Translations under genes and position numbers: made by a program | NCBI GenBank assembly: GCA_002897635.1 | Contig: BDTD01000011.1 | Location: 76,436 to 140,435, forward strand | Direction of reading: 5' to 3' | DNA length: 64,000 bases | Origin: a bacterium BMS3Abin11 | GTDB lineage: Bacteria > Pseudomonadota > Gammaproteobacteria > BMS3Bbin11 | The notes under the pieces: model-generated | Told to the model about the DNA's origin: nothing | The model's database searches: none | Seen by the model: the letters and a program-made list of their open reading frames with translations, nothing else | Shown: piece by piece, positions 1-64,000 of the stretch | How positions within the stretch are numbered: the first letter of the stretch is position 1 | How the letters are laid out: each line of letters starts with the position of its first letter

Positions 1-34
1 GGCCCGGATGGCATAGAAATTCATGTTTTATCCT

Positions 35-961
35 TTAGGGCACCCTATTAATGAGGTTAACGAAGATTTCTTCCAGCGAACTCTGGCTGGAGTGAAGATC
101 CTTAAAGTCTATGTCGTGCTTACCCAGCTCACGCAATAAGCTGGAGATCCCCGTGTGCTCCCGCTGTGTATCAAAAGTGTAGGTCAACACCTCACCATCC
201 GACGATAGATGCAGTGAATAATCGGCAAGTTCTTCGGGGATACTGGTTAATGGATGTTGCAGGGTCAGTGCCAGCTGCTTTTTCCCCAGCCTATTCATCA
301 GCACGGTCTTCTCTTCAACCACGCTGATCTCGCCATCCGTAATAATAGCAATGCGGTCGGCCATCTCTTCGGCCTCATCAATATAATGCGTTGTCAGGAT
401 GATAGTGACGCCACTTTCGCGCAGATGACGAACCATGTTCCACATCGCATGTCGTTGCTCAACATCGATGCCCGCTGTAGGTTCATCAAGAAACAGGATT
501 TTTGGCTCATGCGCCAGTGCCTTGGCAATCAGCACCCGCCGCTTCATGCCACCCGACAAATTAATGATCCTCTCATCACGCCTGTCCCACAAAGACAGGT
601 CACGCAGCACTTTTTCACAATGCGCGGGGTTAGCTGATTTACCGAACAGACCACGACTGAAATTCATCGTCGCCCAGACACTCTCAAAGGTTCCAGTAGC
701 AAGCTCCTGCGGTACCAGGCCAATTCTCGACCGTGCCTGCCGGTAATCTGTACGGATATCATGACCGTCCACAGCCACACTTCCCTCACTGGCAGTGACC
801 AGTCCGCAGATAATACTTATAAGCGTCGTCTTGCCGGCACCATTGGGACCCAACAGGGCAAAAATTTCTCCTCGATGTATATTCAGATTAATGTTGTTCA
901 GCGCACACAAGCCAGACGCATAGGTTTTGGACAGGCTTTTGATTGAAATGACTGGCTGCAC
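35..961 (-). CDS. ABC transporter ATP-binding protein (ABC-2 type)
   Basis: Walker [13 protein letters not shown] signature LSGGMKRR and Walker [13 protein letters not shown] are all present in the translated ORF. Confidence 0.85.
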
Positions 962-1067
962 GCATTTTCCTTTACTGCTGATATTGGACAGCTGCTGGCT
1001 GGGCGGCTATAACTTTCAATGGGCCTGATCATCGGGATGGAGCACAGGCCAGATTGTTTAACTATCG

Positions 1068-1427
1068 TCAGGCAACCACATCTGACCAGACTGCAAATTC
1101 ATTGTCATTCGGATCACTGAAATGGAACCGTCTACCGCCCGGAAATGAAAAAATCTCCTTAATAATTTTACCGCCGGCATTTTCTATTTTTGCTTGCATA
1201 GCCTCAAGATCCTTACTATAAAAAACCACCAGTGCACTTCCCTTTTCCGTGGACATATTTTTACCAGATTTAAAAAAACCGCCCTTTATCCCCGCATTGG
1301 AAAAAGTGGCATATTCAAGCCCGTAGTCAACGAAGCTCCAGTTAAACACTGTGGTAAAAAATACTTTAGCTGCATTCAGATCTTCGGCAGGGAATTCAAG
1401 ATAGTTTATTTTTCCGTCTTTGCTCAT
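1068..1427 (-). CDS. VOC family (glyoxalase/bleomycin-resistance fold) protein
   Basis: 119 aa with a PhnB/glyoxalase-like pattern (NYLEFPAEDL...FHFSDPNDNEFAV). Confidence 0.65.
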   Translation of the reverse strand: MSKDGKINYLEFPAEDLNAAKVFFTTVFNWSFVDYGLEYATFSNAGIKGGFFKSGKNMSTEKGSALVVFYSKDLEAMQAKIENAGGKIIKEIFSFPGGRRFHFSDPNDNEFAVWSDVVA

Positions 1428-1460
1428 CTCATGCGCCTCCGCGTTTAGGGTACCTCTAAA

Positions 1461-1865
1461 TTATAAAATATCCCTGGGCAACATCTTAAATGACGGGATG
1501 TTGCCAGAAAGTATACTCCAGTCTGCCTTTGAGCCAACAAAACAATCAGCAACTGGTTTTACATCTACCTCATCATCCACACAGGCCAGTGCAACACTAA
1601 AATACTGAGATTTATCCGGTGCATAATTCATTAACTTTGAACCGCAGTTTGAACAAAAAGCGCGGATACCGCGCCGCCCCTGATATTCGGACAACATCTC
1701 TTCACCTTTTAAAAATCTCAGTGTTCCAGCTTTAGCAAATACCTGCGTCGCAAATGCCGCTCCATGCGATTTGCGGCACAAAGAACAGTGGCAGTTAAAA
1801 ACCTTGTCTGGAATCAGCTCTACTTCATACTCAACAGCGCCGCACAAGCAGCTTCCTTTAACCAT
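1461..1865 (-). CDS. GFA family protein (glutathione-dependent formaldehyde-activating enzyme-like, CENP-V fold)
   Basis: GSCLCGAV...CHCSLCRK...CSNCGS cysteine pattern typical of the GFA domain. Confidence 0.8.
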   Translation of the reverse strand: MVKGSCLCGAVEYEVELIPDKVFNCHCSLCRKSHGAAFATQVFAKAGTLRFLKGEEMLSEYQGRRGIRAFCSNCGSKLMNYAPDKSQYFSVALACVDDEVDVKPVADCFVGSKADWSILSGNIPSFKMLPRDIL

Positions 1866-1947
1866 TATCTCGCCTCCTCAGGAAACAACACCCACAAATC
1901 ATCGCAGGCTGTATAATCAACGCAATTGATAATAACATAATGACCCC

Positions 1948-2352
1948 ATGAAACTACTGATACGTAACCTGGCCCGCACAACTACGGAAGTAGAGCTTCG
2001 GAGAATGTTCGAAGCCCACGGACCGGTACAGTCCTGCAGCCTGGTAATGGACAGGCAAACTGGCAAGTCCAAGGGCTTTGCTTTTATCGAAATGCCCAGA
2101 CCGGGCGATGCCAAAGCTGCTGTAAAAACTCTCAATGGCAAGGATGTCGCCGGTAATGTAATCCGTGTTAAAAGGGCCACTACGAAAAAGTCCACAGCAG
2201 AAAAAGTTTTCCCTGGCAGGACAGAATCTAAAAAAACCGAAACAGGGAATAGTGTGGTAAAGACAGATGAACCAGAAAAACCCGAACCACAAAAGCCCAA
2301 ACTGAAAAAAAATACTGCCGTAAACTATAACATCTGGTCGTCAAATGACTAA
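1948..2352 (+). CDS. RRM-type RNA-binding protein
   Basis: RNP-2 LIRNLA and RNP-1 KGFAFIEM motifs, with a Lys/Pro-rich tail. The stop codon TAA lies inside the MITE terminal motif. Confidence 0.8.
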   Translation: MKLLIRNLARTTTEVELRRMFEAHGPVQSCSLVMDRQTGKSKGFAFIEMPRPGDAKAAVKTLNGKDVAGNVIRVKRATTKKSTAEKVFPGRTESKKTETGNSVVKTDEPEKPEPQKPKLKKNTAVNYNIWSSND

Positions 2353-2565
2353 GGAACCTCTGATGTGTCTGGACGAAGTAGATTGCGATCTAAAATATTC
2401 AGGTTTGAGGCGTAAATCGCAAGGCCGCTCAATGACATCCTGTCATCGCGGCACTTGTACATCCATGTACTTCGTAATAGCTAGCTATTTTGAAGGTTTG
2501 CAACGAAAAAACTGGATATTTTAGGCGTAAGATACGAGTTCATGAATTGATCAGAGGTTCCCTAA
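2351..2565. mobile_element. MITE-like element with terminal inverted repeats AAGGAACCTCTGAT...ATCAGAGGTTCC (about 215 bp)
   Basis: Termini are inverted copies of each other. A second, shorter copy sits at 18078..18241 in opposite orientation and lacks about 50 internal bp. Confidence 0.7.
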
Positions 2566-2798
2566 ATCAGGAGGTGGCGATCCACTGCATGGCGTGACTC
2601 TGGAGATGATAGTCACCCGATTGCAGGGAAAGTACGGCTGGGAAGAACTGGGTCGTCGCATCAATATAAAATATTTTACTAACGATCCAGACATAAACTC
2701 CAGCCTGAACCCCGTATCTCATTCTTGTATGAATCTTGACATAAAGCCCGACCTTGTACTAGATTTACACCGTTAATCGAACGTACACTGAGGATATA

Positions 2799-3023
2799 AT
2801 GAACGTATTGATAATTGCAACCAAAGGCTGTCGCCATTGCAATAACCTGGCTACGGAATTGAATGAACTAGGGATTGAGCACAAACTGGTTTATGCTGAA
2901 TCTGAGCCAGAGTTGGTAGAAAAATATAGTATTCGTCATTCACCTAATTTGATCGTAGATGATGAAGTTAAATTTCGACGGCAGCCTACAGAACAGGAAT
3001 TACGAGAGTGTCTGAATTTATAA
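2799..3023 (+). CDS. glutaredoxin-like thioredoxin-fold protein
   Basis: 74 aa with a CRHC (CxxC) motif near the N-terminus, size and layout typical of NrdH/glutaredoxin-like proteins. Confidence 0.6.
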   Translation: MNVLIIATKGCRHCNNLATELNELGIEHKLVYAESEPELVEKYSIRHSPNLIVDDEVKFRRQPTEQELRECLNL

Positions 3024-3317
3024 TCTCCTCAGAAATATTTTGAACAATTTAGGTGTGGCACTACCCCACTAAGCCATCGTTCGGGCGAATAAATCAGAAC
3101 TGAATTACTGATTCTCGCAAAAGAGGTCAAAAAGAACTTCCGGAGTGTAACCACATGTCATTCCAAAAAAATATCTCGATCAAGACATTTATAGCGACTA
3201 CTTTCCCTGCCACCATACGGGTAAACTCCTGAATACAGAATTATCCATCGGTTCAGCCAGGGTTCAGCCGCCCTGTTATTTAATAGCCCTCAAGCTAACT
3301 AAAACGAGGGCTTAGCC

Positions 3318-3644
3318 ATGAAAGTTACAATACAACCTATTGATAGAACTCACCGACTGATTAAGACCAGTGTTTTGCTGATGGTCACAATCCCATTACT
3401 CGTTGTTGGCACGGCTTACGCAAGTCATCGCCATCATGATTACAATTCAGGGACATCGATAACTTTCGGTTATATTTTTTACCCGAAAGCACCTCTGTAC
3501 CATAAGGCCTATAGGCACCCGCGTCATTATCGATATTACAACTCTCACTACCGGGGTCATTACGGCCGCTACAATCCCTGGAGAAATGAGCATGCGTACA
3601 AATATCGTAGAAATCATTACAACGGCTATCGTGATGATGATTAG
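3318..3644 (+). CDS. hypothetical secreted His/Tyr/Arg-rich protein
   Basis: N-terminal hydrophobic signal/TM segment, followed by a low-complexity region extremely rich in H, Y, R and N (HRHHDY...RHPRHYRYYNSHYRGHYGRY). Confidence 0.4.
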   Translation: MKVTIQPIDRTHRLIKTSVLLMVTIPLLVVGTAYASHRHHDYNSGTSITFGYIFYPKAPLYHKAYRHPRHYRYYNSHYRGHYGRYNPWRNEHAYKYRRNHYNGYRDDD

Positions 3645-3785
3645 AGAAATGGTGGCCTATATGTTTTCGTCATTATCAGAAAGAGTATAAAAGTCCATAA
3701 TAGCGCTAATAATGTATATTATCTTCGCTTAAATATAACGCCTATTATATTTAGCTATTATAAATAATATAGATAAGAATCGCTA

Positions 3786-4247
3786 TTAATTGATGAGTTC
3801 GGGCCTAACCATCCACTGCAACTGCCAAACTCCTTCATCCGTGGATTCCAGGAAAACTATACTTCCTGGTGTGTAGGATACGATGACCACATCGGAAGCT
3901 CCTGTCACCAGAAAACTAACCAGCTTCGACATGAATGGCAGGTGGCCAACAACCAGAATATCTTCGTCCCAGTTCATCAACCGATTTGCAAAACCCTCAA
4001 CCGAGTCATTCGGGTTAATACCACTGATCGCCTCAACTGGAAACTCTCCCGTTATTATTGCTGTAAATATCTCAGCCGTCTGTTGCGCTCGCGTCTTGCC
4101 ACTATGCATGACTCGCGAAACTGTCATATGGCCTGCAAGAAAAGCTGCCAACCGTTCCACCTCTGCATGCCCCACATTACTCAAGGGCCGGTCAGCATCA
4201 ATATCCTTAGTCAGTGCTTCACCATGTTGCACAAGATAGAGTTTCAT
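3786..4247 (-). CDS. sixA: phosphohistidine phosphatase SixA
   Basis: LYLVQHGEA N-terminal histidine-phosphatase motif, about 153 aa, matching the SixA family. Confidence 0.8.
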   Translation of the reverse strand: MKLYLVQHGEALTKDIDADRPLSNVGHAEVERLAAFLAGHMTVSRVMHSGKTRAQQTAEIFTAIITGEFPVEAISGINPNDSVEGFANRLMNWDEDILVVGHLPFMSKLVSFLVTGASDVVIVSYTPGSIVFLESTDEGVWQLQWMVRPELIN

Positions 4248-4491
4248 TCGCGATCCATCCCCCTGATATAAAGAAAGCAGTTATATTTCAGTTTAGCATT
4301 AATTACGGCATCACGAGCGAGGCATGGCAAGCTTAAAAATACAGGGATCGCACGGTTACTCAATAGTATGTGCAGGGGTGGTACTCATACCAATAAATAG
4401 AAGCTCCCATAAAACATAATACGTAATGCGTAAAACATCCCCTCCCCCCCTTGACTAATTAGGACAGTTGTATTATTTTATACTTGATGAT

Positions 4492-4507
4492 TAGGACATG
4501 CGTCCTA
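4492..4507. promoter_or_regulatory. perfect 16 bp palindrome TAGGACATGCGTCCTA, candidate TetR-family operator in the nemA-like promoter region
   Basis: It lies about 50 bp upstream of the OYE gene start, downstream of TTGACT/TATACT-like -35/-10 elements. An additional half-site ATTAGGACA lies 25 bp upstream. Confidence 0.45.
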
Positions 4508-4555
4508 TTTTAATACGGAATATTAAAATAAATACCTGTCAAACTGGAGAAAATA

Positions 4556-5647
4556 ATGAGCAATAACCTGTTTAGTTCAATCACAGTGGGTGATCTCACA
4601 TTACCCAACCGGATGGTCATGGCACCGATGACGCGTAATCGTGCCAACCAGGACAACGCTCCGCACAGTCTGAATGTAAAATACTACCAGCAGCGCGCCA
4701 ACGCCGGTTTAATCATTACCGAAGGCTCGCAGGTCTCGATGGAGGGTGTGGGTTACCCCGGTACGCCAGGCATCTATAGCGATGTGCAAGTGGCCGGCTG
4801 GCGCGAAATTACCGATGCCGTACACGCCAAAGGTGGGCATATCTTTATACAGCTCTGGTATTGTGGACGTATCTCCCATCCAGATTTATTACCCGACAAC
4901 CAGACACCAGTCGCACCTTCCGCAATAAAACCGGAAGGTGATGCCGTTACCTTTGAAGGGATGAAACCTTTTATCACACCACGGGCACTCGAAACCGATG
5001 AGATTGCGGGCATTGTGGCACAGTACAAACATGCGGCGGAAATGGCCATAAAGGCGGGTTTTGATGGTGTTGAAGTGCATGGCGCAAATGGATATCTCAT
5101 CGATCAGTTCCTGCGAGATGGATCCAATCATCGCACTGACCGGTATGGTGGCAGCGTTGAAAACCGTATGCGCTTTCTCAATGAGGTACTCGATGCGGTA
5201 TGTGAAGTATGGCCTGACCAGCGCGTTGGGCTAAGACTGACACCGGAAAATAGTTTTAACAGCATGTCAGACTCCGATCCACAGACGCACTTTGCCTATT
5301 TTATTACACAGCTTAATTCACGCAAGCTGGCATATTTGCATATACTGGAAGGCGATATGATAAGCAAACAACGGCATGTCAACTACCGCAGCCTGCGTGA
5401 TAGCTTTGATGGTATTTACATAGCCAATAATGCATATGACAAAACGCGTGCTGAAGAAGGTATACGCAACGGAGATTGTGACATGGTTGCTTTCGGCATT
5501 CCTTTTCTGGCGAACCCAGATCTGGTATACCGTTATCAAAACGACCTGGCATTAAATGAAGCGGATCCGGACAGCTTTTATGGTGGTGATGAACACGGCT
5601 ACACAGACTACCCCTTTGCCGAGCACGTTAGCGCCGAATCGGCGTGA
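4556..5647 (+). CDS. nemA: NADH:flavin oxidoreductase, Old Yellow Enzyme family (N-ethylmaleimide reductase-like)
   Basis: OYE hallmarks are present: PLTRxR-like MAPMTRNRA, HGANGYLIDQF, RxDxYGGS. Length is 363 aa. Confidence 0.85.
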   Translation: MSNNLFSSITVGDLTLPNRMVMAPMTRNRANQDNAPHSLNVKYYQQRANAGLIITEGSQVSMEGVGYPGTPGIYSDVQVAGWREITDAVHAKGGHIFIQLWYCGRISHPDLLPDNQTPVAPSAIKPEGDAVTFEGMKPFITPRALETDEIAGIVAQYKHAAEMAIKAGFDGVEVHGANGYLIDQFLRDGSNHRTDRYGGSVENRMRFLNEVLDAVCEVWPDQRVGLRLTPENSFNSMSDSDPQTHFAYFITQLNSRKLAYLHILEGDMISKQRHVNYRSLRDSFDGIYIANNAYDKTRAEEGIRNGDCDMVAFGIPFLANPDLVYRYQNDLALNEADPDSFYGGDEHGYTDYPFAEHVSAESA

Positions 5648-5674
5648 CTACGTAAAAAAAAACAGGAACAGAAC

Positions 5675-6268
5675 ATGGGGAACAAAGGTGAAGCATTACG
5701 ACAACGGATTGTCGCATCTGCCGACCAGCTGTTTTACCAACAAGGATATGAAAACACTTCATTCAGCGACATAGCCGAAGACGTGGGGATCTCGCGTGGT
5801 AATTTCTATTATCACTTTAAAAGTAAAGATGAAATTTTAAACGCGGTTATAGACACCCGGCTCACCGACATCGAGCAGATGCTAGATGAATGGAGTAAAA
5901 AGTATACTGATCCCAGACAACGTATTATTATGTACATTGATATACTTACCAACCATCAGGACAATATTAAAAATCACGGCTGCCCCTTAGGCAGCCTGTG
6001 TACCGAGCTGGCAAAACAAAGTCACGTCATGTTGCAGGACGCGAACAAAATGTTTGCCATACAGCGTGACTGGTTAACAGTACAACTGAAAGAACTCGGC
6101 CTGGGTAAAAACGCCAAACAGGTTGCAATGCACTTATTGGCCCGCTCACAGGGCATCGCCACCATCACCAATGCCTTTGAAGATCAAGACTTTCTGCGTC
6201 AGGATGTAAAACGTTTAAAACAATGGCTAGATGAACAGATCCAGGGCCAGAACAAAAGTGGGAATTGA
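5675..6268 (+). CDS. TetR/AcrR family transcriptional regulator
   Basis: N-terminal HTH with GYENTSFSDIAEDVGISRGNFYYHFKSKDEIL. Confidence 0.85.
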   Translation: MGNKGEALRQRIVASADQLFYQQGYENTSFSDIAEDVGISRGNFYYHFKSKDEILNAVIDTRLTDIEQMLDEWSKKYTDPRQRIIMYIDILTNHQDNIKNHGCPLGSLCTELAKQSHVMLQDANKMFAIQRDWLTVQLKELGLGKNAKQVAMHLLARSQGIATITNAFEDQDFLRQDVKRLKQWLDEQIQGQNKSGN

Positions 6269-6345
6269 CCCTGTTATTCTCTCACAAAACGTCCTGGGTA
6301 CGGCAAAAACCTGAGACACTTTACCTGGAAACAGTTCGGTCTGAT

Positions 6346-6494
6346 AATAAACTACCCCGCAGCAAGCTGACGGGGTATTAAATGTAGGTGCGAATTCATT
6401 CGCACAGCGATGCCAATGTTTATGCACATTGTGCGAATGAATTCGCACCTACAGTTTTCGTGGCAAGCCACGGGGAATTATGCCCATAGGGATT
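6346..6494. mobile_element. 149 bp palindromic MITE-like repeat (copy A)
   Basis: Identical to the copy at 23081..23229. Contains a perfect 23 bp inverted repeat, GTAGGTGCGAATTCATTCGCACA / TGTGCGAATGAATTCGCACCTAC. Confidence 0.8.
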
Positions 6495-6540
6495 AACAGT
6501 ATTATCAGCGAAAAATGAAGGCACGAGCAGATACAAGCTG

Positions 6541-6700
6541 GTATATTATGGATCCGAACCTGAGTTGGTAGAAAAATAGAGGTGCCCTAATAGTATTCGT
6601 CATTTGCCTAATTAGGTCATAGATGATGAAGTTAATTTTTAGCGGCAGTCAACAGAACAAGAATTACGAAAGTGTTTGAATTTATAATACCCCACTGGCA
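6541..6700 (+). pseudogene. degenerate segmental duplicate of the 3' end of the glutaredoxin-like gene and its downstream flank
   Basis: About 80% identity to 2895..3070, with indels including a 12 bp insertion GAGGTGCCCTAA. There is no intact ORF. Confidence 0.6.
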
Positions 6701-6733
6701 GCCACATAACTCACAATAAAGTGCAAATCTGAT

Positions 6734-7489
6734 ATGTCAAATGTCAGTCCTGAACCCGTTACTCGTACCCACATGAATAAAATTGTAGTTACTGGATTTG
6801 TACTCATTGTCCTTTCGGTTGTGGCCGCCATGATAGCGCCATTAGGGAGCCGGATAGGTTATTGGGATTATACTGCTGCAGTAATGATTCTTGAATGGGC
6901 AGCCTATACAGGTACTGCATCTGCTTTGATTTGCCTGATTGGCACTTTTGTTGTGCGACCCAGAAATAGCCGCCTGGGATTTTTCTTAACCCTGCTCGGC
7001 TTAGCGATCATTATTCCGACACTTCTGTATTTGATGTACTGGAAGGATGCAGAAGAGAATGCACCACCCATACAGGACATCACCACGAATACAGAAAACC
7101 CACCCGAGTTCTGGGCTGCGCCAAATGCGCGTGTCTATGGGGGAGCCGCAGTAGCCACCTACCAGAAGGAAGCATACCCATATATTCAGCCATTACTGTT
7201 ACCAGTGCCTCCAGACAAAGCATTTGATTATGCAATAGAAGTGGTTCGGCAAAAAGGCTGGGATTTATTGGATGCAAATCGTAAGGATATGCATATTGAA
7301 GCAACTGAATCCACATTCTGGTTTGGTTTTAGTGATGATGTAGCCATAAACATCACTGCAACAGATTCAGGTGGCAGTCGGGTTGATATGCGTTCGACAT
7401 CACGCTTTGGTAGTGGTGGAGATGGCGGGACCAACGCCAGGCGGATTCGATCATTTTTTGCTACTTTAAAACCCAAAGCTGATAAATAA
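6734..7489 (+). CDS. DUF1499 domain-containing membrane protein
   Basis: Three predicted TM helices, then a C-terminal region with FWFGFSDDV...RSTSRFGSGGDGGTNARRI typical of DUF1499. Confidence 0.65.
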   Translation: MSNVSPEPVTRTHMNKIVVTGFVLIVLSVVAAMIAPLGSRIGYWDYTAAVMILEWAAYTGTASALICLIGTFVVRPRNSRLGFFLTLLGLAIIIPTLLYLMYWKDAEENAPPIQDITTNTENPPEFWAAPNARVYGGAAVATYQKEAYPYIQPLLLPVPPDKAFDYAIEVVRQKGWDLLDANRKDMHIEATESTFWFGFSDDVAINITATDSGGSRVDMRSTSRFGSGGDGGTNARRIRSFFATLKPKADK

Positions 7490-7494
7490 TATTC

Positions 7495-7788
7495 TTATCT
7501 CATCGACCTTTTATCTAGCAAATCGGTTGCCATCTCATAGTAGGCGATGGCCTCGTCAATAAGGTGTCTGGATTTTATGGTGTCTTTGTTTAGATTCTCG
7601 CCCGTTGTAGCATCCAGGACATTGACGCGTTGATTCGGTGATAATTCCACTACCACGTTATCTTGCATATACCCGACAGTCAGGTAATTAGCCATCAATG
7701 TGCGCTGGTGACGCCCCTGTTCATTTAATATATCTTCACCAAAAAAATATGAGTCGTAGTTGAAATTTAGCATCCCAAACAGGGTCAA
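7495..7788 (-). CDS. hypothetical protein
   Basis: 97 aa ORF with no recognisable motif. Confidence 0.35.
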   Translation of the reverse strand: MTLFGMLNFNYDSYFFGEDILNEQGRHQRTLMANYLTVGYMQDNVVVELSPNQRVNVLDATTGENLNKDTIKSRHLIDEAIAYYEMATDLLDKRSMR

Positions 7789-8088
7789 ATGGGTAATGAA
7801 ATTCTTTTATAAAAGGATTCGCTGCCATCAGGGACAGGCCTTATATTTTACATTCAAGTGATTCTACTGCTCGATGGACCGCCGCAAACTCACATCAAAG
7901 TGCAAATCAGATATGTCATATTTAAGACCCTGTTACTTTGTAGGTATATTTTTTTTACTTTTTTAATGAAGATATTTGATTCGTTGAGGTATGGGTATGA
8001 TGGGAGTTCATTAAAATATTTAATGTTGATAAATAGGATTGAACATCCCACTTGAAATTTCAACTTTTTCTTATGAATCTGCAATCAC

Positions 8089-9132
8089 CTATGAAGCCTT
8101 GGCTTCAAATGATGCCCGTGCACTACTATCTTCACTTTTAACAATTACAAGATTTGAAACAAACTGGTTTGTCGCACGTTCCCATGAATGTCTTTCTGCA
8201 TATGATTCACACATTTCTGGAGAAACACCAAGCGCCTGTTCTACCGCATAAGCAAGGTTGTCATCTACCCATCCATTAACACCATTTTCTATAATATCTT
8301 TCGGACCAGTAACTGGGTATGCAGCTACAGGCACCCCACATGCCATGGCTTCCAGCAACACCAGGCCAAAGGTGTCTGTCAGGCTGGGAAAGACCATTAC
8401 ATCTGCAGAAGCGAGATGTGCAACAAGATCCTTGCCGGTTTTATAGCCAACAAAACGGGTGTCTGGATATTGTTCTTTCAGTATATTCATCTCAGGTCCA
8501 TCCCCAATAACGTACTTGCTTGCCCTGATATCCAGATCTAGATAAGCCTTGATATTCTTTTCAACGGCAACACGACCAAGATAGACTGCAATAGGTCTGT
8601 CTCCGGTGAAACAGGATTCATTCTGTGGTTTAAACAGGTCGATATCAACACCCCGGCCCCAGCGTTTTAAATTTGTAAATCCCCTGGCATGCAGTTCAGT
8701 CTCTAGCGATGACGTTGCAACCATCGTTACACTGGCAGAGTTATGGAATCGTCTCATGTAGGCATAGGACAACAAAAAAGGCACGGGTAGTCGCAGGCGT
8801 AAATATTCAGGAAAGCGGGTATGGTAGGCCGTTGTATAATTTAGCCCGTGTTTCAGACAATAAGCTTTTGCTGCCAGACCAAGTGGGCCTTCTGTAGATA
8901 TATGTATGGCATCGGCATCAAAAGCATCCAGAATACGACCCAGCTTACGGGCGGGCAACCATGACAGGCGTATCTCCGGGTAACCCGGCATCGGAAATGT
9001 CCAGAAATCTGATGGGTTGAAAACGGCCACCCGGTGTCCCATCCTTGTTAACTGGGCAATGGTCTTTTTAAGAGTAATGACAACACCATTAATTTGCGGT
9101 GACCACGCATCGGTCACGATTGCGATCTTCAT
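8089..9132 (-). CDS. glycosyltransferase family 4 (GT-B fold)
   Basis: MKIAIVTDAWSPQINGV N-terminus and a C-terminal EAMACGVPV-type motif (E-x7-E region). Confidence 0.85.
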   Translation of the reverse strand: MKIAIVTDAWSPQINGVVITLKKTIAQLTRMGHRVAVFNPSDFWTFPMPGYPEIRLSWLPARKLGRILDAFDADAIHISTEGPLGLAAKAYCLKHGLNYTTAYHTRFPEYLRLRLPVPFLLSYAYMRRFHNSASVTMVATSSLETELHARGFTNLKRWGRGVDIDLFKPQNESCFTGDRPIAVYLGRVAVEKNIKAYLDLDIRASKYVIGDGPEMNILKEQYPDTRFVGYKTGKDLVAHLASADVMVFPSLTDTFGLVLLEAMACGVPVAAYPVTGPKDIIENGVNGWVDDNLAYAVEQALGVSPEMCESYAERHSWERATNQFVSNLVIVKSEDSSARASFEAKAS

Positions 9133-9901
9133 GCAGCTGTACTCCATCTATTAGATCAGCACTTTCTTCCAACCAGTGGATCAGGCGCAGTTTGCCATCT
9201 TCTTCCTCTGCCAATGCGGTACAACTTTCAACCCAGTCACCGCAATTAGCATAATTTATTCCATCGAAATCTGTAATTACGGCATGATGTATATGACCAC
9301 ATACAACACCATCTGCGTCATGTTGACGTGCAGCATGGACGACAGCCTCTTCGAAATTGCTAACGTAGTTAACTGCTTTTTTAACCTTGTTCTTGATATG
9401 TTTAGATAGTGACCAGTAGCCAAAGCCAAGTTTTCTACGTACCCAATTGAACCAGTGATTCATTATGATCAGCAGGTCATAAGCTTCACTGCCGAGTTTT
9501 GCTATCCACTTGTTGTTTAGTGTTATGGCATCAAATTCATCACCGTGAAGAATTAAAAGTCTCTTACCGTCTTCCGTAATATGCTCCGCTCTTAACTTTA
9601 TCTGTATACCGGAAAAATCGAAGTCGTTGTAATCACGAAAGAATTCATCATGATTACCAGGTACATAGATAACATGTGTTCCCCTACTTGCCTTTTCGAT
9701 GAGCAACCGAACAATACGATTGTTTATTTCCGGCCAATACCAACCACGCTTAATTTTCCATATATCAATAATATCTCCTACCAGGTACAGGTATTCTGAT
9801 TCTGTATGTCTTAGAAAATCGTAAAGGTATTCTGTACGGGAAGCTTTAAGTCCAAGATGTGTATCGGATATCCAGATGGAGCGATACGTAACTAGCTTCA
9901 T
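9089..9901 (-). CDS. LpxH-like UDP-2,3-diacylglucosamine diphosphatase family metallophosphoesterase
   Basis: Calcineurin-like motifs are present: SDTHLG, GDIIDIW, GNHDE, HGDEFD, GHIHH. It overlaps the GT4 gene end, consistent with an operon. Confidence 0.7.
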   Translation of the reverse strand: MKLVTYRSIWISDTHLGLKASRTEYLYDFLRHTESEYLYLVGDIIDIWKIKRGWYWPEINNRIVRLLIEKASRGTHVIYVPGNHDEFFRDYNDFDFSGIQIKLRAEHITEDGKRLLILHGDEFDAITLNNKWIAKLGSEAYDLLIIMNHWFNWVRRKLGFGYWSLSKHIKNKVKKAVNYVSNFEEAVVHAARQHDADGVVCGHIHHAVITDFDGINYANCGDWVESCTALAEEEDGKLRLIHWLEESADLIDGVQLHEDRNRDRCVVTAN

Positions 9902-10147
9902 AGTTTTCTCCGTTTATCGTATTCGCGCCGAATTTATACTCTTAAAATATGACAAAATTATGATGCTTTTATGATGATTATATTAAACGTGTATAGAGCA
10001 AGTATACTGATAATAATTCATCATCCTGTCATATAACCCATGCATATTCGCAACAATGAATCTTCGCGTTGCATATGATCTTCTTACAGGATTGTCACCC
10101 AGCAGATGGCTGTGTCTTGATGGCTTTAAAAAAGTGATAAGAGAACT

Positions 10148-10531
10148 ATGGCAAAAGCTGACTACCAGAAACTAAACCAACCCATTCGCAGTATCATGCG
10201 TATCATCTATGCAACCCAGTGGTCCATGAAAGGCTTTGAATCAACTCTGAAAACGGAAGAAGCATTTCGCCAGGAAGTACTGCTTCTGATCATTCTGGCA
10301 CCACTGGGTATATGGCTAGGAGATACGGGAATAGAACGGACCTTGCTGATTGGCACAGTCCTAATCGTCCTTATTGTTGAACTACTGAATTCTGCAGTCG
10401 AATCTGCGATAGACCGTATCGGTGATGAACATCACAAGTTATCAGGCAAGGCAAAAGACCAGGGTTCAGCAGCCGTCTTCGTTTCCCTTGTACTTGCTAC
10501 AATGACATGGCTCTTCATTCTAATCAAATAG
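10148..10531 (+). CDS. dgkA: diacylglycerol kinase
   Basis: 127 aa, three TM helices, conserved EELLNSAVESAIDRIG segment of DgkA. Confidence 0.9.
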   Translation: MAKADYQKLNQPIRSIMRIIYATQWSMKGFESTLKTEEAFRQEVLLLIILAPLGIWLGDTGIERTLLIGTVLIVLIVELLNSAVESAIDRIGDEHHKLSGKAKDQGSAAVFVSLVLATMTWLFILIK

Positions 10532-10689
10532 TCAGACGATCAAGTTTCTGTTACTTTCAGATGTATTTTTTTGATGAAACGTAGCTTCATGTTTGATTTG
10601 TTGAGGTATGGACACAGGAAGAGTACGTCATAATTAATCAGAGGCTCCTTAATGTTGTAAAACAGGATTGCCCCCCCCTTTAATTATAA

Positions 10690-11580
10690 TCAGTCCACCT
10701 GGGCCAGGTCATTCAGCGTCCAGTCATGTTTAAAATAGTCTATTGTTACGGTGTTTTCATTCAACCAGCCCCGTGTATCTGGGTCCAGATAGGGCAGTAC
10801 GAAACCGAGCACACCCCTTTTCTTATCCTGGAAAAGGCGGCTATCTTTATTTATAATCCATGACAGCGTCAGCGTTCGCCCAGCACGATTCAGCCGCAGC
10901 CCCTTGTCGGGGTTCTTGAAAAGGCTTCGGATATTTGCATCCAGTTGACTGTCCAGATACTCCGCCATAAAAGGCTTTGCAGTACGATCTGGACAACTGA
11001 CAGCAGCACAGCTTACGGCGAAAACAATGCGCGGATCATTAAACTGCCTGAGCAGAATATCCTTCTCTATCTGTGTCAGCGAATAGCGGTTGTTCCCAAT
11101 TCTGATTGCCTTCTTCGACCAGGGATATTTGATCAGGCTGATACTCAGACTGCGGATAGAATCCACGGGATAATGATCGATTACCAGGCGCATCGCAGCA
11201 AAGTTGTAGGCATTAATCCAGAACGCCTTGGCTACGTTCGTACCCTGCAGTTGTGTGGGATCTACTTGCTCGATGGCTCTCAGTGTTCTATTGAAAAGTG
11301 AGTTCGCGTTTTGCGCGTCCTGTTTCATCTGCGTATAGTCGAACACAGTAGTACGGGTACCGTGTATTCTCACCGCTGGACGCCAATACCTGGCAAGGAG
11401 TTCACCATACAGGCTATTGAATTCCGCAGAATCAGCATAAGACGGACTTACCATCACTGCTAGCAATACAGCAATCCAAAGCACCGATATCTTTTGCAAG
11501 CCAATAGAGTTCATTTTACGGTCTAAAAAAGACGCTACTTTGATTCCCGTACGCGCAAGTCCTGCATGCCGGGTGTTCAA
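10690..11580 (-). CDS. DUF547 domain-containing protein (signal peptide)
   Basis: AFWINAYN...VFAVSCAAVSCP motif characteristic of DUF547. Confidence 0.7.
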   Translation of the reverse strand: MNTRHAGLARTGIKVASFLDRKMNSIGLQKISVLWIAVLLAVMVSPSYADSAEFNSLYGELLARYWRPAVRIHGTRTTVFDYTQMKQDAQNANSLFNRTLRAIEQVDPTQLQGTNVAKAFWINAYNFAAMRLVIDHYPVDSIRSLSISLIKYPWSKKAIRIGNNRYSLTQIEKDILLRQFNDPRIVFAVSCAAVSCPDRTAKPFMAEYLDSQLDANIRSLFKNPDKGLRLNRAGRTLTLSWIINKDSRLFQDKKRGVLGFVLPYLDPDTRGWLNENTVTIDYFKHDWTLNDLAQVD

Positions 11581-11685
11581 TGCATCTATACCTGTCTACC
11601 ATACAATATATCCCCTAAAGAATCTTTCATAACATACCTCCATTGTTCCTCTGAAGGGCTGCCCACAATGGATAACTTTAAGGAA

Positions 11686-11790
11686 CCTCTGATTAAATAT
11701 AAAACCTATGTCTTAAGCACAGGTCAAGGGGTGACAGATCGATTAGCTGGCGGTACTAATTTTCTGGATTAAATCGTTCAGGTATGCATG
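11686..11790. repeat. ~95 bp direct repeat, copy A (5' region of the DUF547 gene)
   Basis: About 90% identical to 12778..12882. Contains the hairpin CCTRTGTCTTAARCACAGG and is preceded by a TTAAGGAACCTCTGAT-like motif. Confidence 0.7.
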
Positions 11791-11859
11791 ACCCGGTTTC
11801 AAGAAAATCTTGTAGCTGAATTCTTTGGGAACTGGGTTTTAATCTTGCTCTGTCCCCGA

Positions 11860-12594
11860 TTATAAAACCGGGCGCTGCAGTAAATCCACACGAATCGGCA
11901 TTAAAAAGTGTGCACCATCTTCACCGATGTATTGTTCAAAGCGTTGTTTGACGAGTGCATATAATTTCTCATCGAGCTCGTGGCTGGAATGCGTGACATT
12001 GATTATGTTATTTTCAAATTCAGAAAAACCTTCAAATTTCATAGGTGAATTAAAAAATGTTTCTTCGACCAGGTTAAACAAGCCTTCGTCCACCGCTTTT
12101 TTTACCGTGTAAAATGCCTCTTCGCGAACCTTTTGTTCATCGTGGAATAAACGCAGGATCTCGTTAAAATCACCGGCAAAGACTGGCTCGGAAATATAAA
12201 CCAGACCACCTGGCTTTAACACTCGTCTAATTTCCCGCATCGATACATCCATAAGTGCTAGCGGGACATGATGCAGAGATTTAAACATAAATACCACATC
12301 GATCGAATCATCGTCGAGAGGAATTTCCTGTGCACCGGATAAAGCAAATGACACATTGGGTAAATCCGTTATCTGCAGATTTTTTTTATGGGCAATTTCA
12401 TCAACTTCTAATGCGGTAATTTTACGATCTGTACCGGATGTCGCAATGTCACGGGTGATTTCAGCCTTGCCACAACCTAACTCCAATATCTGTTTACCAT
12501 CCAGCGATAGCATGCGATTGTATATTTCGGATTCAGGACAGTTAATATCGATTTGTTCTGCTGCTATTTTCATTAAACAACCTCTTGTAGACAA
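11860..12594 (-). CDS. class I SAM-dependent methyltransferase
   Basis: Motif I ILELGCGKA, post-I acidic residue, motif II/III region VDVVFMFKSLHH...LKPGGLVYISEP. Confidence 0.8.
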   Translation of the reverse strand: MSTRGCLMKIAAEQIDINCPESEIYNRMLSLDGKQILELGCGKAEITRDIATSGTDRKITALEVDEIAHKKNLQITDLPNVSFALSGAQEIPLDDDSIDVVFMFKSLHHVPLALMDVSMREIRRVLKPGGLVYISEPVFAGDFNEILRLFHDEQKVREEAFYTVKKAVDEGLFNLVEETFFNSPMKFEGFSEFENNIINVTHSSHELDEKLYALVKQRFEQYIGEDGAHFLMPIRVDLLQRPVL

Positions 12595-12777
12595 ATTCTG
12601 GTTAATACGTCATTGCGTATATAGACTCCATGGTATTCGCAAGAACGATTTTAGTCTATTTTAAGATAAACAGGCACACACGTATATTCGGCCTCTCGTT
12701 ATGGTTGAGAATCACTGACCCTAAATTTGAGCGTACCTTCATGCCCCAGCGAGAAAATTGATAACTAATCAGAGGCT

Positions 12778-12882
12778 CTTTAAATTTAAAACCTGTGTCT
12801 TAAACACAGGTCAAGGGGTAACAGACCGATTAGCTAGCGGTACTAATTTTCTGGATTAAATCAGTCAGGTAAATACATCCTG
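12778..12882. repeat. ~95 bp direct repeat, copy B (5' region of the methyltransferase gene)
   Basis: See copy A. Same orientation, about 180 bp upstream of the minus-strand MTase start. Confidence 0.7.
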
Positions 12883-12996
12883 GCTTAATCAACCTTCTTG
12901 TTCATTTTTATAATTATTTTAAACACAGGCAAGTCTTATAGCTGGATTTTATGGAGAACGGATTATTATCGTGTCTGTCCCTGATTACTTCCATAC

Positions 12997-13635
12997 CTAT
13001 CGAAACACACGCCGCAATAGCAGATGAGTAGGCAGGAATAATACCAACGGGTACAAAGCCATCAGGAACAACACATAAGCGGCAGCCGGCAGCCATTGCT
13101 GAGGTGAATCCATAAAACCGAATACCCAGTTAATGTTTGCGGCCGGTTTACTTACCAGGTAGCTCAACGGGAGTACTGTCCAGGATAACAGAGTTTGGCC
13201 GATCAGGGCCTTGCGATGGTAACCGAGGCGATGGATAGCCCACAGCAGGAATATCGGTAAGACAAAATGATACAGAGACAGGCCGCGCACAATCAACGGA
13301 ATGCCGGGATCAAACATGTAGTGGGTTCCACGAAAGCTGGTAAGCTCCGGACCGGTAATGAATCGAACGGTGAAATCAACGGCCCATCCCAGTTCGGGGA
13401 TTAGCACTGATAGTGCCATCATGCTGACCAGCAACGATGATTCCAGCCAAAGTGCGAGTAGCGTGGTCAACAGTGCCACATTCGAGCCCCACAAAAAATT
13501 GGCCGGGCCGTACTGCCACCAGTAGACCGGTACCAGAACAACGACAAATCCCGTATAAAAAAGCTTCACCCAGAGCGGGATGCTGCCAATCCGGTCCACA
13601 AATATAAACGGAGACTGATTTTTTCTAACACTCAT
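12997..13635 (-). CDS. hypothetical integral membrane protein (about 6 TM)
   Basis: Hydrophobic helices throughout. Overlaps the downstream-facing end of the Mut7-C gene by 11 nt. Confidence 0.5.
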   Translation of the reverse strand: MSVRKNQSPFIFVDRIGSIPLWVKLFYTGFVVVLVPVYWWQYGPANFLWGSNVALLTTLLALWLESSLLVSMMALSVLIPELGWAVDFTVRFITGPELTSFRGTHYMFDPGIPLIVRGLSLYHFVLPIFLLWAIHRLGYHRKALIGQTLLSWTVLPLSYLVSKPAANINWVFGFMDSPQQWLPAAAYVLFLMALYPLVLFLPTHLLLRRVFR

Positions 13636-14368
13636 TAACTCTCTCGATCATTCTTTTCATCTTTTTATAATGACTACCTTTCCAGTAGATATTGTTGCAC
13701 ATATCGCATTGAAAGAACTCGTTATAATACTTTCTAGTATCAGGTGATAACCGAGTTGCTATTACCTCTTTATTCACGGGTCGTATTTTTCCATTGCAAT
13801 GCATGCAACGCGTGAACGGCTGCTGATTATTAAATAAATCAAAACGTAACAGAACCTCTAGAATTTGTTGTTGTGGTTGTCTTGAACGCACAAAGTATCC
13901 GTGTGTTATATGTTTACGCATAAGTAATTGTCTATCGCAAGTGAGCAGTATGCGACGCTCATCGACTGATATCCTGGCCAGATCCAGGTCATCGTAGTCA
14001 TTACGATAGAGTGTATCGAATCCCAGCATACGTAAGTATGCAGCAAGCCGCCCCAGATGGTTGTCTAAGACGAAATGTGTTTTACGCAGCGGTTCTGGCT
14101 GGCAATGATTCAATGGGGAAATATCCAGTGCCTCAAATACCGGGTAAACACTGATACGGTCACCGTCTTGAACCCGATAGTTAAAATCAACGGATTCACC
14201 ATTCACGATAATCAGATCAATTTCTGTGTGCGGCACCCCAATTGATTCGATGAGATCCTTGATGGATCTTGCCTGTTTTAACTCATGACTGAAATCAGTC
14301 TTGCGCTGATCCTGTGGCAGGAAGTCGTTGAGTTCTTCGTAAAAGCGTATGTTAATCTGTTCCGACAT
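13625..14368 (-). CDS. Mut7-C RNase domain protein (N-terminal ubiquitin-like/MoaD-like domain, PIN-like DUF82, C-terminal Zn ribbon)
   Basis: PIN-like acidic residues (FVLDNHLGRLAAYLRMLGFD) and a C-terminal CxxC...CxxC ribbon (CMHCNG...CDMCNN). Confidence 0.65.
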   Translation of the reverse strand: MSEQINIRFYEELNDFLPQDQRKTDFSHELKQARSIKDLIESIGVPHTEIDLIIVNGESVDFNYRVQDGDRISVYPVFEALDISPLNHCQPEPLRKTHFVLDNHLGRLAAYLRMLGFDTLYRNDYDDLDLARISVDERRILLTCDRQLLMRKHITHGYFVRSRQPQQQILEVLLRFDLFNNQQPFTRCMHCNGKIRPVNKEVIATRLSPDTRKYYNEFFQCDMCNNIYWKGSHYKKMKRMIERVNEC

Positions 14369-14569
14369 TAGTTTTGCTAACTAATTTAAAACAAGTTGGA
14401 CTGTGTGGATATTTATACTACACGAGGTGACACGATTTAGGTCAGGGACGCTCTAATTAATTCACAGGTAACTGTCATTTTTTATCGATATGATAAATAG
14501 GGAAACCAGAAAGCTTAAGCTGTTCAATCGCGTCTACCCTGCCCCCCGCAGGTTTTTGTCTGCCCCCGA

Positions 14570-15442
14570 TTACACATTTAGTAGCTGCTCACGGATTGCC
14601 AACAATTCTTCGCGGCGTTTCGCATCCGTAAGCGGGTAGTGCATTTTGAGAGATTCATACGTCTCAAGAATAATATTAGCTATCAGTAGCCGCGCATTCT
14701 CCTTATCATCAGCGGGCACGATATACCAGGGTGCCGTTGCTGTACTCGTTGCACTCAGACACTCTTCATAAGCATGCATGTACTTCTGCCAGCTTTTTCT
14801 CTCCTTAATATCGGCAGAACTGAATTTCCAGTTTTTTTCAGAGTCGTCTATGCGTGCAAGAAAACGCTTGCGCTGCTCTTCTTCTGACAAATGAAGAAAA
14901 AATTTGATAATACATGTGCCGTTGCGATGCAGATGGTCTTCTAGATCAACAATAGATCGATAACGCTCTTGCCAGATCGTATCAACATCAATCAGTTCGC
15001 CTGGCAACTTCTGGCTGTCTAGAATCTCCGGGTGAACGCGTACCACCAGCACTTCTTCATAATAGGACCGATTGAAGATGCCGATACGACCACGTTCCGG
15101 CAAACACTGCGTGGTGCGCCAGAGAAAATCGTGATCCAGTTCTTTTGCGCTTGGGTGCTTGAAGCTGAATACCTGGCAACCCTGTGGATTAACACCCGAC
15201 ATTACATGCTTGATCGCACCATCCTTCCCAGCTGCATCCATCGCCTGAAAAATCAGCAACAAGGAATAGCGGTCGTCTGCATAGTGAAGTTGTTGCTGTC
15301 CACTCAGCTCTTTAATCTGTGCCTTAAGAAGTTTCTTATAGCCTTTCTTCGATTGATAAAATGGCTCCACCCGGGTTGACCATTTATCCAGTTGAACTTT
15401 ACTGTCCGCTGGTACACGGTAATCCCTGATATCAATTTTCAT
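14570..15442 (-). CDS. ppk2: polyphosphate kinase 2 family (polyphosphate:nucleotide phosphotransferase)
   Basis: Walker A-like [10 protein letters not shown] and PPK2 lid motifs (FNRSYYE, DxxW). Length is 290 aa. Confidence 0.85.
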
Positions 15443-15654
15443 ATTGCCCTACCCTGCATAACAAATAATAATTCAACACATAATATAAACCTGTCTGACC
15501 CGCTGTTTTTCTACCTTGATTTTTATGATGACCCGTTTATTTGGTATGTTCCCGGGCATTCTTTACCTGACTAATTATATTGCCTCATAACAGGTTCCAA
15601 AGAAAATCTTAAAGAGGCCGGTGATCGATAAAAATATAATTGATCAGAGGTTCC

Positions 15655-16191
15655 TTAGTTGTCACCGACCTCTTTTAATTGCTCATAGAGATCCGCATTG
15701 ATAGCCTTGAGTCCAGCCCGAGCGCAGGCTTCATCCAATTTACCGCCGGGTGCCCCACCTACGCCAATTCCTCCCACAACCTCACCAGAAAGTTTTACAG
15801 GTAACCCACCCCCCAGAATCAAAATGGAGTCATTCATATCCCTAAGCCCCTGTACCTCCGGAACGCTGCTGATGAGCTCAGCAAAAAATTGCGTAGGTGC
15901 CCTCATACTTGCAGCGGTGTAGGCCTTGCGCCGACTGCTGTCAACGGTATGTACCCCGGCCCCGTCATCCCGGATCTGGTACAACAGGACGCCTGATCTA
16001 TCAACGACAGCAACGCTTACCTTGTAACCATCAAGCCGGCATTGCGCCATAGCGGCGTCAGCAGACTGGCTGGCCAACTTCAGAGGTAAAACAGTTTGTT
16101 TGGGCAAGCCCCCTGCATATACGATATTAGACATTACAGCGAATACAATCAACATTCTGAAGAGATCTCTATGATGTTTTCTATAGTGCAT
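15655..16191 (-). CDS. GlcG/HbpS-like heme-binding protein (DUF336), secreted
   Basis: GGLPVKLSGEVVGGIGVGGAPGGKLDEACARAGL C-terminal DUF336 signature, plus an N-terminal signal peptide. Confidence 0.75.
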   Translation of the reverse strand: MHYRKHHRDLFRMLIVFAVMSNIVYAGGLPKQTVLPLKLASQSADAAMAQCRLDGYKVSVAVVDRSGVLLYQIRDDGAGVHTVDSSRRKAYTAASMRAPTQFFAELISSVPEVQGLRDMNDSILILGGGLPVKLSGEVVGGIGVGGAPGGKLDEACARAGLKAINADLYEQLKEVGDN

Positions 16192-16333
16192 TTTATGACC
16201 CTCTATACTTTAATTTAACAAATTAATTGTGTTTATTGGTCTATTGCTGGATTTAATTGTCTTTCCGATGCTAACCCCCTCATAGTTGTACGGTTGTAAC
16301 TACTATAATCAAACCACCCTTGAGGATAATTTT

Positions 16334-16582
16334 ATGAGTGATGAAGCTGTAAGTGAACAGAATGTCGACAACGATGGCCGATTGATGGGTATTCTTTCCA
16401 TCGCCGCAGCTCCAGGCGCACTACTGGTTAGCCCAACTTACTTTCCATTGCTGGCGTTCTTTCTTGGGCTGATGGGTCTGACTCTGGCAAGCCCCAGGAA
16501 TCGTTACCTCAGCATCATTGGTATTGTTGCTTCTGGAGCAGCTGGTATAGTTGGTTACTACTTTAATACTCCTATCATTTAA
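16334..16582 (+). CDS. small hypothetical membrane protein
   Basis: Two hydrophobic helices. The start was chosen at MSDEAV, but the ORF is open from 16286. Confidence 0.35.
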   Translation: MSDEAVSEQNVDNDGRLMGILSIAAAPGALLVSPTYFPLLAFFLGLMGLTLASPRNRYLSIIGIVASGAAGIVGYYFNTPII

Positions 16583-17192
16583 ATGTGGAGAAAACTGGAG
16601 CCAGATCTCAATCGTTTCTAATATTTGAGAGAATTGAGATCTGCCCCGGACTTTTCAAATAGAAAAACATTGATCAAATAGCAGCTTTTGTCTTACTGGG
16701 TTATTTTACATTGTACTGATCATGCAAATTTGCAGGTTCAATATACACACCATCCCGGGCTAATGTTACTGCCATTTCAGGTATCTTTTTACTGGTAAAT
16801 CGTGTTGCCATAAATCAAAGGGTCAGACTCGATTGATTCAGAATCGTGTCTGTTATTATCAGATATACTGATCAATGGCGCGTACTCCATTGTTTTTTTA
16901 AATGCAAATTTATTGCGATGTCTTTTTCTTTATTACCTTCTTGTATACCAAAACTGGTAAACCATAGAATACCAGAGCAAAAATAAAAGAAGACAGAACA
17001 CCATATTCCATTAACAACCAACCAAATATGATTATTCCACTCAATAACCAGGTCAACATTATTACTGCTTTTGGGAGATCTTCAGTCATTATCCTTACCT
17101 TTTACTTACAAAAATAATTTCATAGCCATCAGAGTTTTGTCCGACGCATAAAGTGTAAACCAGACATGTCAAATATTGCCCCTTTTTGCTTG

Positions 17193-17290
17193 TTATTTAA
17201 TCAGTGCCTGTTCCAGCTTTGGTAACTCTTGTTCAACAACGCTCCATATTACATCTAAATCACCACCAAGAAAATCGTGAACAAGCTTGA
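17193..17290 (-). pseudogene. remnant of a HepT/DUF86 (HEPN) toxin C-terminus
   Basis: Translation ...DFLGGDLDVIWSVVEQELPKLEQALIK* resembles the conserved HepT C-terminal tail. The reading frame is closed by a TGA immediately upstream. Confidence 0.3.
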
Positions 17291-17560
17291 ATCAGAGACA
17301 GACCACGATTCAATCTAATCTTATTTATAATTCGGTCATTCTCCCAAGTCCTGGCTTTTGGTGCAATGGGTGAACTTCAGAGGAAAGGGGCGAACTATAG
17401 ATGAAAGGTTAAAGGGGATAGGAGAAAGGACTTACAAATTACAGATAATTTCTGGATAATCGTATTATTATTAATATTCCCAACATATGATCGATTTTTC
17501 TATTTACATGTACAGTAAAGCAAAGGATCACAGGAAAGTGAAAATAAACAGGGTGGATAA

Positions 17561-18079
17561 ATGGGCCTACTAAGCTACCTATACGTAAGAAAAACAGCCC
17601 GTCTTTCCCAATCAACCACATCAGGTATTGGTAAAGATTTGTATGACGACTGGGCTGCCATGACTGAAGAACAAGGCGGTTATTACTCTGCCCTGACCAT
17701 GTCGAAAAATCTGCATGGTGTCGGCCTTACTTTTCGCTGCAAGGCCAGGGATCAGCAGAAAATAATCTGTCTTTCAATTTCGGAAAAAACGGATAAATAC
17801 TTTTTCGAGCCTGGTAAAAGATACAAATTACGGCTTCAATTTAAAAACTCGATAGTCCTCTATGCATATATGCATGCATATCAGCAAAGACACGCGACCC
17901 TTATTGATATCTCGGATGACTTCATTCATAACATTATTGATAGCGAGAACCTGAAGCTTCAATATCTCGGTGATAACGAAAAAAAAATTACGATGAAATT
18001 CTCACTCAAAGGTTCAGCCCTCGCAATTAACGCAACTATTGCCCGGGCTAATGAACATAAAGAAGAGATAAATCCTTAA
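17561..18079 (+). CDS. hypothetical protein (orphan, in a low-GC region)
   Basis: 172 aa with no recognisable domain. Local GC is much lower than in the flanks. The stop TAA falls inside the MITE terminal motif. Confidence 0.45.
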   Translation: MGLLSYLYVRKTARLSQSTTSGIGKDLYDDWAAMTEEQGGYYSALTMSKNLHGVGLTFRCKARDQQKIICLSISEKTDKYFFEPGKRYKLRLQFKNSIVLYAYMHAYQQRHATLIDISDDFIHNIIDSENLKLQYLGDNEKKITMKFSLKGSALAINATIARANEHKEEINP

Positions 18080-18241
18080 GGAACCTCTGATCAATTCGTG
18101 AACTCGTATCTCACGCCTAAAATATCCAGTTTTTTCGTTGCAAACCTTCGCAATAGCTAGCTATTACGTGCGATTTACGCCTTAAACCTGGATATTTTAG
18201 TCGCAATCTACTTCGTCCAGAATTGATCAGAGGTTCCTTAA
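18078..18241. mobile_element. MITE-like element, short copy with TIR TTAAGGAACCTCTGATCAATTC
   Basis: Reverse complement aligns with 2351..2565 except for a deletion of about 50 internal bp. The terminal inverted repeats are perfect. Confidence 0.75.
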
Positions 18242-18368
18242 TTTTTCGTCGTGGCGATGTGCATGGATGTAGAAAAAACCAATGGTAACCCCATTGTTTT
18301 GTGAGCCCAATTTATCCTATACAATGCCCGCTCACTATTCACATTGCAATCAAACTGTTTGAGGCATT

Positions 18369-20147
18369 ATGACAATTGACCAGATACTGCTGTTTGGATT
18401 GCTGTTTTTCGTTTTTGTATTCCTGGTCTGGGGGCGTTGGCGCTACGATCTCGTTGCCTTTGTCGCTCTGATTGCTGCACTGATTCTCGGGATCATACCT
18501 AAAGAAGAAGCCTTTTCCGGGTTTGGCCATCCCGCCACTATCATCGTTGCGCTGGTACTGATTATCAGCAAAGGCCTGTCGAACTCCGGTGCCATTGAAT
18601 TGATCGCCAAACAGGTCAGCCGTTTCGGCGTCACGCTGCAAACACATATCGCCGCGATGGCGGGCATTGCGGCTGCTCTGTCGGCGGTGATGAACAATGT
18701 CGCGGCACTGGCCATGTTGATGCCGGTAGACATCCAGGCGGCGATTAAGGCGAAGCGCAGTCCATCGCTGACACTGATGCCCTTATCCTTCGCCTCGATA
18801 CTCGGTGGCATGATCACCCTGATTGGCACGCCGCCGAACATCATCATTTCTGAGTTTCGGCAGAGTTCGACAGGTGCGAGTTTTAGCATGTTCGATTTCG
18901 CGCCGGTTGGACTGGTCTCTGCCACGGTCGGCGTATTATTTGTGACGCTGGTGGGTTGGCGACTGTTGCCCAAAGACCGTGTCAGTTACAATTCTGCGCA
19001 GGAACTGCTTGACGCCAGCGGTTACATTGCAGAACTGCATGTGCCTGAAGGATCACCTGCCATCAACAAGCGGGTGCGGGATCTGGATGACACTGCCAAT
19101 GAAAATGACGTTGCTATCATCGGTCTGGTACGGCGCGGCAAACGCCAGCCGGGTCAGGCAAGACTTGTAGAAATCCGTAAAGGCGATATTCTGGTGGTCG
19201 ACGCAACACCGGAAGATATGGACAAGTTCGTCGGCGCGCTTAAGCTTGATTATTCAAGCAAGGGTAAAGACAGTAGCCCACTAAGTGACGAAGATATGTC
19301 GCTGTGGGAGGTGGTGGTGCCAGAAGGCGCAAGGATAGAGGGCCGTACAGCACAATCTCTGCAACTGCAATACCGGCATGGTGTGACACTGCTCGGTGTA
19401 TCGCGTCAGGGTAAACAATTCCGTGAACGCGTACGCCATCTTGAAATCAGGGAAGGTGACGTGCTGCTGTTATACGGTGCCAGCGACATGCTGGCAGAGA
19501 TCAGCTATTGGCTAGGTACCCTGCCGCTGGCAGGTCGAAACACTGACCTGATTAAACGCCACAAGGCATGGCTGGCCGTTGGCCTGTTTGCCACCGCGAT
19601 CGCAACAGCCAGCTTTGGATTGCTCTACCTGCCGATTGCACTGGCAGCGGTGGTTGCCAGTTACGTTATGTTCAACATCATTCCAGCACGGCATGTTTAT
19701 GACTCAATCGAGTGGCCGGTCATCGTGCTGCTTGGTTCTATGATCCCGATTGGTGTTGCGCTGGAATCAAGCGGTGGTACGGCACTGATCGCCGATGCCA
19801 TTACCACACTGTCGGACGGTTACTCACCGGTGGTGGTGCTGACTCTGCTGATGGTCGTCACGATGACTCTTTCTGATGTCATGAACAACACAGCAACAGC
19901 CGTTATCGCCGCCCCGATTGCGGTCGACATTGCTAACCGCCTCGGTGTAAACGCCGATCCGTTTCTAATGACCGTCGCCGTGGCCGCCTCCTGTGCCTTC
20001 CTGACACCCATCGGACATAAGAACAATACCCTGATTATGGGCCCGGGAGGTTACCGCTTCGGTGACTACTGGCGCATGGGACTGCCGCTGGAAATACTGA
20101 TTATCGTGGTATCGATTCCGATGATTCTTTGGGTTTGGCCTCTTTAA
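18369..20147 (+). CDS. SLC13/DASS-family anion permease with two central TrkA-C regulatory domains
   Basis: N- and C-terminal transporter halves with repeated motifs (MPVDI..., TPIGHKNNTLIMGPGGY), and two TrkA_C-like segments (about residues 215-385). Confidence 0.8.
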   Translation: MTIDQILLFGLLFFVFVFLVWGRWRYDLVAFVALIAALILGIIPKEEAFSGFGHPATIIVALVLIISKGLSNSGAIELIAKQVSRFGVTLQTHIAAMAGIAAALSAVMNNVAALAMLMPVDIQAAIKAKRSPSLTLMPLSFASILGGMITLIGTPPNIIISEFRQSSTGASFSMFDFAPVGLVSATVGVLFVTLVGWRLLPKDRVSYNSAQELLDASGYIAELHVPEGSPAINKRVRDLDDTANENDVAIIGLVRRGKRQPGQARLVEIRKGDILVVDATPEDMDKFVGALKLDYSSKGKDSSPLSDEDMSLWEVVVPEGARIEGRTAQSLQLQYRHGVTLLGVSRQGKQFRERVRHLEIREGDVLLLYGASDMLAEISYWLGTLPLAGRNTDLIKRHKAWLAVGLFATAIATASFGLLYLPIALAAVVASYVMFNIIPARHVYDSIEWPVIVLLGSMIPIGVALESSGGTALIADAITTLSDGYSPVVVLTLLMVVTMTLSDVMNNTATAVIAAPIAVDIANRLGVNADPFLMTVAVAASCAFLTPIGHKNNTLIMGPGGYRFGDYWRMGLPLEILIIVVSIPMILWVWPL

Positions 20148-20150
20148 AAA

Positions 20151-20172
20151 CCAGGACTGAGTCCTGGTTTTT
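20151..20172 (+). terminator. rho-independent terminator
   Basis: CCAGGACTGAGTCCTGG hairpin followed by TTTTT, directly after the transporter stop. Confidence 0.7.
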
Positions 20173-20281
20173 AGACTAAAGATTCGGGATTAAAGATGAA
20201 AGAGGAAAGAAAGGTCAAAAAACGTGAACCATTTTTACTTTCATCCCTTATCCTTCGTCCTTCATCTTTTATCTGCCTTCC

Positions 20282-20797
20282 TCAAATCGCCATTTCCAGA
20301 TCATCGGTAATAGCCTTAAGGCCTGCCGCTGCGCAGGCTTCGTCGGTCTTACCAGATGGTGCTCCGCTGACACCGATTCCACCAAGGATTGTGCTGCCGG
20401 CGGTAATCGGCAGACCGCCGGCAGAGATTATCAGGCCATCGAGTTTTGCTGGTCCGAACGGTGAGGTGAAGCGGGTTTCCAGCTCTGACGTTGGGGCATT
20501 AAAGTTCATTGCCGCGTAGGCTTTCTGCTTGCTGACTGGTACAGTAATTGGCATTGCAAGGGTATCCCTTAGTGTTACCTGAGTATGGCCACCACGATCG
20601 ACGATGGTCACCGCCACGTTCAGGCTTTCTTTGCGGCAGGCGGCAATAGTTGCCTGCGCGGCCTTTATAGCCATATTCATGGCCAGACGCTGAATTGGGA
20701 GCATCAGGGGTTCTTCGGCCTGTGCCATGCCACTGGGCAACAGCGCTGCGATAATAAGTATGAGGGTTAATTTTTTCATTAGAGTAATCTCCAGCAC
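20282..20797 (-). CDS. GlcG/HbpS-like heme-binding protein (DUF336), secreted paralog
   Basis: Signal peptide plus GGLPITAGSTILGGIGVSGAPSGKTDEACAAAGL. Confidence 0.75.
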   Translation of the reverse strand: MLEITLMKKLTLILIIAALLPSGMAQAEEPLMLPIQRLAMNMAIKAAQATIAACRKESLNVAVTIVDRGGHTQVTLRDTLAMPITVPVSKQKAYAAMNFNAPTSELETRFTSPFGPAKLDGLIISAGGLPITAGSTILGGIGVSGAPSGKTDEACAAAGLKAITDDLEMAI

Positions 20798-20879
20798 GAG
20801 TTAGTGAGGCACAACATAGCATGTTATTGGCCCAATTACTGGTTTCCCCTTTCACCTTGAGTCTATTATTATCACCATC

Positions 20880-21302
20880 ATGGGCTTACACATATCCAGC
20901 CAGGTCAGCATTCCCGAAAATGAGATAGAACTCAGTGCCATCCGTGCCCAGGGTGCGGGTGGTCAGAACGTCAACAAGGTCTCATCAGCCATCCACCTGC
21001 GCTTCGATATCAATGCCTCGTCGCTGCCGCAGTTCTACAGGCAACGACTGCTGGCCTTAAGCGACCAGCGCATTAGTAAAGACGGCGTTATTATTATTAA
21101 GGCGCAGCAGTTTCGTACGCAGGAAAAAAACCGTGACGAAGCCCTGCGCCGTCTGGCTGAACTGATTCGCAGTGCTGCGGTCATAAAGAAAAAGCGCAGG
21201 GCCACACGACCAACGAAATCCTCACAGCAAAAACGTATGGACAGTAAAACAAAGCGCGGTAGAACAAAAGGCCTGCGCAGGAAGGTGGGCTATGAGGAAT
21301 AA
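20880..21302 (+). CDS. arfB: alternative ribosome-rescue factor ArfB (peptidyl-tRNA hydrolase, YaeJ family)
   Basis: GGQ motif in GAGGQNVNKV, basic C-terminal tail, 140 aa. Confidence 0.85.
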   Translation: MGLHISSQVSIPENEIELSAIRAQGAGGQNVNKVSSAIHLRFDINASSLPQFYRQRLLALSDQRISKDGVIIIKAQQFRTQEKNRDEALRRLAELIRSAAVIKKKRRATRPTKSSQQKRMDSKTKRGRTKGLRRKVGYEE

Positions 21303-21391
21303 ACTATCCCTAACTATAAAGGGACAGGGTATAGTCTGTATCTGAGAGAAATCTTCACTGCATTTTTTAAAAATAAAATGAGGTACATTTT

Positions 21392-21952
21392 ATGAGCATG
21401 ACACCTGCAGCATTCAGAGAGCAATTCCCCGGGATTGCCGGGCACTGTGATCCTGGTGGACTGGAAGACCTGCTGGCCGCGATGGAAACGCGAAATGTCC
21501 ATGCCGGAGATGCCGTGACAACTGATGGTGAATATTGCGATTCACTTTTTCTTGTTATTGACGGAAAGCTTGTTTCCCAGATTACCAGTGAGAAAGAAAC
21601 CATTCGTCTTGGTGTACATAAAAAAGGGGACTGCTTTGGTGAAGTTAATATTCTTGATCCCGGACCGTCTACAAGTTCTGTAATCGCCACTGGTGACTGT
21701 GCACTCCTTGTTCTGACCCATGATGCTTTCCACAAGCTGGACAGACTGCACCCGCAGATGACAGGGAATATTTTACGCATGCTATCCTCAACCATGATTG
21801 AGCGTTGTCGCGTTGCTGACAAATTACTGTTCAGCAAATACGCCTATATAGAGGGGATTAAAGACAATGATTCCAGAAAACACCATGGACTCATTGATTG
21901 GGGACGCGATCTTTTACAAAAACTGCATGGCCACAAAAAGATACAGCTATGA
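21392..21952 (+). CDS. cyclic nucleotide-binding domain protein
   Basis: cNMP-binding beta-roll with FGEVNILD and the following helix. The stop overlaps the next ATG (ATGA). Confidence 0.65.
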   Translation: MSMTPAAFREQFPGIAGHCDPGGLEDLLAAMETRNVHAGDAVTTDGEYCDSLFLVIDGKLVSQITSEKETIRLGVHKKGDCFGEVNILDPGPSTSSVIATGDCALLVLTHDAFHKLDRLHPQMTGNILRMLSSTMIERCRVADKLLFSKYAYIEGIKDNDSRKHHGLIDWGRDLLQKLHGHKKIQL

Positions 21953-22419
21953 ATATTGATGAATATCTTCAATCTGTTCCTTTATTTAGCGAAATGACCA
22001 ATGATGAGCTGAAAATATTAGGCCAATCGATGGTGGTTAAAGACTATCCCGATAAATATCTGTTTATATCTGAAGAAGGTAGTGCTGATACCTTCTATGT
22101 AATTCTCGAGGGTGAAATTGAAATCACTCACGAAAAAGATACAGAGCGTGGACTGCAACGTGTTTCAACATTGGGAGCGGGTAGTATGATAGGCCTGCAT
22201 AGTTTGATAGCCCACCATCGCCCTATTGTGTCCTGTCATGCCAAAGGAAAAGTAAAAGCCGCCTTTTTACCGAGTTCGGCATTTAATTTGCTTTTTCAAT
22301 ACAATACCCGCCTGCCGCATCATTTTCAGATGATTGTTGCCAAACAACTGGCAGCCAACTACCGTAATATAGTAAATGAACTGAAAGAAATGATGCTTAC
22401 AGATGATGCTGCCGAGTAG
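21949..22419 (+). CDS. cyclic nucleotide-binding domain protein (second, translationally coupled)
   Basis: cNMP-binding fold (FYVILEGEIEI...GAGSMIGLHSL). Start taken at MNIDEY rather than the upstream M in the track. Confidence 0.65.
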   Translation: MNIDEYLQSVPLFSEMTNDELKILGQSMVVKDYPDKYLFISEEGSADTFYVILEGEIEITHEKDTERGLQRVSTLGAGSMIGLHSLIAHHRPIVSCHAKGKVKAAFLPSSAFNLLFQYNTRLPHHFQMIVAKQLAANYRNIVNELKEMMLTDDAAE

Positions 22420-22462
22420 AGATTTGTAACTGGTTTTCATCTCCTTATGGGTATTCTTGCCG

Positions 22463-22499
22463 CCAAAAAAAAGCCCCATAAACTCATGGGGCTTTTTCG
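22463..22499. terminator. bidirectional rho-independent terminator
   Basis: GCCCCAT-AAACTC-ATGGGGC hairpin flanked by an A-tract and a T-tract. It lies between convergent cNMP-binding and cspA genes. Confidence 0.75.
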
Positions 22500-22520
22500 T
22501 ACTTCGAGTGAACTAAGTGT

Positions 22521-22721
22521 TCAGGTCTGTACGTTTACTGCTGTTGGGCCTTTTGCTCCATCTTCAACGTCGAAGGTAACTTCCTGACCTTCTGCGAGTG
22601 TACGGAAGCCATCGCTAGCGATAGCAGAAAAATGGACGAAAACGTCCTTAGTGCCATCTGATGGAGTGATAAAGCCGAAGCCTTTGGATTCGTTAAACCA
22701 TTTAACGGTTCCTGTTGCCAT
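22521..22721 (-). CDS. cspA: cold-shock protein, CspA family
   Basis: [18 protein letters not shown]...VHFSAI with RNP motifs, 66 aa. Confidence 0.9.
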
Positions 22722-22961
22722 GATAAATACCTCAATAAATAAAAAAATATAGTGTGTTACAAGATCTTACGAGGTAATCAACAGGAGAGTTTGGATCGTA
22801 CTTCTGACAAAAACCAGGGAGAGTATGTAGCGTGCGCGAGTATACCCTGTTTTTTATAAAGAAAAAAAGACTAAATTCAGATAAAAGATGAAAAATCATT
22901 AAAGATTCCCTTCTGCTAATGCTCTTGTATCCTTAGTCCTTTGTCCTTAGTCTTCTTTCAA

Positions 22962-23355
22962 GCCTTTTCCCCAATGGTGTGAATAACTTCTACATTGAAG
23001 TAGATGCCTTCTTCATCAGCCAGTTCATTGACCTCATCCAGGCCCGTGCCGGTTGCGATATCGAGAATATTTTCATCACCAATAAACTACCCCGCAGCAA
23101 GCTGACGGGGTATTAAATGTAGGTGCGAATTCATTCGCACAGCGATGCCAATGTTTATGCACATTGTGCGAATGAATTCGCACCTACAGTTTTCGTGGCA
23201 AGCCACGGGGAATTATGCCCATAGGGATTTAAATTAAGCAAAGCAGGCAGATGAGAGGCTGCGTTCTCAAAGAATCGCAACGAACCCGTGCCATATTGTT
23301 CGCACACTGTGTTAAACACCTGGCGAATAAATTCTTTACGGTTTTTGTCTTCCAT
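22962..23355 (-). pseudogene. small gene disrupted by insertion of the 149 bp MITE
   Basis: N-terminal part MEDKNRKEFIRQVFNTVCEQYGTGSLRFFENAASHL reads straight into the repeat. A C-terminal part ...DENILDIATGTGLDEVNELADEEGIYFNVEVIHTIGEKA* resumes directly after it. Confidence 0.5.
23081..23229. mobile_element. 149 bp palindromic MITE-like repeat (copy B, inserted in a coding region)
   Basis: Matches 6346..6494 over its full length, with the same 23 bp internal inverted repeat. Confidence 0.8.
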
Positions 23356-23424
23356 GGTGATTCTTTCTTCTGGTGAGTAATTATTATACGCAATTATTTT
23401 GGCCCCTTTGTAGAAGCGCCGTTC

Positions 23425-24069
23425 CTACATTTTCACATACACCTGCGTCAACCAGATCAAATTGGTGTTCTGGTATGCCTTGTCGAAACCCGCTTCAGTA
23501 ACCCACTTCTCAATCAGTTCCGGGTTATGCACATAAGAGCGAAAATCAGAACGTGCGATTTTCAGTATCAGGGCCATAAGTTCCATCACCACCCGGATAT
23601 ACCAGCGGTTTCTCGGGTAGGTCAGGGCATAAACACGGCGCGTTTTGTTTAACGAGGCATGCACCAGGCCAACAGCATCGGGATAACAGCAAACCACCTT
23701 ATCAAGTATGGTGATATCAGCAGCAGGCAGTGACTCGTTGATTTCCATGAAGTCACCTTCGACATATTCCGTTCTGTCGGAAAGCTGGCGCTCTTCTGCC
23801 CAATGTCGCGCCTCTATGATCATCTTCGATGCCAGATCAACACCAATGGCCGATGATGCCCCTTGCTCCAGCAGGGTCTGGTGTAGATACCCTACGCCAC
23901 TACCAATCTCAAGAATTGTGGCATCCTGGTATCCAGCCTGTTCCAATCCCTCCATCAACTGCTTCTGTGATGACTCAAACCCCTTTTTTTCAAAACGCTT
24001 GCGATAGCGTCCTGCAAAAAAGGAGAAGAAACGGTTAGCTGAATTTGAATGCGGACAACAACAACTCAT
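23425..24069 (-). CDS. class I SAM-dependent methyltransferase
   Basis: Motif I ILEIGSGVG, acidic motif II VGVDLA, motif III LKPGG-equivalent region. The start codon abuts a solo AATTGATCAGAGGTTCC motif. Confidence 0.75.
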   Translation of the reverse strand: MSCCCPHSNSANRFFSFFAGRYRKRFEKKGFESSQKQLMEGLEQAGYQDATILEIGSGVGYLHQTLLEQGASSAIGVDLASKMIIEARHWAEERQLSDRTEYVEGDFMEINESLPAADITILDKVVCCYPDAVGLVHASLNKTRRVYALTYPRNRWYIRVVMELMALILKIARSDFRSYVHNPELIEKWVTEAGFDKAYQNTNLIWLTQVYVKM

Positions 24070-24400
24070 AATTGATCAGAGGTTCCCTAGATTATTCTAT
24101 TGTTGATTATGGTACCAGATGAGACAGCGCCAATGTGAATGGGTTCATTACATGTTTGCTGTATAGTTTAAGAAAAATCTGATTAATTTTTAACTAGAGA
24201 GGTCGCAGGATTTCTTTTTTTGAGAACCAGCTCCTTTCATGTACCAGCGTGCAAACAAATCTTTCACGCTGGCTTTTACACTTTTTCATCCTCTGTGTTC
24301 TTCATATCCCCTGTGGTGAATATTTTTTTGTTTGATACGTTATAATGCGCCACCCTTTTGACGGGCTTCCGTCAATCATTCTCTTTAAGGAACCTCTCTC

Positions 24401-27283
24401 GTGTACGATTTTATTCCCGGGCAACGCTGCATCAGCAATGCTGAGCTGGAAATGGGACTGGGTACAGTAATGGCCGTTGACGAACGCACGGTCACTATCG
24501 TGTTTGTGGCCACTGGCGACACCCGTACTTACTCCCGTCAGACAGCACCATTGTCTCGTGTGGCGTTTACTATTGGTGATTTAATCCGCCGGCATGATGG
24601 ATCCAAAATAATGGTAACAACCACTCGCGAAGAACAGGGGCTGATTACCTATTGTGGAACTGATGAGGAAGGTAACAGCATCGAGCTGCCCGAGTCTGAA
24701 CTGGATAACTTTATTCAGCTCAATCGTCCGACTGAGCGCCTGTTTAATAACCAGATTGATCCTGATAAATGGTTTGAACTGCGCTATCTGACCCTGCAAC
24801 AGCAAAATCGCCTTGCCCACACCGATCTGTTTGGTCTAACCGGCTGTCGAACCAGCCTGATTCCACATCAGTTATACATTGCACATGAAGTCGCCAACCG
24901 CTATGCCCCGCGTGTACTGCTGGCCGATGAGGTGGGGCTGGGAAAAACCATCGAGGCGGGTTTGATCCTGCATCATCAGCTACTGACCGGGCGTGCCCAA
25001 CGTATATTGATCGTGGTACCGGAGTCGCTGGTGTATCAATGGCTGGTGGAGATGCTGCGTCGCTTCAATCTGCACTTCCGCATTTTCGATGAAGAACGCT
25101 GCTATGTGGCAACCGATGAGGAAATGCCGGAAAACCTGTTTCATAGTGAGCAGCTGGCCCTGTGCAGCGTCGAATTTCTGATGCAGAACCCGGACATACA
25201 TGAACAGGCCGTGGCAGGCGAATGGGATCTGCTGGTTGTTGATGAAGCCCATCACCTGGCCTGGTCACCGGATCATGCCAGCGATGAATACCTTATGATC
25301 GAACAGCTTGCCACCAGGACGCGCGGCGTGCTGCTATTGACGGCAACGCCCGAGCAACTGGGCAAAGAGAGTCATTTTGCCCGCCTGCGCCTGCTTGATC
25401 CGGATCGCTTTCCTGATTTTGAGCATTTTCTTGAAGAAGAAAAAAACTACAGGCCTCTGGCCCGGACTATTAAAGACCTGATCAATGACAAAGCATTAAC
25501 TGAGGCTGACCAGGAATTAATACACAGCACTTTCAACGAAGGCGATAACCAGTCGTTGCTTGCACAAATTGAAGCCGCTGGCAAAGAAGACCAGGCAGGT
25601 AGCAAGGCCCGCACTGAACTGGTCGAACACCTGCTCGACCGCCATGGCACCGGCCGTGTGCTGTACCGGAATACGCGCTCAGCGATAAAAGGCTTTCCGA
25701 AAAGGATCGTCCGTCCTGCGCCACTGCCACTGCCGGAAATCTATCGAAATAATGATCATGACGATGCTAATGATAACAATCATTTCGCAGCACGACTTTC
25801 ACCAGAACTGAGTCTTATTAACAGCAGCGGGAAACCGGACTGGACGCAGCAGGATCCTCGCATAGACTGGCTGATCAAGGTACTGGAAAAACTGCAACCT
25901 GCGAGAGTGATTATGATTGCTGCCAGCAGAGATACGGTACTTGATATAGCTCAATATCTGAAAAGGTATTCCGGACTCCATGCTGCCGTATTCCACGAAG
26001 GACTTAGCATCGTCGAGCGTGACCGGGCGGCGGCCTACTTTGCTGATGGGGAAGCCGGCAGCCAGGTACTGTTGTGCTCTGAGATCGGCAGCGAGGGCAG
26101 AAACTTCCAGTTCGCCCATCACCTGATACTGTTTGATCTGCCGCTAAACCCGGATCTGCTGGAACAACGTATAGGCCGGCTAGACCGCATCGGCCAGACC
26201 CGCACTATTTACATCCATGTCCCCTATCTACAGGACTCTGCACAATCAGTGATGTTCCACTGGTATCACGAAAGCCTCAATGCCTTTGAGCAGACCTGCC
26301 CGGCCGGCCATTCTGTTTTTGTTCAGGTAGAAGATGCGTTAATAAATGCCTTGCGTCACCCTGCTAGCGACACCACGGATTTAATAAATAATACAAAAAC
26401 CTTATACAGGGAACTGGCGGCTAACCTGCACGCAGGCCGTGACCGGCTACTTGAATACAATTCATGCCGCCAAAATCTGGCAGAAGAGTTAAAACAACGT
26501 GCCGAACAGGCAGACCAGAATGACCCGCTTGCAGGATACATGAGCCGGGTCTTCGACAGCCTGAACATAGATTCAGAAATTCATAGTGAAAACTGTCTGA
26601 TCATTCGCCCCACAGATGAGATGGTCAACCAGTTGCCCGGCCTGCCGGATGACGGCATGACCATCACATTTAACAGGCAGACTGCACTGAGTTTTGAGGA
26701 TGCACAATATCTAACCTGGGAGCACCCCCTGGTCCGTACGGCGATGGAGATGATCACCAGCAGCGAAATGGGCAACACCGCCATGACGGCCATCAACAAA
26801 ACGCACATTAAATCCGGCAGTACATTGCTGGAGTGTATCTACAGCCTGGAAGTGCCGCCAATAAGCAATTTGCAGAGCGATCGCTACCTGCCGCCAACCA
26901 GTATCCGGGTGCTGATTGACGAACAGGGTAGAGATCACCAGCAGGATCTGACGCATTCATTCATCGAGGAACACAGGGTACATGTGCCTGCAAAAATGGC
27001 TAACAAGATCATTCACGCTAAGGAAAAAACGTTACGTCATTTGTTTAGCAACTGTGAAGATGTTGCAAAAAAACAGACACCGGTAATTCTAAAACAGGCC
27101 CATACGCAATCCAGCGAAATACTGACAAAGGAGATTAATCGCCTCAGGGCTCTGCGTCAGATCAATCCGAATATCCGTGATGAAGAAATCGAGTTCTTTG
27201 AACAGCAACTGGCGGCTTTGAATGAGGTGCTGGATGCAGCTAGTTTAAGGCTGGATTCGTTAAGGGTACTTATTTCGATATAA
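24401..27283 (+). CDS. rapA: RNA polymerase-associated SNF2/Swi2 ATPase RapA (HepA)
   Basis: Helicase motif I DEVGLGKTIEAG and motif II DEAHHL, and a helicase-C region. About 960 aa, with an N-terminus like E. coli RapA. Apparent GTG start follows a TTAAGGAACCTCTC motif. Confidence 0.9.
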   Translation: MYDFIPGQRCISNAELEMGLGTVMAVDERTVTIVFVATGDTRTYSRQTAPLSRVAFTIGDLIRRHDGSKIMVTTTREEQGLITYCGTDEEGNSIELPESELDNFIQLNRPTERLFNNQIDPDKWFELRYLTLQQQNRLAHTDLFGLTGCRTSLIPHQLYIAHEVANRYAPRVLLADEVGLGKTIEAGLILHHQLLTGRAQRILIVVPESLVYQWLVEMLRRFNLHFRIFDEERCYVATDEEMPENLFHSEQLALCSVEFLMQNPDIHEQAVAGEWDLLVVDEAHHLAWSPDHASDEYLMIEQLATRTRGVLLLTATPEQLGKESHFARLRLLDPDRFPDFEHFLEEEKNYRPLARTIKDLINDKALTEADQELIHSTFNEGDNQSLLAQIEAAGKEDQAGSKARTELVEHLLDRHGTGRVLYRNTRSAIKGFPKRIVRPAPLPLPEIYRNNDHDDANDNNHFAARLSPELSLINSSGKPDWTQQDPRIDWLIKVLEKLQPARVIMIAASRDTVLDIAQYLKRYSGLHAAVFHEGLSIVERDRAAAYFADGEAGSQVLLCSEIGSEGRNFQFAHHLILFDLPLNPDLLEQRIGRLDRIGQTRTIYIHVPYLQDSAQSVMFHWYHESLNAFEQTCPAGHSVFVQVEDALINALRHPASDTTDLINNTKTLYRELAANLHAGRDRLLEYNSCRQNLAEELKQRAEQADQNDPLAGYMSRVFDSLNIDSEIHSENCLIIRPTDEMVNQLPGLPDDGMTITFNRQTALSFEDAQYLTWEHPLVRTAMEMITSSEMGNTAMTAINKTHIKSGSTLLECIYSLEVPPISNLQSDRYLPPTSIRVLIDEQGRDHQQDLTHSFIEEHRVHVPAKMANKIIHAKEKTLRHLFSNCEDVAKKQTPVILKQAHTQSSEILTKEINRLRALRQINPNIRDEEIEFFEQQLAALNEVLDAASLRLDSLRVLISI

Positions 27284-27315
27284 ATAATTCTTTTTATAAA
27301 CATTCATACTTCTGA

Positions 27316-27370
27316 AGGAGTGTCGCTCGGCGCGATTATACAAACTGGAAATGAATCGCACCGAGCGACG
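27316..27370. repeat. palindromic hairpin repeat GTGTCGCTCGGCGCGATT...AATCGCACCGAGCGAC
   Basis: Long inverted repeat downstream of rapA. A related copy lies at 33737..33812. Confidence 0.6.
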
Positions 27371-27416
27371 AAATACAAACTTACAACAAACAACTAACGA
27401 CTATCGACTTATAAGT

Positions 27417-29303
27417 ATGCTTGTATTCAAAGACCTATCACTTCGACGCGGTAAAAAGACACTGCTTGAAGATACAAGCTTTTCACTCCCACCGGGGCAG
27501 AAGGTCGGCATTACCGGCTCTAATGGTGTAGGTAAATCAAGTTTGTTTTCTCTTATTCTGGGGGAGCTTGAGGCTGATACCGGGTCATTCAGCATGCCTC
27601 CTGACTGGGTTATCGCCCATGTTGCGCAGCATACTCCCGGCGGCAACAGCCCTGCGCTGGATTATGTCCTACGGGGTGATAAAGAATTTGTCGAGCTGCA
27701 GCAAAAAATTGACCATGTCACGGAAAATGGAGACGGTATGACCCTGGCGGAACTGCATTCACAGATGGACATTATCGACGGTTATACAGCGGAAAGCCGG
27801 GCTGCCACCCTGATGCACGGACTGGGTTTCAAAGCGGAAGAAATCAGGCTGCCAATAGAGTCATTTTCCGGTGGCTGGCGCATGCGCCTTAATCTTGCCC
27901 AGGCGCTGATGTGCCGCTCTGACCTGTTGCTGCTGGATGAACCGACCAATCATCTCGACCTGGATGCGGTGATCTGGCTGCAGACCTGGCTTAGTCGTTA
28001 TGCCGGCACACTGTTGCTGATCTCGCATGACCGTGAGTTTCTAGATTCGTTTATCACCCTGATCGCCAATATTGAACATCAGCGGATCACACTGTATACC
28101 GGTCATTACTCAGCATTTGAGAAAACGCGTGCCGAACAGCTGGCGCAGCAACAGGCTGCACATGTTAAACAGCAGAAAGAGATAGCCCACATTGAAAGTT
28201 TCGTGCGTCGCTTCGGTGCCAAAGCCAGTAAAGCGAAACAGGCACAAAGCCGGGTTAAAGCGCTGGAGCGCATGCAGCTTATCGCCGCTGCCCATGTTGA
28301 TTCACCGTTTCATTTCAGTTTCCGTGAACCGGAAAAGCTGCCCGAGCGTCTGTTCGACAGCCGCGAGGTTGAACTGGGCTATGATGACACGGCTCTGTTA
28401 AAAAATGTCGGTGTCCATCTACATGCTGGTGACCGTATTGGTTTAATCGGTCCGAATGGCGCTGGCAAATCCACCTTGATCAAATTTCTGGCCGGCGAGC
28501 TGAAATCACTGTCTGGCGAGAGTTGGCAGGCACAATACCTGAGAATTGGTTATTTCGCCCAGCACCAGCTGGAACAACTGGATGCCGAACAATCTGCTTT
28601 GCAACATCTACGGCTGCTGGACAAAAAAATGCGGGAATCAGACCTACGGGGGTATCTTGGCAATTTTGGCTTTATCGGTGATCGTGTAGAGGAACCCATA
28701 GCCCCCTTCTCCGGCGGCGAAAAGGCACGGCTGGTACTGGCATTGCTGATTTTCCAGAAACCCAATCTGCTACTGCTTGATGAGCCAACCAACCATCTTG
28801 ACCTGGAAATGCGTCACGCCCTGTCTATGGCCTTACAGGAATTTAGCGGCGCCATGGTTATCGTCTCGCATGACCGTCATTTACTAAAGTCTGTGACCGA
28901 CCAGCTAATACTCGTTGAGCACGGCAAAGTCGAGCCCTTTGATGGTGATCTCGATGACTATGCCAATCGCCTACAGGCCCCGTCAGAAAAAACCAGAGCT
29001 GGACCTGTTGTTGAAAATAGCCCGAGCAAAAAAGAAGCTCGCCGTCTTGAAGCCGATAAAAGGAAGAGGCTGCAGCCACTTAAAAAAAGTATTGATCGAC
29101 TGGAAAAAAAGATTGAAGAACATAATAAGCAATTAGAAACTATTGAGCAGCAGCTTACCGAACCCAAACTTTATAATGAAGAAAACGCAGAAAAAATAAC
29201 CTCTCTTTTACAGGACAAGGCTTATCTGGCGAAGGATATTTCAGAACTTGAAGAACAGTGGATGGAATCTGTGGATAAATATGAAATAGCGAGAAAGGCT
29301 TGA
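27417..29303 (+). CDS. ABC-F family ATPase (tandem ABC domains, YheS/Uup-like, with C-terminal coiled coil)
   Basis: Two Walker A motifs (GSNGVGKSS, GPNGAGKST) and two signature motifs (FSGGWRMR, FSGGEKAR), with no TM domain. Start set at MLVFKDL. The track start at 27351 lies inside the upstream hairpin. Confidence 0.85.
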   Translation: MLVFKDLSLRRGKKTLLEDTSFSLPPGQKVGITGSNGVGKSSLFSLILGELEADTGSFSMPPDWVIAHVAQHTPGGNSPALDYVLRGDKEFVELQQKIDHVTENGDGMTLAELHSQMDIIDGYTAESRAATLMHGLGFKAEEIRLPIESFSGGWRMRLNLAQALMCRSDLLLLDEPTNHLDLDAVIWLQTWLSRYAGTLLLISHDREFLDSFITLIANIEHQRITLYTGHYSAFEKTRAEQLAQQQAAHVKQQKEIAHIESFVRRFGAKASKAKQAQSRVKALERMQLIAAAHVDSPFHFSFREPEKLPERLFDSREVELGYDDTALLKNVGVHLHAGDRIGLIGPNGAGKSTLIKFLAGELKSLSGESWQAQYLRIGYFAQHQLEQLDAEQSALQHLRLLDKKMRESDLRGYLGNFGFIGDRVEEPIAPFSGGEKARLVLALLIFQKPNLLLLDEPTNHLDLEMRHALSMALQEFSGAMVIVSHDRHLLKSVTDQLILVEHGKVEPFDGDLDDYANRLQAPSEKTRAGPVVENSPSKKEARRLEADKRKRLQPLKKSIDRLEKKIEEHNKQLETIEQQLTEPKLYNEENAEKITSLLQDKAYLAKDISELEEQWMESVDKYEIARKA

Positions 29304-29394
29304 GGAGGAAGGGAGAAGAGAGAAAGGAGAAAGTAATAAATGAAATATAAAAGAGAACCCGATTTCCCTTTTTGTCTCAGCTGGTGTATTTATA

Positions 29395-29799
29395 ATGAAA
29401 GAAAACCTGTGGGATTTTAGAGGAGGTGTTCTGGTGACTGATCAAAGGCATTTTTTTGCAGTTGAGAAACGAAGGAGGCGCCGATGGGAACTTGTTTTTT
29501 ACCTGCGCATATTCGACCAGGCGGATGGGTCGTTACTGGGCCATGTCGTCGATATCTCGGCAGATGGTCTGATGCTGCTCAGTGAATACCCGATTGGACT
29601 CAACAAAGACTTCGATCTGGGTCTTGAAATGCCAGGTTCAGGAACTAAAAAACGCATGAAGATTACTCTTAAAGCACATAGCATCTGGCAGTCTAACGAT
29701 GCCAACCCTGATTTAATCGATACCGGCTTTCAGCTAATCAATCCTGAAAAATCCTCTATTGATGCCATAACGAAGCTTATTCGGGAATTGCAGTTTTGA
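29395..29799 (+). CDS. PilZ domain protein
   Basis: RRRRR...(about 25 aa)...VVDISADGLMLLS matches the PilZ RxxxR / DxSxGG c-di-GMP binding pattern. Confidence 0.55.
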   Translation: MKENLWDFRGGVLVTDQRHFFAVEKRRRRRWELVFYLRIFDQADGSLLGHVVDISADGLMLLSEYPIGLNKDFDLGLEMPGSGTKKRMKITLKAHSIWQSNDANPDLIDTGFQLINPEKSSIDAITKLIRELQF

Positions 29800-29860
29800 T
29801 AGAATAAAGGTTAAGGAAGAAAGGGGAAAGGCCAAAACCAGGATCAAAATCGGATTCAAA

Positions 29861-31015
29861 TCACTCCTCGGCCGGCAACAACGTCCAGTATGGGAGCCCA
29901 TCCTTTTTCAGCGTCTTCATGTTCGGCCGCATAGCAGCAGCTTCACCATCAGACAACAAACGACCTATATCAATCCTGACATTATCATTATAGATATGGT
30001 ACAGGTGCCCGGTCACTTCACGGCCACCAGATATGCTGACATCAATGGTATCCATGCCTTTCAGTACCAGCAGATTCTCACCGGCCTCACCCAGCCGGGG
30101 GGAACCATGTACTTCGCTAGATAAACGTAAAGGCTGGTCATTTTCAGATGAATAGAGACTGATACGATGAGCAATTTTTTTCAGATCAGGGAAAACTGAA
30201 CGGAAATAATCAGCATCAATATCCGGCGCCAGCAGCACCAGTTCATTAATCTTCTTGCTGTCATCCTCACGAGCTATCAGCTGAAGCACCCGGACGGTAC
30301 CCCTGGCTCCCAGGCTATGGGCAACAATATTCAGGCGTTTTGACCCGTAAATAGTCATCAACTTTCGAATTACAGTCTCAAGTGACTGCTGGCTCCATTC
30401 GATATCCGCTTCATCGCGCGTATAGCTTACCAACGCTCCATCCGAGGGCCAGCTGAACAACAGCAATCGGGAGTGCTCATCAAGTGTCTGCTGAAAAACA
30501 GCAGAGCGGCTGCAGCCCTGAACAAAATTAATGTTATAACCATGCACAAAGAGGACGACCTTGTTCGTCCCAGATGCTTCGGCAGCCTGTTCAAAGGCCT
30601 GCCAGAATTTTTCCTCAGGAAACTCTTTTATCGTCTCCACCGCTTTATTCATGTCATAGACATAAAAAGGCAGGTGCGAGGTAAGGCTCCGATATCCCGT
30701 TGGACTGATCTTTACTTCACATAGCCCGGTGTGGGGGCTGTCTCGCAGATCACCGTAGTAGTCGTCTACGGTTTGTTTACCGGTGTGATTACGCAGCGTG
30801 TAATAGAGGACCGTTTCGGTTGATGAATTTTTCGAGTTGAGGATTCGTGCTTCACTTTGCCCGCTGTCATCTGATCTTGCGACCTGTATGACAAACAATA
30901 CAAGAAGCACCAGAATAAAAAGCAGGCGTGGTGGACATAATAACGACTTCAAAGCTGTAATGAAATCATGCCAGGCTGAAAAAATTTCAGTGCGATGCTG
31001 GCTGTTATGATTCAT
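29861..31015 (-). CDS. alpha/beta hydrolase, DUF900 family
   Basis: VLFVHGYN and nucleophile elbow VAHSLGA, with an N-terminal TM/signal segment. Confidence 0.6.
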   Translation of the reverse strand: MNHNSQHRTEIFSAWHDFITALKSLLCPPRLLFILVLLVLFVIQVARSDDSGQSEARILNSKNSSTETVLYYTLRNHTGKQTVDDYYGDLRDSPHTGLCEVKISPTGYRSLTSHLPFYVYDMNKAVETIKEFPEEKFWQAFEQAAEASGTNKVVLFVHGYNINFVQGCSRSAVFQQTLDEHSRLLLFSWPSDGALVSYTRDEADIEWSQQSLETVIRKLMTIYGSKRLNIVAHSLGARGTVRVLQLIAREDDSKKINELVLLAPDIDADYFRSVFPDLKKIAHRISLYSSENDQPLRLSSEVHGSPRLGEAGENLLVLKGMDTIDVSISGGREVTGHLYHIYNDNVRIDIGRLLSDGEAAAMRPNMKTLKKDGLPYWTLLPAEE

Positions 31016-31021
31016 GATATT

Positions 31022-31090
31022 GTAGGTCCGAATTCATTCGGGCAACGAGGCCAAACAAAACCTTTTTGTGCGAATGAATTCGCACCTACA
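31022..31090. repeat. partial or variant copy of the 149 bp MITE (inverted-repeat arms only)
   Basis: GTAGGTCCGAATTCATTCGGGCA...TGTGCGAATGAATTCGCACCTACA, related to the arms of the 6346/23081 element. Confidence 0.6.
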
Positions 31091-31105
31091 GACCAATATT
31101 CCGGG

Positions 31106-32908
31106 TTATTCCTGGCTACCACTCTGACCATCGCTGCCTTCTTTCTGCAGCGGTTTACGCAGCTTCAAATTCAATTCCTGTAGCTGGGCCGTATCCACTT
31201 CATTAGGTGAAGAAGTCATCAGACAGGCCGCTTTCTGGGTTTTTGGAAAGGCGATGACATCACGAATAGAGCTGGCACCCGCCATCATCGCGGTAATGCG
31301 ATCGATACCAAAGGCAATACCACCGTGTGGTGGCGCACCAAACTTCAGTGCATTGAGCAGGAAGCCAAACTTCTCATTTGCCTCTTCATTGTCAATACCC
31401 AACGCGGCAAAAACCTTTTCCTGTACGTCCTTCTTATGAATACGTATTGAACCACCACCAATTTCAGAACCGTTAAGCACCATGTCGTAGGAACGAGACA
31501 AGGCCGTCGCTGGATCGATCTCACCATCGGTTACCATTGGTGAAGTGAATGGATGATGCAAAGAAACGTTGCGTGCGGCTTTGGTATCATATTCAAACAT
31601 CGGGAAGTCGATTACCCACAGCGGCTGCCACTCACCTTCAACCATTCCGAGGTCATGGCCAAGTTTTTCACGCAGCGCGCCTAAGGCATCATTCACTACT
31701 TTGGCTGAATCCGCGCCAAAGAACAGCAGGTCTCCGTCTTCCGCAGCGGTACGTTCCAGGATTGCAGTGATCACCTCGTCCGGCAGGAACTTGAGTATTG
31801 GTGACTGCAGACCTTCACGTCCCTTTGCTACCTCATTCACTTTCACATAAGCAAGACCACGCGCACCATAGAGACCGACGAACTCGGTGTAGGCATCAAT
31901 CTTCGCACGTGACAGGCTGTTGCCACCCGGCACCCTCATAACCGCCACCCGACCATCGCTGGCCTTTGCCGGCGTGGAGAATACTTTAAATTCAACGTCC
32001 TGCATCATGTCTCCCAGATCCACCAGTTCCAGCGGAATACGCAGATCCGGCCGATCACTGCCGAAGCGTGACATTGCTTCATGCCAGCTCATCTGTGGGA
32101 AGGGATTCGGTAACTCAACATGCTGGATCTCGGCAAACAGATTCCGTATCATATCTTCCATCATATTCATGACGTCAAACTGGTCTATAAAGGACATTTC
32201 AATATCCAGCTGGGTAAACTCGGGCTGACGATCCGCGCGAAGATCTTCATCACGGAAACAACGGGCGATCTGATAATAGCGCTCGTAGCCGGACACCATC
32301 AACAGCTGTTTAAATAACTGCGGTGACTGAGGCAAAGCAAAGAACTCACCGGGGTAGGTACGACTGGGTACCAGATAATCCCGCGCACCTTCCGGTGTCG
32401 AGCGGGTCAGTATCGGTGTTTCAATCTCGATGAAATCCCTGTTTTCCAGGTAGCTGCGCAAGGAGCGTACTATTGCGTGACGTAAACGCATGTTTTTCTG
32501 CATGTGATCACGACGCAGATCAAGAAAACGATGGCGCAGACGTACCGACTCAGTGATATCGTCATCATCAATCTGAAACGGTAGCGGCTCGCAGCTGTTC
32601 AGTACTTCCAGTTCAGTGGTATAGACTTCAATTTTGCCCGTTGGAATATTCAGATTAACTGTGCCTTCAGGACGGTGGCGCACACGCCCTTTTACACGCA
32701 ATACATATTCATTGCGCACGTGCTCGGCCTGTTCAAAGGCAGCGACCTCATCTGGATCGAACACAACCTGGACAATGCCGGTACGGTCACGCAGGTCAAT
32801 AAATATAACCCCACCATGATCACGCCGGCGGTTGACCCAGCCGCATAATTCAACCGTGTCGTCTATGTGTTTTTCTGTGACTTCGCCACAGTTGTGTGTA
32901 CGCATCAT
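31106..32908 (-). CDS. aspS: aspartate--tRNA ligase
   Basis: Class II aaRS motifs ([35 protein letters not shown]) and an N-terminal OB fold. Start set at MRTHNCGEV. Confidence 0.9.
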
Positions 32909-32999
32909 TTCAATATTGCCTGTCTGCTGAAGGAATAACAAAACCGCTGACTCGTTAGAATCAGCGGCCTGATATTTTTAATGAAACATTAGAAAGCGT

Positions 33000-33260
33000 C
33001 TATTTTGACCCAGCCCCACTTGCGCTTGAAGCCACCTTTTTTTCCGGCTTTGCTACCTTTTTCTCCGGCTTTTTTCCTGAATTCTTGAAATCAGTCTCAT
33101 ACCACCCAGTTCCTTTCAAATGAAAAGCCGAAGCAGAAATCATCTTTTTCAATGCCTGCTTCTTACACTTCGGGCACTCAGTCAGTGGGTCATCGGAAAA
33201 TTTCTGGATAACCTCTAGCTGATGACCACATTCCTCACATTTGTATTCATAGATTGGCAT
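33000..33260 (-). CDS. FmdB family zinc-ribbon protein
   Basis: MPIYEYKCEECGH...CPKCK two CxxC pairs, followed by a Lys-rich tail. Confidence 0.75.
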   Translation of the reverse strand: MPIYEYKCEECGHQLEVIQKFSDDPLTECPKCKKQALKKMISASAFHLKGTGWYETDFKNSGKKPEKKVAKPEKKVASSASGAGSK

Positions 33261-33384
33261 GTGTCTGTTCTCTCTGGGCTTTTGCCGGGTATTTATGCTT
33301 GATATGGTGACTTTTTTACCCTTTTTCAAGGATAAGTAGTTAATTATATATGGAAATTGGGGTTAACGCATCAGGGTTCTGGTT

Positions 33385-33680
33385 TTTGTGCTGGCGCACG
33401 GCTAATTTGTGTCCTTTCTGGCTAGTTCTTTCTTTTTTATTCATTTTCCTGAATTGACACGAGCTTTTCGTCCTTCATGGACGAGTTCATTTCTTTTCTA
33501 CGGACAAAAGAAACCGAACCAAAGAAAAGCCGCCCCGTTGTGTTGGCCTGCGGCTGCTCTGCGCGCTTCAGTCTGAACCGGGCGCGGTGAACTCGGGCTT
33601 CGCCCTCAGACATGCACCGCACTTATCCGGCTCAGCCTTCCAGTGCTCGACAACCCAAAAGGGGACTAAAATCAGGGGAA
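33385..33680 (+). repeat. ~290 bp structured non-coding repeat, copy 1
   Basis: About 90% identical to 38590..38885 (same strand) and to the reverse complement of 44760..45065. Frame is not conserved between copies. Base-pair-preserving substitutions occur in predicted stems. Confidence 0.75.
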
Positions 33681-34004
33681 AGAGGAAAGGTTAAAGGGGA
33701 AAGGAAGATCAAGGGTAACAACCATATCCTGAAAAAAATGGTGTAGGAGCGTCGCTCGGCGCGATTGTTACGGGATGGCACAATGTGAAAATAAATCGCG
33801 CCGAGACGGCGCTCCTATCAATGTGCTTTTGGTTCTGGTGTTGATCTTTGGTCCCGTTCAGGCTTGCCGAGCAACTGTGTTCGAAATCAATCTTTTCTAG
33901 ACAGAAGCTGCAGTATTGGGCTCTGCAGAATTAAGTGTGGGCAATATGGATAATTTAATATAGAATAGTAATAGGTACTACTTAGTAATAACGAGGGCTT
34001 CACT

Positions 34005-34277
34005 ATGGCTACATCGGTTAAACTTGATGATGAGTTGAAAAATCGTATTCAGCGCCTTGCTGATACGCAACATCGCTCGGCTCACTGGGTCATGCGCGAA
34101 GCTATCCGTGATTACGTTGAGCGTGAAGAAGCAAGAGAAAGCTTTAAACAGGAGGCTTTGGCATCCTGGACTGCATATCAGGAAACTGGGCTACACCTAA
34201 CCAGCCAGCAAACACGCGATTGGCTTATTACGTGGGGGACAGATAAAGAAACGGAAATTCCCGAGTGCCACGAGTAA
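34005..34277 (+). CDS. type II antitoxin, ribbon-helix-helix (CopG/ParD-like)
   Basis: N-terminal RHH (VKLDDELKNRIQRLAD). Overlaps the downstream toxin gene by 13 nt. Confidence 0.75.
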   Translation: MATSVKLDDELKNRIQRLADTQHRSAHWVMREAIRDYVEREEARESFKQEALASWTAYQETGLHLTSQQTRDWLITWGTDKETEIPECHE

Positions 34278-34558
34278 TTTTCACTCTAGGGGCAGCGAAA
34301 GGATTAGAGCGCTGTAGATTATTTCTGGTAGAAAAAAATCCCCGGGCGAGCAAACGAGCCGGTCAAGTAATAGAGCGTGTATTCACATTATTGGAAACGA
34401 GTCCAGATATTGGCAGGCCGCTCAATAATCTGCCGGAACTACGCGAACTAACCATCACATTTGGAGATACTGGTTATGTGGCGCTCTATCGCCACGAACA
34501 AGTATCCGACACGGTGTATATCCTTGCTTTCCGCCACCAGAAAGAAGCGGGCTATTAA
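34265..34558 (+). CDS. type II toxin, ParE/RelE superfamily
   Basis: 97 aa with a ParE-like pattern (...GYVALYRHEQVSDTVYILAFRHQKEAGY). Confidence 0.75.
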   Translation: MPRVIFTLGAAKGLERCRLFLVEKNPRASKRAGQVIERVFTLLETSPDIGRPLNNLPELRELTITFGDTGYVALYRHEQVSDTVYILAFRHQKEAGY

Positions 34559-34589
34559 TTATAAGATTTTACACTGCCCTTCAGGCGGA

Positions 34590-34760
34590 TGGGCAGCATC
34601 ACGAACGATGGGTTTACCATCATGTGACGAACCGGGGCCACATTCGCAACGCAATTTTCCATGGAGCTGCATCTACAAATATATTTCTGATGGATTGGTA
34701 CGCGGAGATAAGGAAGTAAAAGCATTAGAAAAGCAACTTTACATTGTAAAATAGGCTTGA
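34590..34760 (+). mobile_element. remnant of the 3' end of an IS200/RAYT-like element
   Basis: Aligns with 63600..63716, including the terminal hairpin TACATWGTMAAATAGGYTTG. No intact ORF. Confidence 0.45.
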
Positions 34761-35071
34761 CCTTGACCCGTTATCCTTCCCCCACTTATACCCGCCGCAT
34801 CTACGTCCGCAGCTTCCGTGCAAGTATCGGGCTTTGAAGATAATGGCCTTCTTACCCACTGCGACCGCCTAATATGCGATTTCTGTTCGTCAGGTCAGTG
34901 TTTTGCCTTCGGCTTTCTTCAGATTCCACCTCACGATAGACACCCTTGCCGTTTGGCTAATCGTTCCCCTTGCCGGGTCGATAGTGGACTTTCATCACCA
35001 AGTCATCCGACCGCCACCACACGTATCGGAACAGCACCGTAAGGCGCTACGCGCCATACTTGGCGCACCAA

Positions 35072-35098
35072 TAAAAAACCCGCCGAAGCGGGTTTAGC
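35072..35098 (-). terminator. rho-independent terminator of the PEP-CTERM gene
   Basis: On the minus strand, AAACCCGCTTCGGCGGGTTT hairpin followed by TTTTTTATT. Confidence 0.7.
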
Positions 35099-35103
35099 AG
35101 GAG

Positions 35104-35820
35104 CTATGCAGATTTCCTTCTTCGGGCAAATCCCAGACCAGCAAGGCCGATACCAAAGAGTGCGAGGGTGGCGGGTTCTGGAACAGCTGGAACAGGAGCA
35201 GTTAGCAGGTAATTCACTTGATTCTGATAAAGCTGAACTTCGTCCGCGTAGCTAAGTGTGTTACCCAAAAATCCGTTGATGATCGTCGACCCACCGTTAC
35301 CAATAACTATGCCAGCATTTCCATCTTCAAAACTTGCCGCAACTACACTTCCAGTGTCTGGAAAAAAGCTACGAGAGTAAATGCCATATGTTGGATTAGT
35401 AAGGCTTAATATAGATGAACTTAAACCAGACGAAAACAATGATGTCAAAGTCAAAGTTCCCTGATTGGTATTTGCCTGAATAACATCAAATGCAGCATCA
35501 GCTTCCGTGAGCCAGTGGCCAAATATTGCGGCATCACCACCAGCAACATAACTACTCAAAGCGGCAGATCCTGTTGAGTGGCCGCTAGCATCGAATTGGG
35601 TAACAACGAGGTCCCAAGAGGTAGCTAGCTGGGTTACAAAGTCAGTGTCATTATTCACCCTTGTTACACTGAGTCCCAAACCACTTAAAGCGTCACCCCA
35701 TGTGTCAATACCTGAATACTCATAGTCATCATATAGAAGTATGGCTGCGTTAGCCGTATTCAAACCCGCTAGTAGAACTACCAGGCCCAGCAGAAACTTT
35801 AATCTTATTCTCTTAAACAT
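35104..35820 (-). CDS. PEP-CTERM sorting-domain secreted protein (intact)
   Basis: N-terminal signal peptide and a C-terminal VPEPATLALFGIGLAGLGFARRRKSA motif (PEP, TM helix, basic tail). Confidence 0.75.
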   Translation of the reverse strand: MFKRIRLKFLLGLVVLLAGLNTANAAILLYDDYEYSGIDTWGDALSGLGLSVTRVNNDTDFVTQLATSWDLVVTQFDASGHSTGSAALSSYVAGGDAAIFGHWLTEADAAFDVIQANTNQGTLTLTSLFSSGLSSSILSLTNPTYGIYSRSFFPDTGSVVAASFEDGNAGIVIGNGGSTIINGFLGNTLSYADEVQLYQNQVNYLLTAPVPAVPEPATLALFGIGLAGLGFARRRKSA

Positions 35821-35885
35821 TCTTCTTTACTCCCTAAATTATCAGAACAGAATTTGTGTATATTATGTGTATGTGTAATATTGAA

Positions 35886-35901
35886 AGCAATATCCATGCC
35901 A
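35886..35901 (-). promoter_or_regulatory. sigma-54 (-24/-12) promoter TGGCAT-N5-TTGCT
   Basis: Minus-strand read is TGGCATGGATATTGCT, with canonical GG/GC spacing, about 65 bp upstream of the PEP-CTERM start. Confidence 0.6.
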
Positions 35902-36250
35902 CCATCTAATTTCAATGACTTATAACTACTTAATTTAAGAAGTGTAAAATATTCTGACAATTTTGTTGCGTGTATTACGGTAATCACTTTGCTAAGTAGG
36001 ACGACTGCTAGATGAGTTCAGCGATTCCTGAATGTCTCTTGTGGGTCGAAGGACTAAACCGCTCTCGCGGTAACCCTCCATCAAGTTAATCGCCATTCGA
36101 TAACATAAGGGCACCTCTATTTAGTGCACTTTATGTTCATTTATCCGGAATGATTCTCATTCCTTGTTTAAATCTATTTCACAGGGATATTTTGTCGAGA
36201 TAACCCCGGTTTTTTGCTCAATTCTTATCGTTTTCCACTTGTTTCTGTTT

Positions 36251-37441
36251 TCAAGACACACTCATCCTCTCAAGATAACAGAATCGTCTCATGTTATAGA
36301 CCAGATTCATCATGCCAATCTCTGTTCTTGCACGAACTCGGCCAATCGAACGGATAGCCTTTTTTCGCAAGTTGCTTTGTGCACCAAAAACATGTTCTAC
36401 ACGGCACCGTGTTTTTGAACGGGTATGGTTTCCCTGCTTCTCCCAGTTCGTCAGCTTCTTATTCTTGCAGCCTTTTCGTTGAACCTTGCTACGATAACCT
36501 GCCTTCTTAAGACTCGCCTCTTGCTCCGTTGAACGATAAGCACTGTCTGCCCAAACATCTTTGTTGCTATTGCCTTCATCTAACAGTTCATCAAAAACAT
36601 TCGAGTCATGAACATTCGAGTCATGAACATTGGCCTCGGTAACGTCATAGTCGCGTATCAGCTTATGACCATTATCAATCGATATATGGTTCTTGTAACC
36701 ATAGCTGTGTTTACCGTTCTTTTGCGTCCAGCGGGCATCCGTGTCCTTTTGCCTGCGCTTGTGACTATCCCAGTCCTCTGGAACATCATTTTCTTTGATC
36801 TGTTTGTTTTCTTCCCGGGTGTTTCGCTGAATGGGCACCTGGATTAATGAGGCATCAATGATCTGTCCTTTACGAGCAAGGTATCCTGCCTGGTTCAGTT
36901 GTGCAGTAAAAGCCTTAAACAAATCATCAAGAAGTGTTAATTCGGACAACCGATTTCTAAAAGCCCAGAAGGTCTTCGCATCGGGCGAACGCTGATGATT
37001 GTTCAACCCCAGGAATCTTTGAAAACTACGCCGGTCTTCAACCTGAAATTCAAGTTGGTCATCACTAAGACCGTACAAACTTTGTATCACGAGACCTTTA
37101 AATATCATCACCACATCTTTACGCGGGGCACCCAATTTACTCTTACGTTTCGTTTGCTGTGCTTTATCAAGTAAAGGTCTAAAAGCTTCCCAGTCAATGG
37201 CTTTGTCAAGTTCAAGTAAGGGATTGCCTAACTTGTCCAGGCGGATGTCCTGGGCGTCAAATAAGGAGCCAAATATGTCTCGGGTCATTCGAAATCCTCT
37301 GCAAGTTGGTTGAAGTTTGTAGCTTGGTATTTTAGCATTTATGTGACTAAATAGAGATGCCCATAAAGGTTTCAACTTACCCGTGTCAGCCGGGTCTAAA
37401 TCTATGCTGAGTATTGAGGCATGTTGCCTCAGCTCATTCAT
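36251..37441 (-). CDS. IS5 family transposase (DDE)
   Basis: DDE_Tnp_1 pattern with ...GYKNHISIDNGHKLIRDYDVTEANVHDS...ADSAYRS. Contains an in-frame 15 bp tandem duplication (NVHDSNVHDS). Confidence 0.85.
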   Translation of the reverse strand: MNELRQHASILSIDLDPADTGKLKPLWASLFSHINAKIPSYKLQPTCRGFRMTRDIFGSLFDAQDIRLDKLGNPLLELDKAIDWEAFRPLLDKAQQTKRKSKLGAPRKDVVMIFKGLVIQSLYGLSDDQLEFQVEDRRSFQRFLGLNNHQRSPDAKTFWAFRNRLSELTLLDDLFKAFTAQLNQAGYLARKGQIIDASLIQVPIQRNTREENKQIKENDVPEDWDSHKRRQKDTDARWTQKNGKHSYGYKNHISIDNGHKLIRDYDVTEANVHDSNVHDSNVFDELLDEGNSNKDVWADSAYRSTEQEASLKKAGYRSKVQRKGCKNKKLTNWEKQGNHTRSKTRCRVEHVFGAQSNLRKKAIRSIGRVRARTEIGMMNLVYNMRRFCYLERMSVS

Positions 37442-37672
37442 AGGAGAAGACTCATGACACAGATAAAAGAACCCATCAGCCCGTTACGTCAACGCATGAT
37501 TGAAGACATGTCGTTACGCAAGCTGGCACCCAAGACCCAATCCGGTTATATCCGGGTGGTTAAGAACTTCACCCATTACATCGGCCGTCCGCCGGATACC
37601 GCAAGCGCAGAAGACCTACGTCATTATCAGCTACATTTGAGTATCCCGGGTCGGACCATCACAGGCCGTTGA
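37421..37672 (+). pseudogene. N-terminal fragment of a tyrosine recombinase/integrase (SAM-like N-domain)
   Basis: RMIEDMSLRKLAPKTQSGYIRVVKNFTHYIGRPPDTASAEDLRHYQLHL is typical of an integrase N-terminal domain. Only 83 aa, with no catalytic domain. Confidence 0.5.
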
Positions 37673-37696
37673 TATTTAATACTATTTCGACATTAA

Positions 37697-38467
37697 TCAG
37701 TCAACATTTTGGCTTAGAAGGTTCTTTTTGGTACCAAAATGGGCGGTGTAAGCACATGTCCGCTCCTTGATCTGGTACAGGTCCGCACTCTGGTGGACAG
37801 ATCGCCCTTTAGTCTTGATGCTCATTTGTTCTATTACGTTCTTGACAAAAGTCTGGCTACCCACTGCCACACTCTTACTCCAGATCTTCTGGCGCTGGCC
37901 ATCGTTCTTGCTCAGTGTTTCGTTAATCCATTTTTGATGGTGGACTTGCAGGCGTAATTCATCTTTCAGCCCCAGCAGCAATGCCAGGGCAACCCTGTCG
38001 ATGATGCGGTAGCGCTTTGGCGGCGACTGGATCTCGTGGTAACCACTGTGTTTCCACTCGCCGGGATGTGTGACTACACCCGCGCGCACCATATTCATGT
38101 CAACATAGATAAGACACCTTGCCAGGTATTCATCTGTATCCATGGCAGTAGCAAAATAACGATCTTCCCAGTAGGCCCCCTTTCGCTGTTTGCGCTGGTT
38201 GTATTCCTGTGCGGTACGCCCCGCAATGAGCTGCATGCTTCTGGAAATAACATTATCGCCCGTATCCATTATTACGAGCAGATGGATATGGTTCGACGTG
38301 ACAATATAGTTCAACACACAAAACCCATAGCGCTTCTTCGCCTGGAATAACCAGTAGCACCATCGTTCACGGTCACGGCTAAACTTCAGAAGAAATTCCC
38401 ATTTATGACAACGGCGTGTGATATGCCAGACGTGGCATGGTAGTGAGTGGCGATTGGCTCTTGGCAT
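37697..38467 (-). CDS. IS200-like Y1 (HuH) transposase, REP-associated tyrosine transposase-like
   Basis: HuH motif SNHIHLLV, downstream catalytic Tyr region. Family PF01797-like. Length is 256 aa. Confidence 0.75.
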   Translation of the reverse strand: MPRANRHSLPCHVWHITRRCHKWEFLLKFSRDRERWCYWLFQAKKRYGFCVLNYIVTSNHIHLLVIMDTGDNVISRSMQLIAGRTAQEYNQRKQRKGAYWEDRYFATAMDTDEYLARCLIYVDMNMVRAGVVTHPGEWKHSGYHEIQSPPKRYRIIDRVALALLLGLKDELRLQVHHQKWINETLSKNDGQRQKIWSKSVAVGSQTFVKNVIEQMSIKTKGRSVHQSADLYQIKERTCAYTAHFGTKKNLLSQNVD

Positions 38468-38589
38468 AACACTTCATCCTTAAAGTTGTTATTTTGTAAG
38501 GGGAATGGGCCTTTTAAGGCATGAAACGGGCCAATTCTAGCTCCATTATTCTATCTTATCAATGAGCTGGCTTGGTCTGACCCCAATGG

Positions 38590-38885
38590 TCTTTATTTTA
38601 GTAGTGTGCTGGCGCACGGCTGGAGGTTGTCCTTTTGGGTGTGTTTTCTTTTTTTATTTGATTTCTTGAATTGTTATGCGCTTTTCGTCCTTCATGGACG
38701 AGTTCATTTCTTTTCTACGGACAAAAGAAACGAACCAAAGAAAAGCCGCCCCATTGTGTTGGCCTGCGGCTGCTCTGCGCGCTTCAGCCTGAACCGGGCG
38801 CGGTGAACTCGGGCTTCGCCCTCAGACATGCACCGCGCTTAACCGGCCCAGACTTCCAGTACTCGACAACCCAAAAGGGGATGAA
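38590..38885 (+). repeat. ~290 bp structured non-coding repeat, copy 2
   Basis: See copy 1. Lies immediately upstream of the Y1 transposase gene. Confidence 0.75.
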
Positions 38886-39313
38886 CATCAAAATCGGTGC
38901 TAAGGCCCTTACCAATGGTAATTTGAACAGCTGCTTCCGGCCAAGATAAGTTGTCAGGTGTGTACTAACTCCGTCCAGACTGACGCTGCTAAACCGGCAA
39001 CCCGGTGTTTACTCGATCCCTGCCGGGAAACCCCAAATCAAATCCCCATAGCACGATGTTCTACACCAGCCGCATGGCTTCCCCCCGCGGTTTCCTCCCT
39101 CGAGGTTTGTCAGACGCCTGCCCGTTGAGTGCGTGATGCGCTGACAGGCCGGTGGTTGGGGGCAGGCATCTTACAACCCTTAACAACTGCGGACGTTTGA
39201 TAACGCCTTGCACACCGGCAGCATAAAGCAGAGCGACGAGGAACGGCGCTTTTTGCCGTCCGAGTGGATTTGTCTTGTTATGTGTATTTATCAAGTGCAT
39301 TGGTGTTTTGTTA

Positions 39314-39691
39314 TTACTGACAAATTGCTGGACAATTTTTACCCCCGCCATATCCAGAATAGCAAGGGCCACCATAGCCGTCATAACATGACCCACCATA
39401 GCCACTGTACGCACCACCACCATATCCCTTATTAGCACCACCACCATACCCTTCATATTTAGGTCCTCCATATCCTTTATATTCAGGACCACCGTAGCCC
39501 TTATATTTGGGGCCTCCGTATCCTTTATACCTAGGGCCACCGTATCCTTTATATGCACCACCACCGTAACCTTTATACTCGGATCCACCGTATCCATCGT
39601 AACAAGGGCCGCCGTAGCCTGCATAACCTTTGCATTCTGCAAGCGCAGAATTGAAGTAAAAAATAGACAAAACGAGTATTAGCGTTTTCAT
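39314..39691 (-). CDS. secreted Gly/Tyr-rich protein with about 11 tandem octapeptide repeats (KGYGGPxY)
   Basis: Signal peptide MKTLILVLSIFYFNSALA, then GYGG(P/G)xYK repeats flanked by Cys-containing ends. Strong GGAGG RBS. The overlapping ORF 39061..39642 is an alternative frame of the same repeats. Confidence 0.6.
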   Translation of the reverse strand: MKTLILVLSIFYFNSALAECKGYAGYGGPCYDGYGGSEYKGYGGGAYKGYGGPRYKGYGGPKYKGYGGPEYKGYGGPKYEGYGGGANKGYGGGAYSGYGGSCYDGYGGPCYSGYGGGKNCPAICQ

Positions 39692-39734
39692 TTTAACTTA
39701 CCTCCAAGGCGCTCAATAATGGGCATAGTAGAAG

Positions 39735-40369
39735 TTATGCAGACTTATTTCTTCGAGCAAATACCAAACCAACAAGGCCAAGACCAAATAGTGCAAGGGT
39801 AACGGGTTCTGGAACAACTGTTACGTATGTACGAAATGAAGCATCTGCTCCGTAATTTCTAAAAAATTGCCATTGGCCAAAATTGACCCACAGCTCCCCA
39901 CCCAAATACTGATCACTATTATCATTTTGATAAATATAAGCACTATTACCAAAATTCCCTGTTACGCTTGTATTTATAAATATATAAAAAGTTGTTCTCC
40001 AAAAGAAACTGATATATCTGATAAATCAAAACCAATCCAAGTAAGCGGTTGCTGATTAATTAATGAACCTGTTTCATAAAATAAATAATTTGATTCAAAA
40101 TTATCTAGAGGGGCCCCATTCTCAGAACTTCTAGTTAATCCAATTCCATAAGACCTCGTTTCGCTTCCGTGCCCACTCAATTCAACTTCTAGTCTTGATA
40201 AATACCCATCAATGCCAACTGTAAATGATTGTGCTCCAGGAATCACAAGACCGACAGTAGTATTACCCTCAACTTCTTGATCAAGAATTGGCATGCTGAA
40301 TGAACTCAATGGAAAAAGAAGTATAGCCAAAATTGAACCTATTGATCTATAATTTTTAGTAAATTTCAA
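39735..40369 (-). pseudogene. PEP-CTERM protein gene with an internal frameshift
   Basis: The N-terminal 131 aa ORF (signal peptide) ends at 39974. The PEP-CTERM motif VVPEPVTLALFGLGLVGLVFARRNKSA* is encoded in another frame, which stays open across the junction. Confidence 0.55.
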
Positions 40370-40429
40370 TTTTTTCTCCCCTCTAAAAAGTTTGTTTTAA
40401 ACAACACAATAAATACTGTTTGAATAGTC

Positions 40430-40445
40430 AGCATAAATCATGCCA
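40430..40445 (-). promoter_or_regulatory. sigma-54 (-24/-12) promoter TGGCAT-N5-ATGCT
   Basis: Minus-strand TGGCATGATTTATGCT, about 60 bp upstream of the frameshifted PEP-CTERM gene. Confidence 0.55.
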
Positions 40446-40643
40446 CCAAATAACTTCAATGATTTATGGACACTCATTCTATGAAGTGTAAAGTATACTG
40501 ACAGTTCAGCGGTCCTTGAAGGTCTCAGTAGGGTCGATAGCGGCTGTCTGCGACTGAAGCCTGTGAAAAGCAGTTTCGTGCTGTATGAATTGGCGCTTAC
40601 CGGCCATATGTGGGCATTTAATATCAAGTTATGACAGGAACTC

Positions 40644-41438
40644 CTAACAATTTAATAACTTCAACAAGAAGGTCTTGGCTTTACAAATGAGTGATACGTT
40701 TGAATCAACATACTCTATTTCGACGCCTAATTCTTCAATCACCTGTATTATCAACGATGAATTGATACCCTTTCCTGTTGGTAAGAAATAACTAGTTTCT
40801 TCAATATAACTTTCACCATCCTCAATTTTCACAACCTGCGCTGGCATCAAATGCGTTTCCTGATTAGCAACCATAATTCCTGCAATATAAAAATTCTTGT
40901 TTTGAGTGTGTGCAATTACTGGCGCACCACTAGCACCCTGTAATGCAGGAAATGATGTGTTAAAGCACTGTGTTTTGACTTTTTCCGGATACTCGCTTTC
41001 GATATACCGCATTATGTTACCTTTGTGGGCGAATGGCTCAATTTTAATATGCTTGCCTCCTCCACGCTTTCTTTCAATTGATATTTGACTATATTCATAA
41101 CAGTAAACATCTGCATTAAGAGCAGGCTGCTGCTTAGCAAACTGTAATGGAATAGCACCTTCAATAGGTGCAATTTTGCAAATTGCAATATCATAGTCTT
41201 TGGATGCTACTATTTCCGAGATAGCCCAAATTTCAACACGCTTACCGGAGTTAAAAAGAAATGCATATTTAGCGAATTCATCCCGCTCACCAAGTTCAAA
41301 TATATGTTTGGCTGTGAGAATGTGTAGATTATTACTGGTTCCAATAAAGCAACCTGTTCCTAAAATCTCTTGTATAGGGTCATGTTCCGAGGCAATAACA
41401 ATCGGAACTATTGCTTTTTCTGGCTGAAAAGTATCCAT
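40644..41438 (-). CDS. trypsin-like (S1/chymotrypsin fold) serine peptidase, no signal peptide
   Basis: Catalytic triad context: LTAKH (His), DIAICKI (Asp), GASGAPV (GxSGxP Ser). Confidence 0.75.
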   Translation of the reverse strand: MDTFQPEKAIVPIVIASEHDPIQEILGTGCFIGTSNNLHILTAKHIFELGERDEFAKYAFLFNSGKRVEIWAISEIVASKDYDIAICKIAPIEGAIPLQFAKQQPALNADVYCYEYSQISIERKRGGGKHIKIEPFAHKGNIMRYIESEYPEKVKTQCFNTSFPALQGASGAPVIAHTQNKNFYIAGIMVANQETHLMPAQVVKIEDGESYIEETSYFLPTGKGINSSLIIQVIEELGVEIEYVDSNVSLICKAKTFLLKLLNC

Positions 41439-41454
41439 ATTATCTATTTATCGT

Positions 41455-41580
41455 GAATGATGATTTCGCTGCGTATTCTGCTGAACGTGAACACCTATTC
41501 TGGTGATCGTGAACACCTGGTTATTCCACGTATTGGCTTAGGTTCATTTTACCCTCAAGTGTTCACGATCAGTCAACAAT
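41455..41580. promoter_or_regulatory. promoter/operator region of the peptidase gene with three CGTGAACAC / GTGTTCACG sites
   Basis: On the minus strand, TTGACT...TAAAAT with an inverted GTGTTCACGATC half-site in the spacer, and two direct GTGAACACCT repeats between promoter and start. Confidence 0.45.
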
Positions 41581-42034
41581 TGACTGTAATTTCCGCATAG
41601 ATTCTCCTTTTAGTTTGATTCGATGCAAAACCAACGGGGTCACCCATTAGCCCGCCCCGGTCAATAGGCAAAGTTTAACTCTGCCGATAACAGCATAAAT
41701 CTTCATCTTCATCCATCAACGTTACGCACATCGCATCCGTTATGTCATCGTCTTTGGCATCAGATCGAAACGATCCGCACCAGTCACCCATCTGGATCAA
41801 GGCGAAACCCAAAACTTTTCAGTTCAGCCCCTGGTACCTCGGTACCCCACACAATCTTCGGTACCAAACCGTGTCCAAAAATTAATCACAGAATCGATGG
41901 TTCAGCCTTGGCTGTCCAGACCCAGTACAGCTCACGGTTTGGGCGAAACGTAAATATTGATGGTCGGCTGAGACGTCCAATCAGACTCTATGGTTGTACC
42001 AGACCCCGTTCTGGTTCATCTCAGCCGCCCAAAC

Positions 42035-43045
42035 TTAACCCGGAAACATCCGTCTGGCATCATAGGGTACCTGATGTTTAAGCATCATCCAGGTGGCTCT
42101 TGCCAATTTTCGGGCGACGGCCCGAATGGCAATAATGCCATTTGTCTTGGCCTTTTTTCGTTCATAGAAACGCTGTGCCAATGGCTCAAATCGTACTGCA
42201 AAATGTGCCGCTTCGGAGAAGGCCCAGGAAAGATATTTATTACCCGCTTTGGCATTGCCTTCACCTTTCTTTTTCCCATTACTGGTGCGTGTACTGTCCA
42301 CACAACGGCAATACGATGCAAAGTTGCCCGCACCCGCAAAGCGATGGATATCGCCGGTTTCCAGCATGATGGTCAGGCCGAGTATTTTTCCAATACCGGT
42401 GATTGTTTGTAGTATTTTAAAGACGTCTGTCAACTTCACCGCCTGATGTGCAGACGCCTCCAGAACATCAATTTCTCTCTGGGCGGCCTGATAAACGGCC
42501 AACCCCGCGCATACGGCCTGAAGTGTGTAACCATCCACGTGTGGCGGGACAAACTCAGGTTTGCGTAGTTTCTCCGAGCTAATTCGAATTCCCGTTGATC
42601 GCCATATCTGGCTTTGCACACTAATCAGTTGCGTACTGGCTGTTCTGACCAACGACAGCCTTCGTCGTAGCATGTCTCTAATCGCTCTTTGTTCTTTGGG
42701 GTAGATGTAGCCTGTGGGCAAGATACCCAGTCGCATGAGGTGCGCAAGGTGAAAGGCGTCTTGATGATCACCGCTGTATTTCAGGCCATCGTATTGCTTG
42801 ACTGCTGCCGTATTAACCAGCTGTAGATTGTAGCCCTGTTCTTGTAATCCATCGACTAACCAGTACCAATTGAAAGTCGATTCCACTGCGATCCCGCGCA
42901 AGGTCCTACGGTAAGGACGTAGTGTTTCGAGTGTCAGTGATAAATCATTGTTTAACCGCTTTTCAAACACTCGCTTGTCCTCTTCGTCGATGATAACCAC
43001 AACATGATTATTTGAATGTAAATCAATTCCGCAGTAATGTGACAT
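42035..43045 (-). CDS. IS110 family transposase (DEDD)
   Basis: N-terminal CGIDLH..., central and C-terminal IS110-family motifs (ITGIG...LETGDIHRF...GNKYLSWAF). Confidence 0.85.
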   Translation of the reverse strand: MSHYCGIDLHSNNHVVVIIDEEDKRVFEKRLNNDLSLTLETLRPYRRTLRGIAVESTFNWYWLVDGLQEQGYNLQLVNTAAVKQYDGLKYSGDHQDAFHLAHLMRLGILPTGYIYPKEQRAIRDMLRRRLSLVRTASTQLISVQSQIWRSTGIRISSEKLRKPEFVPPHVDGYTLQAVCAGLAVYQAAQREIDVLEASAHQAVKLTDVFKILQTITGIGKILGLTIMLETGDIHRFAGAGNFASYCRCVDSTRTSNGKKKGEGNAKAGNKYLSWAFSEAAHFAVRFEPLAQRFYERKKAKTNGIIAIRAVARKLARATWMMLKHQVPYDARRMFPG

Positions 43046-43342
43046 GTCAGTCTCCTCTTCGTTTGTGAGCAGCCAGTTTAACAACTGGCTGCGAGGAGGC
43101 TGGCTAGAGGATTATCAGACTCGATTGATCATGAGGAATTAGAATCAATTCGTAATGCCACCAATAATTCCTGGGTGTCTGGTAATGATTATTTCAAAAA
43201 AGAAATTGAACGTTTACTTAATCGTAGAACGGGGCAACTTCCCACTGGTGGTGACAGACGAAGTGAAAAATTTAAGAATCGTCATTGATTCGTTTTCTAT
43301 CGAGTCTGACCCCGTTGGTTTGGACCCCGTTGGTTTGGAGTG

Positions 43343-43873
43343 TTATATTACTTCCCAAGCCTTCAACTCAACCTCAATAGCATTGATGTACTTTAAACAA
43401 TCGTTTTTCTCGACAAGAATTGCACCATGAGCTAGGTCATTTCGAGCCTCTCGACCCTTATCAAGTGTATTGTAATCCTGCCATGTGAGAGTAATTTTTG
43501 AAACTTTCATCATGTAACCCAACTTATCACTTTTCTTGGCAATAACTTCTTCATTTTGTAGTTGGGATAACACCTGACCCAGAACAGAATAGGCGAGAAT
43601 AAGTAGGAGATTATATGACTCTTCAGGACGATCCTCATACATAATCATGCCACCTGCTAAATATAGTTTTGAACTTATCCTACTCTCAAGTTCACGAACC
43701 ACTGCCCAATCTTGGCCAATAGTTCTCTTTATTTTCTTATCTCTTATCACGAATCGTAGTAGGCGTTTAATAACGGGCTTAGGAGGAGCTATGAGGACTT
43801 CTTTCTTCGGGCAAATCCCAGAGACCAGCAAGGCCAATGCCGAATAGTGCAAGGGTCGCGGGTTCGGGGACAA
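43343..43873 (-). CDS. hypothetical protein, possible HEPN-like (Rx4H) domain. Start uncertain.
   Basis: C-terminal region has an R-N-D-L-A-H (Rx4H) motif. The track ORF overlaps the upstream PEP-CTERM gene by 95 nt, so the true start is probably internal. Confidence 0.35.
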   Translation of the reverse strand: MSPNPRPLHYSALALLVSGICPKKEVLIAPPKPVIKRLLRFVIRDKKIKRTIGQDWAVVRELESRISSKLYLAGGMIMYEDRPEESYNLLLILAYSVLGQVLSQLQNEEVIAKKSDKLGYMMKVSKITLTWQDYNTLDKGREARNDLAHGAILVEKNDCLKYINAIEVELKAWEVI

Positions 43874-44474
43874 CCTCTATACTATCAATTGTGCCACTGA
43901 GTTGAAGACTGTTCCTAAAAGAACCAAACAACAATCTGTATGAATACAGGGAAGCATCAAAAGGAACAAAATCTGGAAGGCCTATCCCGTCTAGCTCATC
44001 AGAACCCAATACCGCAGCAAAAGCCGTGGTCACCCAAATATCATCTAAGCTGCCCGTGCTTGGTGAAAAACCACCAAACTTCACAACACTATAGGCCTCT
44101 TCGCGATAGAAGGGAGATGTCGGTAGTACATCACGAACTTGAATATACCCCAGACTTAGACTCGACCATGAAAAATTCCCCACCGATAAATCAAACTCAT
44201 TTACCACATAATAGCGACCATAAGCCAAATTGTCAGGAAGCACATCCACTGGATTCGTTGTGTCATAAGTATATCTGCCAAATATTCTGTCTCATAAGCT
44301 GAAGCTAGATTCTAGGCCAGACTCTATAAATGATGCTGCGCCCCTGAACTCTACTGCTATCAGATTGGCCATGCTAGGAGTAGACAGTATCAGGGCAAAT
44401 AAGCCCGCGATATTCTGAGGCCGAAGATGCCCTATAGCTAATTTTTTAATTATAATTGTATTCCAATATTTCAT
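43779..44474 (-). pseudogene. PEP-CTERM protein gene with at least two frameshifts
   Basis: Signal-peptide exon (44292..44474) is out of frame with the body (43779..44249). The C-terminal VVPEPATLALFGIGLAGL is followed by a CT insertion that replaces GFARRKKSS* with WDLPEERSPHSSS*. Confidence 0.55.
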
Positions 44475-44580
44475 TATGGAGCCTCTGATTATGGAGCCTC
44501 TGATTAATAATTCTTTGTATCTTAGACCGTGTCTTTACTATTGAGTGAGCCTGAACAGTGGCCTTCCGACTAATACAAAA

Positions 44581-44595
44581 GCAACATCCATGCCA
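44581..44595 (-). promoter_or_regulatory. sigma-54 (-24/-12) promoter TGGCAT-N5-TTGC
   Basis: Minus-strand TGGCATGGATGTTGC, about 105 bp upstream of the signal-peptide fragment. Confidence 0.55.
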
Positions 44596-44759
44596 CTATG
44601 CAATTACAATGACTTACGACACATAATGCTAAGTAGTAATACTTTGTCCGTAAAATATTCTGACACTTTTATTGAATATACTACGAAGCCGATCAATTTG
44701 CGCTGTTAGATGAGTTCAGCGATTCCTAGAAGTCTCTTGTGGGTCGACAGCAGTCAATT

Positions 44760-45065
44760 CAGGACACCGGTTTTGACTTCCTTTCCCCTTTTGTGTCGTC
44801 GAGCACTGGAAGGCTGGGCCGGATAAGCGCGGTGCCTGTCTGAGGGCGAAGCCCGAGTTCACCGTGCCCGGTCCAGACTGAAGCGCGCAGAGCAGCCGTA
44901 GGCCAACACATCGGGGCGGCTTTTCTTTGGTTCCGTTTCTTTTGTCCGTAGAAAAGAAATGAACTCGTCCATGAAGGACGAAAAACGAGCATTAATTCAA
45001 GTTGAGAACAAAAAAGTACTCAGAAAGCTAAGAGAAAACCCAGGCCGTGCGCCAGCACAAAAGAA
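44760..45065 (-). repeat. ~290 bp structured non-coding repeat, copy 3 (inverted)
   Basis: Its reverse complement aligns with copies 1 and 2. It abuts the pmbA stop. Confidence 0.75.
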
Positions 45066-45074
45066 AAAACAACC

Positions 45075-46442
45075 CTACTCCCCCGCTACTGTTATCTGCT
45101 CAAGCAAAATAGACCCGGTAATGATATTGCCGCGTTTATCCAGGTCATTACCAATTTCAACAAAATTCTGAAACATATCCAGCAGATTACCCGCCACGGT
45201 AACCTCACTCACCGGATACTGGATCTCGCCATTCTCCACCCAGAATCCGGCCGCACCACGGGAATAATCGCCGGTGACATTATTGATGCCAAAACCTATC
45301 AACTCGGTCACGAACAACCCGGTGTCCATCTGCTTCAATAGAGCCGACAGGTCTTTATCGCCGTGTTTTATCATCAGGTTATGCACACCACCGGCATTTC
45401 CTGTCGTCAGCAGACCCAGTTTACGGGCGGAATAGCTGCTGAGGACATAGTCCATCAGTATGCCATCTTTGATTATTGATCTTTGTTTTGTTGCCACCCC
45501 TTCATTGTCAAAGGCAGCTGAGCCCAGGGCCTTAGGAATATGTGGATTTTCCGATATGTTGATGTGTTCAGGAAAAATCTTTTTGCCTTTATGATCCAGT
45601 AGAAAGGACGATTTTCGATACAGGGCTCCGCCACTGATGGCTGAGATCAGATGAGACAATAAGCTGCCCGCCACCTGTGCTTCGTAGATGACCGGAGTCT
45701 TGCAGGTGGCGATTTTTCGGGAACCCAGGCGATCCAGTGCACGCTGGCCTGCGATTCTGCCGACTTCCTCTGCAGACTGCATTTCGGTGCGGTCACGGGC
45801 CTCGCTGTACCAGTAGTCACGTTCCATCTCCTCGCCTTCACTGGCAATAACCGAACAGCTGAGGGAGTGGCGACTACCGTAGCGCATGCCATTAAAGCCA
45901 TGTGTATTGGCATAAATCCCTACCCCTTCATGGCTGCTAACCGTCGCACCTTCTGAATTACTGATGGCATCACCCATCTGGCGGGCGACTTCTTCACACT
46001 GCAGAGCAAGGTCACGTGCCGTGCCCGTATCCGGGTTCCACGGATACCAGAGATCAAGCTCGGGAAATTCTGTCGCCATCCGGTCAGCATCTGCCAGCCC
46101 GCCGCAGTCATCCTCTGCGGTTAATTTTGCGATACTGCATGCCGCATCGACGGTATGCCGGATACCGTCAGCAGTCATATCAGAGGTACTGGCCGAGCCG
46201 CTTTTTTTACCGAAGAAGACTGTCAATGACAAAGATTTATCACGATTATGTTCAATGGTTTCTATTTCGCCCAGGCGCACTGTCAACGAGGAACCCTGTG
46301 ACAGACTCGCGTCGACCTCGGCACTGCTGGCACCACTGTGGCTCGCGGCAGCCAGTACCTGCTCGACCACATCCTGCAGGGGATCAGCAATGTCCTGAAT
46401 ATCTGGCTCCATTTTCTGCTGCAGGTATTTTGCGGTACTCAT
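45075..46442 (-). CDS. pmbA: metalloprotease PmbA (TldE)
   Basis: PmbA/TldD family with a C-terminal conserved region. Start overlaps the tldD stop (ATGA). Confidence 0.85.
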
Positions 46443-47884
46443 ACCTCGGTACCTCCTACTGTCAGCTCATCAATTTTTAATGTCGGTTGACCGACACCGA
46501 CTGGAACACTTTGTCCATCCTTGCCACAAACGCCGACACCGTGATCCAGTTCCAGGTCATTACCGACCATTGAAACCTGCGTCAGCACTTCCGGGCCGCT
46601 GCCAATCAACGTGGCGCCCTTGACCGGATAGGTGATTTTACCATTTTCTATCATATAGGCTTCAGAGCTGGTGAAGACAAACTTGCCGGATGTGATGTCC
46701 ACCTGCCCGCCGCCAAAATTGACGGCATATAAACCTTTGTCCACCGAGGCGATAATCTCTTCAGGATCTGATTTGCCTGCCAGCATATAGGTATTGGTCA
46801 TGCGCGGCATCGGTAAACAGGAATAGGATTCGCGTCGGCCATTTCCAGTCGCTGCCACACCCATCAGGCGCGCATTCATCTTGTCCTGCATATAGCCTTT
46901 AAGAATACCGTTTTCGATCAGTACCGTATTCTGTCCGGCTGTCCCTTCATCATCAATAGAAAGAGAGCCGCGCCTTTCTGGCAGCGTAGCATCATCAACC
47001 ACCGTACACAGTTCAGAGGCCACCTTCTCACCGACACGTCCGGAAAAGGCAGAGGTTCCTTTACGGTTGAAATCTCCCTCCAGACCATGGCCTATCGCTT
47101 CATGCAGCAAAATCCCCGGCCAGCCATGACCGAGTACAACAGGCATCATACCGGCAGGGGGTGCCTTAGCTTCCAGTTTGATCAATGCCTGTTGCACTGC
47201 ATCCCTGGCATATTGCAGCGCTCTGTCTGAATCGGTAAAGACAGTCAGACCAAAGCGGCCACCACCACCTGCCGATCCCTGTTCACGACTACCCCTGTCA
47301 TCGACAATAACGGTAACGCTAAGCCTCACCATGGGGCGTATATCGGCGGCCAACGTACCATCACTGGCTGCAATGAGGACAATATCCTGCACCGAGGATA
47401 AACTGGCCATCACCTGAGAAACTCGCGTATCCTGTTTGCGGGCTTCGGCTTCTACTCGCTCCAGCAGATCGACTTTGGACTGATCTGCCAGTGTGCCAAT
47501 TGGATCGATAGCTGCGTATAGCGCACGATTTGATTCACCTTTCAAAGCTATCGCAACCTGTTTGTTTTCACCGCCGGATGCGATTGCCTTTGCCGTATTC
47601 GCCGCCTGCTCCAGTGCCGGTAACGCCAGCTCATCAGAATAAGCAAAGCCGGTCTTCTCTCCACTAATGGCGCGAATTCCAACACCCTGATCAATATTAT
47701 GACTGCCAGACTTTACCTTCCCTTCTTCCAGATTCCAGCTTTCGTGGCGGCTGTATTCAAAATAAATATCGGCATAATCGATCTGATTACTCAACAACTG
47801 GGACATCAGCATGTCCAGATCCTGATTACCGAGTGCAGTGGGTTCCAGCAAACGCTGGCGCGCCAACTCCATGATTTCTGACAT
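46439..47884 (-). CDS. tldD: metalloprotease TldD
   Basis: HExxxH-containing region [11 protein letters not shown] and a conserved TldD C-terminus. Length is 481 aa. Confidence 0.9.
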
Positions 47885-48005
47885 ATATATTTCCTTGATA
47901 GGGTCTGCCAGAGTTAGTGAAGGCAGGTAAGAGGGTTATTACGCTATAAATGGGGTCAAAGATTTTGTTTTCACATAAAACATAACACGTAAAACCTTCT
48001 TCTAA

Positions 48006-48818
48006 TCAACATTTCAAGCGCCGATGCTTAAGGGAAGGCAGGTTTTTTCGAATATCACCTAATAGATCGAGGTCAATTTCAGATAGCACGATACCCGGCC
48101 CGCGGGAAAGACGGTTGGCTACCCGGCCCCAGGGATCTACGATCATTGAATCACCATAGGTTTCTCTGCCGTTTGCATGAAACCCCCCCTGTGCAGCTGC
48201 CAGCATATAAGCCTGATTCTCGATTGCACGTGCCCGCACTAGTACCTCCCAATGCACGCTGCCGGTAATCGCAGTAAATGAGGACGGCACAGCCAGTATC
48301 TGGACACCCTCCTGTGACAGTTGCCGAAATAATTCAGGAAAGCGCAGGTCGTAGCAGATAGCCAGACCAAGTCGGCCAAAAGGTGTATCGACGACTACCG
48401 GATCACTGCCGGCTTCTATCGTAGCAGACTCTGTATAGGCCTCAGAATTATTCAGTTCTACATCAAATAAATGTATCTTGTCATAGCGTGCAACCCGCTC
48501 CCCCTGGTCATTGAAGACCAGACAGGCGCTACGGCATTTATCTGCAGACTCTGATGCCAATGGCACGGTGCCACCGACCAGCCAGATTTTATGCCGGCGT
48601 GCGGCTTCAGCAAGAAAATTCTGGATGTGCCCATCACCAGCCTGCTCTGCTTCAGCAAGACGGTCGGAATCTTGCATCGGCATCAGGCAAAAGTTTTCCG
48701 GCAGAACTATCAGTTGCGCCCCGGAATCAGCTGCCTGTGTTATCAGCCTTCCCGCCTCAAAGAGATTTGCGGCTACGTCCGGCCCTGATGTCATTTGTAT
48801 TGCTGCAACTTCAGTCAT
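48006..48818 (-). CDS. carbon-nitrogen hydrolase (nitrilase superfamily) protein
   Basis: Catalytic E-K-C context: LIVLPE (Glu), ...YDKIHLFD (Lys) and GLAICYD (Cys). Confidence 0.85.
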   Translation of the reverse strand: MTEVAAIQMTSGPDVAANLFEAGRLITQAADSGAQLIVLPENFCLMPMQDSDRLAEAEQAGDGHIQNFLAEAARRHKIWLVGGTVPLASESADKCRSACLVFNDQGERVARYDKIHLFDVELNNSEAYTESATIEAGSDPVVVDTPFGRLGLAICYDLRFPELFRQLSQEGVQILAVPSSFTAITGSVHWEVLVRARAIENQAYMLAAAQGGFHANGRETYGDSMIVDPWGRVANRLSRGPGIVLSEIDLDLLGDIRKNLPSLKHRRLKC

Positions 48819-48871
48819 GCTTTTTCCTTAATAAAGATGCCCTAATTATCAGCTTTCTAATTTACACTAAA

Positions 48872-51800
48872 TCAGCCACCGGGAGCAGTGTCATCCACCG
48901 AGTTTTCCGTGTCATCACTGGCATTAGTAGTCTGTATTTTTTTAACCAACGGGTTACCCCAGGAACCACTGATAGTGTATTGATAGTTAGTAGATTTTTC
49001 TATCTGATTCTTTATTGCCTTTGATGCAAGATATGTCGCTACCCCGCCCGCAGGCCCACCGAGGACATAACCGGCGATCGCGAGGTTTCCACCTAATGCA
49101 GGTAATATGGACATCTTCATATCGACATTCTCTTTTACCAGTCCCAGTTGACCTTCAAGTTTGATGGTGGCTGAAGGGCCAGACACGATCAATTTTGATA
49201 TGTCGGCAATACCCTGATTTATTGAGACATCAGCATCTATAGAATCAAAAGCAAAACCTTCTTTGGACAGATCACTGAAATCCAGTTGTAGGCGACGGCG
49301 CAGGCTGTCAATATTGAATACACCGAGCAATCTCCCTGCACCTACCTCTACACCTGACAAACGTCCCCTGTCTGAATGGATTTCTAGATTGCCATTAAGA
49401 ATTCCCAGTCTGTAATCATAAGGTGCGCCCTTCCAGGAAACATTACCAGTAGTACGAAATATCTTACTTTCAAAATCAAGATTTAAATCAAGTGCTATAA
49501 GCGTTGCCAGCATATCGGTACTGGTAAAATCTACATCAAAGCTTGATGTTTGGTTATTATTACGGCCGCGCCAGCGCCCATTTGCCTTCAACCTCATCTC
49601 TGGGCGGTCAAGTTTCAGTAACTGTAACTCCCATTCATAATCCGTTGCCTCCCCAATTAAAGTTAATCTACCAAGATTCATTTTATGGAAAACCAGATTC
49701 TCGATAGCAACGTCCAGCGAGGGGAAATCTACCGGATCCAGAGTCGGCTCAGTGGTAGTTTGTTTTTCCACAGCTTCATTCCAGATCAACTTTTCCAGTC
49801 GCATATTTACCCATCTTGATGAACTATCAAGCTTAAATCCAACGTCACCTTTTATTCGCTCACCATCTACTTTACCCTCCCAGCTACCATCCTTCTGACG
49901 GTCAAATATGACGTCTACATCCGCCATATCAACCTTTGAATAATAGACTCTGTCAATTTTTCCTGACATCTGCGTGACCACTGCTGGAATGCCTTCGTCA
50001 CCTTCCTGTCTCTTTATATAGTTATCCCATGGATCGAGATCCAGCTTAGCTTGCTCAACGGCTACAGTGAGACCTTTTCTATCAGTACAGCTTGCCTTAT
50101 TTCTGCCAACAAGCAGACATCCACCAGTTAACGCCATGACCTGTTCTTCATCAGAAAAGAACAGGTTGCCGTTGACGAATGACGGCATGGAAAAAGTAAC
50201 ATTAGTCTTTTTATCGGGCAGGAAGCTGACATCAAGTTGTAGTGGTAATTTTTCTTTGCTTTGTTTTGCCAGCGGGTAAGGAAAAAGAGAAGCAAGCCCT
50301 TTGAGATCAGAGCTCACCTTAAGACTGATTTTGTCCTCATCAAATCTCATCTTCCCCTGCCAGACCGCCTTGCCTTTGAGCTCCTTTGCTATCCATTCTC
50401 CAAGCAATGGCCCAAGATAGCTAGCATATGCCTCGCCTTTAGCGTCAACCTCAACCACTGGCGGCTGACCTTCCTTAAGTGTTTTCACACTGAAGGATAA
50501 GGGGCCACCCAGTTGTTTCCCCTGCAGGCTCGGTGATGACAATGACCGCTCGGTGAAATCAAGTTTGCCTTTAAGTTGTGTGATCCATGAATCATCTGGC
50601 AACTGCAATGAGGCATTAATTGTTTTGTATTCACCTTTAACATGCGTGTCAACCGTATTTGCAAGTGGGATGGAGAGATCAAGATTCATCTTCCCATGCC
50701 CCTTACCCGCAAGGTTTAATTTCCGAAAAGTAGAATTACGAAACAATGGGCCATTTTGCAGAAAATCAATTACCTTACCAAGATCACCGTGCAAGACCGT
50801 ACTGACATCGACGACCTGTTTACCGGATTCAGCAAGGTGCGATAAATGTACGATACTCTTCTCCAGCTTCTGGCCATATAAATCTCGTGCGTAGCCATTC
50901 ACCCACAGATCGTTTTTGCTGATCACCAGGTCAGCATCTACGCCTGTCAGCCGTGGCCACCCCGGAGCAAAATACATACTGCCAGCGCCAATGTTGGCTA
51001 CCACATTGAAGCTCCTGGCCCCGGCAACTGGAAATCCTTTTACAGTTCCATCATAGTCCAGTTTTGCTGTATTCAGACGGCCACGAAACCGTGTTCCCTC
51101 AAACCATTGCCGGATACCCGGCTTCATCAGCAGAACAGGAAAATAGTGATCTGCTTTCGACAAATTACCGCCTGTGAGGTCAACATTTAGTTTTAGTAAC
51201 GGCGGCAGTGAGCGATCAATCGGAATAGTCGCAATAAAGCTAGCTACAGCCTCAGCGTCTTTATTCTTCATCCAGATACGGTTACCTTCCACCTGCCAGG
51301 ATTCTTTTTCTTTTTTCCAGTTTACGCTCGCCTGTAGATCATCCATCCTGAGTGGGTGTTCATATACCCTGTCAAGTACAATGCGCGATTTCATTCCCTC
51401 TGCTACAACACTGCCGCCTTTTTTAGTAACACTAATATTAGCCTGCAGGCCAGTTACAGAAGGGTACATCTGATATGCATTTATGGTCGTCTCACTGACA
51501 GACATTTTGTACAGAAAATCACTGGGCTTCTTAATTGGCCCATACAATGTGAGGCTAATATCACTTGCATTTCCCGATGGATAGAGTGATTTTACCAGCT
51601 GCACAATCTTATTTTTACTAGTTAGTGCGTCCAGTACAGGATGCAGATCGGCAAGCTTAAGCTTACTGACATGCAGGGATGATTCACCCTCGCTATAGGA
51701 CACCTGTATACGACCTGTCGGCCAGGGCTTGCCTGCTACTGCAAATAATGTATTTTCAAGTGTCAATAACCATGACTCACCAGAATTCTCAAAATTGATA

Positions 51801-52756
51801 TCAGCTTCAACACTCCGTACCGAAAATGGTGAGCCAAAATTACCCAGTGGAATTAATAAATCACGCCCTTTGATATGACCCACAGAGGACTCCAATACCC
51901 CATTAGTCCAGTCAGTCAAAAGATCCACAGACACCCTTCCCGAGACGACTGGAAGCGCCAGCTTTTCATTTACTATGCCAGGCAAACCTGAAAGCTCCAG
52001 GTCACTAATTTTAGAGCTAAGGCTGCCGTTCCATGAATCCATTTCCAGAACATTGCCGTGTATATCAAACTTCGTTGACACTACTTTCCCGAGGCTTTCT
52101 GGGAGTTTTACTGATCCTTCGAAAATATGTCTTTTACCTTTATTCTTCATGGAAAAATTAATATCGGTGACGATAAAATTCTTTTCCTTTAGGAAATGAT
52201 CATGCCAGATAAAACGCCCATCACTGATTGTAATTTTATGCTGGCGAAACAATGTTGCCAGCCTGCCTTTTTTTGGTGGCGGGGCCTTGAACTTACCAAT
52301 ATAAAACTCCCCCTCGGGAGAACGGCTAACATGAATAACCGGATTTTTCAGGGTGATCTGCCTGAATACGAGCTTACCCTGGAGCAATGGCACAATATCC
52401 AGGTCAAGTCTCAGTTCACCCAGACTTATCTGGATGTCTTCTTTACCGCTAGCATCCTTTAGCACCAGCTTTCGCGCATACAGCGATGGATAAAGACCCT
52501 GCCAGTCAGCCGCCATCTCGCCAATCACCACTGTCTGCCCTATCTGTTTAGTCAGGTAGGTTTCAACCTCGGCCTTGCGGTCCACCAGTGCAGGTAGCCA
52601 GAATCGAAAAATGGTAATCGCCACAGCGGCAACAACGAACAGCATGACACCAAAATACCAGGCGACACGCGCACAGTGGATACAGGTAATACTGAACCAG
52701 GACCATAGGCCAGCCAGTAAATTGGTTTCCTGTTTGCTACGCATTAGTTCATACAA
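48872..52756 (-). CDS. yhdP: YhdP/AsmA-family large inner-membrane-anchored protein (DUF3971)
   Basis: 1294 aa with an N-terminal TM anchor. Its size and position between rng and tldD match yhdP synteny in gammaproteobacteria. Confidence 0.8.
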   Translation of the reverse strand: MYELMRSKQETNLLAGLWSWFSITCIHCARVAWYFGVMLFVVAAVAITIFRFWLPALVDRKAEVETYLTKQIGQTVVIGEMAADWQGLYPSLYARKLVLKDASGKEDIQISLGELRLDLDIVPLLQGKLVFRQITLKNPVIHVSRSPEGEFYIGKFKAPPPKKGRLATLFRQHKITISDGRFIWHDHFLKEKNFIVTDINFSMKNKGKRHIFEGSVKLPESLGKVVSTKFDIHGNVLEMDSWNGSLSSKISDLELSGLPGIVNEKLALPVVSGRVSVDLLTDWTNGVLESSVGHIKGRDLLIPLGNFGSPFSVRSVEADINFENSGESWLLTLENTLFAVAGKPWPTGRIQVSYSEGESSLHVSKLKLADLHPVLDALTSKNKIVQLVKSLYPSGNASDISLTLYGPIKKPSDFLYKMSVSETTINAYQMYPSVTGLQANISVTKKGGSVVAEGMKSRIVLDRVYEHPLRMDDLQASVNWKKEKESWQVEGNRIWMKNKDAEAVASFIATIPIDRSLPPLLKLNVDLTGGNLSKADHYFPVLLMKPGIRQWFEGTRFRGRLNTAKLDYDGTVKGFPVAGARSFNVVANIGAGSMYFAPGWPRLTGVDADLVISKNDLWVNGYARDLYGQKLEKSIVHLSHLAESGKQVVDVSTVLHGDLGKVIDFLQNGPLFRNSTFRKLNLAGKGHGKMNLDLSIPLANTVDTHVKGEYKTINASLQLPDDSWITQLKGKLDFTERSLSSPSLQGKQLGGPLSFSVKTLKEGQPPVVEVDAKGEAYASYLGPLLGEWIAKELKGKAVWQGKMRFDEDKISLKVSSDLKGLASLFPYPLAKQSKEKLPLQLDVSFLPDKKTNVTFSMPSFVNGNLFFSDEEQVMALTGGCLLVGRNKASCTDRKGLTVAVEQAKLDLDPWDNYIKRQEGDEGIPAVVTQMSGKIDRVYYSKVDMADVDVIFDRQKDGSWEGKVDGERIKGDVGFKLDSSSRWVNMRLEKLIWNEAVEKQTTTEPTLDPVDFPSLDVAIENLVFHKMNLGRLTLIGEATDYEWELQLLKLDRPEMRLKANGRWRGRNNNQTSSFDVDFTSTDMLATLIALDLNLDFESKIFRTTGNVSWKGAPYDYRLGILNGNLEIHSDRGRLSGVEVGAGRLLGVFNIDSLRRRLQLDFSDLSKEGFAFDSIDADVSINQGIADISKLIVSGPSATIKLEGQLGLVKENVDMKMSILPALGGNLAIAGYVLGGPAGGVATYLASKAIKNQIEKSTNYQYTISGSWGNPLVKKIQTTNASDDTENSVDDTAPGG

Positions 52757-53224
52757 AAAATACTTGTGATCTGTGACATTATTATATTCTCTAACATGAC
52801 TTTAATCCTGTTTCCTTTCTGTACCCGGCTTCAGCACGATATAGCTACTCCTGCAAACATCTTTCACCTTGCTGGAAGTCAAGGGTACCGCCATATCTAC
52901 CGCTCGTCTGCCTAAAAACTACATCTGTCAGGGTATTCTTTACACTTCTCATTCATCATCTACAATTTTATGTAAGCCATTAACATATTTCTGGCAAGCA
53001 TAGAAAACTAATAAAATAGAGAAAGAAACAATGGAAACAGTTATCGAACCAGTACTTGACAGCTTTGCAGGTAATATAGAAATAGCCATCTATATGGCAA
53101 CGGAAATAGAGGATGAACTGACAGACATCTGTAGCAATAACAAAAAGCGCATCATTAAAAAATTAAACCAACTGCGTGATGGAAGGAAACACTGACAGGC
53201 GCACGCTCTCGCTCTGATTCGTAG

Positions 53225-54685
53225 TCAAACCATGACAACATCATACTCATCTGGCATATAAAGCGTTTCGACCTGTAATTCTATCTCCGCATTAATGAAT
53301 TCCTGCAGATTTGCCAGACTCATCTGCTCTTCATTCAACAACATATCTATTACCTTTTCCGAGGCAATAATACGATAGCTGACATCTTCATATGAGTCAC
53401 GCATGATTTCACGAAAGATATCGTAGCAGATGGTCTGAGCAGTTTTAACTACCGCCTTGCCATGACAAACCGGGCAGACTTCACACAGAATATGCTCAAG
53501 ACTTTCACGTGTTCGCTTGCGTGTGACTTCCAGCAAACCCAGTGAAGTCATTTCGGTAATATAGCTTTTTGCCGGATCTTTCGACAGTCCGCGTTTAAGT
53601 GCACGCAACACCTGGTGTTGATGCTCAATTTCGACCATATCGATAAAGTCGATGATAATAATACCTCCAATATTGCGTAGGCGCAGCTGCCTGGCGATGG
53701 CCTGAGCTGCTTCAAGATTGGTTTTGAAGAGCGTCTCTTCCTGATTGCGACGACCGACAAAAGTACCAGTATTGACATCGATAGTGATCATTGCCTCTGT
53801 CTGATCTATGACAATATGGCCACCGGATTTAAGCGGCACAACACGGCTTAGCGCCTTCTGTATTTCATCTTCAATGGAATAAAGGTCAAAAATTGGCCGC
53901 TCACCGGGATAGTACTCAACTCTTTCAGCCAGCTCCGGTAGGTATTCTGCCGCCAGTTCGTAGGCTAGCCGCCAGGTCTCACGTGAATCGATGCGCAGCC
54001 TTTCTACATTATCCCGCACCATGTCACGCACCGTACGAACCGCCAGCGGCAAATCCCGATAAATGACATCACCGGCCTTACTTCCTTCAAGTTTCAACTG
54101 CAGCTGTTGCCAGATTTTGTGCAAAATCTCGATATCTGAACGTATCTCATCCTCTGTTGCAGTCTCAGCGATTGTGCGAATGATATACCCGCATACCACG
54201 CCCTCAACATGACTTTTTACTATATCTTTCAGTCGTTTCCGTTCACTGTCTCCTTCAATTCTCTGTGAAACTCCGATATGGGATGAGTACGGCAGAAAGA
54301 CCAGATTTCTTGCAGGGATAGCAAGCCGGGTAGTCAGCCGTGCACCCTTGCTGCCGATAGGATCTTTAATTACCTGTACGACCAGCTTTTGGCCATCATG
54401 CAACTTGTGGGAGATACAGTCATCTTCTGTGGCCTTGCTTGACGTCCCGTCCATGGTATTGGGATCTATGTCGGAAGAATGCAAGAAAGCCGTGCGCTCT
54501 AACCCTATATCAATAAATGCCGCCTGCATGCCGGGTAGTATTCGCACCACCTTGCCGACATAGATATTGTTGACTATGCCACGTGCAGTACTGCGCTCAA
54601 TCTGTAATTCCTGCAACAGTCCGTTCTCAACCACTGCAACGCGGGTTTCCTGCGGGGTAACGTTGATTAAAATTTCCTGGGACAT
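53225..54685 (-). CDS. rng: ribonuclease G
   Basis: S1 domain N-terminus and an RNase E/G catalytic core (DQTEAMITIDVNTG). Length of 486 aa fits RNase G rather than RNase E. Confidence 0.9.
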   Translation of the reverse strand: MSQEILINVTPQETRVAVVENGLLQELQIERSTARGIVNNIYVGKVVRILPGMQAAFIDIGLERTAFLHSSDIDPNTMDGTSSKATEDDCISHKLHDGQKLVVQVIKDPIGSKGARLTTRLAIPARNLVFLPYSSHIGVSQRIEGDSERKRLKDIVKSHVEGVVCGYIIRTIAETATEDEIRSDIEILHKIWQQLQLKLEGSKAGDVIYRDLPLAVRTVRDMVRDNVERLRIDSRETWRLAYELAAEYLPELAERVEYYPGERPIFDLYSIEDEIQKALSRVVPLKSGGHIVIDQTEAMITIDVNTGTFVGRRNQEETLFKTNLEAAQAIARQLRLRNIGGIIIIDFIDMVEIEHQHQVLRALKRGLSKDPAKSYITEMTSLGLLEVTRKRTRESLEHILCEVCPVCHGKAVVKTAQTICYDIFREIMRDSYEDVSYRIIASEKVIDMLLNEEQMSLANLQEFINAEIELQVETLYMPDEYDVVMV

Positions 54686-54807
54686 TGAATTAAAACTTTG
54701 CGTCTGGTGACTAATAATTCAAATTGTACCATTGTGGATCAAAAGCAGGGGAAAGGTAGAAGGGAAAAGGAAAGTCAAAACCTTGTTAGTACAGCCGAAT
54801 TTACCAT

Positions 54808-55071
54808 ATGAGAGTAAACTGTTGTGGTCAACTGTTTCCGGACACTTTGTTAAGCCTTTTCAAAAACACCCCAGATGAAGTTATCAGGGAGCAGGTATCC
54901 TCCTGCCAGGCAGCAACCTGTAGCTGTTGTACGCCTGCTTTTAGAGAAAATGTAGAAAGGTTCTCAAGTGAGATAACCAATCAGGGAACTAAAGTAACTA
55001 TCAGAGGTATTATTACCGAAGAACAGGTTAAGAAAAATGTTTTAAGCTGTGCACCAAAGCTGGAAAGGTGA
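54808..55071 (+). CDS. hypothetical small Cys-rich protein
   Basis: 87 aa with CCGQ...SSCQAATCSCCTP...SCAP. The end abuts or overlaps the ArsR start. Confidence 0.3.
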   Translation: MRVNCCGQLFPDTLLSLFKNTPDEVIREQVSSCQAATCSCCTPAFRENVERFSSEITNQGTKVTIRGIITEEQVKKNVLSCAPKLER

Positions 55072-55072
55072 T

Positions 55073-55426
55073 ATGAACGATATCTGTAGTACAAACTGTA
55101 AAACAGCCCAGCTTATAGCGGCTAATCGGAAAAAGATTAGCCGCTATAAAAATTTTAGCAAGGCTGTCGTCTTTTATAAATTGCTGGGTAATCAGACGAG
55201 ACAAAAAATACTTTTAATATTAATAAAAAGTGAACTTTGTGTCTGTGATATAGCTGAGTCGATTAACTTGTCCGTTCCTGCTACGAGTCAACAACTTAAA
55301 ATGTTAAAGCAGGCAGGAATTCTGGTTCAACGCAATACAGGTAAAATGGTTTACTACTCATTTGCCAACCTGGAAGTCGAAGGTGTTATAACATCTTTGT
55401 TATCTAATATCATAGAGAAAATATGA
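55073..55426 (+). CDS. ArsR/SmtB family metalloregulatory transcription factor
   Basis: Winged HTH, ELCVCDIAESINLSVPATSQQLKMLKQAGIL. Confidence 0.75.
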   Translation: MNDICSTNCKTAQLIAANRKKISRYKNFSKAVVFYKLLGNQTRQKILLILIKSELCVCDIAESINLSVPATSQQLKMLKQAGILVQRNTGKMVYYSFANLEVEGVITSLLSNIIEKI

Positions 55427-55462
55427 ACATAAACCCCGACCTAAACTCTCGCCTTAAAGATT

Positions 55463-56137
55463 ATGAAGATTTTAATTGTTGAAGACGAACCCAAAACAGC
55501 AGCATTCGTCAACCAGGGTTTCACCGAAGAAGGCTTTGTGGTCGATGTTGCTATCGACGGCGCGGATGGACTTCATCTGGTTATGACCGGTGACTACGAT
55601 TTGATCGTGCTCGATATTATGCTGCCGAAACAAGATGGTTGGTCAGTACTCCAGGAAATCCGGAAACATCGGCCTGACCAATGCGTGATCGTGCTCACTG
55701 CGCTGGATGCCCTTGCTGAGCGGGTCAAGGGCTTGAGCCTGGGAGCGGACGATTATTTGATCAAACCCTTCGCTTTTTCCGAATTGCTTGCGCGTGTACG
55801 TAACCTGTTGAGGCGTGGGTCGGTACGGCAGAAGCTGGTGCAGAGATTTGCCGATATTGAAATGGACCTATCGCGGCATCGGGCTTCGAGAGGAGGGATT
55901 CCACTGGATCTTGCCCCCCAGGAGTATCGCTTACTGGAATATCTATTACGCCATTCCGGAGAGGTGTTGACTCGTACGCGGCTCGCCGAGCAGCTGTGGG
56001 ATATGAACTTTGACGGCGATAGCAACGTCATTGATGTCGCGATCCGCAGGCTGCGCAGGAAAGTCGATAATCCCTGTCAACGAAAGTTGATTCATACCCT
56101 GCGAGGTGTGGGTTATGTTCTGGATGAGCGTGACTGA
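55463..56137 (+). CDS. heavy-metal response regulator (OmpR family, CusR/CopR-like)
   Basis: Receiver domain with D-D-K (LIVLDIMLP) and an OmpR-type winged-helix C-terminus. Confidence 0.9.
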   Translation: MKILIVEDEPKTAAFVNQGFTEEGFVVDVAIDGADGLHLVMTGDYDLIVLDIMLPKQDGWSVLQEIRKHRPDQCVIVLTALDALAERVKGLSLGADDYLIKPFAFSELLARVRNLLRRGSVRQKLVQRFADIEMDLSRHRASRGGIPLDLAPQEYRLLEYLLRHSGEVLTRTRLAEQLWDMNFDGDSNVIDVAIRRLRRKVDNPCQRKLIHTLRGVGYVLDERD

Positions 56138-57542
56138 GGTGGCCACTGCAAGAGAAGGTTCGATTGCTGCGCGTCTCACCGCCTGGTATGCGCTGCTCAG
56201 TGTTGTGCTGATCGCCTTCTCCGGCAGCATATTGTATTGGGTGGCAGTGAACCACCTGCGCCAGGAGGATGACAAGCTCCTTACGGCCAAGATCTCCGAG
56301 TTACGCGCTGTACTGTTACTGCATCGTAATGACTACGCGGCGTTGCGCGAGGAAGTTGAACAGGAGGCTACCTCGTTTCGAGGTATCCACCTACGGGTAC
56401 TGAATGCCCAGGGTGACATCATCGCAGAAAGTCCTGTGTCCAGCACAACAGCCGGCGATGACACCCCGTTTGCCACCGCATGGCTTCAGGCTGATGAGCG
56501 CGGTCGGGATTGGGTTGCCGGGAATGGGAAGACTTACCGCGTGATGTCTAGCAACTTCGAGATAGGTTCCCGTTACACAGTACACGCGGCCATGAGCCTG
56601 TTGAAAGATGAGCAATTTCTGGCGGCCTACCGGAGTACATTGCTACTGGCCGTTGCCTTCGCCCTGTTGGTGGCCATCGCTACAGGTTATTTTATTGCCC
56701 GCAGAGGTTTGCAGCCCGCCTCCCGCCTCGCCGTTATCGTCGATGGGTTGGGCGCGGGACATCTGCACCGACGGGTTGGCGACGAAGCCTGGCCTTCGGA
56801 GCTGCGTCCACTTGCGACAAACTTTGATCACCTCCTGGCACGACTGGAAGATTCGTTCGCCCGCATCTCGCGTTTCTCGGCGGATATCGCCCATGAACTG
56901 CGCACTCCGCTCCATATTCTCCGAGGCGAAGCAGAGATCGCCCTGTCCAGGGGGCGGTCGCGTGAGGATTACCGGGCATGTATCGAATCCGCGGTGGATG
57001 AGTACGACCGCCTGTCCCGCCTGGTGGATGGGCTGTTGTTCCTGGCTTCCACTGAACAACCGGATAAGCAACTCGAGAAGCGATCACTGGACCTTACACA
57101 GGAGATCGATGCCGTGTGCGCCTTGTACCAGGCCATGGCCGACGAGTTGAGTATCACTCTGCTGGCCGGCGGTTGCGGGCAGTTGGTCGCGGATTCCAGC
57201 CTCCTGCGACGCGCGCTGGGCAATCTCGTGGCGAATGCGCTACGTCATACGCCGAGTGGTGGACGCGTCGTCGTCGAGGCGAAGACTACCCCGAACCATG
57301 CCGTCGAGATCGTCGTGAGCGATACCGGGTGCGGGATAGCGCCAGAATATATGCCGCGTATTTTCGACCGCTTTTACCGTGTTGACGGGGCCCGGCCACG
57401 GCAGGGGAAAAGCACCGGTCTCGGTCTTGCCATTGTCCGGTCGATCATCCAGTTACATGGTGGAACCGTTTCGATCGACAGCGAACCTGGTCAGGGTACG
57501 ACCGTCACGCTGACATTCCCTTCCCCAGTCAATTCAACCTGA
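56124..57542 (+). CDS. heavy-metal sensor histidine kinase (CusS/CopS-like)
   Basis: Two TMs, HAMP, H-box DIAHELRTPL, and N/G1/G2 boxes (DTGCGI, GLGLAI). Start at MSVTEV, overlapping the RR gene end. Confidence 0.85.
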   Translation: MSVTEVATAREGSIAARLTAWYALLSVVLIAFSGSILYWVAVNHLRQEDDKLLTAKISELRAVLLLHRNDYAALREEVEQEATSFRGIHLRVLNAQGDIIAESPVSSTTAGDDTPFATAWLQADERGRDWVAGNGKTYRVMSSNFEIGSRYTVHAAMSLLKDEQFLAAYRSTLLLAVAFALLVAIATGYFIARRGLQPASRLAVIVDGLGAGHLHRRVGDEAWPSELRPLATNFDHLLARLEDSFARISRFSADIAHELRTPLHILRGEAEIALSRGRSREDYRACIESAVDEYDRLSRLVDGLLFLASTEQPDKQLEKRSLDLTQEIDAVCALYQAMADELSITLLAGGCGQLVADSSLLRRALGNLVANALRHTPSGGRVVVEAKTTPNHAVEIVVSDTGCGIAPEYMPRIFDRFYRVDGARPRQGKSTGLGLAIVRSIIQLHGGTVSIDSEPGQGTTVTLTFPSPVNST

Positions 57543-57691
57543 CCCGGCCAATCTCTCCATCTACCGGTGTCTTCAGATTCAGCGCGAGTGAAGATGACCA
57601 AACGGTCAGGTTGTCGTCACTTTCTGGTCCCCCTTGTCTGTTTATCATACTCCGGTCAAACATAACCATTGCCCGGTGAAGCACGGAGAAG

Positions 57692-59089
57692 ATGAAGCGC
57701 CTGTCGATTGCCTGTATGGTGCTGTTGCTCGCCGGTTGCGCGAGCTTCACGCCCAAACCACTGGATCCGGAGGCACGGCAGGTGGCGTTCGAATCACGCA
57801 GCCTCACGAGTTCCGGCGTCCGCCAGTTTATTGAACACACCCTGGACCACGCGATCGCTCCCTGGCCACCAAAATCCTGGGACCTCGCGACGCTCACACT
57901 GGCGGCCTACTATTTCCAACCCGGTCTCGATGTGGCGCATGCCCGCAGTCTGCTTGCACAAGCCCGCGTCATCACAGCAGGAGCCCGCCCGAACCCCACG
58001 CTACCCGCGTCCTTTGAGTACAATACGGATGTGCCCGCGGGCATTTCCCCATGGACCAATGGTCTGGGCATCGCTGTGCCGATCGAAACGGCCGGCAAAC
58101 GAGATTACCGCATTCAACAGGCGCAGTATCTCGCACAAGCAGCAAGACTTCGTGAGGTAGATACGCTGTGGCAAGCGCGCAGTCACGTGCGGAGCAACCT
58201 CCTGTCCGCTTACCCAACCGAGGCCCTGGCGCGGCGGCAAAGAGACCTCCAGCAGGAGATAGTCCGGTTGCTGGAGCGCAGATTTGCGGTTGGATTTGCC
58301 TCCCAGCCAGAGATGACCCAGGCTCACCTTGCGCTCAATCAGGCCATACTGGCCTTGCAGAAAAATCAGACACAGCGCGCCGAGAATCTTGCCCGTGTCG
58401 CGGCCTCAGTCGGCGTCCCCGGCAACGCCATCGAAGATGTAATCATTTCTTTCGATGCTTTTAATCTGCTTCCATCGGTTTCTGGGTTGCCGTCTGTCGA
58501 TATGCGGCGTCAGGCTTTGTTACACCGGCCTGATGTCCTGGCTGCGCTGGCAGATTACGAGGCGAGTCAGTCCGCACTGCAACTGGAAGTTGCCAAACAA
58601 TATCCTGACATTTCTCTAGGCCCCGGCTATCTCTGGGATGCCGGCGAGGTGAAATGGTCGCTCGGGCTATCGCTTGTGCTGCCATTGTTTAACCGTAACA
58701 CAGGCCCCATCGCCGAGGCAGAGGCACGTCGTAAAAAGGTGGGCGCGATCTTTTTGGCCATTCAGGCCAGAGCGATCGCGGAAGTGGAACAGGCATTGGC
58801 GGGCTACGGACGCACTGTCCAGATAGTTGATACTGCCGATACCCTGTTGCGCAATCAGAAAAAAAAGGAACAGGCCGCCAGTGCAGCCTACAGGGCTGGT
58901 GAAGCGGATCGGTTGGCACTGCTGAGCGCGCAGTATGAAACCGTGACCGCTGAGTTCACACGTGCCAACGCCCTGATGCAGGCACAGCAGATTCTCGGGC
59001 GGCTGGAGGACGCACTGCGCTCACCGTTGGGCGCTGACACGTTTATTCCTACTGCGGCGCGTGCGGTCTCATTGAAACGGGTTCACTAA
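57692..59089 (+). CDS. outer membrane efflux protein (TolC/CusC/CzcC family)
   Basis: Lipoprotein signal LLLAGCAS and tandem OEP repeats. Length is 465 aa. Confidence 0.85.
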   Translation: MKRLSIACMVLLLAGCASFTPKPLDPEARQVAFESRSLTSSGVRQFIEHTLDHAIAPWPPKSWDLATLTLAAYYFQPGLDVAHARSLLAQARVITAGARPNPTLPASFEYNTDVPAGISPWTNGLGIAVPIETAGKRDYRIQQAQYLAQAARLREVDTLWQARSHVRSNLLSAYPTEALARRQRDLQQEIVRLLERRFAVGFASQPEMTQAHLALNQAILALQKNQTQRAENLARVAASVGVPGNAIEDVIISFDAFNLLPSVSGLPSVDMRRQALLHRPDVLAALADYEASQSALQLEVAKQYPDISLGPGYLWDAGEVKWSLGLSLVLPLFNRNTGPIAEAEARRKKVGAIFLAIQARAIAEVEQALAGYGRTVQIVDTADTLLRNQKKKEQAASAAYRAGEADRLALLSAQYETVTAEFTRANALMQAQQILGRLEDALRSPLGADTFIPTAARAVSLKRVH

Positions 59090-59098
59090 GAGAAAAAC

Positions 59099-60139
59099 AT
59101 GAAGAAGAAATCAGTAGTAATTTTTGTCGCGGGTGTGGCGATAGCGGTCCTTGCCGTTTGGGGATTCATGAAGGGACGTGAAGAACTCACTCGAGAACAG
59201 CAGCATGAAGCGCCCATCAAGGTGCCGTTGCGGGTGAAAAATGAGGCAGGCGGGCCAGTGGTCACCTTCGATGCGGCTACGCAAAAAAGGGCCGATATCG
59301 CCGTAGCTGCGGCAGTACCAGGTACCCGGCATGCCGATATCGAAGCGTTAGCGGTGGTCCTGCCACCGCGAGGATTGATCGAACTGCGTAATCGCTACGT
59401 GGCAGCGACGGCACAGGCTGACAGGGCAAGTGCCGCACTGCACGCATCACGCCGGGAATATGAACGCCTCAAGGCACTGCACGGAGATGATCGGAATATC
59501 TCGGACAAGGTGTTGCAGGCAGCTGAAGTAGCCTGGCGTAGCGATGAAGCGGCCGTGCGCGCTGCGCAAGCCGCCGTCGATGCCCTCAAGCGTAGCGCAA
59601 GGCAACAATGGGGTGCAGTATTGACCTCGGCAGTGGTGGAAAATGCATCGAGCTTTCAGCGTCTCTCAATGCAAAATGAGGTGCTGCTGCGGATCGCGGC
59701 ACCGTCAGGCGTCCGCTTATTGACGCCGCCTGCGACAGTGAGCGTGGTCCGGGACGATGGTCAGCTCAGTACCGCTCGGCTGATTTCCCCGTCGCCCCAG
59801 GCCGATCCGCGTATTCAGGGTCCTGCCTTTTTCTATGCGGCCGCAGCCGCAGGGTTGCTACCCGGTACCACGCTGATAACCCGTCTGCCTGTTGGACCGG
59901 AGAAAACGGGGGCCGTGATACCTGCATCTGCCCTGGTCTGGTGGCAAGGCAAGGGATGGTTCTATGTCCAAAGTAAGCCGAATAAGTTTGTGCGGCGTGA
60001 GCTTATCGGTGCAATGCCGGTCTTGGAGGGCTGGTTCGTTCCACAACTTCAGACGGCGCGAGTTGTGGTGAGAGGTGCCCAGACATTGCTCTCGGAAGAG
60101 CTACGCGGACAGATCCAGGCCGGTGACGAAGGCGGATGA
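59099..60139 (+). CDS. efflux RND periplasmic adaptor subunit (CusB/CzcB-like)
   Basis: N-terminal TM anchor, coiled-coil-rich middle, beta-barrel C-terminus. Positioned between the OMF and RND pump. Stop overlaps the RND start. Confidence 0.65.
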   Translation: MKKKSVVIFVAGVAIAVLAVWGFMKGREELTREQQHEAPIKVPLRVKNEAGGPVVTFDAATQKRADIAVAAAVPGTRHADIEALAVVLPPRGLIELRNRYVAATAQADRASAALHASRREYERLKALHGDDRNISDKVLQAAEVAWRSDEAAVRAAQAAVDALKRSARQQWGAVLTSAVVENASSFQRLSMQNEVLLRIAAPSGVRLLTPPATVSVVRDDGQLSTARLISPSPQADPRIQGPAFFYAAAAAGLLPGTTLITRLPVGPEKTGAVIPASALVWWQGKGWFYVQSKPNKFVRRELIGAMPVLEGWFVPQLQTARVVVRGAQTLLSEELRGQIQAGDEGG

Positions 60140-63100
60140 ACCCAATCCCTCGTACCGGCCTGCTGGCCGCTGTCATTGGTTTCTCCCTACGTTACAAGGG
60201 TGCAGTGATTACGCTTGCGCTGCTGTTTGCAGGCTATGGCCTTTACGCGTTTAGCGGTGCCCGCTACGATGTTTTCCCTGAGTTTGCTCCGCCTCAGGTG
60301 TCAATCCAGACGGAGGCCCCCGGCCTGGCGCCGGAACAGGTCGAGGTGCTGGTAACCCAGCCCATCGAAAACGCAATCAGCGGTGTGCCGGGTGTGCAGG
60401 CACTGCGCTCGCAGTCGATTCAGGGACTGTCAATTATCACCGTTACCTTTGATCCCAAAAGCGATATCTACCGCGACCGCCAGAATCTGGGTGAACGCCT
60501 GGCCACCCTGGCGACGCAGATGCCTGGCGGAGTGGGGGCTCCCGGGATGTCTCCATTGACGTCCTCCACCAGCGTGGTGCTGGTGGTTGGTCTCACTTCA
60601 CCAAAGCGCTCGCTGATGGAATTGCGCACGATTGCCGACTGGACGCTCAAGCCACGCCTGCTTGCTGTACATGGTGTATCCAAGGTGGCGGTATTCGGCG
60701 GTCAGGTGAAGGAGTATCAGATTCAGGTCGATCCCCGCAAGCTAGTCAAGTATGGATTTGCCTTGAGTGATGTTCTCGCAGTCGCTCGACGTGCTACCGG
60801 GGTGCGTGGCGCAGGGTTCATCGACAACGCCAACCAGCGCATCGTTCTACAAACCTACGGCCAGTCCCAGAACGCCGAACAGCTCGCACAAACTATCCTG
60901 CGCCACCAGGACGGCGCCAATCTAACGCTGGCCGATGTCGCCCAGGTACGTATGGCACCCGAGCCGCCCATCGGCGCTGCCACCGTTGACGGGGTGCCGG
61001 GTGTGCAACTGGTTATCTCCGGGCAATACGGCACCAACACCCTGGCGGTCACCAGGGCTCTGGAGCGTTCACTAACCAGTTTACGGCCGGCACTCGCATC
61101 CGAACAGGTGGTACTGCATACCGAGGTATTCCGGCCTGCGGACTTCATCCAGAGCGCGACCCGTAACGTACAACATTCCCTCATCCTGGGCGCGATCCTG
61201 GTGGTGGCAGTGGTAGTACTCTTCCTGTTTAACTGGCGTACTTCAGCCATCTCCCTTGCCGCCATTCCACTGTCCATGCTGGCTGCGGTCACTATCCTCA
61301 ATCAGCAAGGTTTTAGCCTCAACACCATGACGCTGGGCGGGCTGGCCATTGCCATCGGGCTATTGGTCGATGATGCCATTATTGTGGTCGAGAATGTCTA
61401 CCGGCGGTTGCGGGAAAATCAGCATGTCCCGCAGCCGTCGCCGGTCTTCCTGGTGGTGTTCGATGCCACGCTGGAAGTGCGCAGCGCCGTAGTCTATGCG
61501 ACGCTGGCTATTGCACTGGTACTCATACCGGTGCTCACGCTTTCGGGGCTGGCCGGACGGTTATTCTCCCCCCTCGCGATCGCCTATCTAACGGCGACCC
61601 TGGCTTCGCTAGTCGTGGCAATTACTGTCACGCCGGCGTTGTGCCTTGCACTTCTTCCGGGGAGCGTACTCCCCGAACGCGACGCGCCAGTTGCCCGCTG
61701 GCTGAAGAAGAAGTACCGCTCGCTTATTGCCGGGGTCGAACGGCGCTATCGTCCCGTGATCGTGGTGGTCGGGTCGTTTATGCTGGCGGGACTGGTGGCA
61801 CTGCCTTTCTTTGGCGGTAGCTTCCTGCCTGAGCTCAAGGAAGGGCACTACATCGTGCATATGGCGGCAGTGCCCGGTACCTCGCTCACCGAATCGCTAC
61901 GCATTGGTCGCCAGGTATCAGCAGAACTGATGCGGCTTCCCATCGTGCGCGCGGTCAGCCAGCGGGTTGGCCGGGCCGAAAAAGCCGACGACACCTTTGG
62001 CACCCACTACAGCGAATTCGAGGTAGATCTTAAGCCGCTGTCCGGAGAAGAGGCCGAGTTTGCCCAGGTGGACATTCGCAATGCCCTGGCGCGCATCCCC
62101 GGCGTCAACTTTGCCGTCAATACCTTCCTTACCGAACGTGTCGAGGAAACGCTTTCTGGTTACACCGCTTCCGTGGTGGTCAATATATACGGTAATGACC
62201 TCGATACCCTTGATGCCGAGGCTCTGCGAGTCGCACAAACCTTGAACCAGATCCCGGGTGCTACCGAAATCCAGATCCAGTCCCCACCAGGTGCGCCGCA
62301 GATAGGGGTTCGGCTGCGTCCTGAAGCACTGGCGCGTTGGGGGTTTGATGCGGTGGACGTGCTTGATGTGGTGCAGACTGCCTTTCAAGGGGCGTTAGTC
62401 GGTCAGGTCTATAGCGGTAACCGCGTATTCAACGTGAACGTTATTCTGTCGCCGTCCGAGCGCAAAAGCATCACGGACATACGGACGCTGCCGCTGCGCA
62501 ATACCGCGGGCACCTTTGTGCGCCTGGGCCAACTGGCCGAGGTCTATGCGACATCTGGTCGCTATGTGGTGTTGCACAACGGTGCCCGCCGTGTTCAGGC
62601 AATCACCAGCAACGTCACTGGTCGGAACGTGACCTCCTTCGTCGCGGAGGCGAAGCGACGCATCACACAAAATGTTCGCCTTGCGCCTGGAAACTACGTG
62701 GAATTCGGTGGTACTGCTAAAGCCCAGGCCGCATCAGTACGGGATTTGATCGTTAATTCAACGATTGCCGCCATCGCCATCGGCTTGTTATTGTGGATCG
62801 TGCTGGGATATGCGCGAAACCTCTTTCTGGTGTTGCTCAACCTGCCCTTTGGCCTGACAGGAGGCGTCCTGGCCGTGTTTGCGACCGGCGGGGGTATCTC
62901 TTTGGGTTCTTTGGTAGGCTTCGTTACATTATTTGGCATCACGCTGCGCAATTCCGTGATGCTGCTCTCCCACTACGAGCATCTGGTCACCGTCGAGGGT
63001 ATGCAGTGGGGACCGGAAACAGCGCTACGCGGTGCAATGGAACGCTTGACGCCGATCCTTATGACCGCACTCGCCACTGCTTTGGGTCTGTTGCCGCTGG

Positions 63101-63291
63101 CTATCGGCAGTGGTGCTCCAGGACGCGAAATCGAAGGTCCAATGGCGTTAGTGATCCTGGGCGGACTCTTTACCTCTACCGCACTTAACCTGCTCGTGAT
63201 GCCGAGTCTGGCACTACGCTACGGCCGGTTTATGGCAGCAGATTCACAGTGTGAATTCCCGGTGCAGGCCGCACAAACACCCGATGAGTAG
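60136..63291 (+). CDS. CusA/CzcA family heavy-metal efflux RND transporter
   Basis: 1051 aa with 12 TM helices and two large periplasmic loops. Conserved RND motifs include GLLVDDAIIVVEN. Confidence 0.9.
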   Translation: MNPIPRTGLLAAVIGFSLRYKGAVITLALLFAGYGLYAFSGARYDVFPEFAPPQVSIQTEAPGLAPEQVEVLVTQPIENAISGVPGVQALRSQSIQGLSIITVTFDPKSDIYRDRQNLGERLATLATQMPGGVGAPGMSPLTSSTSVVLVVGLTSPKRSLMELRTIADWTLKPRLLAVHGVSKVAVFGGQVKEYQIQVDPRKLVKYGFALSDVLAVARRATGVRGAGFIDNANQRIVLQTYGQSQNAEQLAQTILRHQDGANLTLADVAQVRMAPEPPIGAATVDGVPGVQLVISGQYGTNTLAVTRALERSLTSLRPALASEQVVLHTEVFRPADFIQSATRNVQHSLILGAILVVAVVVLFLFNWRTSAISLAAIPLSMLAAVTILNQQGFSLNTMTLGGLAIAIGLLVDDAIIVVENVYRRLRENQHVPQPSPVFLVVFDATLEVRSAVVYATLAIALVLIPVLTLSGLAGRLFSPLAIAYLTATLASLVVAITVTPALCLALLPGSVLPERDAPVARWLKKKYRSLIAGVERRYRPVIVVVGSFMLAGLVALPFFGGSFLPELKEGHYIVHMAAVPGTSLTESLRIGRQVSAELMRLPIVRAVSQRVGRAEKADDTFGTHYSEFEVDLKPLSGEEAEFAQVDIRNALARIPGVNFAVNTFLTERVEETLSGYTASVVVNIYGNDLDTLDAEALRVAQTLNQIPGATEIQIQSPPGAPQIGVRLRPEALARWGFDAVDVLDVVQTAFQGALVGQVYSGNRVFNVNVILSPSERKSITDIRTLPLRNTAGTFVRLGQLAEVYATSGRYVVLHNGARRVQAITSNVTGRNVTSFVAEAKRRITQNVRLAPGNYVEFGGTAKAQAASVRDLIVNSTIAAIAIGLLLWIVLGYARNLFLVLLNLPFGLTGGVLAVFATGGGISLGSLVGFVTLFGITLRNSVMLLSHYEHLVTVEGMQWGPETALRGAMERLTPILMTALATALGLLPLAIGSGAPGREIEGPMALVILGGLFTSTALNLLVMPSLALRYGRFMAADSQCEFPVQAAQTPDE

Positions 63292-63362
63292 GAATAGGAA
63301 TAGGGGTCAAGGGAATAGGGGTCCAAGGAATAAAAGGGAATAGGGGTCAAACCTATTTGACT
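63292..63362. repeat. tandem GGGAATAGGGGTC(C)AA repeats (3x) followed by REP hairpin GGTCAAACCTATTTGACTATG
   Basis: Direct repeats immediately after the RND gene. The hairpin is inverted relative to 63693..63716. Confidence 0.6.
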
Positions 63363-63392
63363 ATGTATAAAAACTGAATTAACCTTTCAGCC

Positions 63393-63707
63393 ATGCCCAG
63401 ACCTCCCCGAATTGAATATGAAGGAGCGTTTCATCATGTAATGAACCGTGGCCGAGATCACAGAGCCATCTTTCATAATGATACGTACTTCAATGCCTTT
63501 CTTGAAACGTTGCAGGAAGTCTGCCAACGTTTTGATGCAGTCATTCACGCATACTGCCTGATGACGAATCATTACCACCTACTACCCGGCCTTGGCCATA
63601 CTGGCAGTGCATTATATGCTATCAATAAGATTAGGCATGAATTTGGAAGTAGCAAGTGGAAGAAGGAAGTAAAAAAAATGGGGAAGTTCTTATACATAGT
63701 CAAATAG
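63393..63707 (+). pseudogene. truncated IS200-like Y1/RAYT transposase flanked by inverted REP hairpins
   Basis: HuH motif TNHYHLL is present, but the ORF ends after 104 aa and lacks the catalytic Tyr region. It is flanked by inverted copies of CAAACCTATTTGACTATGTATAA. Confidence 0.55.
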
Positions 63708-64000
63708 GTTTGCTATTCTCATACTATTCTTCATTTTATTATGCTGGGAGTAGGTAAGCTTAGGGATACGGATAGGTTCAATGCGATAGATACGACCAAG
63801 CTCGCAAAAAGATGCTTTAGCGCAATAAAGAAGATTTCGGATCATTTAGATATCTCTGGCTTGGAGTGGATGGTTGAATTGAAAGAGAAACTCGAAACTG
63901 GTCTGAAAATCGTATAACAACACGCTCAAATTCGTTCCGGCAAAAACCCGCCTCCACCGGACGCGTAAACGCGCCGCTTAGCTCAACGTTGATATGATTC

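Follow-up and report, generated by a model that had tools for sequence, protein, structure and literature searches.

Copies of the motif in the window

The window analysed here is a stretch of 64,000 nucleotides from bacterium BMS3Abin11, in which a short motif recurs next to genes. A search of the whole window with the 21-mer, allowing for at most three mismatches, gave 7 matches, as compared to 0.01 expected. The 12-nt core GGAACCTCTGAT is found with at most one mismatch at positions 2353, 11682, 18080, 44478, and 44493 on the plus strand and at 2550, 10637, 15643, 18226, and 24075 on the minus strand; with two mismatches, it is also present at 12768 (minus strand). These 11 family copies confirm the recurrence of at least 11 copies claimed in the original prediction, although the "copy" in front of rapA is not among them. 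The features are:

2349..2565, no strand: MITE copy 1; element 2353-2561 of 209 nt, i.e. the 159-nt type plus an internal insert of about 51 nt; duplicated target CTAA at 2349-2352 and 2562-2565
10632..10652, minus strand: relic; GGAGCCTCTGATTAATT at 10632-10648, TTAA at 10649-10652
11678..11696, plus strand: relic; TTAA-GGAACCTCTGA-TTAA, 11 nt of the end between two target copies
12765..12783, minus strand: relic; TTAA-AGAGCCTCTGA-TTAG
15638..15658, minus strand: relic; CTAA-GGAACCTCTGATCAATT, the CTAA holding the stop codon of an HbpS/GlcG-like gene (15655-16191)
18076..18241, no strand: MITE copy 2; element 18080-18237 of 158 nt; duplicated target TTAA at 18076-18079 and 18238-18241
24067..24090, minus strand: relic; CTAG-GGAACCTCTGATCAATT directly at the start of a methyltransferase gene (ATG 24067-24069)
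24385..24397, plus strand: look-alike, not a family member; native rapA leader TTAAGGAACCTCT, AAGGAA 8 nt before GTG 24401
36109..37362, minus strand: resident IS5-family IS; ends GGGCACCTCTATTTAGT / GGGCATCTCTATTTAGT, ATAA on both sides
44474..44507, plus strand: tandem relic; TTAT-GGAGCCTCTGA-TTAT-GGAGCCTCTGA-TTAA, period 15

The element proper begins with GGAACCTCTGA; the TTAA, CTAA, or CTAG in front of it is a 4-bp target-site duplication. As proposed originally, two hairpin elements have the motif as their terminal inverted repeats; they measure 217 nt (2349-2565) and 166 nt (18076-18241) with their duplications included. Copy 2 is inverted with respect to copy 1 and 93.6% identical to it; the RNA folds have energies of -85.9 kcal/mol (z -8.4) for copy 1 and of -62 kcal/mol (z -10.1) for copy 2. 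Complementarity of the arms extends over 58 nt, and the element is a palindrome along its whole length; the modal length in the family is 159 nt, and a subfamily of about this length exists beside another of about 262 nt. No ORF of at least 60 aa starts inside either window element, and the two ORFs that stop at 2352 and at 18079 extend only into the duplicated target. Promoter or terminator consensus sequences were not found inside the elements.

More than 120 loci of other genomes, mostly Gammaproteobacteria, contain the exact 20-mer. According to our own count of titles, 95 of the 120 matches listed carry labels of gammaproteobacterial lineages; the remaining labels are unspecified Proteobacteria/Pseudomonadota, beta- and alphaproteobacterial lineages, Acidobacteriota, Verrucomicrobia, and Myxococcota. 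Neither a bacterial element with the 12-mer in the searchable literature nor a plasmid match to the element was found. Rfam gave no match at the gathering threshold over the motif copies, and only chance-level matches (E 0.17-0.38) at 17900-18400.

Target sites and deletion relics

For IS5, duplication of 5'-YTAR-3' has been described (PMC5009759). In 121 sequences we identified 69 inverted pairs, 35 of which possess identical 4-nt flanks, whereas 0.20 are expected (p=1e-8); where the flanks differ, which is the case in half of the pairs, mutation or recombination between copies could be the cause. YTAR flanks 174 of 211 ends, and the flank logo gives Y 95%, T 91%, A 91%, and R 95%. A comparison of empty and filled sites allows these duplications to be read directly. 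L135 and L136 contain a single CTAA or CTAG (TCAAATGA-CTAA/CTAG-ATCAGGA), whereas the window has an additional 209 nt plus CTAA at 2349; by this insertion, the VF530 gene lost its overlapping start. At about 3050, L143 is filled (158 nt plus CTAA) and the window is empty; likewise, the TTAG at 17259 is filled in L141 and empty in the window. This shows that element insertions are polymorphic between strains, which speaks for recent mobility only. Target-site duplications of 2 bp had been anticipated; a duplication does exist, but its size is 4 bp. Based on these findings, the motif is very probably the terminal inverted repeat (GGAACCTCTGAT, then C or T, then AATT) of a non-autonomous, IS5-derived MITE family, which is mobilised in trans and targets YTAR. 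An element of this kind would integrate into a 4-bp YTAR sequence and duplicate it, the TTAA, CTAA, or CTAG prefix being host DNA.

The "solo" copies derive from full elements by deletion. Relics of 11-23 nt would be the remnant once most of an inserted element had been deleted, presumably by slippage between a few bases of the inner end (TTAA, TAATT, ATG) and their repeats in the flank or in the duplicated target. The unoccupied site corresponding to 10632 reads ACA-TTAA-A-TAATTATG-ACG in L141; the allele at 10637 equals an insertion at this TTAA followed by a deletion between TAATT(ATG) in the element end and in the flank. The TTAA pair at 11678/11693 is a 15-nt indel relative to L141, which has one TTAA. 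Both alleles (10637 and 11682) were reproduced exactly from those of L141 by insertion and direct-repeat deletion, and over about 12 kb of alignment the motif is involved in three of the few indels. The relic at 11678 lies just after a terminator-like hairpin (11703-11725, minus strand). In opposite orientation, the relic at 12765 occupies the same spot of a paralogous 92-nt repeat, near a terminator-like hairpin at 12790-12812; it is present in L141/L142 as GGAGGCTCTGA. The version of the 15638 relic in L141/L142, GGAACCTCTGATTAATTATGCCA, shows 23-nt identity with the element end of the 262-nt subfamily; beside this relic, the C-terminus of the HbpS-like protein is altered.

Alternatively, 11-nt units (GGARCCTCTGA between target copies) might have been inserted as such or be excision footprints of a transposase. 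The allele at 11678-11696, which has exactly 11 nt and a second TTAA where L141 has a single one, would fit this scenario, as would the reverse orientation of the 11-mer at the TTAA of the paralogous repeat and the tandem TTAT-11mer-TTAT-11mer-TTAA at 44474-44507. However, the 11-mer is one transposon end, so that, judged from the known mechanism, a two-ended DDE integration would not be feasible. Moreover, 28 element ends read GGAACCTCTGA-TTAA-TTC, and a deletion between the internal and the duplicated TTAA gives exactly the observed product. The allele at 10637 requires the 8-nt direct repeat TAATTATG instead of a clean duplication, further relics retain 17-23 nt of the end, and a metagenome scan for intermediate alleles gave one contig only. 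We therefore consider 11-nt insertions or footprints unlikely and regard the short copies as remnants of complete elements.

Stop codons, leaders, and the hairpin

The observation that copies sit at gene ends was corroborated. As stated originally, the adjacent TAA ends three ORFs (1948-2352, 17561-18079, and 15655-16191 on the minus strand), but it lies outside the element and is part of the 4-bp target duplication: the stop codon of the RRM gene (2350-2352) is located inside the left CTAA of copy 1 and that of ORF 17561-18079 inside the left TTAA of copy 2. As YTAR contains TAA or TAG, an insertion in a stop codon re-creates the stop upstream and leaves the protein unchanged; insertions at such positions would be tolerated and would persist. 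The proposal that the motif supplies stop codons has to be abandoned, as the empty site in L135/L136 already contains CTAA/CTAG in frame. Similarly, the suspected change of orthologous gene ends did not materialise for the RRM protein, whose C-terminus NIWSSND is invariant in eight homologues, also where relatives are free of the insertion, and thus was not altered by it. The stop of an ORF of at least 100 codons is overlapped by 25 of 158 ends (15.8%) and by 400 of 2337 intergenic-like YTAR sites (17.1%; Fisher p=0.74), a control based on crude ORF-derived "intergenic" calls in mixed MAG contigs, not on annotated genomes. Accordingly, there is no excess at stop codons, relative to intergenic YTAR sites, of the sort that had been expected. 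Landing in stop codons is ordinary behaviour of mobile DNA and not a purpose-built gene-boundary signal.

The start codon of the methyltransferase gene is backed by homologues of 214-216 aa at 100% coverage. Upstream of this ATG, an AAGGAA at a distance of 7-9 nt had been reported; the sequence is actually AGGGAA at 13 nt. The leader of L137/L138 reads AGGGAG(T/C)C..(A)TC-ATG, contains no relic, and has AGGGAG at 6-7 nt, which suggests that the relic at 24070-24090 moved the ribosome-binding site away, a history deduced only from relatives at 83-84% protein identity. In front of rapA, AAGGAA is indeed placed 8 nt before the GTG; yet it is a native ribosome-binding site conserved in relatives lacking the element. 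The similarity to the motif extends over 13 nt only, and the orthologous leaders are TAAGGAATCTCTCTCGTG in L138, which lacks the motif in front of its methyltransferase gene, and CAGGAATCCTTCTCGTG in L137. The motif was hence rejected as a Shine-Dalgarno element at both genes. What survives of the suggested co-option is a weak form, in that a relic of 17-20 nt constitutes the whole methyltransferase leader and an insertion removed the overlapping VF530 start; the Shine-Dalgarno sequence of rapA is native and the stop codons pre-exist.

The palindrome deserves separate consideration. In 20 copies from many genomes and orders, compensatory double changes were found in 18 of 49 stem pairs, as compared to 9.8 in shuffles. 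Such whole-length maintenance would not be expected if a deletion derivative simply decayed. Our own count of stem mismatches over the copies gave 32 G-U and 33 A-C, and these equal numbers argue for a palindrome at the DNA level rather than for a strand-specific RNA.

These data bear on the idea of a selected boundary cassette, in which the motif is kept at translational boundaries for its stop codon and Shine-Dalgarno-like AAGGA or, alternatively, for a regulatory hairpin. The three terminated ORFs, the methyltransferase leader now made up of the relic, and the compensatory changes are in line with it; in addition, TAAGGAACCTCTGATC resembles the extended Shine-Dalgarno sequence, TAAGGAGGTGATC, as given by the 16S 3' end. 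Selection for such a cassette is nevertheless very unlikely: stops exist at the empty sites and are no commoner at the ends than at intergenic YTAR sites, the rapA leader is native, and the AGGGAA of the methyltransferase gene is farther from its ATG than the AGGGAG of the relatives. Furthermore, the insertion at 2349 harmed the overlapping VF530 start rather than aiding it, the mismatch balance is that of a DNA palindrome, and the elements are devoid of promoter and terminator consensus. A related reading assumes that the element is not just a passive parasite and that the hairpin either directs an IS5-group transposase to gene ends and terminators or is a gene-end RNA or DNA signal selected by the host. 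It is prompted by the compensatory changes and by the repeated, independent use of the same 4-bp targets: two subfamilies are found at the RRM/VF530 CTAA, and relics exist at both paralogous TTAA sites following terminator-like hairpins. We assign a low probability to this reading as well and retain a MITE family with YTAR preference as the explanation.

Source of the transposase and known systems

Full-length IS5-group ISs of about 1.2 kb, which have the same 17-nt end and TTAA or CTAA duplications, were found in L113, L054, and L099. The IS in L113 (2788-3956) comprises 1169 bp with a TTAA duplication, has the ends GGAACCTCTGATCAATTC (left) and GGAAGGTCTGATCAATTG (right), and encodes a transposase of 318 aa. 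A second copy of this transposase, with an equal tblastn score, adjoins the motif in L054 (1169 bp). The IS in L099 (5075-6289) has 1215 bp and a CTAA duplication; its transposase is 51% identical to that of L113 and 60-67% identical to plasmid transposases of the IS5/ISPssy type, and it scores 364.5 bits with NF033581 (IS5 family; cut-off 140) and 127 bits with Pfam DDE_Tnp_1. L063 contains a partial matching autonomous element. All of these autonomous relatives with matching ends (L113, L054, L099, L063) belong to organisms outside the source lineage; within this lineage, the search gave no full-length IS whose ends are exactly the same. The MITEs derive from IS5-group DDE transposons, and they are presumably moved in trans by IS5-group transposases. 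Judged by sequence, the resident IS at 36109-37362 is a possible helper because it contains the sole IS5-type transposase in the window (NF033581, 242 bits; cut-off 140). Its ends are unlike the motif, and its transposase is 25% identical to that of L099.

According to the original prediction, the motif represents a REP/MITE family that the Y1/RAYT transposase at 37697-38467 could mobilise. The MITE part of this claim holds, as the family is mobile; the motif is not REP-like, and the full-length relatives encode IS5-group DDE transposases. A Y1_Tnp protein is present (Pfam, 37.9 bits), and it scores 71.9 bits with the REP-associated tyrosine transposase model NF047646, which is below the cut-off of 80 and makes it a near-threshold RAYT only. 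HUH/Y1 transposition is not known to produce terminal inverted repeats, 4-bp target duplications, or clean empty sites, all of which characterise the motif elements. There is no motif copy within 6 kb of the gene, the nearest one being at 44478. Mobilisation by this enzyme is thus highly implausible. The window harbours a separate family of REP form (GTAG plus hairpin, GTAGGTGCGAATTCATTCGCAC) with inverted pairs at 6384-6452, 23119-23187, and 31022-31089; the RAYT-like gene fits this family rather than the motif. REP identity was dismissed for the motif, which has no GTAG, forms no hairpin on its own, and is accompanied by a 4-bp duplication.

An IS5-derived MITE family explains the repeat in this uncultured hydrothermal gammaproteobacterium (BMS3Abin11/Bbin11) without a new mechanism, the YTAR preference alone making a mobile element look as if it were made for stop codons. 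Copies break MAG assemblies, and knowing the element helps both annotation and assembly. The polymorphism between strains offers markers as well as concrete cases of gene-end remodelling, namely the VF530 start, the methyltransferase leader, and the HbpS-like C-terminus.

Among known systems, the IS5 group (Pfam DDE_Tnp_1 and DUF772; NCBIfam NF033581) has, like the motif, ends starting with GGAA and shares the YTAR duplication with the motif elements; its relatives of 1.17-1.2 kb have the 17-nt end in common and encode transposases of 318-323 aa. In contrast, the window copies are non-coding, 158-209 nt long, palindromic over their whole length, and part of subfamilies of about 159 and 262 nt. 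REP/BIME sequences are also short intergenic repeats, and a RAYT-like gene is found in the window; each of them, however, is one hairpin of 20-40 nt that has GTAG on its 5' side and leaves the target unduplicated, none of which applies to the motif. ERIC/IRU of enterobacteria and Correia elements of Neisseria resemble the elements described here in being multi-copy, intergenic, insertion-polymorphic imperfect palindromes of 100-160 nt, which often follow directly after stop codons and duplicate a TA-containing target, as YTAR is, so that they frequently land in stop codons. They duplicate TA (2 bp), their ends are unrelated to the motif, and their effects on mRNA processing and promoters are documented. 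MITEAba12 (PMC6382973) and the P. gingivalis MITE (PMC4596501) are likewise non-autonomous, IS-derived, and equipped with inverted ends and target duplications, and are spread over related taxa; they differ from the family presented here in sequence and in their parent IS.

Copies of the repeat in the window

The 21-mer TTAAGGAACCTCTGATCAATT has seven matches with at most three mismatches in the window, where shuffled sequences give an expectation of 0.01. The 12-nt core GGAACCTCTGAT recurs with at most one mismatch at 2353 (+), 2550 (-), 10637 (-), 11682 (+), 15643 (-), 18080 (+), 18226 (-), 24075 (-), 44478 (+) and 44493 (+), and with two mismatches at 12768 (-), which bears out the original prediction of at least 11 occurrences. 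An additional match with at most one mismatch, at 48962, has no flank of the usual kind and is probably fortuitous. The complete elements and the solo copies, which are discussed below as relics, are as follows.

Copies of the element in the window
2349-2565: copy 1, complete hairpin element (209 nt), CTAA on both flanks
18076-18241: copy 2, complete hairpin element (158 nt), TTAA on both flanks
10632-10652: relic; close relative L141 reads ACA-TTAA-A-TAATTATG-ACG, the window ACA-TTAA-GGAGCCTCTGAT-TAATTATG-ACG
11678-11696: relic; TTAA-GGAACCTCTGA-TTAA in the window, a single TTAA in L141
12765-12783: relic, present in both strains
15638-15658: relic; the L141 version has 23 nt in common with the end of a 262-nt subfamily
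44474-44507: tandem relic, 15-nt tandem

Copies 1 and 2 are 93.6% identical, lie in inverted orientation, and fold far better than their shuffled counterparts (z = -8.4 and -10.1); no promoter or terminator consensus was found inside them. Three ORFs end in a TAA adjacent to the motif, namely 1948-2352 (RRM_1), 17561-18079 (no Pfam hit) and 15655-16191 on the minus strand (HbpS-like). The two-ended element itself begins at GGAACC, and the TAA is part of the target, on the host side. The expected target-site duplications are thus present at the full copies; they comprise 4 bp (CTAA, TTAA) and not the 2 bp that had been proposed. Searches of Rfam with the motif copies gave no match at either the gathering or the E-value threshold. 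Elsewhere in the window, Rfam matches were obtained on the minus strand for group II intron domains D1-D4 (34767-34940, 139.5 bits) and for a full-length cspA thermoregulator (22466-22829, 117 bits). The G+C content of 56000-62000 is 58-60%, compared with about 45% elsewhere in the window, and this region may have been acquired.

Empty sites, relics and mobilisation

Relatives of the window allow a comparison of empty and filled sites. In L135, whose RRM protein is 96% identical, the site reads ...TCAAATGA-CTAA-ATCAGGAAGTGG...; the window is otherwise equal there and contains in addition 209 nt and a second CTAA. The more distant L136 (74% identical) has CTAG at this position. Conversely, the window has a single CTAA near 3050, where L143 (DNA about 98% identical) carries a 158-nt copy plus CTAA, and a single TTAG at 17259, where L141 has an element end plus TTAG; L141 and L143 are the same contig. 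From these polymorphisms, we conclude that the family transposes over times as short as those separating strains and that it generates 4-bp duplications. The same target has been used repeatedly: the CTAA at the junction of the RRM and VF530 genes is unoccupied in L135, is filled by the 209-nt copy in the window and carries an end of the 262 type in L143. Exact look-ups of the RRM protein, of ORF 17561-18079 and of the HbpS-like protein led to contigs 99.8-100% identical to the window, in which the insertions were identical or the contig was broken there.

The solo copies are relics of full elements. Over aligned blocks of about 12 kb, the window and the close relatives L141/L142 are 96.7-99.6% identical with few indels, three of which involve the motif. 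The allele at 10632-10652 is reproduced exactly by an insertion at TTAA, followed by a deletion from TAATT(ATG) in the element end to its repeat in the flank. The element end reads GGAACCTCTGA-TTAA-TTC in 28 cases, and a deletion from this internal TTAA to the duplicated TTAA yields the product seen at 11678-11696. A full element inserts at YTAR, and a deletion between short homologies would leave the relic, presumably by replication slippage aided by the hairpin. A single metagenome scan for intermediate alleles of the 11678 and 12765 sites returned only the known contig L143, with which the comparison was extended to the 2349 and 3050 sites. Directly after the relic at 15638-15658, the window has a segment of about 59-64 nt (15578-15636) that is absent from L141/L142 and holds a second degenerate copy, GGAACCTGTTAT (15587-15598). 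A 421-nt segment (7599-8019) is missing from the close relative L141/L143.

Two further explanations of the repeat were considered. The 11-mers might be autonomous "nano-elements" or excision footprints; this reading was taken seriously but discounted, as the alleles at 10637 and 11682 correspond exactly to insertion plus direct-repeat deletion and other relics keep 17-23 nt of a subfamily end. The original prediction saw a REP/MITE family that the Y1/RAYT-family gene at 37697-38467 could mobilise. Its 256-aa product does have a Y1_Tnp domain (37.9 bits), but reaches 71.9 bits with the model of REP-associated tyrosine transposases, which is under the cut-off of 80. Moreover, the window contains a separate family of true REP form.

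Inverted pairs of the REP-form repeat GTAGGTGCGAATTCATTCGCAC
6384-6452
23119-23187
31022-31089

These pairs lie in REP/BIME-like regions (6346-6501, 23081-23236, 31021-31090), two of which share a 156-nt unit with 98% identity; one such unit is polymorphic, the copy at 6351-6491 being missing from L141. The natural partner of a RAYT is the GTAGGTGCGAATTCATTCGCAC family and not the GGAACCTCTGAT motif, and mobilisation of the latter by a REP/RAYT system was rejected in view of the duplications, the empty sites and this separate family.

Two relics are associated with a second repeat, located downstream of two consecutive minus-strand genes.

Repeats of 92 nt, 91% identical
11693-11784
12780-12871

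Each of them combines a terminator-like hairpin on the minus strand with a relic at the same TTAA, which follows the hairpin directly; the relics have opposite orientations. Their interpretation as promoters (TTGACC...TATATT) was unsupported by the scan, which calls the terminator-like hairpins on the minus strand. For the relic at 44474, an empty site was sought by aligning three paralogous segments with PEP-CTERM proteins, which proved too diverged. These segments of about 4.6 kb occupy approximately 33400-45000, together with an IS110-family RNA-guided transposase gene (42035-43084), a trypsin-like peptidase gene, a repeat with a 24-nt period (39369-39632) and repeats of 216-260 nt (33416-33674, 38633-38890, 44784-44999).

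Gene ends and gene starts next to the element

The motif had been proposed to supply stop codons. At the RRM gene this is not the case: the CTAA is already in frame in the empty site (TAG in L136), and the C-terminus ...NIWSSND is unchanged in eight homologues of 69-96% identity. For copy 2 (18076-18241), no relative with an empty site was found; without the element and one TTAA, a TAA stays in frame at 18076-18079. As judged by crude ORF calls on mixed MAG contigs, the flank forms the stop of an ORF of at least 100 codons for 25 of the 158 evaluable YTAR-flanked ends (15.8%), compared with 400 of 2337 YTAR sites outside long ORFs (17.1%; Fisher p = 0.74) and with 5.0% of all YTAR sites. There is thus no enrichment beyond non-coding YTAR sites, and the association with stop codons is the one that YTAR targeting combined with exclusion from coding DNA would predict.

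MITE insertions can nevertheless be harmful. In L135 and L136, the ATG of a VF530-family gene (PF09905) overlaps the RRM stop (ATGACTAA), whereas the insertion at 2349-2352 parts this ATG from the gene body in the window. In frame, the gene can now start at GTG 2594 or ATG 2606 at the earliest, so that 12 residues or more are lost, and the remaining ORF (2594-2776) codes for 56-60 aa, compared with 72-89 aa in relatives. The C-terminus of the HbpS-like protein (15655-15700, minus strand) is altered at a junction adjoining a relic: the window and a 97% relative end in ...YEQLKEVGDN, six others in ...YEKAE, the DNA diverging directly after TATGAG with a different gene downstream. The new tail has a weak likeness to a degenerate element end, from which it may derive.

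With respect to start codons, the supposed copy at 24388 before rapA is only a 13-nt match. The rapA leader is native, as comparison with the orthologous leaders TAAGGAATCTCTCTCGTG (L138) and CAGGAATCCTTCTCGTG (L137) shows. Homologues of 214-216 aa cover 100% of the methyltransferase, so its start at 24069 is correct; the AAGGAA placed 7-9 nt upstream of its ATG is actually AGGGAA and is located 13 nt before it. The leader reads ...TTCCAGGGAG(T/C)C(A)TC-ATG in relatives and ...CTAG-GGAACCTCTGATCAATT-ATG in the window; a relic therefore appears to have replaced the native ribosome-binding region, such that the G-rich bases are now 13 nt from the ATG. Since the end of the 262-nt subfamily is GGAACCTCTGAT[C/T]AATTATGCC, the deletion may have used the methyltransferase ATG itself as the short homology for its endpoint. 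What is left of the proposed supply of stops and Shine-Dalgarno sequences, which fails for the stops and for rapA, is the incidental remodelling of one leader and one overlapping gene start. The extended Shine-Dalgarno sequence is TAAGGAGGTGATC; the duplicated target together with the element end (TAAGGAACCTCTGATC) resembles it.

The family in other genomes and its parent insertion sequences

One scan of a species-representative genome collection gave at least 120 loci matching TARGGAACCTCTGATCAATT. According to the record titles, with MAG labels taken as given, 95 of 120 among the matches listed are gammaproteobacterial, many of them originating in vents or sediments or belonging to groups of sulfur oxidisers. 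The remaining 25 among the matches listed are unspecified Proteobacteria/Pseudomonadota (8), Burkholderiales/Thiobacillus/Hydrogenophilaceae/Orrella (4), Hyphomicrobiales/Aestuariivirga (4), Acidobacteriota (4, two on contigs 0.48 and 2.2 Mb long), Verrucomicrobia (4, from one assembly) and Myxococcota (1). Many matches are some 110-140 nt away from a contig end, which fits a repeat that breaks assemblies. Complete genomes with the family include the Pseudohongiella chromosomes OZ243108 and OZ245938. The listed loci and the window contain 69 inverted pairs, 22-395 nt long; the lengths peak sharply at 159 nt and cluster again at 261-263 nt. In 35 of the 69 pairs, both 4-nt flanks are the same (0.20 expected, p = 1e-8); YTAR flanks 174 of 211 ends, and the flank logo, for which the search pattern left position -4 free, gives Y 95%, T 91%, A 91% and R 95%. 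A blastn search of plasmids gave no match for the 166-nt copy, and the 12-mer occurs in the searchable literature only in unrelated mouse, dog and human work, never as a bacterial element. As far as searched, the MITE family is previously undescribed.

The 159-nt copies follow a consensus along their entire length. The hairpin predicted for 20 copies, taken from different genomes, comprises 49 pairs with 94.6% of cells paired; both partners have changed in 18 pairs, compared with 9.8 +/- 1.5 in shuffles, and none of 500 shuffles reaches 18. The covariation score is 0.216, as opposed to 0.078 for shuffles and at most 0.064 with slid partners. G-U cells do not outnumber A-C cells (32, with 20 in a single invariant column, against 33); therefore, the constraint looks symmetric between strands, which points to a palindrome at the DNA level rather than to a strand-specific RNA. 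The same pattern could also arise without selection, by repair within the palindrome. In the 159-nt consensus, GATC is present in one end (TGATCAATT) and the other end is TGATTAATT (e.g. 18088-18096, 2545-2553); copy 2 (18080-18237) has GATC in both ends.

Complete IS5-group elements with the exact MITE end on their left side were found at three loci (L113, L054, L099), the hosts being an Acidobacteriota long-read MAG and an Orrella isolate. They are listed with the resident element of the window.

Full-length insertion sequences
L113, 2788-3956: 1169 bp, TTAA/TTAA flanks, ends GGAACCTCTGATCAATTC (left) and GGAAGGTCTGATCAATTG (right)
L099, 5075-6289: 1215 bp, CTAA/CTAA flanks, left end equal to the motif over 17 nt
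Window, 36109-37362: resident IS5-family element, ATAA duplication, 242 bits to NF033581

The L113 element codes for a 318-aa transposase, of which L054 contains a second copy (equal tblastn score) that adjoins the motif; L063 has a partial copy. The L099 transposase (323 aa, DDE_Tnp_1 and DUF772) scores 364.5 bits with NF033581 (IS5 family); plasmid enzymes of the IS5/ISPssy type are 60-67% identical to it. IS5 duplicates 5'-YTAR-3' (PMC5009759). In this genome, the short elements would have been moved in trans by a transposase. The resident element differs from the MITE in its ends (GGGCACCTCTATTTAGT) and encodes a transposase with only 25% identity to the L099 enzyme. The repeat is a typical IS5-group-derived MITE family with its deletion relics; worthy of note are the breadth of the family, the compensatory palindrome along the whole length and the recurrent use of targets.

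Follow-up and report, generated by a model that had tools for sequence, protein, structure and literature searches.

Between an fmdB-like gene and pmbA in the gammaproteobacterium BMS3Abin11 lies an 11 kb island of accessory genes, and a structured repeat is found at both of its ends and once inside it. The question raised by this locus is what the repeat is, and whether it brought the island to its place or belongs to a site where foreign DNA gathers. The window analysed is a stretch of 64 kb (64,000 nucleotides), and relatives of the repeat were collected from other genomes.

Three copies of a two-part repeat and the island between them

The first-pass annotation described a ~290 bp element present three times, and all three copies were found where it had placed them: copy A at 33385..33680 (+), copy B at 38596..38885 (+) and copy C at 44760..45066 (-). 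Repeat detection recovers A and B as a direct repeat (92% over 168 nt), and A and C (93% over 216 nt) and B and C (90% over 159 nt) as inverted repeats. Within the window there are exactly three occurrences of one invariant 50-mer and likewise three of an invariant 27-mer, where shuffles expect none. The three copies are also the only matches there to the family HMM (E 1e-43 to 1e-45), spanning 33463-33672 (+), 38680-38884 (+) and 44776-44987 (-). The repeat consists of a 201-nt core preceded by a 5' leader of ~80 nt. The cores are closely similar (A-B 96.0%, A-C 95.0%, B-C 93.5% identity), the leaders only 63-74% identical among the window copies.

Copies A and C form the left and right arms of a pair, and B is an extra arm within the island. 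The leader of A (33385-33464) is clade-specific and contains a GTGCTGGCGCAC hairpin (33388-33399), a T-rich stretch and CTGAATTGA; the core follows at 33465-33665. The core of B occupies 38682-38881 with its apex at 38805-38828; compared with A and C, this copy lacks 1 nt. The core of C lies at 44784-44984 with its apex at 44837-44860; this copy is co-oriented with pmbA and begins ~10 nt from its stop codon. A purine-rich, GGA-rich tail (33666..33725, +) follows copy A, and a related tail is found behind the arm of another locus, L096. A separate GTAG hairpin pair at 33743-33818 is not part of the arms.

The claim that the element is non-coding was borne out. In A and C one frame stays open over most of the core, which might suggest the relic of a duplicated protein-coding gene. 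However, there is no usable start codon in any copy, B is frameshifted, and the substitutions in this single long frame show no bias to synonymous changes, being mostly non-synonymous. Members of the wider family vary by many 1-2 nt indels that spare the pairing rather than the frame, and the spurious ORFs of the copies have no Pfam match. A protein-coding remnant was rejected on these grounds, and its probability is negligible.

The island (33681..44759) is the expanded, strain-variable centre of the A/C pair. It contains an RHH/ParE toxin-antitoxin pair (34005-34558), a group II intron fragment (34767-34940), PEP-CTERM genes (35104-35820 and 43779-44249), an IS5-type DDE transposase (36251-37441), an integrase N-terminal fragment (37455-37646), a Y1/RAYT unit (about 37650-38587), a GY-repeat protein (39314-39691), a trypsin-like peptidase (40644-41438) and an IS110 transposase (42035-43084). 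The conserved flanks are the fmdB-like zinc-ribbon gene (33000..33260, -) outside copy A and pmbA (45075..46442, -), which reads into copy C, on the other side. The bracketing of this region by the inverted outer copies is real. Island presence and absence were compared across strains: the island allele is present in five assemblies, while in six assemblies of the same species the island is absent and pmbA is directly followed by fmdB. The flanks of the two alleles are 99.98% identical as far as the outer ends of C and A, and these copies delimit the variable segment. The short allele is a collapsed 155-nt hairpin at the same site which retains the outer ~80 nt (the leaders) of both arms, so that there is no clean empty site. 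Despite the near-identical flanks the arms of the two alleles differ by 15-25%, so that a single recent event does not connect the two. The A and C copies make up a convergent arm pair, the centre of which has grown to 11 kb.

The fold of the arm

Each arm comprises about 11 helices over 200-290 nt. A 5' hairpin (H1) is followed by a pyrimidine/purine hairpin (H2), a mirror-repeat purine tract and a multi-helix 3' domain. This domain finishes with a long hairpin whose internal loop is near-invariant, AACUCG and CUCARACA on either side of a mini-hairpin. In copy A, all on the plus strand, H1 (CGTCC-TTCAT-GGACG) lies at 33469..33483 and H2 (TTTCTTTT / AAAAGAAA) at 33485..33519, its loop forming the 5' side of a pseudoknot. 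The mirror-repeat tract CAAAGAAAAG and the GCCG that provides the 3' partner of the pseudoknot occupy 33520..33532. The 3' domain (33533..33665) is closed by CCCC...GGGG and contains, besides nested helices, the long apical hairpin, with the near-invariant apex GAACTCGGGCTTCGCCCTCAGACA (33589..33612) forming the internal loop round a mini-hairpin with a T-N-C triloop.

This secondary structure is conserved and is strongly supported by compensatory changes. Across 54 arms 96.7% of cells pair, against 46-59% when the partners are slid; 32 of the 58 pairs have changes on both sides, and the covariation score is 0.233 compared with at most 0.065 in the slid controls. None of 500 shuffles reached the observed pairing or covariation values. 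A further 41 arms lacking the exact 23-mer of the apex, which were left out of the derivation of the structure, give 91.2% pairing against 48-55%. Three of the four pseudoknot pairs are altered on both sides; in the copies of the window itself the pseudoknot is weak. Of 18 sequence variants of the purine tract, 14 keep a perfect mirror repeat of 8 nt or more, and none of the 18 a direct repeat. Covariation is thus overwhelming family-wide, although the examples given in the annotation do not demonstrate it: the change from GGCCTGCGGC to GGCCTACGGC falls within a hairpin loop and is not compensatory, and CGGTG...CACCG is the same in all three copies. The only truly compensatory pair within the window is at alignment columns 146/202, which is A-T in A, A.C in B and G-C in C.

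G.U cells outnumber A.C cells by 187 to 25, an asymmetry that places the fold on the element's own (+) strand; it is less marked in the partner arms (129 against 71). The 187:25 ratio speaks for the plus strand, though it fits RNA as well as single-stranded DNA. The annotation's view of the element as structured and non-coding is supported, and the element is of single-strand type.

Distribution and genomic setting of the family

The exact apex 23-mer occurs in 81 genome stretches from several phyla, its carriers being Rhodocyclaceae, Gammaproteobacteria, Thermodesulfobacteriota, Eisenbacteria and Acidaminococcaceae. With relatives of the repeat in Ralstonia, Variovorax, Pasteurella and Ilyobacter, the family, of which 99 arms were collected, ranges over Beta- and Gammaproteobacteria, Thermodesulfobacteriota, Eisenbacteria, Negativicutes and Fusobacteria. 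Individual MAGs contain 5-10 stretches with the exact 23-mer, often at contig ends.

Full arms up to 1.5 kb apart are always convergent (+ then -, with their 3' ends facing; 40 of 40 pairs) and are separated by 12-219 bp, usually ~90-100 bp. The same geometry is seen in Variovorax, in Pasteurella and in the A/C and B/C combinations of the window. Like a REPIN, the unit has two inverted elements round a spacer, and like a MITE or composite transposon it has inverted repeats at both ends. Comparison of orthologous loci gives identities of mostly 82-97% (range 68-97%) for the arms, against just 14-82% for the centres; pairs are kept at orthologous sites across genera and only the centre changes. 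At locus L013 the convergent arms enclose 4.9 kb of unrelated cargo (NYN, IS5-like and SIR2_2), completely different from that of the window, the other cargo-bearing locus. In Rhodocyclaceae the left and right arms of pairs bear distinct, recurring apex types.

The family is located in chromosomal housekeeping contexts, and solo arms also occur beside housekeeping genes. Of 23 pairs, 22 have one or more neighbouring genes that read into them, with the stop codon 0-96 nt away, and only one lies between divergent genes. Phage, plasmid and viral collections gave no matches save chromid-like replicons. No mobility gene is linked to the arms, HUH, Rep, relaxase and integrase genes included, and no neighbour protein is enriched. 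The purine- or GGA-rich tails are not conserved family-wide. Against Rfam 15 the window copies were unmatched at the gathering score or E<=1, six relatives were unmatched at E<=0.1, and a full pair gave only chance-level matches at E<=10; the Csr/Rsm families of Rfam gave no match. Identity with a group II intron was rejected, the sole intron signal being the separate fragment described above, as was an IS110 bridge RNA or IS-linked sRNA module, since the IS110 gene lies 1.7 kb from copy C and none was found in 97 repeat-bearing loci. The family is widespread and apparently undescribed, the repeats R200 and R26 having been compared by their published description only.

Possible roles of the arms and comparison with known systems

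The annotation proposed mobilisation by the adjacent Y1 gene, and a REPIN-like element moved by this RAYT-like transposase would suit both the convergent layout and the position of copy B, ~130 bp from the Y1 gene start. However, four Y1 homologues (58-86% identity) have no arm nearby and, like the window gene, are flanked by inverted GGGTCGGACC / GGTCCGACCC termini of their own. The Y1 gene is absent from the 97 arm-bearing loci (657 kb in total), and the arms are at least 200 nt long and lack a GTAG tag. Mobilisation by this gene was rejected on the arm-free homologues and the absence of Y1 from the 97 loci, and a REPIN-like origin is highly improbable. The annotation's alternative proposal, that the repeat is the terminus of a large composite mobile element, is unsupported as it stands: the arms pair convergently in 40 of 40 pairs with only 12-219 bp between them, there is no target duplication, no shared transposase and no clean empty site, and the cargos differ wholly. 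A foldback or MITE-like transposon, in which the arms are long structured terminal inverted repeats, the island is cargo, the enzyme acts in trans and the short-centred pairs are cargo-less derivatives, is possible but doubtful. It would account for the many copies per MAG, often at contig ends, the identical 23-mer across phyla, the invariably inverted geometry, the kilobase-scale cargo at two loci and the presence of the island in some strains of one species but not in others; the apex types of Rhodocyclaceae look as if the pair spreads as a unit. Against it, neither the window pair nor 40 others, inspected by eye, showed a target-site duplication. The 97 loci contain no homologue of the Y1, IS110, IS5 or integrase genes of the island, no transposase is common to the cargos or enriched near the arms, and neither an autonomous partner IS with matching ends nor a transposase ORF within the arms was found. 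The retention of the leaders in the island-less allele, the persistence of pairs across genera with the centre alone changing, and the solo arms are equally at odds with it, and strand-specific covariation within an arm is unexpected for repeats bound as double-stranded DNA.

The strand-specific fold could instead be that of single-stranded DNA, since G.T pairs are tolerated there too. The arm would then be a recombination, priming or nicking site for a structure-specific enzyme, exposed during replication or transfer, with pairing exposing one arm whichever way the fork moves. An intramolecular purine-motif triplex, a structure best known for DNA, requires just such a sequence, a mirror purine tract beside a pyrimidine/purine hairpin, and a conserved loop on variable stems is reminiscent of HUH-enzyme nick sites and single-strand origins. 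Read on the minus strand, the apical mini-hairpin is C-GNA-G; it resembles GCGAAGC, a very stable DNA mini-hairpin, and hints at a possible role at the DNA level. The lack of linked HUH, Rep, relaxase or integrase genes, the near-absence from phage, plasmid and viral collections and the chromosomal housekeeping setting nevertheless make this reading unlikely. We would rate just as low the proposal that each arm is an independent trans-acting sRNA gene, the GGA-rich tails of gammaproteobacterial copies, for example, titrating a CsrA/RsmA-type protein. The plus-strand fold with its 5' hairpin, the paralogous copies and the tails behind copy A and the L096 arm are consistent with it; the unconserved tails and the lack of a match to Csr/Rsm or any other Rfam family are not. 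No conserved sigma-70 promoter was seen, nor a convincing terminator at the arm 3' end, and strict convergent pairing is unexpected for sRNA genes.

An RNA role for the arm is plausible. The reading that we prefer, while giving it somewhat less than an even chance, is that the arm is an RNA 3'-end module used in convergent pairs with a breakage-prone centre in which the island accumulated. The arm would most likely be transcribed at the end of transcripts entering from the neighbouring gene, and would act as a 3'-end, terminator or insulator module, pairing allowing it to work from both sides. As a long inverted repeat, the pair would leave its centre liable to breaks, insertions and deletions, so that foreign DNA would pile up between the arms instead of being transposed by them as an island. 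The A/C centre, which has gathered insertion sequences, the toxin-antitoxin pair, PEP-CTERM genes and a third arm, may have reached 11 kb in this way. In a consensus scan H1 and the T-rich tract that follows resemble an intrinsic terminator in all three window copies, and the 3' domain lies beyond; if termination there were efficient, transcripts from the upstream gene would seldom reach this domain. The lack of a co-oriented gene upstream of A and B also counts against a 3'-end module, as do the failure to see a conserved sigma-70 promoter, the weaker G.U/A.C asymmetry of partner arms and the minus-strand mini-hairpin, and the multi-copy spread and identical cross-phylum 23-mer imply a mobility that it does not explain.

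More speculatively, and with a low probability, the arms may belong to a hitherto unrecognised cross-phylum system in which a conserved factor recognises the invariant loop of a fold, in RNA or single-stranded DNA, that has a pseudoknot and may form a triplex. Accessory DNA of kilobase scale, for example toxin-antitoxin pairs, NYN- and SIR2-domain genes and insertion sequences, would then have convergent pairs as its ends or as its chromosomal landing pads. If truly undescribed, the family is among the more widespread structured bacterial repeats absent from RNA catalogues. Support for its fold is as strong as for accepted RNA families, and its combination of a pseudoknot, a purine tract co-varying as a mirror repeat and a loop identical across phyla is unusual. 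Paired arms with a fast-changing centre offer a testable model for how chromosomal sites turn into accessory-gene hot spots, and experiments are feasible in cultured carriers (Ralstonia, Variovorax paradoxus, Pasteurella multocida, and Ferribacterium or Dechloromonas). For annotation, the repeat accounts for spurious short ORFs and for contig breaks in many MAGs.

Among known systems, REP, REPIN and BIME elements are similarly intergenic and multi-copy, with a functional unit of two inverted structured repeats round a spacer. They also lie near gene 3' ends, avoid divergent promoter regions, fold as single strands and form mosaics with other repeats. In contrast to their palindromes of 20-40 nt, the arms are multi-helix structures of 200-290 nt with a pseudoknot and an invariant loop. 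They carry no GTAG or CGTC tag, tested negative for RAYT association, span several phyla with an identical loop and can hold kilobases of genes in the centre of a pair. Bacterial MITEs with effects at the RNA level (such as Correia/NEMIS, ERIC and MITEPpu9) are likewise non-autonomous, repeated, inverted-repeat-bounded units that can be transcribed and folded. MITEPpu9 carries ssr9, which is restricted to P. putida, and illustrates how a module of structured RNA can be carried along by a transposase provided in trans (PMC12288879). Unlike such MITEs, the arms have no target duplication, no partner IS with the same ends and no IS110 association; their conserved part is the internal loop and not the termini, and they share no sequence similarity with these elements, with no ERIC-like match in E. 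coli. Some Pseudomonas repeats presumably share the layout of H1, H2 and purine tract. The long intergenic repeats R200 (320 bp) and R26 (352 bp) of Pseudomonas fluorescens were published without a structure or function (PMC2718517). Compared by description alone, they resemble the arms in being intergenic, multi-copy and of similar size. Finally, the arm resembles an H-type pseudoknot with base triples or an intramolecular purine-motif triplex: the loop of a hairpin has its pairing partner further downstream, and an A/G-rich strand, antiparallel to the purines of the first helix, co-varies with that helix as a mirror repeat; triplex formation is inferred only from this symmetry. The composition of the arm is the opposite of that in the triple helices of telomerase RNA and ENE/MALAT1, which are built from two U-rich strands and one A-rich strand.

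The repeat and its conserved fold

The repeat occurs in the window as three copies, A (33385..33680, +), B (38596..38885, +) and C (44760..45066, −). Repeat detection agrees with the first-pass annotation on their arrangement, with A and B in direct orientation and A/C and B/C inverted, at 90–93% identity over 159–216 nt. A 50-mer and a 27-mer taken from the repeat are each found exactly three times (none expected), and a family profile search of the 64 kb returns only three copies, at 33463–33672 (+), 38680–38884 (+) and 44776–44987 (−). The repeat consists of two parts, a 201-nt core that is 93.5–96.0% identical among the copies and a 5′ leader of ~80 nt that is only 63–74% identical. It was also correctly described as non-coding. 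The sole long frame has no start codon, copy B carries a 1-nt deletion, the substitutions show no synonymous bias and none of the spurious ORFs matches Pfam, so that six-frame translation, substitution pattern and Pfam scans together rule out a coding function.

A single copy of 200–290 nt will be referred to as an arm, two convergent arms as a pair and the DNA between them as the centre. That the arm is a structured element is borne out by strong structure-preserving covariation across the family, measured with a profile HMM and explicit pair counts. The two compensatory changes originally cited are not valid examples, as one lies in a hairpin loop and the other is invariant among the copies; the three window copies hold only one compensatory pair. 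A MAFFT alignment of 54 arms analysed with RNAalifold gives 49 base pairs, of which 25 have changed on both sides, and to these a co-varying hairpin and a pseudoknot were added. In the completed structure 96.7% of 3106 cells pair, compared with 46–59% after the 3′ partners are shifted by 1–3 columns, and 32 of the 58 pairs have changed at both positions. Covariation scores 0.233, as opposed to 0.03–0.065 in the shifted controls, and none of 500 shuffles attains any of five structure measures. Independently, 41 arms that lack the 23-mer used for searching (GAACTCGGGCTTCGCCCTCAGAC) and played no part in deriving the structure give 91.2% pairing against 48–55%. The analysis of all 99 arms rests on an HMM-guided alignment; MAFFT with RNAalifold on the 99 arms with flanks recovers the 5′ hairpins only, because of misalignment.

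G·U cells outnumber A·C cells by 187 to 25 (322 to 103 when all 99 arms are counted), and it is therefore the element's own strand that folds. Single-sequence folding is uninformative (z = −1.2 for the plus strand and −3.2 for the minus strand), and its preference for the minus strand is overturned by these family-level counts.

In the window the 5′ hairpin, H1, has the sequence CGTCC-TTCAT-GGACG. The loop of H2, a pyrimidine/purine hairpin, forms a pseudoknot with GGCGA-like bases downstream, with covariation exemplified by TGGCC/GGCCA, GTGCTC/GAGCAC and GGGTCGCC/GGCGACCC. A purine tract separates H2 from the pseudoknot partner. It mirrors the purine strand of H2 and co-varies with that strand, 14 of 18 variants retaining a perfect mirror repeat of 8 nt or more and none of the 18 a direct repeat. 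Antiparallel purine-motif triplexes require such mirror symmetry, and on this sequence pattern the tract may form a triplex with H2. The 3′ domain is closed by CCCY...RGGG and ends in a long hairpin with the near-invariant apex AACUCG-(mini-hairpin)-CUCARACA. The stem of the apical mini-hairpin co-varies (GGGC/GCCC, GCC/GGC, GC/GC) around a U-N-C triloop, and its minus strand resembles GCGAAGC, a very stable DNA mini-hairpin. Readings of the minus-strand apex as hammerhead-like and of the apex loop as a K-turn were discarded by eye, as the core nucleotides mismatch. In one relative (L093, 1983–2086) ~105 nt exactly replace the mini-hairpin and leave the flanking AACTCG and CTCAGACA strands intact. 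Downstream of some gammaproteobacterial arms comes a purine-rich tail in which AGGGGA / AGGAAAGG motifs recur (33666–33725 in the window; 8026–8085 in L096), reminiscent of GGA-rich Csr/Rsm sponge RNAs and with no Rfam match.

Convergent pairs and the pmbA–fmdB island

All 40 pairs of full arms lying no more than 1.5 kb apart are arranged plus then minus, with their 3′ ends facing across gaps of 12–219 bp, most commonly ~87–103 bp. Solo arms, adjoining housekeeping genes, are also found. The convergent geometry extends to Variovorax and Pasteurella. In these cultured, well-studied bacteria the family-like arms lie on a Variovorax paradoxus chromid (L109) and in Pasteurella multocida between a DUF484 gene and dapF (L108); the Pasteurella arms have the H2, purine-tract and pseudoknot module common to the family and a different apex. 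At orthologous loci of Rhodocyclaceae species the arms are mostly 82–97% identical (range 68–97%) and the coding flanks mostly 78–93%, while the centres are only 14–82% identical and of unequal length. Some Rhodocyclaceae centres (L020, L064, L087) contain a dRS3-like repeat (ATTCCC-N8-GGGAAT, e.g. CGTCATTCCCGCGTAGGCGGGAATCCAGC), a type known from Neisseria.

In the window, A and C converge across 11.1 kb and B and C across 5.9 kb. A second gammaproteobacterial MAG (L013, 1283–6161) has convergent arms 4.9 kb apart adjoining gluQ, enclosing genes for NYN-domain and SIR2_2-domain proteins and for an IS5-like DDE transposase, cargo unrelated to that of the window; in a related metagenome contig the gluQ-side arm has no partner within 1.9 kb.

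The expanded A/C centre between fmdB and pmbA (33681..44759), here called the island, is strain-variable and bounded by copies A and C, as had been proposed. Among same-species assemblies gathered by exact-protein look-ups for PmbA and FmdB, four share the island arrangement of the window (L001, L002, L004, L110), and in six fmdB lies only 286 bp after pmbA (L003/L112, L111, L113, L114, L115, L116), where this short allele varies by 1 SNP only. The Y1 protein encoded in the window matches one from 'bacterium BMS3Abin11' exactly. Identity to the window is 99.98% in the flanks and collapses on reaching the outer boundaries of copies C and A. The site is not cleanly empty in the short allele, where both leaders and the 5′ half of H1 remain, fused head to head and folding as a 155-nt hairpin (−56 kcal/mol), apparently what a deletion between the two H1 hairpins left of a former pair. 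The arm sequences of the short and island alleles are 15–25% different, and thus the two alleles are either old or exchanged by recombination.

Just inside copy A (33743–33818) is a GTAG-tagged inverted hairpin pair (GTAGGAGCGTCGCTCGGCGCGATT ... AATCGCGCCGAGACGGCGCTCCTAT), single-copy in the window, which resembles a classical REPIN. The Rfam group II intron D1-D4-3 model is matched in full at 34767–34940 (−; 139.5 bits), with the ParE gene on one side, a PEP-CTERM gene on the other and no adjoining reverse-transcriptase ORF; the intron is probably truncated. Three paralogous PEP-CTERM cassettes on the minus strand (35089–36049, 39720–40537 and 43774–44747) have a 45-nt motif upstream and conserved 3′ ends in common; the one in the middle is apparently frameshifted, its 131-aa ORF lacking the PEP-CTERM end. 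At 39314–39691 (−) a 125-aa secreted protein with GYGG(P/G)xYK repeats of 24-nt period has no Pfam match. Away from the repeat, 22466–22829 (−) matches the Rfam cspA thermoregulator (117 bits).

Distribution and gene context

The species-representative genome collection contains the exact 23-mer in 81 stretches, mostly from Rhodocyclaceae MAGs, with 5–10 such stretches per MAG and often at contig ends. The remainder belong to Gammaproteobacteria, Thermodesulfobacteriota and Desulfobacterales, Eisenbacteria and Acidaminococcaceae. Homology spans the whole core in Rhodocyclaceae copies and only the long hairpin tipped by the 23-mer in other lineages. Distant relatives with variant apices occur in Ralstonia and Variovorax chromids, Pasteurella multocida and Ilyobacter, and a window-type 26-mer identifies 14 further loci in a metagenome scan, in marine sediment relatives. 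The plasmid collection gives matches on chromid-like replicons only, and the viral, phage and E. coli collections give none. The window locus exemplifies a widespread, strongly structured, paired repeat family, its own centre being unusually large, a broader finding than the local reading of the first-pass annotation.

Rfam, at gathering and permissive thresholds, has no match to the repeat in the window or its relatives. Literature searches found no description of the family; sequence strings retrieved no paper on the repeat and keywords only general repeat papers. There is a real chance that a catalogue already lists it by a local name, and a lesser one that it marks a new cargo-capturing system. 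The R200 and R26 repeat families of P. fluorescens, similar in size to the arms, could be related to them.

ORF clustering over the 81 loci shows no protein family enriched near arms. Single arms are randomly oriented relative to genes (19 vs 19), and orientation is informative only when pairs are taken as the unit. Where both neighbours could be assessed (23 pairs), 16 pairs lie between co-directional, 6 between convergent and 1 between divergent genes; therefore 22 of the 23 have at least one gene reading into them. The stop codon of the reading-in gene is 0–96 nt from the arm; in the window that of pmbA lies ~10 nt before copy C, in the same orientation. H1 and the T-rich strand of H2 pass a terminator consensus scan in all three window copies, and no conserved promoter was seen at the arms.

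Mobility and possible role

The first-pass annotation had offered three readings of the repeat, as RAYT-mobilised, as the terminus of a composite mobile element or as a small RNA family. Mobilisation by RAYT is contradicted by four homologues (L104–L107; 58–86% identity) of the island Y1 gene, which belongs to a large family; they have no arm within 4 kb and are flanked instead by their own inverted GGGTCGGACC / GGTCCGACCC motifs. The Y1/RAYT-like unit of the island (~37650–38587; gene 37697–38467, −) is likewise self-contained, with motifs of this type at ~37650 and 38580, and its adjacency to copy B is therefore coincidental. The unit interrupts a tyrosine integrase N-terminal fragment (MTQIKEPISPLRQRMIEDMSLRKLAPKTQ...; 37455–37646, +), which ends where the unit adjoins it. 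An IS110/bridge-RNA relationship and an analogy with ISPpu9-ssr9 were also rejected, there being no association at arm-bearing loci; ssr9 is restricted to P. putida (PMC12288879).

The composite terminus lacks support in its original form. There are no target-site duplications at the window pair or, by eye, at 40 other pairs, the island-less allele is no clean empty site and no transposase is shared between loci, the 97 arm-bearing loci (657 kb) containing no homologue of the island Y1, IS110, IS5, integrase-fragment or ParE genes. The same three observations weigh against the arms being a foldback or MITE-like transposon, as do the long retention of pairs at orthologous sites, where the centre alone changes, and the strand-specific covariation within arms. 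The multi-copy spread of the arms and the identical loop across phyla would nevertheless suit such a transposon, which might conceivably be their nature.

The plus-strand fold makes it possible that the arms are small RNAs. Most likely the arm acts as a single strand, with RNA favoured, at the ends of transcripts that run in from adjacent genes. A role at the DNA level is a live rival, kept because the apical mini-hairpin is GCGAAGC-like on the minus strand. As a single-stranded element at transcript ends, the arm would be a 3′-end, terminator or insulator module, which pairing would allow to work from both sides. An inverted repeat of 200–290 nt per arm would be expected to render the centre fragile and recombinogenic. 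Such fragility could explain the turnover of centres, the accumulation of insertion sequences, a toxin-antitoxin pair, PEP-CTERM cassettes and an extra arm in the island, and the coexistence of a collapsed hairpin allele with the island allele. The family is classed as kin of REPIN/BIME/MITE-like structured intergenic repeats; REP/BIME elements are similarly two-sided, at a smaller scale than the arm pairs.

What the first reader, a model, noticed from the sequence alone, without database searches (positions are those of the whole stretch)
35104..44595. Family of three sigma-54-promoted PEP-CTERM genes sharing a conserved upstream element, two of them decayed
Each PEP-CTERM gene (35104..35820, 39735..40369, 43779..44474) is preceded on its own strand by a canonical -24/-12 sequence: TGGCATGGATATTGCT, TGGCATGATTTATGCT and TGGCATGGATGTTGC. 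Two of them also share a further-upstream block, GATGAGTTCAGCGATTCCT..AGTCTCTTGTGGGTCGA (35999..36050 and 44708..44755). This block is a candidate enhancer-binding (UAS) site for a PrsR-like sigma-54 activator. Only the first gene is intact. The second needs a frameshift to reach its PEP-CTERM tail. The third has a displaced signal-peptide exon and a CT dinucleotide insertion that destroys the basic C-terminal tail. No exosortase gene is present in the window.
Basis: partly seen in the sequence, partly recalled or inferred. Interest (0 to 1): 0.65.

Follow-up and report, generated by a model that had tools for sequence, protein, structure and literature searches.

The report
Known sigma-54 PEP-CTERM promoters, extra element

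Summary
This is the cis-regulatory region Haft et al. (2006) described for proteobacterial PEP-CTERM genes. It has a 17-nt enhancer "motif 1" ending in TTTACA, a spacer, then a sigma-54 motif. A conserved IHF-like box lies between it and the promoter.

Scans of large public genome and metagenome collections, plus a g1 ortholog, added only three more loci. Each lies upstream of a PEP-CTERM gene. The block is as conserved (71-94%) as motif 1, while the DNA around it has drifted to 45-76%. Five other related promoters, including a Thauera one, keep motif 1 and the sigma-54 motif but lack the block. It is probably an auxiliary protein-binding site of unknown partner, not the PrsR box.

The gene damage is real. 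It is identical in seven assemblies covering at least four sequencing runs from two projects. g2 lost one T. g3 has an in-frame GGA-to-TGA stop, not a displaced exon, plus a 2-nt insertion. The three proteins share only the 29-residue tail. Mostly known biology; modest interest.

The parts
35104..35820 (-). g1: intact PEP-CTERM gene, 238 aa. Signal peptide by inspection, glutamine-amidotransferase-like fold with no cysteine, tail VPEPATLALFGIGLAGLGFARRRKSA.
35076..35095 (-). Intrinsic terminator hairpin after g1. It is the only one of the three genes with a terminator.
   Evidence: same hairpin after L013 and L026 genes
35886..35901 (-). g1 sigma-54 -24/-12 motif TGGCATGGATATTGCT, 65 nt before the ATG.
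35907..35922 (-). g1 conserved spacer box TAAGTCATTGAAATTA. It is an IHF-like site on the opposite strand (TTTCAATGACTTA, 1 mismatch to WATCAANNNNTTR).
35943..35959 (-). g1 motif 1 (published PEP-CTERM enhancer, predicted PrsR site) TGTCAGAATATTTTACA, 41 nt upstream of the sigma-54 motif.
36016..36049 (-). g1 distal block TCGACCCACAAGAGACATTCAGGAATCGCTGAAC, 56 nt upstream of motif 1.
39735..40369 (-). g2: PEP-CTERM pseudogene. One T is lost from an ancestral TTTT run (now TTT at 39978-39980), which shifts the frame before the tail.
40430..40445 (-). g2 sigma-54 motif TGGCATGATTTATGCT.
40451..40466 (-). g2 IHF-like box TAAATCATTGAAGTTA (2 mismatches to consensus).
40487..40503 (-). g2 motif 1 TGTCAGTATACTTTACA.
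40504..40537 (-). g2 distal block TCGACCCTACTGAGACCTTCAAGGACCGCTGAAC. It abuts motif 1 directly because the linker is deleted.
39314..39691 (-). Secreted YGG-repeat protein, 125 aa, 44 nt downstream of g2 with no terminator between. It is possibly still driven by the g2 promoter (inferred).
43779..44474 (-). g3: PEP-CTERM pseudogene with two lesions. One is an in-frame TGA at 44292-44294 where homologs have Gly. The other is a 2-nt insertion within TCTC at 43821-43824 that destroys the basic tail.
44580..44595 (-). g3 sigma-54 motif TGGCATGGATGTTGCT, 105 nt before the ATG.
44601..44616 (-). g3 IHF-like box TAAGTCATTGTAATTG (2 mismatches to consensus).
44649..44665 (-). g3 motif 1 TGTCAGAATATTTTACG.
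44714..44747 (-). g3 distal block TCGACCCACAAGAGACTTCTAGGAATCGCTGAAC, 48 nt upstream of motif 1.
43343..43750 (-). Conserved 135-aa gene immediately after g3 with no terminator between. The same gene follows unrelated PEP-CTERM genes in two other organisms.

Best explanation
These are three transcription units built on the cis-regulatory layout already described for proteobacterial PEP-CTERM genes.

Layout, from upstream to downstream:
- an enhancer box (motif 1, TGTCAG-N-ATA-Y-TTTAC-R, a TGT-N11-ACA dyad);
- about 20 nt, then an IHF-like bending site;
- a sigma-54 -24/-12 promoter;
- a 60-105-nt leader;
- a gene for a secreted protein ending in a PEP-CTERM sorting tail.

Inferred mechanism: a PrsR-type NtrC-family activator, encoded elsewhere in the genome, binds motif 1. 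IHF bends the short spacer, and the activator opens the sigma-54 closed complex. The product would then be processed by an exosortase.

It is found only in this marine lineage. It most likely binds an additional protein, either a second regulator or an extra activator contact. This is inferred from conservation alone.

g1 is functional. g2 and g3 are true pseudogenes. Their promoters may persist because each is followed, without a terminator, by another gene.
For: Match to the published layout:
- Haft et al. 2006 describe a 17-nt motif ending in TTTACA. It lies 32-92 nt (mean 63) upstream of a sigma-54 motif, which in turn lies 23-221 nt (mean 71) from the start codon.
- The values here are 41, 41 and 53 nt for the spacer, and 65, 60 and 105 nt to the start codon.
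- Motif 1, the sigma-54 motif and the IHF-like box recur upstream of PEP-CTERM genes in eight other loci from other organisms.
- A Thauera homolog of g1 has motif 1 and the sigma-54 motif but no IHF match.
- The IHF consensus is perfect in five of those loci (L013, L014, L016, L017, L026).
- RpoN dependence of a PEP-CTERM gene has been shown experimentally (PMC9850573).

The block:
- Six independent loci carry it: three in the window, MAG246, L013 and L026.
- Four unrelated passenger domains are involved, and every locus is upstream of a PEP-CTERM gene.
- Apart from these, the genome, metagenome and viral scans gave only one chance hit.
- Pairwise identity is 71-94% for the block. It is 52-76% for the linker, 45-59% for the upstream flank and 34-57% for the leader.
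- Between g1 and its ortholog L026 the block is 91% identical, the CDS 83% and the linker 58%.

The pseudogenes.
Against:
- No expression data were available.
- The published motif logos could not be viewed. The match to motif 1 therefore rests on the text description and on conservation.
- The spacing from block to motif 1 (0, 48, 56, 56, 62, 62 nt) is not helically phased. The block is also dispensable in related promoters, so its function could be minor or absent.
- The window's own IHF-like boxes deviate from the consensus by 1-2 bases.
Confidence: 0.7

Rival explanations
1. The distal block is itself the PrsR (sigma-54 activator) binding site.
For: - It is conserved, lies upstream of the promoter, and is found only before PEP-CTERM genes.
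- It contains an imperfect dyad TTCAG-N6-CTGAA: 5 of 5 bp in three copies and 3-4 of 5 in the others (read from the sequences).
Against: - The published universal enhancer (motif 1) is a different sequence and is present in all three promoters.
- Five further related promoters, including Thauera, keep motif 1 and the sigma-54 motif but have no block, even in a sensitive profile search.
- The block bears no resemblance to motif 1.
Confidence: 0.12
2. The block has no function. It is a leftover of recent common ancestry or gene conversion among copies of a duplicated promoter module.
For: - It occurs in only a few closely related marine populations.
- It behaves as an insertion/deletion module. 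L017 keeps both of its flanks but not the block, and g2 keeps the block but not the linker.
- Its spacing to motif 1 is variable.
Against: - Neighbouring sequence on both sides has drifted to near-random similarity while the block stays at 71-94%.
- A 27-nt core is identical between g1 and an ortholog whose CDS is only 83% identical.
- The paralogs g1 and g3 within one genome are no more alike in the linker (58%) than pairs from different genomes. This argues against recent wholesale conversion.
Confidence: 0.2
3. g2 and g3 are intact genes, and the apparent lesions are sequencing or assembly errors.
For: The g2 lesion is a length change in a short homopolymer run (TTTT to TTT), a class of change that can be an artefact.
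Against: - 1001 nt spanning g2 and 1101 nt spanning g3 are 100% identical, without gaps, in several assemblies.
- These derive from DRR093003, DRR093004, DRR093005, ERZ1742237, ERZ1742238 and the separate run SRR7787493.
- g3 has two independent lesions.
Confidence: 0.03
4. The genes are driven by sigma-70 promoters. Hexamers overlapping motif 1 (TTGTCA-17-TAAATT in g1, CTGTCA-17-TAGAAT in g2) would be the real promoters.
For: The consensus scan lists these two sites.
Against: - Sigma-70-like matches are not enriched over shuffles (23 found, 19.7 expected).
- g3 has no such site listed.
- The -24/-12 elements are conserved across eleven loci.
- Sigma-54 dependence is published for this gene class.
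Confidence: 0.05

Closest known systems
Proteobacterial PEP-CTERM cis-regulatory region (motif 1 + sigma-54 motif 2), predicted target of PrsK/PrsR (Haft, Paulsen, Ward, Selengut 2006, BMC Biol 4:29)
   Same: - Single-gene or short operons encoding PEP-CTERM proteins, with long non-coding leaders.
- A 17-nt motif ending in TTTACA.
- Spacer and promoter-to-start distances within the published ranges.
- A GG-N10-GC sigma-54 motif.
   Different: - There is an additional 34-nt conserved block 0-62 nt upstream of motif 1. The paper does not mention it, and it is absent from Thauera and other relatives.
- A conserved IHF-like box lies in the spacer. The section of the paper read here does not mention one.
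- The spacer (41-53 nt) is at the short end of the published range.
RpoN-dependent pepA of Aquincola tertiaricarbonis / Zoogloea floc-formation system (PMC9850573)
   Same: A PEP-CTERM gene transcribed from a mapped -24/-12 promoter, with the predicted enhancer upstream.
   Different: - g1 scores only 37.6 bits against the PepA model, whose cutoff is 80, so it is not PepA.
- There is no experimental data for this organism.
Classical NtrC/NifA-type sigma-54 promoters with UAS-IHF-promoter geometry (textbook knowledge)
   Same: - The order is enhancer dyad (TGT-N11-ACA, close to the NifA TGT-N10-ACA), then an IHF site, then -24/-12.
   Different: - The enhancer centre is only about 75 nt from the start site.
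- The extra distal element is not a repeat of the enhancer dyad.

Membership tests
PEP-CTERM cis-regulatory region (Haft et al. 2006) | Lies upstream of a gene whose product carries the PEP-CTERM domain (TIGR02595 / PF07589) | tested here: met
   TIGR02595 scores are 29.7, 29.3 and 20.3 bits against a cutoff of 16.
PEP-CTERM cis-regulatory region (Haft et al. 2006) | Motif 2: sigma-54 -24 GG / -12 GC consensus | tested here: met
   TGGCAYG-N4-TTGCW matches with 0, 1 and 0 mismatches. These are the only three matches in the window.
PEP-CTERM cis-regulatory region (Haft et al. 2006) | Motif 1: 17-nt element whose 3' end is TTTACA | tested here: met
   g1 and g2 end in TTTACA; g3 ends in TTTACG. 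The match is to the paper's text only, because the logo was not viewable.
PEP-CTERM cis-regulatory region (Haft et al. 2006) | Spacer between motif 1 and motif 2 of 32-92 nt; motif 2 to start codon of 23-221 nt | tested here: met
   Spacers are 41, 41 and 53 nt. Leaders are 65, 60 and 105 nt.
PEP-CTERM cis-regulatory region (Haft et al. 2006) | Genome encodes PrsK, PrsR, PrsT, an EpsH/exosortase and RpoN | not testable with these tools
   None is in the 64-kb window. The rest of the BMS3Abin11 genome could not be scanned.
PEP-CTERM cis-regulatory region (Haft et al. 2006) | Transcription depends on sigma-54 and the activator | not testable with these tools
   This needs expression experiments.
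PEP-CTERM sorting-signal proteins | C-terminal PEP motif, hydrophobic helix, then a basic cluster at the very end, read in frame from a signal-peptide-bearing N-terminus | tested here: met
   Met for g1 only. g2 reaches its tail only after a 1-nt correction. g3 has a premature TGA, and its basic cluster is replaced by WDLPEERSPHSSS.
Flocculation-associated PepA (NF033554) | Full-length score at or above the curated cutoff of 80 bits | tested here: not met
   g1 scores 37.6 bits and the g2 tail 40 bits.
Class I glutamine amidotransferase fold (g1 passenger domain) | GATase1-like fold with a catalytic Cys-His-Glu triad | tested here: not met
   The fold is similar (TM 0.54-0.57, E=1e-7; model pLDDT 87.6). 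The g1 sequence contains no cysteine. It shares the fold only and is not an amidotransferase.
IHF binding site | Match to WATCAANNNNTTR between enhancer and promoter | tested here: inconclusive
   The window copies have 1, 2 and 2 mismatches. The homologous box is a perfect match in L013, L014, L016, L017 and L026. Binding was not tested.

The most novel reading that the evidence does not exclude
The promoter module (block, motif 1, IHF box, -24/-12) and the 3' module together form a reusable expression-and-sorting chassis. The 3' module is about 85 nt of PEP-CTERM tail plus about 18 nt after the stop codon.

Unrelated passenger domains would be swapped into this chassis by recombination. The distal block would be the binding site of a second, lineage-specific regulator layered on top of PrsR.

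Hints in the data:
- Six passenger-unrelated genes share both flanks at the DNA level.
- The same 135-aa downstream gene follows three unrelated PEP-CTERM passengers in three organisms.
Probability: 0.2. Interest if true: 0.55.

Novelty: new member of a known kind. Interest (0 to 1): 0.3.

Why it matters
The main result is a caution.

Two things are modestly new. First, there is a well-delimited 34-nt element. It is conserved as strongly as the enhancer and the promoter, yet found only in one marine lineage. That makes it a concrete target for finding an additional regulator of exosortase substrates. Second, the data give a clear picture of how these genes are built: conserved regulatory and sorting ends around interchangeable middles.

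The verified pseudogenes, together with the many insertion sequences nearby, suggest this organism is losing part of its PEP-CTERM repertoire.

Tried and rejected
- RNA reading of the block: rejected. The consensus fold is only -4 kcal/mol with no compensatory pairs, and Rfam has no hit on it.
- Mobile-element or phage origin of the block: no match in viral contigs. A profile search of the window and all 30 fetched loci found no degenerate copies.
- My first sigma-54 pattern had the wrong spacing and found nothing relevant. I corrected it.
- Homologs of g2 and g3 from other organisms (L007-L012) did not help with the block. They sit in multi-gene clusters without it. L008 does have a motif-1-like box.
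- A second repeated motif (AAAGTGCAAATCTGATATGTCA, three copies) looked superficially like a reversed motif 1. It has no -24/-12 partner and no PEP-CTERM gene next to it. I set it aside.
- No paper mentions the source organism, and its taxonomy entry is unclassified.
- The similarity of the block's first 9-10 nt to a stretch of the neighbouring group II intron (TATCGACCC) was judged to be coincidence.


Full report
WHAT IS THERE

Three minus-strand genes end in PEP-CTERM tails: g1 at 35104-35820, g2 at 39735-40369 and g3 at 43779-44474. These are the only such tails in the window. They are the only matches to TGGCAYG-N4-TTGCW at one mismatch or fewer in 64 kb.

The count of three is not significant on its own. 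The shuffles give an expected 1.73, and 24 of 100 shuffles reach three. What makes it non-chance is placement. Each match sits 60-105 nt upstream of a PEP-CTERM start codon, on the coding strand, inside sequence that aligns between the three loci. The window comes from "bacterium BMS3Abin11", a marine metagenome bin.

THE LAYOUT IS ALREADY PUBLISHED

Haft et al. 2006 (PMC1569441) reported that most proteobacterial PEP-CTERM genes are single-gene operons with long leaders. They found that 99 of 167 such genes share a cis-regulatory region. It consists of a 17-nt motif 1 ending in TTTACA, a spacer of 32-92 nt (mean 63), and a sigma-54 motif 2. Motif 2 lies 23-221 nt (mean 71) from the start codon. 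They predicted that motif 1 binds the NtrC-type regulator PrsR. RpoN-dependent transcription of a PEP-CTERM gene, with a mapped start site, has since been shown in Aquincola (PMC9850573).

- TGTCAGAATATTTTACA at 35943-35959
- TGTCAGTATACTTTACA at 40487-40503
- TGTCAGAATATTTTACG at 44649-44665

The spacers are 41, 41 and 53 nt, and the leaders are 65, 60 and 105 nt. All are within the published ranges.

Between motif 1 and the promoter lies a conserved box, GTAAGTCATTGAAATTA. Read on the other strand it approximates the IHF consensus WATCAANNNNTTR. The window copies have 1-2 mismatches. The homologous box is a perfect match in five related promoters. The order is therefore enhancer, IHF site, promoter, which is the classical arrangement for sigma-54 promoters.

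The pattern TCGACCC-N4-GAGAC-N10-CGCTGAAC occurs upstream of all three genes, not two: 36016-36049, 40504-40537 and 44714-44747. No shuffle produced a match. In g2 it abuts motif 1, because the linker found in g1 (56 nt) and g3 (48 nt) is missing.

A scan of 185,579 species-representative genomes found it in only one other organism, besides a chance hit in Agrococcus. That organism is Pseudomonadota MAG246, where the block lies upstream of an unrelated 72-aa PEP-CTERM gene. A scan of JGI metagenomes found one more locus, L013, upstream of an unrelated 201-aa PEP-CTERM gene. An ortholog of g1 with 77% protein identity, from another marine project (L026), has a 31/34 variant. Viral contigs have none. 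A profile search of the window and all fetched loci found no weaker copies.

That makes six independent loci and four unrelated passenger domains, always upstream of a PEP-CTERM gene and always with motif 1 and a -24/-12 motif.

Pairwise identity by segment:

| Segment | Identity |
|---|---|
| Distal block | 71-94% |
| Motif 1 | 76-94% |
| Sigma-54 motif | 56-100% |
| Linker (block to motif 1) | 52-76% |
| 60 nt upstream of the block | 45-59% |
| Leader | 34-57% |

Between g1 and L026 the block is 91% identical, the coding sequence 83% and the linker 58%. So the block is an island of constraint, not merely the edge of a recent duplication.

Several things argue against it being the PrsR site:
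- It does not resemble motif 1.
- It shows no RNA-structure covariation.
- Five other related promoters keep motif 1 and the sigma-54 motif but lack it (L014/15, L016, L017, L018 and Thauera L028-30). All but the Thauera one also keep the IHF box.
- In L017 both flanks of the block are recognisable but the block itself is not.
- Its distance to motif 1 (0, 48, 56, 56, 62, 62 nt) is not helically phased.

My reading is that it is a lineage-specific auxiliary protein-binding site. This is an inference. The partner and the effect are unknown.

THE DECAY IS REAL, BUT ONE DETAIL IS WRONG

g1 is intact. It belongs to a family with about 20 full-length homologs at 35-78% identity, including one from Thauera.

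g2 has intact homologs of 213-217 aa that align across the break. The ancestral sequence reads GEQLFIYFINTS. The window has lost one T from a TTTT run, now TTT at 39978-39980.

g3 is a single reading frame, not a displaced exon. It has an in-frame TGA at 44292-44294 where homologs have Gly, so the change was GGA to TGA. It also has a 2-nt insertion within TCTC at 43821-43824. That insertion is absent from six other tails and replaces the basic cluster with WDLPEERSPHSSS.

Sequence spanning both lesions is 100% identical, without gaps, in independent assemblies. These derive from DRR093003, DRR093004, DRR093005, ERZ1742237, ERZ1742238 and the unrelated run SRR7787493. Sequencing error is therefore excluded as far as assemblies can show.

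NOT A PROTEIN FAMILY

BLASTP finds similarity between g1, g2 and g3 only in the last 29 residues.

At the DNA level the shared 3' module starts at the V-P-E-P codons and runs about 18 nt past the stop codon. It then continues in one of two ways. In g1, L013 and L026 it runs into a terminator hairpin. In g3, L014 and L016 it runs into a conserved stretch that leads to a 135-aa gene; g2 has a similar stretch that leads to the YGG-repeat gene instead.

Only g1 has a terminator. g2 is followed after 44 nt by a secreted YGG-repeat protein, and g3 by the 135-aa gene. This may explain why the promoters of the two pseudogenes are still intact (inferred).

The g1 passenger domain is predicted with confidence (pLDDT 87.6). 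It has a class I glutamine-amidotransferase-like fold (TM about 0.55) but contains no cysteine, so it is not an amidotransferase.

WHAT COULD NOT BE TESTED

No exosortase, PrsK/PrsR/PrsT or rpoN is in the window. Sigma-54 dependence and PrsR binding are therefore inferred from the published system.

VERDICT

This is a new instance of a known regulatory architecture. It comes with two verified pseudogenes and one previously undescribed, lineage-restricted conserved upstream element of unknown function. Interest is modest.

Noticed in passing
window 34767-35068 (-): A group II intron 5' fragment. Rfam RF02001 (D1-D4) matches 34767-34940 with E=1.9e-29. The intron's GTGCG start at 35068 lies 7 nt after the stem of g1's terminator. 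To my knowledge that is the insertion preference of class C introns. No reverse-transcriptase ORF follows (a ParE/RHH toxin-antitoxin pair lies at 34005-34558), so the intron looks truncated.
   Followed up: partly
window 33450-33665 (+), 38665-38881 (+), 44784-45001 (-): A repeat of about 216 nt in three copies, 86-93% identical. Each starts with a small hairpin, TTCGTCCTTCATGGACGAG. One copy lies beside a REP-associated tyrosine transposase (37697-38467) and one just upstream of the g3 block. A similar hairpin start was seen by eye in MAG246 (L006 near 4340). There is no Rfam match.
   Followed up: partly
window 39314-39691 (-): A secreted 125-aa protein made of about nine 8-residue repeats (YKGYGGPx), encoded by 24-nt tandem repeats. 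It has no Pfam or NCBIfam match. It lies 44 nt downstream of pseudogene g2 with no terminator between, so it may be expressed from the g2 sigma-54 promoter.
   Followed up: partly
window 43343-43750 (-); L014 918-1304, L015 833-1240, L016 944-1351: A conserved 135-aa gene with no known domain lies directly after g3. The same gene lies directly after unrelated PEP-CTERM genes in two other organisms. This suggests either a conserved two-gene unit or passenger replacement in place.
   Followed up: partly
window 6708-6750, 7887-7929, 17140-17182: A third repeated intergenic motif, AAAGTG[CT]AAA-C-GA-ATGTCA. From reading the sequence, two of the three copies appear to lie just upstream of small minus-strand ORFs. 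It is not linked to a -24/-12 motif. It may be the operator of some other regulator.
   Followed up: partly
window 44477-44506: An exact 15-nt tandem duplication (TAATCAGAGGCTCCA x2) in the g3 leader, just before its start codon. It duplicates the ribosome-binding-like GAGG.
   Followed up: no
window 36108-37365, 37421-37672, 37697-38467, 42035-43084: Mobile elements are dense between the three genes. There is an IS5-family element 59 nt beyond the g1 block, a truncated integrase fragment, a REP-associated tyrosine transposase and an IS110-family element. A trypsin-like peptidase gene (40644-41438) lies between g2 and the IS110.
   Followed up: partly
P0005 and P0006 (homologs of g3): The closest intact homologs of g3 in other organisms have altered sorting motifs (VASP and VSEP instead of VPEP) and longer C-terminal extensions. 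They get no Pfam PEP-CTERM hit. This passenger family may be losing or changing its sorting signal elsewhere too.
   Followed up: no

Follow-up and report, generated by a model that had tools for sequence, protein, structure and literature searches.

A Tyr-rich octapeptide-repeat protein from bacterium BMS3Abin11, a minority variant of a widespread and unannotated bacterial domain family

The open reading frame at 39314..39691 of the window (the whole 64-kb stretch of DNA that was analysed) almost certainly encodes a real exported protein, which belongs to a family of the general form CxC-(xGPGGxxY)n-CPxxC and which, as judged from its sequence, is a rare Tyr-rich minority variant of a widespread bacterial domain that has remained unannotated. 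The explanation that is considered probable on balance is that of a small Sec-exported protein, the mature part of which would correspond to a single copy of this domain, serving as a rigid binding or adhesive module of the cell envelope. The domain occurs in hundreds of clusters, yet it is absent from Pfam, NCBIfam, the PDB and the literature that was searched. Its low-complexity, eukaryote-like look is one that could lead to it being masked or dismissed, yet its behaviour is that expected of a folded domain, and a mis-annotation can thereby be corrected. The majority form of the family is also a natural bacterial source of the hexapeptide GPGGPA, which has been used synthetically for the induction of larval settlement in Cassiopea; this link is offered as a lead only.

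The repeat gene and its product

The product was described in the first-pass annotation as a secreted, Cys-capped protein composed of Gly/Tyr-rich octapeptide repeats and preceded by a signal peptide, and this description stands. The leader, MKTLILVLSIFYFNSALA, is followed directly by EC and ends in an AxA cleavage motif (judged by rule), and the six Cys residues of the protein (20, 30, 102, 110, 120, and 124) are located only near its two ends. The GGAGG ribosome-binding site was also confirmed, and the estimate of about 11 repeats becomes 11 full octapeptides followed by a 12th that is merged with the C-terminal cap (Table 1). This last unit and its cap, SGYGGGKNCPAIC, are separated from the stop codon by a single residue, Q125, giving the protein a C-terminus of ...NCPAICQ.

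The motif G-x-G-G is present in 11 of the 11 full units, Tyr occupies position 3 in every unit, and Tyr is also the last residue of 10 of the 11 full units, the exception being unit 8, which has Asn at its end. The underlying DNA had been considered to be an almost perfect 24-bp repeat, a statement that does not hold: Tandem Repeats Finder detects a 24-bp period across 39393..39620 with matches of only 74-81%, the repeat thus being imperfect in the DNA and highly regular in the protein. The mature protein consists of 107 residues, equivalent to one domain copy, and contains 38% Gly, 21.5% Tyr, and 9% Lys, with a pI of 8.8. Pfam and NCBIfam scans of the repeat protein yielded no match at E<=0.1, the PEP-CTERM sorting signal (PF07589 / TIGR02595) being likewise absent from it at this threshold.

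Table 1. Features of the repeat gene and of its immediate surroundings (window coordinates)
Feature	Position	Strand	Remarks
Repeat-protein CDS	39314..39691	minus	125-aa precursor, stop codon included; from the list of open reading frames
Sec signal peptide MKTLILVLSIFYFNSALA, residues 1-18	39638..39691	minus	predicted cleavage after ALA; rule-based call
N-terminal cap ECKGY, residues 19-23	39623..39637	minus	aligned with the family CxCKGY cap; first Cys missing
11 complete octapeptides x-G-Y-G-G-x-x-Y, residues 24-111	39359..39622	minus	Cys at position 7 of units 1, 10, and 11
12th unit fused to C-terminal cap, SGYGGGKN-CPAIC, residues 112-124	39320..39358	minus	from family alignments
Shine-Dalgarno GGAGG	39701..39705	minus	9 nt upstream of the repeat-gene ATG; read from the sequence
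Upstream PEP-CTERM gene (context only)	39735..40369	minus	PF07589, E = 2.4e-7; frameshift near 39975-40000
Sigma-54-like -24/-12 element TGGCATGATTTATGCT (context only)	40430..40445	minus	61 nt upstream of the 40369 start

A widespread family without annotation

The family to which this protein belongs is large and phylogenetically broad. Searches with phmmer identified 20 homologs (E values from 4e-23 to 3e-7; 86-178 aa), and these close relatives share a common plan that involves a leader, a Cys-containing N-terminal cap, GYGGPxYx units, and a C-terminal G..CPxxC cap. A profile constructed from close homologs recovered 392 representative clusters at E<=1e-3 from a database of 1.84 billion representatives, of which 151 remained when the threshold was E<=1e-10. 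Furthermore, a single peptide pattern led to the identification of 79 loci in species-representative genomes from several phyla, distributed among Gamma-, Alpha-, and Betaproteobacteria, Bdellovibrionota, Acidobacteriota, Nitrospinota, Campylobacterota, and Omnitrophota. Among the cultured bacteria that carry a member of the family are Halomonas aquatica, Pseudoxanthomonas koreensis, Janthinobacterium lividum, and Nitrincola lacisaponensis, and the hosts of the family are found as sponge symbionts and in soils, sediments, wastewater, and lakes.

In its usual form, the domain reads CNCKGYxGPGGPCY-(xGPGGxxY)n-GPGGTGxxCPxxC, with Gly in 98-100% of cases at positions 2, 4, and 5 of the unit and Tyr in 96% at position 8. 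Position 3 varies (Pro, Val, Tyr, Ile, Leu), as does position 6 (Pro, Ala), and position 3 is mostly Pro and not Tyr: a Tyr majority at this site was found in 12 of 178 domains, and in two of the 73 that belong to the 12-unit class. Most family members carry Asp, Ala or Ser at position 1, where the window variant often has Lys. The CPxxC cap is near-invariant and is usually located no more than 1-3 residues from the C-terminus, very often within one, and in most family members a hydrophobic N-terminal segment precedes the domain. The earlier suggestion that this architecture is unusual in bacteria can therefore be retained for the version in which Tyr takes the place of Pro (GYGG), which is rare, but not for the domain family, which is widespread.

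The names given to family members in their sources are all 'hypothetical' or 'uncharacterized'. Neither Pfam nor NCBIfam provided a model over the repeat domain, be it in the window protein, in a GP-type member (NCBIfam) or in fused members (Pfam); a PDB sequence-profile search gave 0 matches at E<=10, and literature searches for GYGGP, GPGGPAY, and GPGGPCY-type strings identified no paper on these proteins. Of 2.9 million viral contigs, just 4 code for a relative, and the family is therefore not one of phages. A tblastn search of plasmids and phages with a GP-type member also produced no match, in a setting where the low-complexity filter may have masked the query.

Unit number and cysteine pairing

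When units were counted on non-redundant domains, after anchoring on the C-terminal cap, their number was seen to peak sharply at 12 (73 domains) and at 6 (47), followed by 7 (21). In most 12-unit members, exactly 108 aa separate CxC from CPxxC; the corresponding stretch of the window protein, which also has 12 units, is 107 aa long. The mature domain of six-unit members spans approximately 60-70 aa, and on the complete chromosome of a Ca. Spongiihabitans MAG a 6-unit paralog corresponds to the 12-unit paralog minus exactly six units, removed in frame; the DNA to either side of the deletion is identical, whereas the flanks are unrelated. In addition, the residue at position 7 is unit-specific across 12-unit members: for unit 5, for example, the most common one is Glu, and for unit 7 it is Arg.

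The canonical scaffold involves eight Cys residues, located in the CxC cap, at position 7 of units 1, 4, 10, and 11, and in the CPxxC cap, and the full pattern is present in 59 of the 73 12-unit domains. The window protein carries six of these eight, the first Cys of the N-terminal cap (Cys1) and that of unit 4 both being missing. The two are present together in 71 domains, absent together in 5 (the window protein and four other 12-unit members), and singly absent in 0; this joint presence or absence argues that Cys1 and the unit-4 Cys would form a disulfide, although the five losses may represent a single clade.

These features can be assembled into a proposed maturation pathway. The domain plan begins with an N-terminal cap, (C)xCKGY, continues with twelve octapeptides of the form x-G-(P/Y/V)-G-G-(P)-x-Y, and closes with the CPxxC cap. 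Cleavage of the signal peptide would be followed by thiol oxidation in the periplasm, generating three disulfides in the window protein; four would be the norm for the family, the window protein being devoid of the covarying Cys1/unit-4 pair. By means of these disulfides, the twelve short segments rich in Gly would be stapled into a compact structure that is nearly devoid of helix and has no strand.

Predicted fold and its relatives

AlphaFold2 calculations based on 21 homologs gave a pLDDT of 75, with low confidence only where the alignment was gapped, and with secondary structure confined to the signal peptide and to a short helix at the very C-terminus. In a second alignment, to which 44 further family members, mostly from the 12-unit class, had been added, the mature domain was modeled from 45 sequences with a mean pLDDT of 82.7, a pTM of 0.55, and no residue below 50, a type of confidence that repeats can inflate; among the five models of this run, one scored 47. 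This second model has no strand, and its only helix is one turn in the CPAIC cap, secondary structure having been read from the DSSP summary, which is blind to polyproline-II. The quantised unit number, the fixed length of 108 aa, the covarying Cys pair, and the AlphaFold confidence indicate that the domain is likely to be a folded, disulfide-stapled module and not a free-running repeat.

These same observations bear on the possibility that the protein is an intrinsically disordered, elastomeric or adhesive low-complexity protein, the repeat number of which would be free to vary and the function of which would stem from bulk composition. Comparators for such a reading are the GPGGY motifs of silk, resilin, and mussel foot proteins, the GPGG(x)Y motif being similar to elastomeric silk motifs. 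Its appeal lies in a content of 38% Gly and 21% Tyr, in an AlphaFold model with almost no regular secondary structure, and in the appearance of GYGGP in a paper on a tick glycine-rich cement protein. It is nevertheless unlikely, given that units are quantised at 6 and 12 within a domain fixed at 108 aa, that the Cys scaffold is invariant and includes one covarying pair, that unit-specific residues recur across 12-unit members, that the model reaches a pLDDT of 83 and a pTM of 0.55, and that an ortholog with 78% identity has an identical length (see below). Eukaryotic Gly/Tyr-rich proteins (spider silk GPGGY, resilin, tick cement, and nematode GY-rich peptides) thus share composition and short motifs with the window protein, but the latter is bacterial, of fixed length, and characterized by an invariant Cys scaffold and unit-specific conservation, with no homology detected between them. 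The disordered-elastomer reading, as well as those that involve a beta-roll, a bacteriocin or an antifreeze protein, which are discussed below, was ranked lower than that of a folded, disulfide-stapled envelope module.

As to the nature of such a folded module, a polyproline-II-type bundle is plausible, if somewhat short of probable, in view of the sequence logic of the repeat and of the absence of strand and helix from the models. Natural glycine-rich polyproline-II bundles, of which only a handful of families are known and which are of interest for protein design, include the snow-flea antifreeze protein, the N-terminal domain of Obg, the gp38 tip of phage S16, and the glycine-rich domain of ALK/LTK. 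The window domain resembles them in its 38% Gly, in the i, i+3 spacing of Gly (positions 2 and 5), to which position 4 is added, and in a third face (positions 3 and 6) that bears Pro or other side chains; it also resembles them in that AlphaFold models it with confidence while assigning nearly no helix and no strand, and its predicted disulfides recall the stabilization of the snow-flea protein. Geometric reasoning on a helix with three residues per turn assigns Gly 2 and Gly 5 to one face and Gly 4 to another, the remaining face being that of positions 3 and 6. In the proposed fold, the interior would be made up of Gly 2, 4, and 5, with positions 3 and 6 exposed on the outside. This arrangement is like that of (Pro-Gly-Gly)n peptides, which are reported to form double-layered polyproline-II sheets with Pro on the outside and Gly on the inside (bioRxiv 10.1101/2023.11.25.568672). 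The repeat domain also tolerates varied flanking domains, a trait that has been noted for polyproline-II bundles (10.1101/2023.11.25.568672).

There are also differences with respect to these bundles, namely a period of 8 that is not a multiple of 3 and a conserved Tyr in each unit; with such a period, any polyproline-II helices would be very short, being limited to approximately 5-6 residues, and would thus be shorter than those of known bundles. These bundles are the known systems closest in character to the family, yet no sequence or structural match of the repeat domain to a solved polyproline-II bundle was found. The broadest proposal is advanced tentatively, namely that the GYGG/GPGG domain could constitute a new natural class, a disulfide-stapled polyproline-II-type bundle made of 8-residue repeats in 6 or 12 segments, present in many phyla and sometimes carried as an integron cassette, with the window protein as a Tyr/Lys-coated, sticky module for envelope or surface binding in a bacterium that presumably stems from a hydrothermal sulfide deposit. 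If this were true, a compact, disulfide-locked, and length-quantised bacterial domain would become available as a tractable new example of the polyproline-II fold.

A likeness to the nonapeptides of RTX proteins (GGxGxDxUx), which form a calcium-binding parallel beta-roll, can also be drawn, since in both a turn rich in Gly leads into a short segment bearing a single large residue, hydrophobic or aromatic, and since the numbers of repeats are even (6 and 12 in this family). However, a period of 8 instead of 9, the absence of a conserved Asp, models that are free of strands, and the lack of a Pfam match speak against this reading.

Fusion partners, homolog neighborhoods and possible function

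Among the 74 longer members of the family, the repeat domain is fused C-terminally to TPR (at least 9), DUF4124 (3), Sel1 (2), SH3_3 (1), and BamE (1) domains, partners that are cell-envelope modules. The window protein would represent a free-standing version of a domain that is attached elsewhere to such scaffolds. The presence of Tyr at position 3, and often of Lys at position 1, would provide the window module with a dense Tyr/Lys surface, and it is from this surface chemistry and from the fusion partners that a putative binding or adhesive role is drawn; an envelope-binding function of the window protein, considered by itself, is a possibility that must be called doubtful. An analogy with hevein-type chitin-binding domains may be useful here in regard to a possible glycan-binding role: these are also small, Gly-rich modules with exposed aromatic residues, and the canonical repeat domain would share their four disulfides, but there is no sequence similarity between the two and the repeat architecture sets the family apart.

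Clustering of the genes that surround the 79 genome loci revealed no conserved partner, and no conserved oxidase was found near family genes. In the largest cluster of neighbors, which covers 8 loci, the members are tyrosine recombinases and integron integrases. In one locus (L018), a bona fide integron integrase is directly divergent from the family gene, and a second (L022) has an integrase that is 62% identical. In four loci, L016 among them, Sel1-like proteins adjoin the family gene.

The proximity of integron integrases in L018 and L022, together with the genome that carries two gene-sized copies with unrelated flanks, could also evoke a mobile accessory gene that codes for a secreted, Gly-rich, disulfide-bonded antimicrobial peptide, bacteriocin or other diffusible effector. 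The window product is small, cationic (pI 8.8), and predicted to be exported, and Gly/Tyr-rich antimicrobial peptides are known in nematodes. Such a role is improbable, however: no conserved immunity gene, dedicated exporter or processing gene is located nearby, the same domain occurs at the C-terminus of TPR, Sel1, DUF4124, and BamE envelope proteins, an arrangement unsuited to a toxin, and position 1 in the family is mostly Asp, Ala or Ser, and not Lys.

The PEP-CTERM gene and the local setting

The first-pass annotation had placed the repeat gene directly downstream of, and co-oriented with, a PEP-CTERM gene. This is correct, the stop codon of the latter being located 43 nt before the ATG of the repeat gene. 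The upstream gene is split, however: its N-terminal part is an ORF of 131 aa that includes a signal peptide, the PEP-CTERM tail is carried by an 88-aa stretch in another frame, and the same frameshift is found in all assemblies examined (L001-L004). The description of this gene as driven by sigma-54 stands in part. A sigma-54-like -24/-12 motif (TGGCATG-N4-ATGCT) does lie upstream of it, and near-identical motifs (35886..35901 and 44580..44595) are found ahead of the window's other two PEP-CTERM genes (35104..35820 and 43779..44249), but the number of such matches in the window as a whole is not above chance, and it is only their placement that argues for function. The motif at 40430..40445 may be a promoter from which transcription would continue into the repeat gene. 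No terminator was found between the two genes, the one weak site being inside coding sequence, and Rfam revealed nothing relevant in 38400..40700.

From this arrangement it had been proposed that the repeat protein is an exosortase- or PEP-CTERM-associated component of the extracellular matrix, co-expressed with the PEP-CTERM gene under sigma-54, and that its tyrosines could be cross-linked. The short distance between the co-oriented genes, the lack of a detected terminator between them, the sigma-54-like motif that recurs before the other PEP-CTERM genes, and a Lys- and Tyr-rich composition are all in keeping with this proposal, and a signal peptide is a further trait that the protein shares with exosortase substrates. 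It must nonetheless be considered very unlikely. The repeat protein has no PEP-CTERM tail, ending instead in CPAICQ; its PEP-CTERM neighbor is frameshifted in all assemblies examined; and there is no exosortase among the scanned ORFs of the 64-kb window. In addition, the adjacency is kept at no homolog locus. A genuine PEP-CTERM tail was found within 6 kb at 0 of the 79 genome loci, with a pattern that recovers two such tails in the window, and four further contexts (P0012, P0020, P0007, and P0017) had no PEP-CTERM neighbor either; at the 78%-identical ortholog (L014) the neighborhood is different, the gene being next to an unrelated large gene. Since IS transposase genes, three in number (DDE, IS200-like Y1, and IS110), lie around the locus on both sides, the association of the PEP-CTERM and repeat genes may be recent. 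A trypsin-like protein encoded nearby matches the GenBank entries GBE07813.1 and HDZ77782.1, both of which bear the name 'bacterium BMS3Abin11'. In diderm bacteria, a Sec signal alone leads to the periplasm, and not to the matrix.

An ice-binding or antifreeze function analogous to that of the snow-flea polyproline-II bundle is more remote still. The domain is indeed glycine-rich and predicted to be disulfide-stabilized with almost no helix and no strand, and some hosts, such as Montanilutibacter psychrotolerans, are cold-adapted, but the hosts as a whole span sponge symbionts, soils, sediments, wastewater, and lakes, the window organism, 'bacterium BMS3Abin11', is presumably a bin from a deep-sea sulfide-deposit metagenome, bulky conserved Tyr residues stand in place of the flat Ala/Thr/Gly face of antifreeze proteins, and no sequence or fold match to any PDB antifreeze was obtained.

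Authenticity of the frame and of the repeat number

The frame that encodes the repeat protein is under purifying selection. When the 11 units are compared in all 55 pairs, the differences number 113, 83, and 262 at codon positions 1, 2, and 3, respectively, and within the GYGG codons they number 0, 0, and 137. A similar distribution is observed with respect to L014, a sediment gammaproteobacterial MAG that harbors the closest homolog among species-representative genomes (tblastn with the repeat protein, 1e-39): the 87 nucleotide differences between the two genes fall into 16, 17, and 54 at positions 1, 2, and 3. The possibility that 39314..39691 is not a gene, being either the by-product of a non-coding tandem repeat or a shadow of the 193-aa ORF that overlaps it on the same strand (39061..39642), is thus negligible, since the differences between units and between orthologs gather at third positions of the 39691 frame, hundreds of homologs keep this frame, and the alternative frame generates a Val/Met/Thr-rich product that is like the shadow ORFs at homolog loci. 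Translation of the overlapping frame in place of that of the repeat protein, which had been named as a potential refutation, is therefore rejected, 39061..39642 being a shadow ORF of the repeat.

Whether the repeat number is real or reflects an assembly collapse had been named as a point to check, a concern that can now be set aside. The L014 ortholog, with 78% identity, aligns without gaps, is of equal length, and also has 12 units, and an identical 125-aa protein was called on 10 contigs from NCBI, ENA, and Logan assemblies, including NCBI GCA_011051025.1, two ENA assemblies, and the Logan assembly of SRR7787493. The codon-position statistics, the gapless 12-unit ortholog, and the identical copies in independent assemblies thus indicate that both the frame and the number of repeats are real.

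Duplication and possible mobility of family genes

Two paralogs of the family lie 365 kb apart on a single chromosome (L015 and L067, Ca. Spongiihabitans MAG). The shorter copy differs from the longer one by the loss of precisely six units, or 144 bp. On both sides of this deletion the two loci have identical DNA, and the gene flanks are unrelated, which suggests a gene-sized mobile unit and conversion of 12 to 6 units. Duplication is also seen in the gammaproteobacterial MAG contig L036, where two 12-unit copies are near-identical and 5.6 kb apart. In two further homolog loci, L018 and L022, a family gene accompanies an integron integrase; that of L018 matches TIGR02249 at 512 bits, and there the family gene lies where a first cassette would be expected. 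Family members are encoded, rarely, on four viral contigs (L093-L096, IMG/VR), one of which, at 46.9 kb, carries a GV-type (Val at position 3) 12-unit protein.

Features of the window and of homolog loci
Locus	Feature	Position	Strand	Remark
Window	Sigma-54-like motif, TGGCATG-N4-(T/A)TGCT	35886..35901	-	Upstream of a PEP-CTERM gene
Window	DDE_Tnp_1/DUF772 transposase gene	36251..37441	-	Brackets repeat-gene locus
Window	IS200-like Y1 transposase gene	37697..38467	-	Brackets repeat-gene locus
Window	Inverted repeat, arms	39103..39123, 39160..39180		About 135-210 nt downstream of repeat-gene stop
Window	PEP-CTERM gene, frameshift-split	39735..40369	-	Upstream of repeat gene
Window	Sigma-54-like motif, same pattern	40430..40445	-	Upstream of a PEP-CTERM gene
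Window	Trypsin_2 peptidase, 264 aa	40644..41438	-	Just upstream of PEP-CTERM gene
Window	IS110 family transposase gene	42035..43084	-	Brackets repeat-gene locus
Window	Sigma-54-like motif, same pattern	44580..44595	-	Upstream of a PEP-CTERM gene
L018	Integron integrase	4348..5322	-	
L018	Family gene	5980..6402	+	
L022	Integron integrase	491..1528	-	
L022	Family gene	5989..6390	+	
L015	Family paralog, 134 aa	5989..6393		OZ242212.1
L067	Family paralog, 86 aa	5989..6249		OZ242212.1
L036	Family gene, 12 units	932..1399		
L036	Family gene, 12 units	6565..7050		

Surroundings of the repeat gene

The repeat-gene locus itself is flanked by transposase genes of three different kinds, and two short-read contigs from other assemblies of this locus (L001 and L002) extend past the repeat gene by no more than about 1.2 kb before ending on its downstream side, that of the DDE_Tnp_1/DUF772 and IS200-like Y1 transposase genes. 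In the inverted repeat on that side, a spacer of 36 nt separates two 21-nt arms that are 86% complementary. It matched nothing in Rfam; a terminator, an attC-like site, a REP element and an IS end are all candidate roles.

The upstream PEP-CTERM gene is interrupted near a T/A-rich run (approximately 39975-40000), leaving a 131-aa ORF with the signal peptide and an 88-aa frame with the sorting tail. The same split recurs in independent assemblies (L001-L004), and the gene could be either a pseudogene or subject to a programmed shift. The neighboring peptidase lacks an obvious signal peptide, and its sequence is the same as that of GBE07813.1 from ‘bacterium BMS3Abin11’. All three PEP-CTERM genes of the window are preceded by a sigma-54-like motif; since matches across the window are at chance level (42, with 40 expected), it is their placement alone that is suggestive.

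The GPGGPA hexapeptide

The GPGGPA hexapeptide, whose synthetic form Z-GPGGPA is a collagenase substrate, occurs 292 times in 128 of the 235 family proteins (P0002-P0245, GP-type), whereas the repeat-gene protein carries GYGGPx in its place. The hexapeptide has the same sequence as Z-GPGGPA, a synthetic peptide that serves as a positive control inducing larval settlement and metamorphosis in Cassiopea (PMC10286705).
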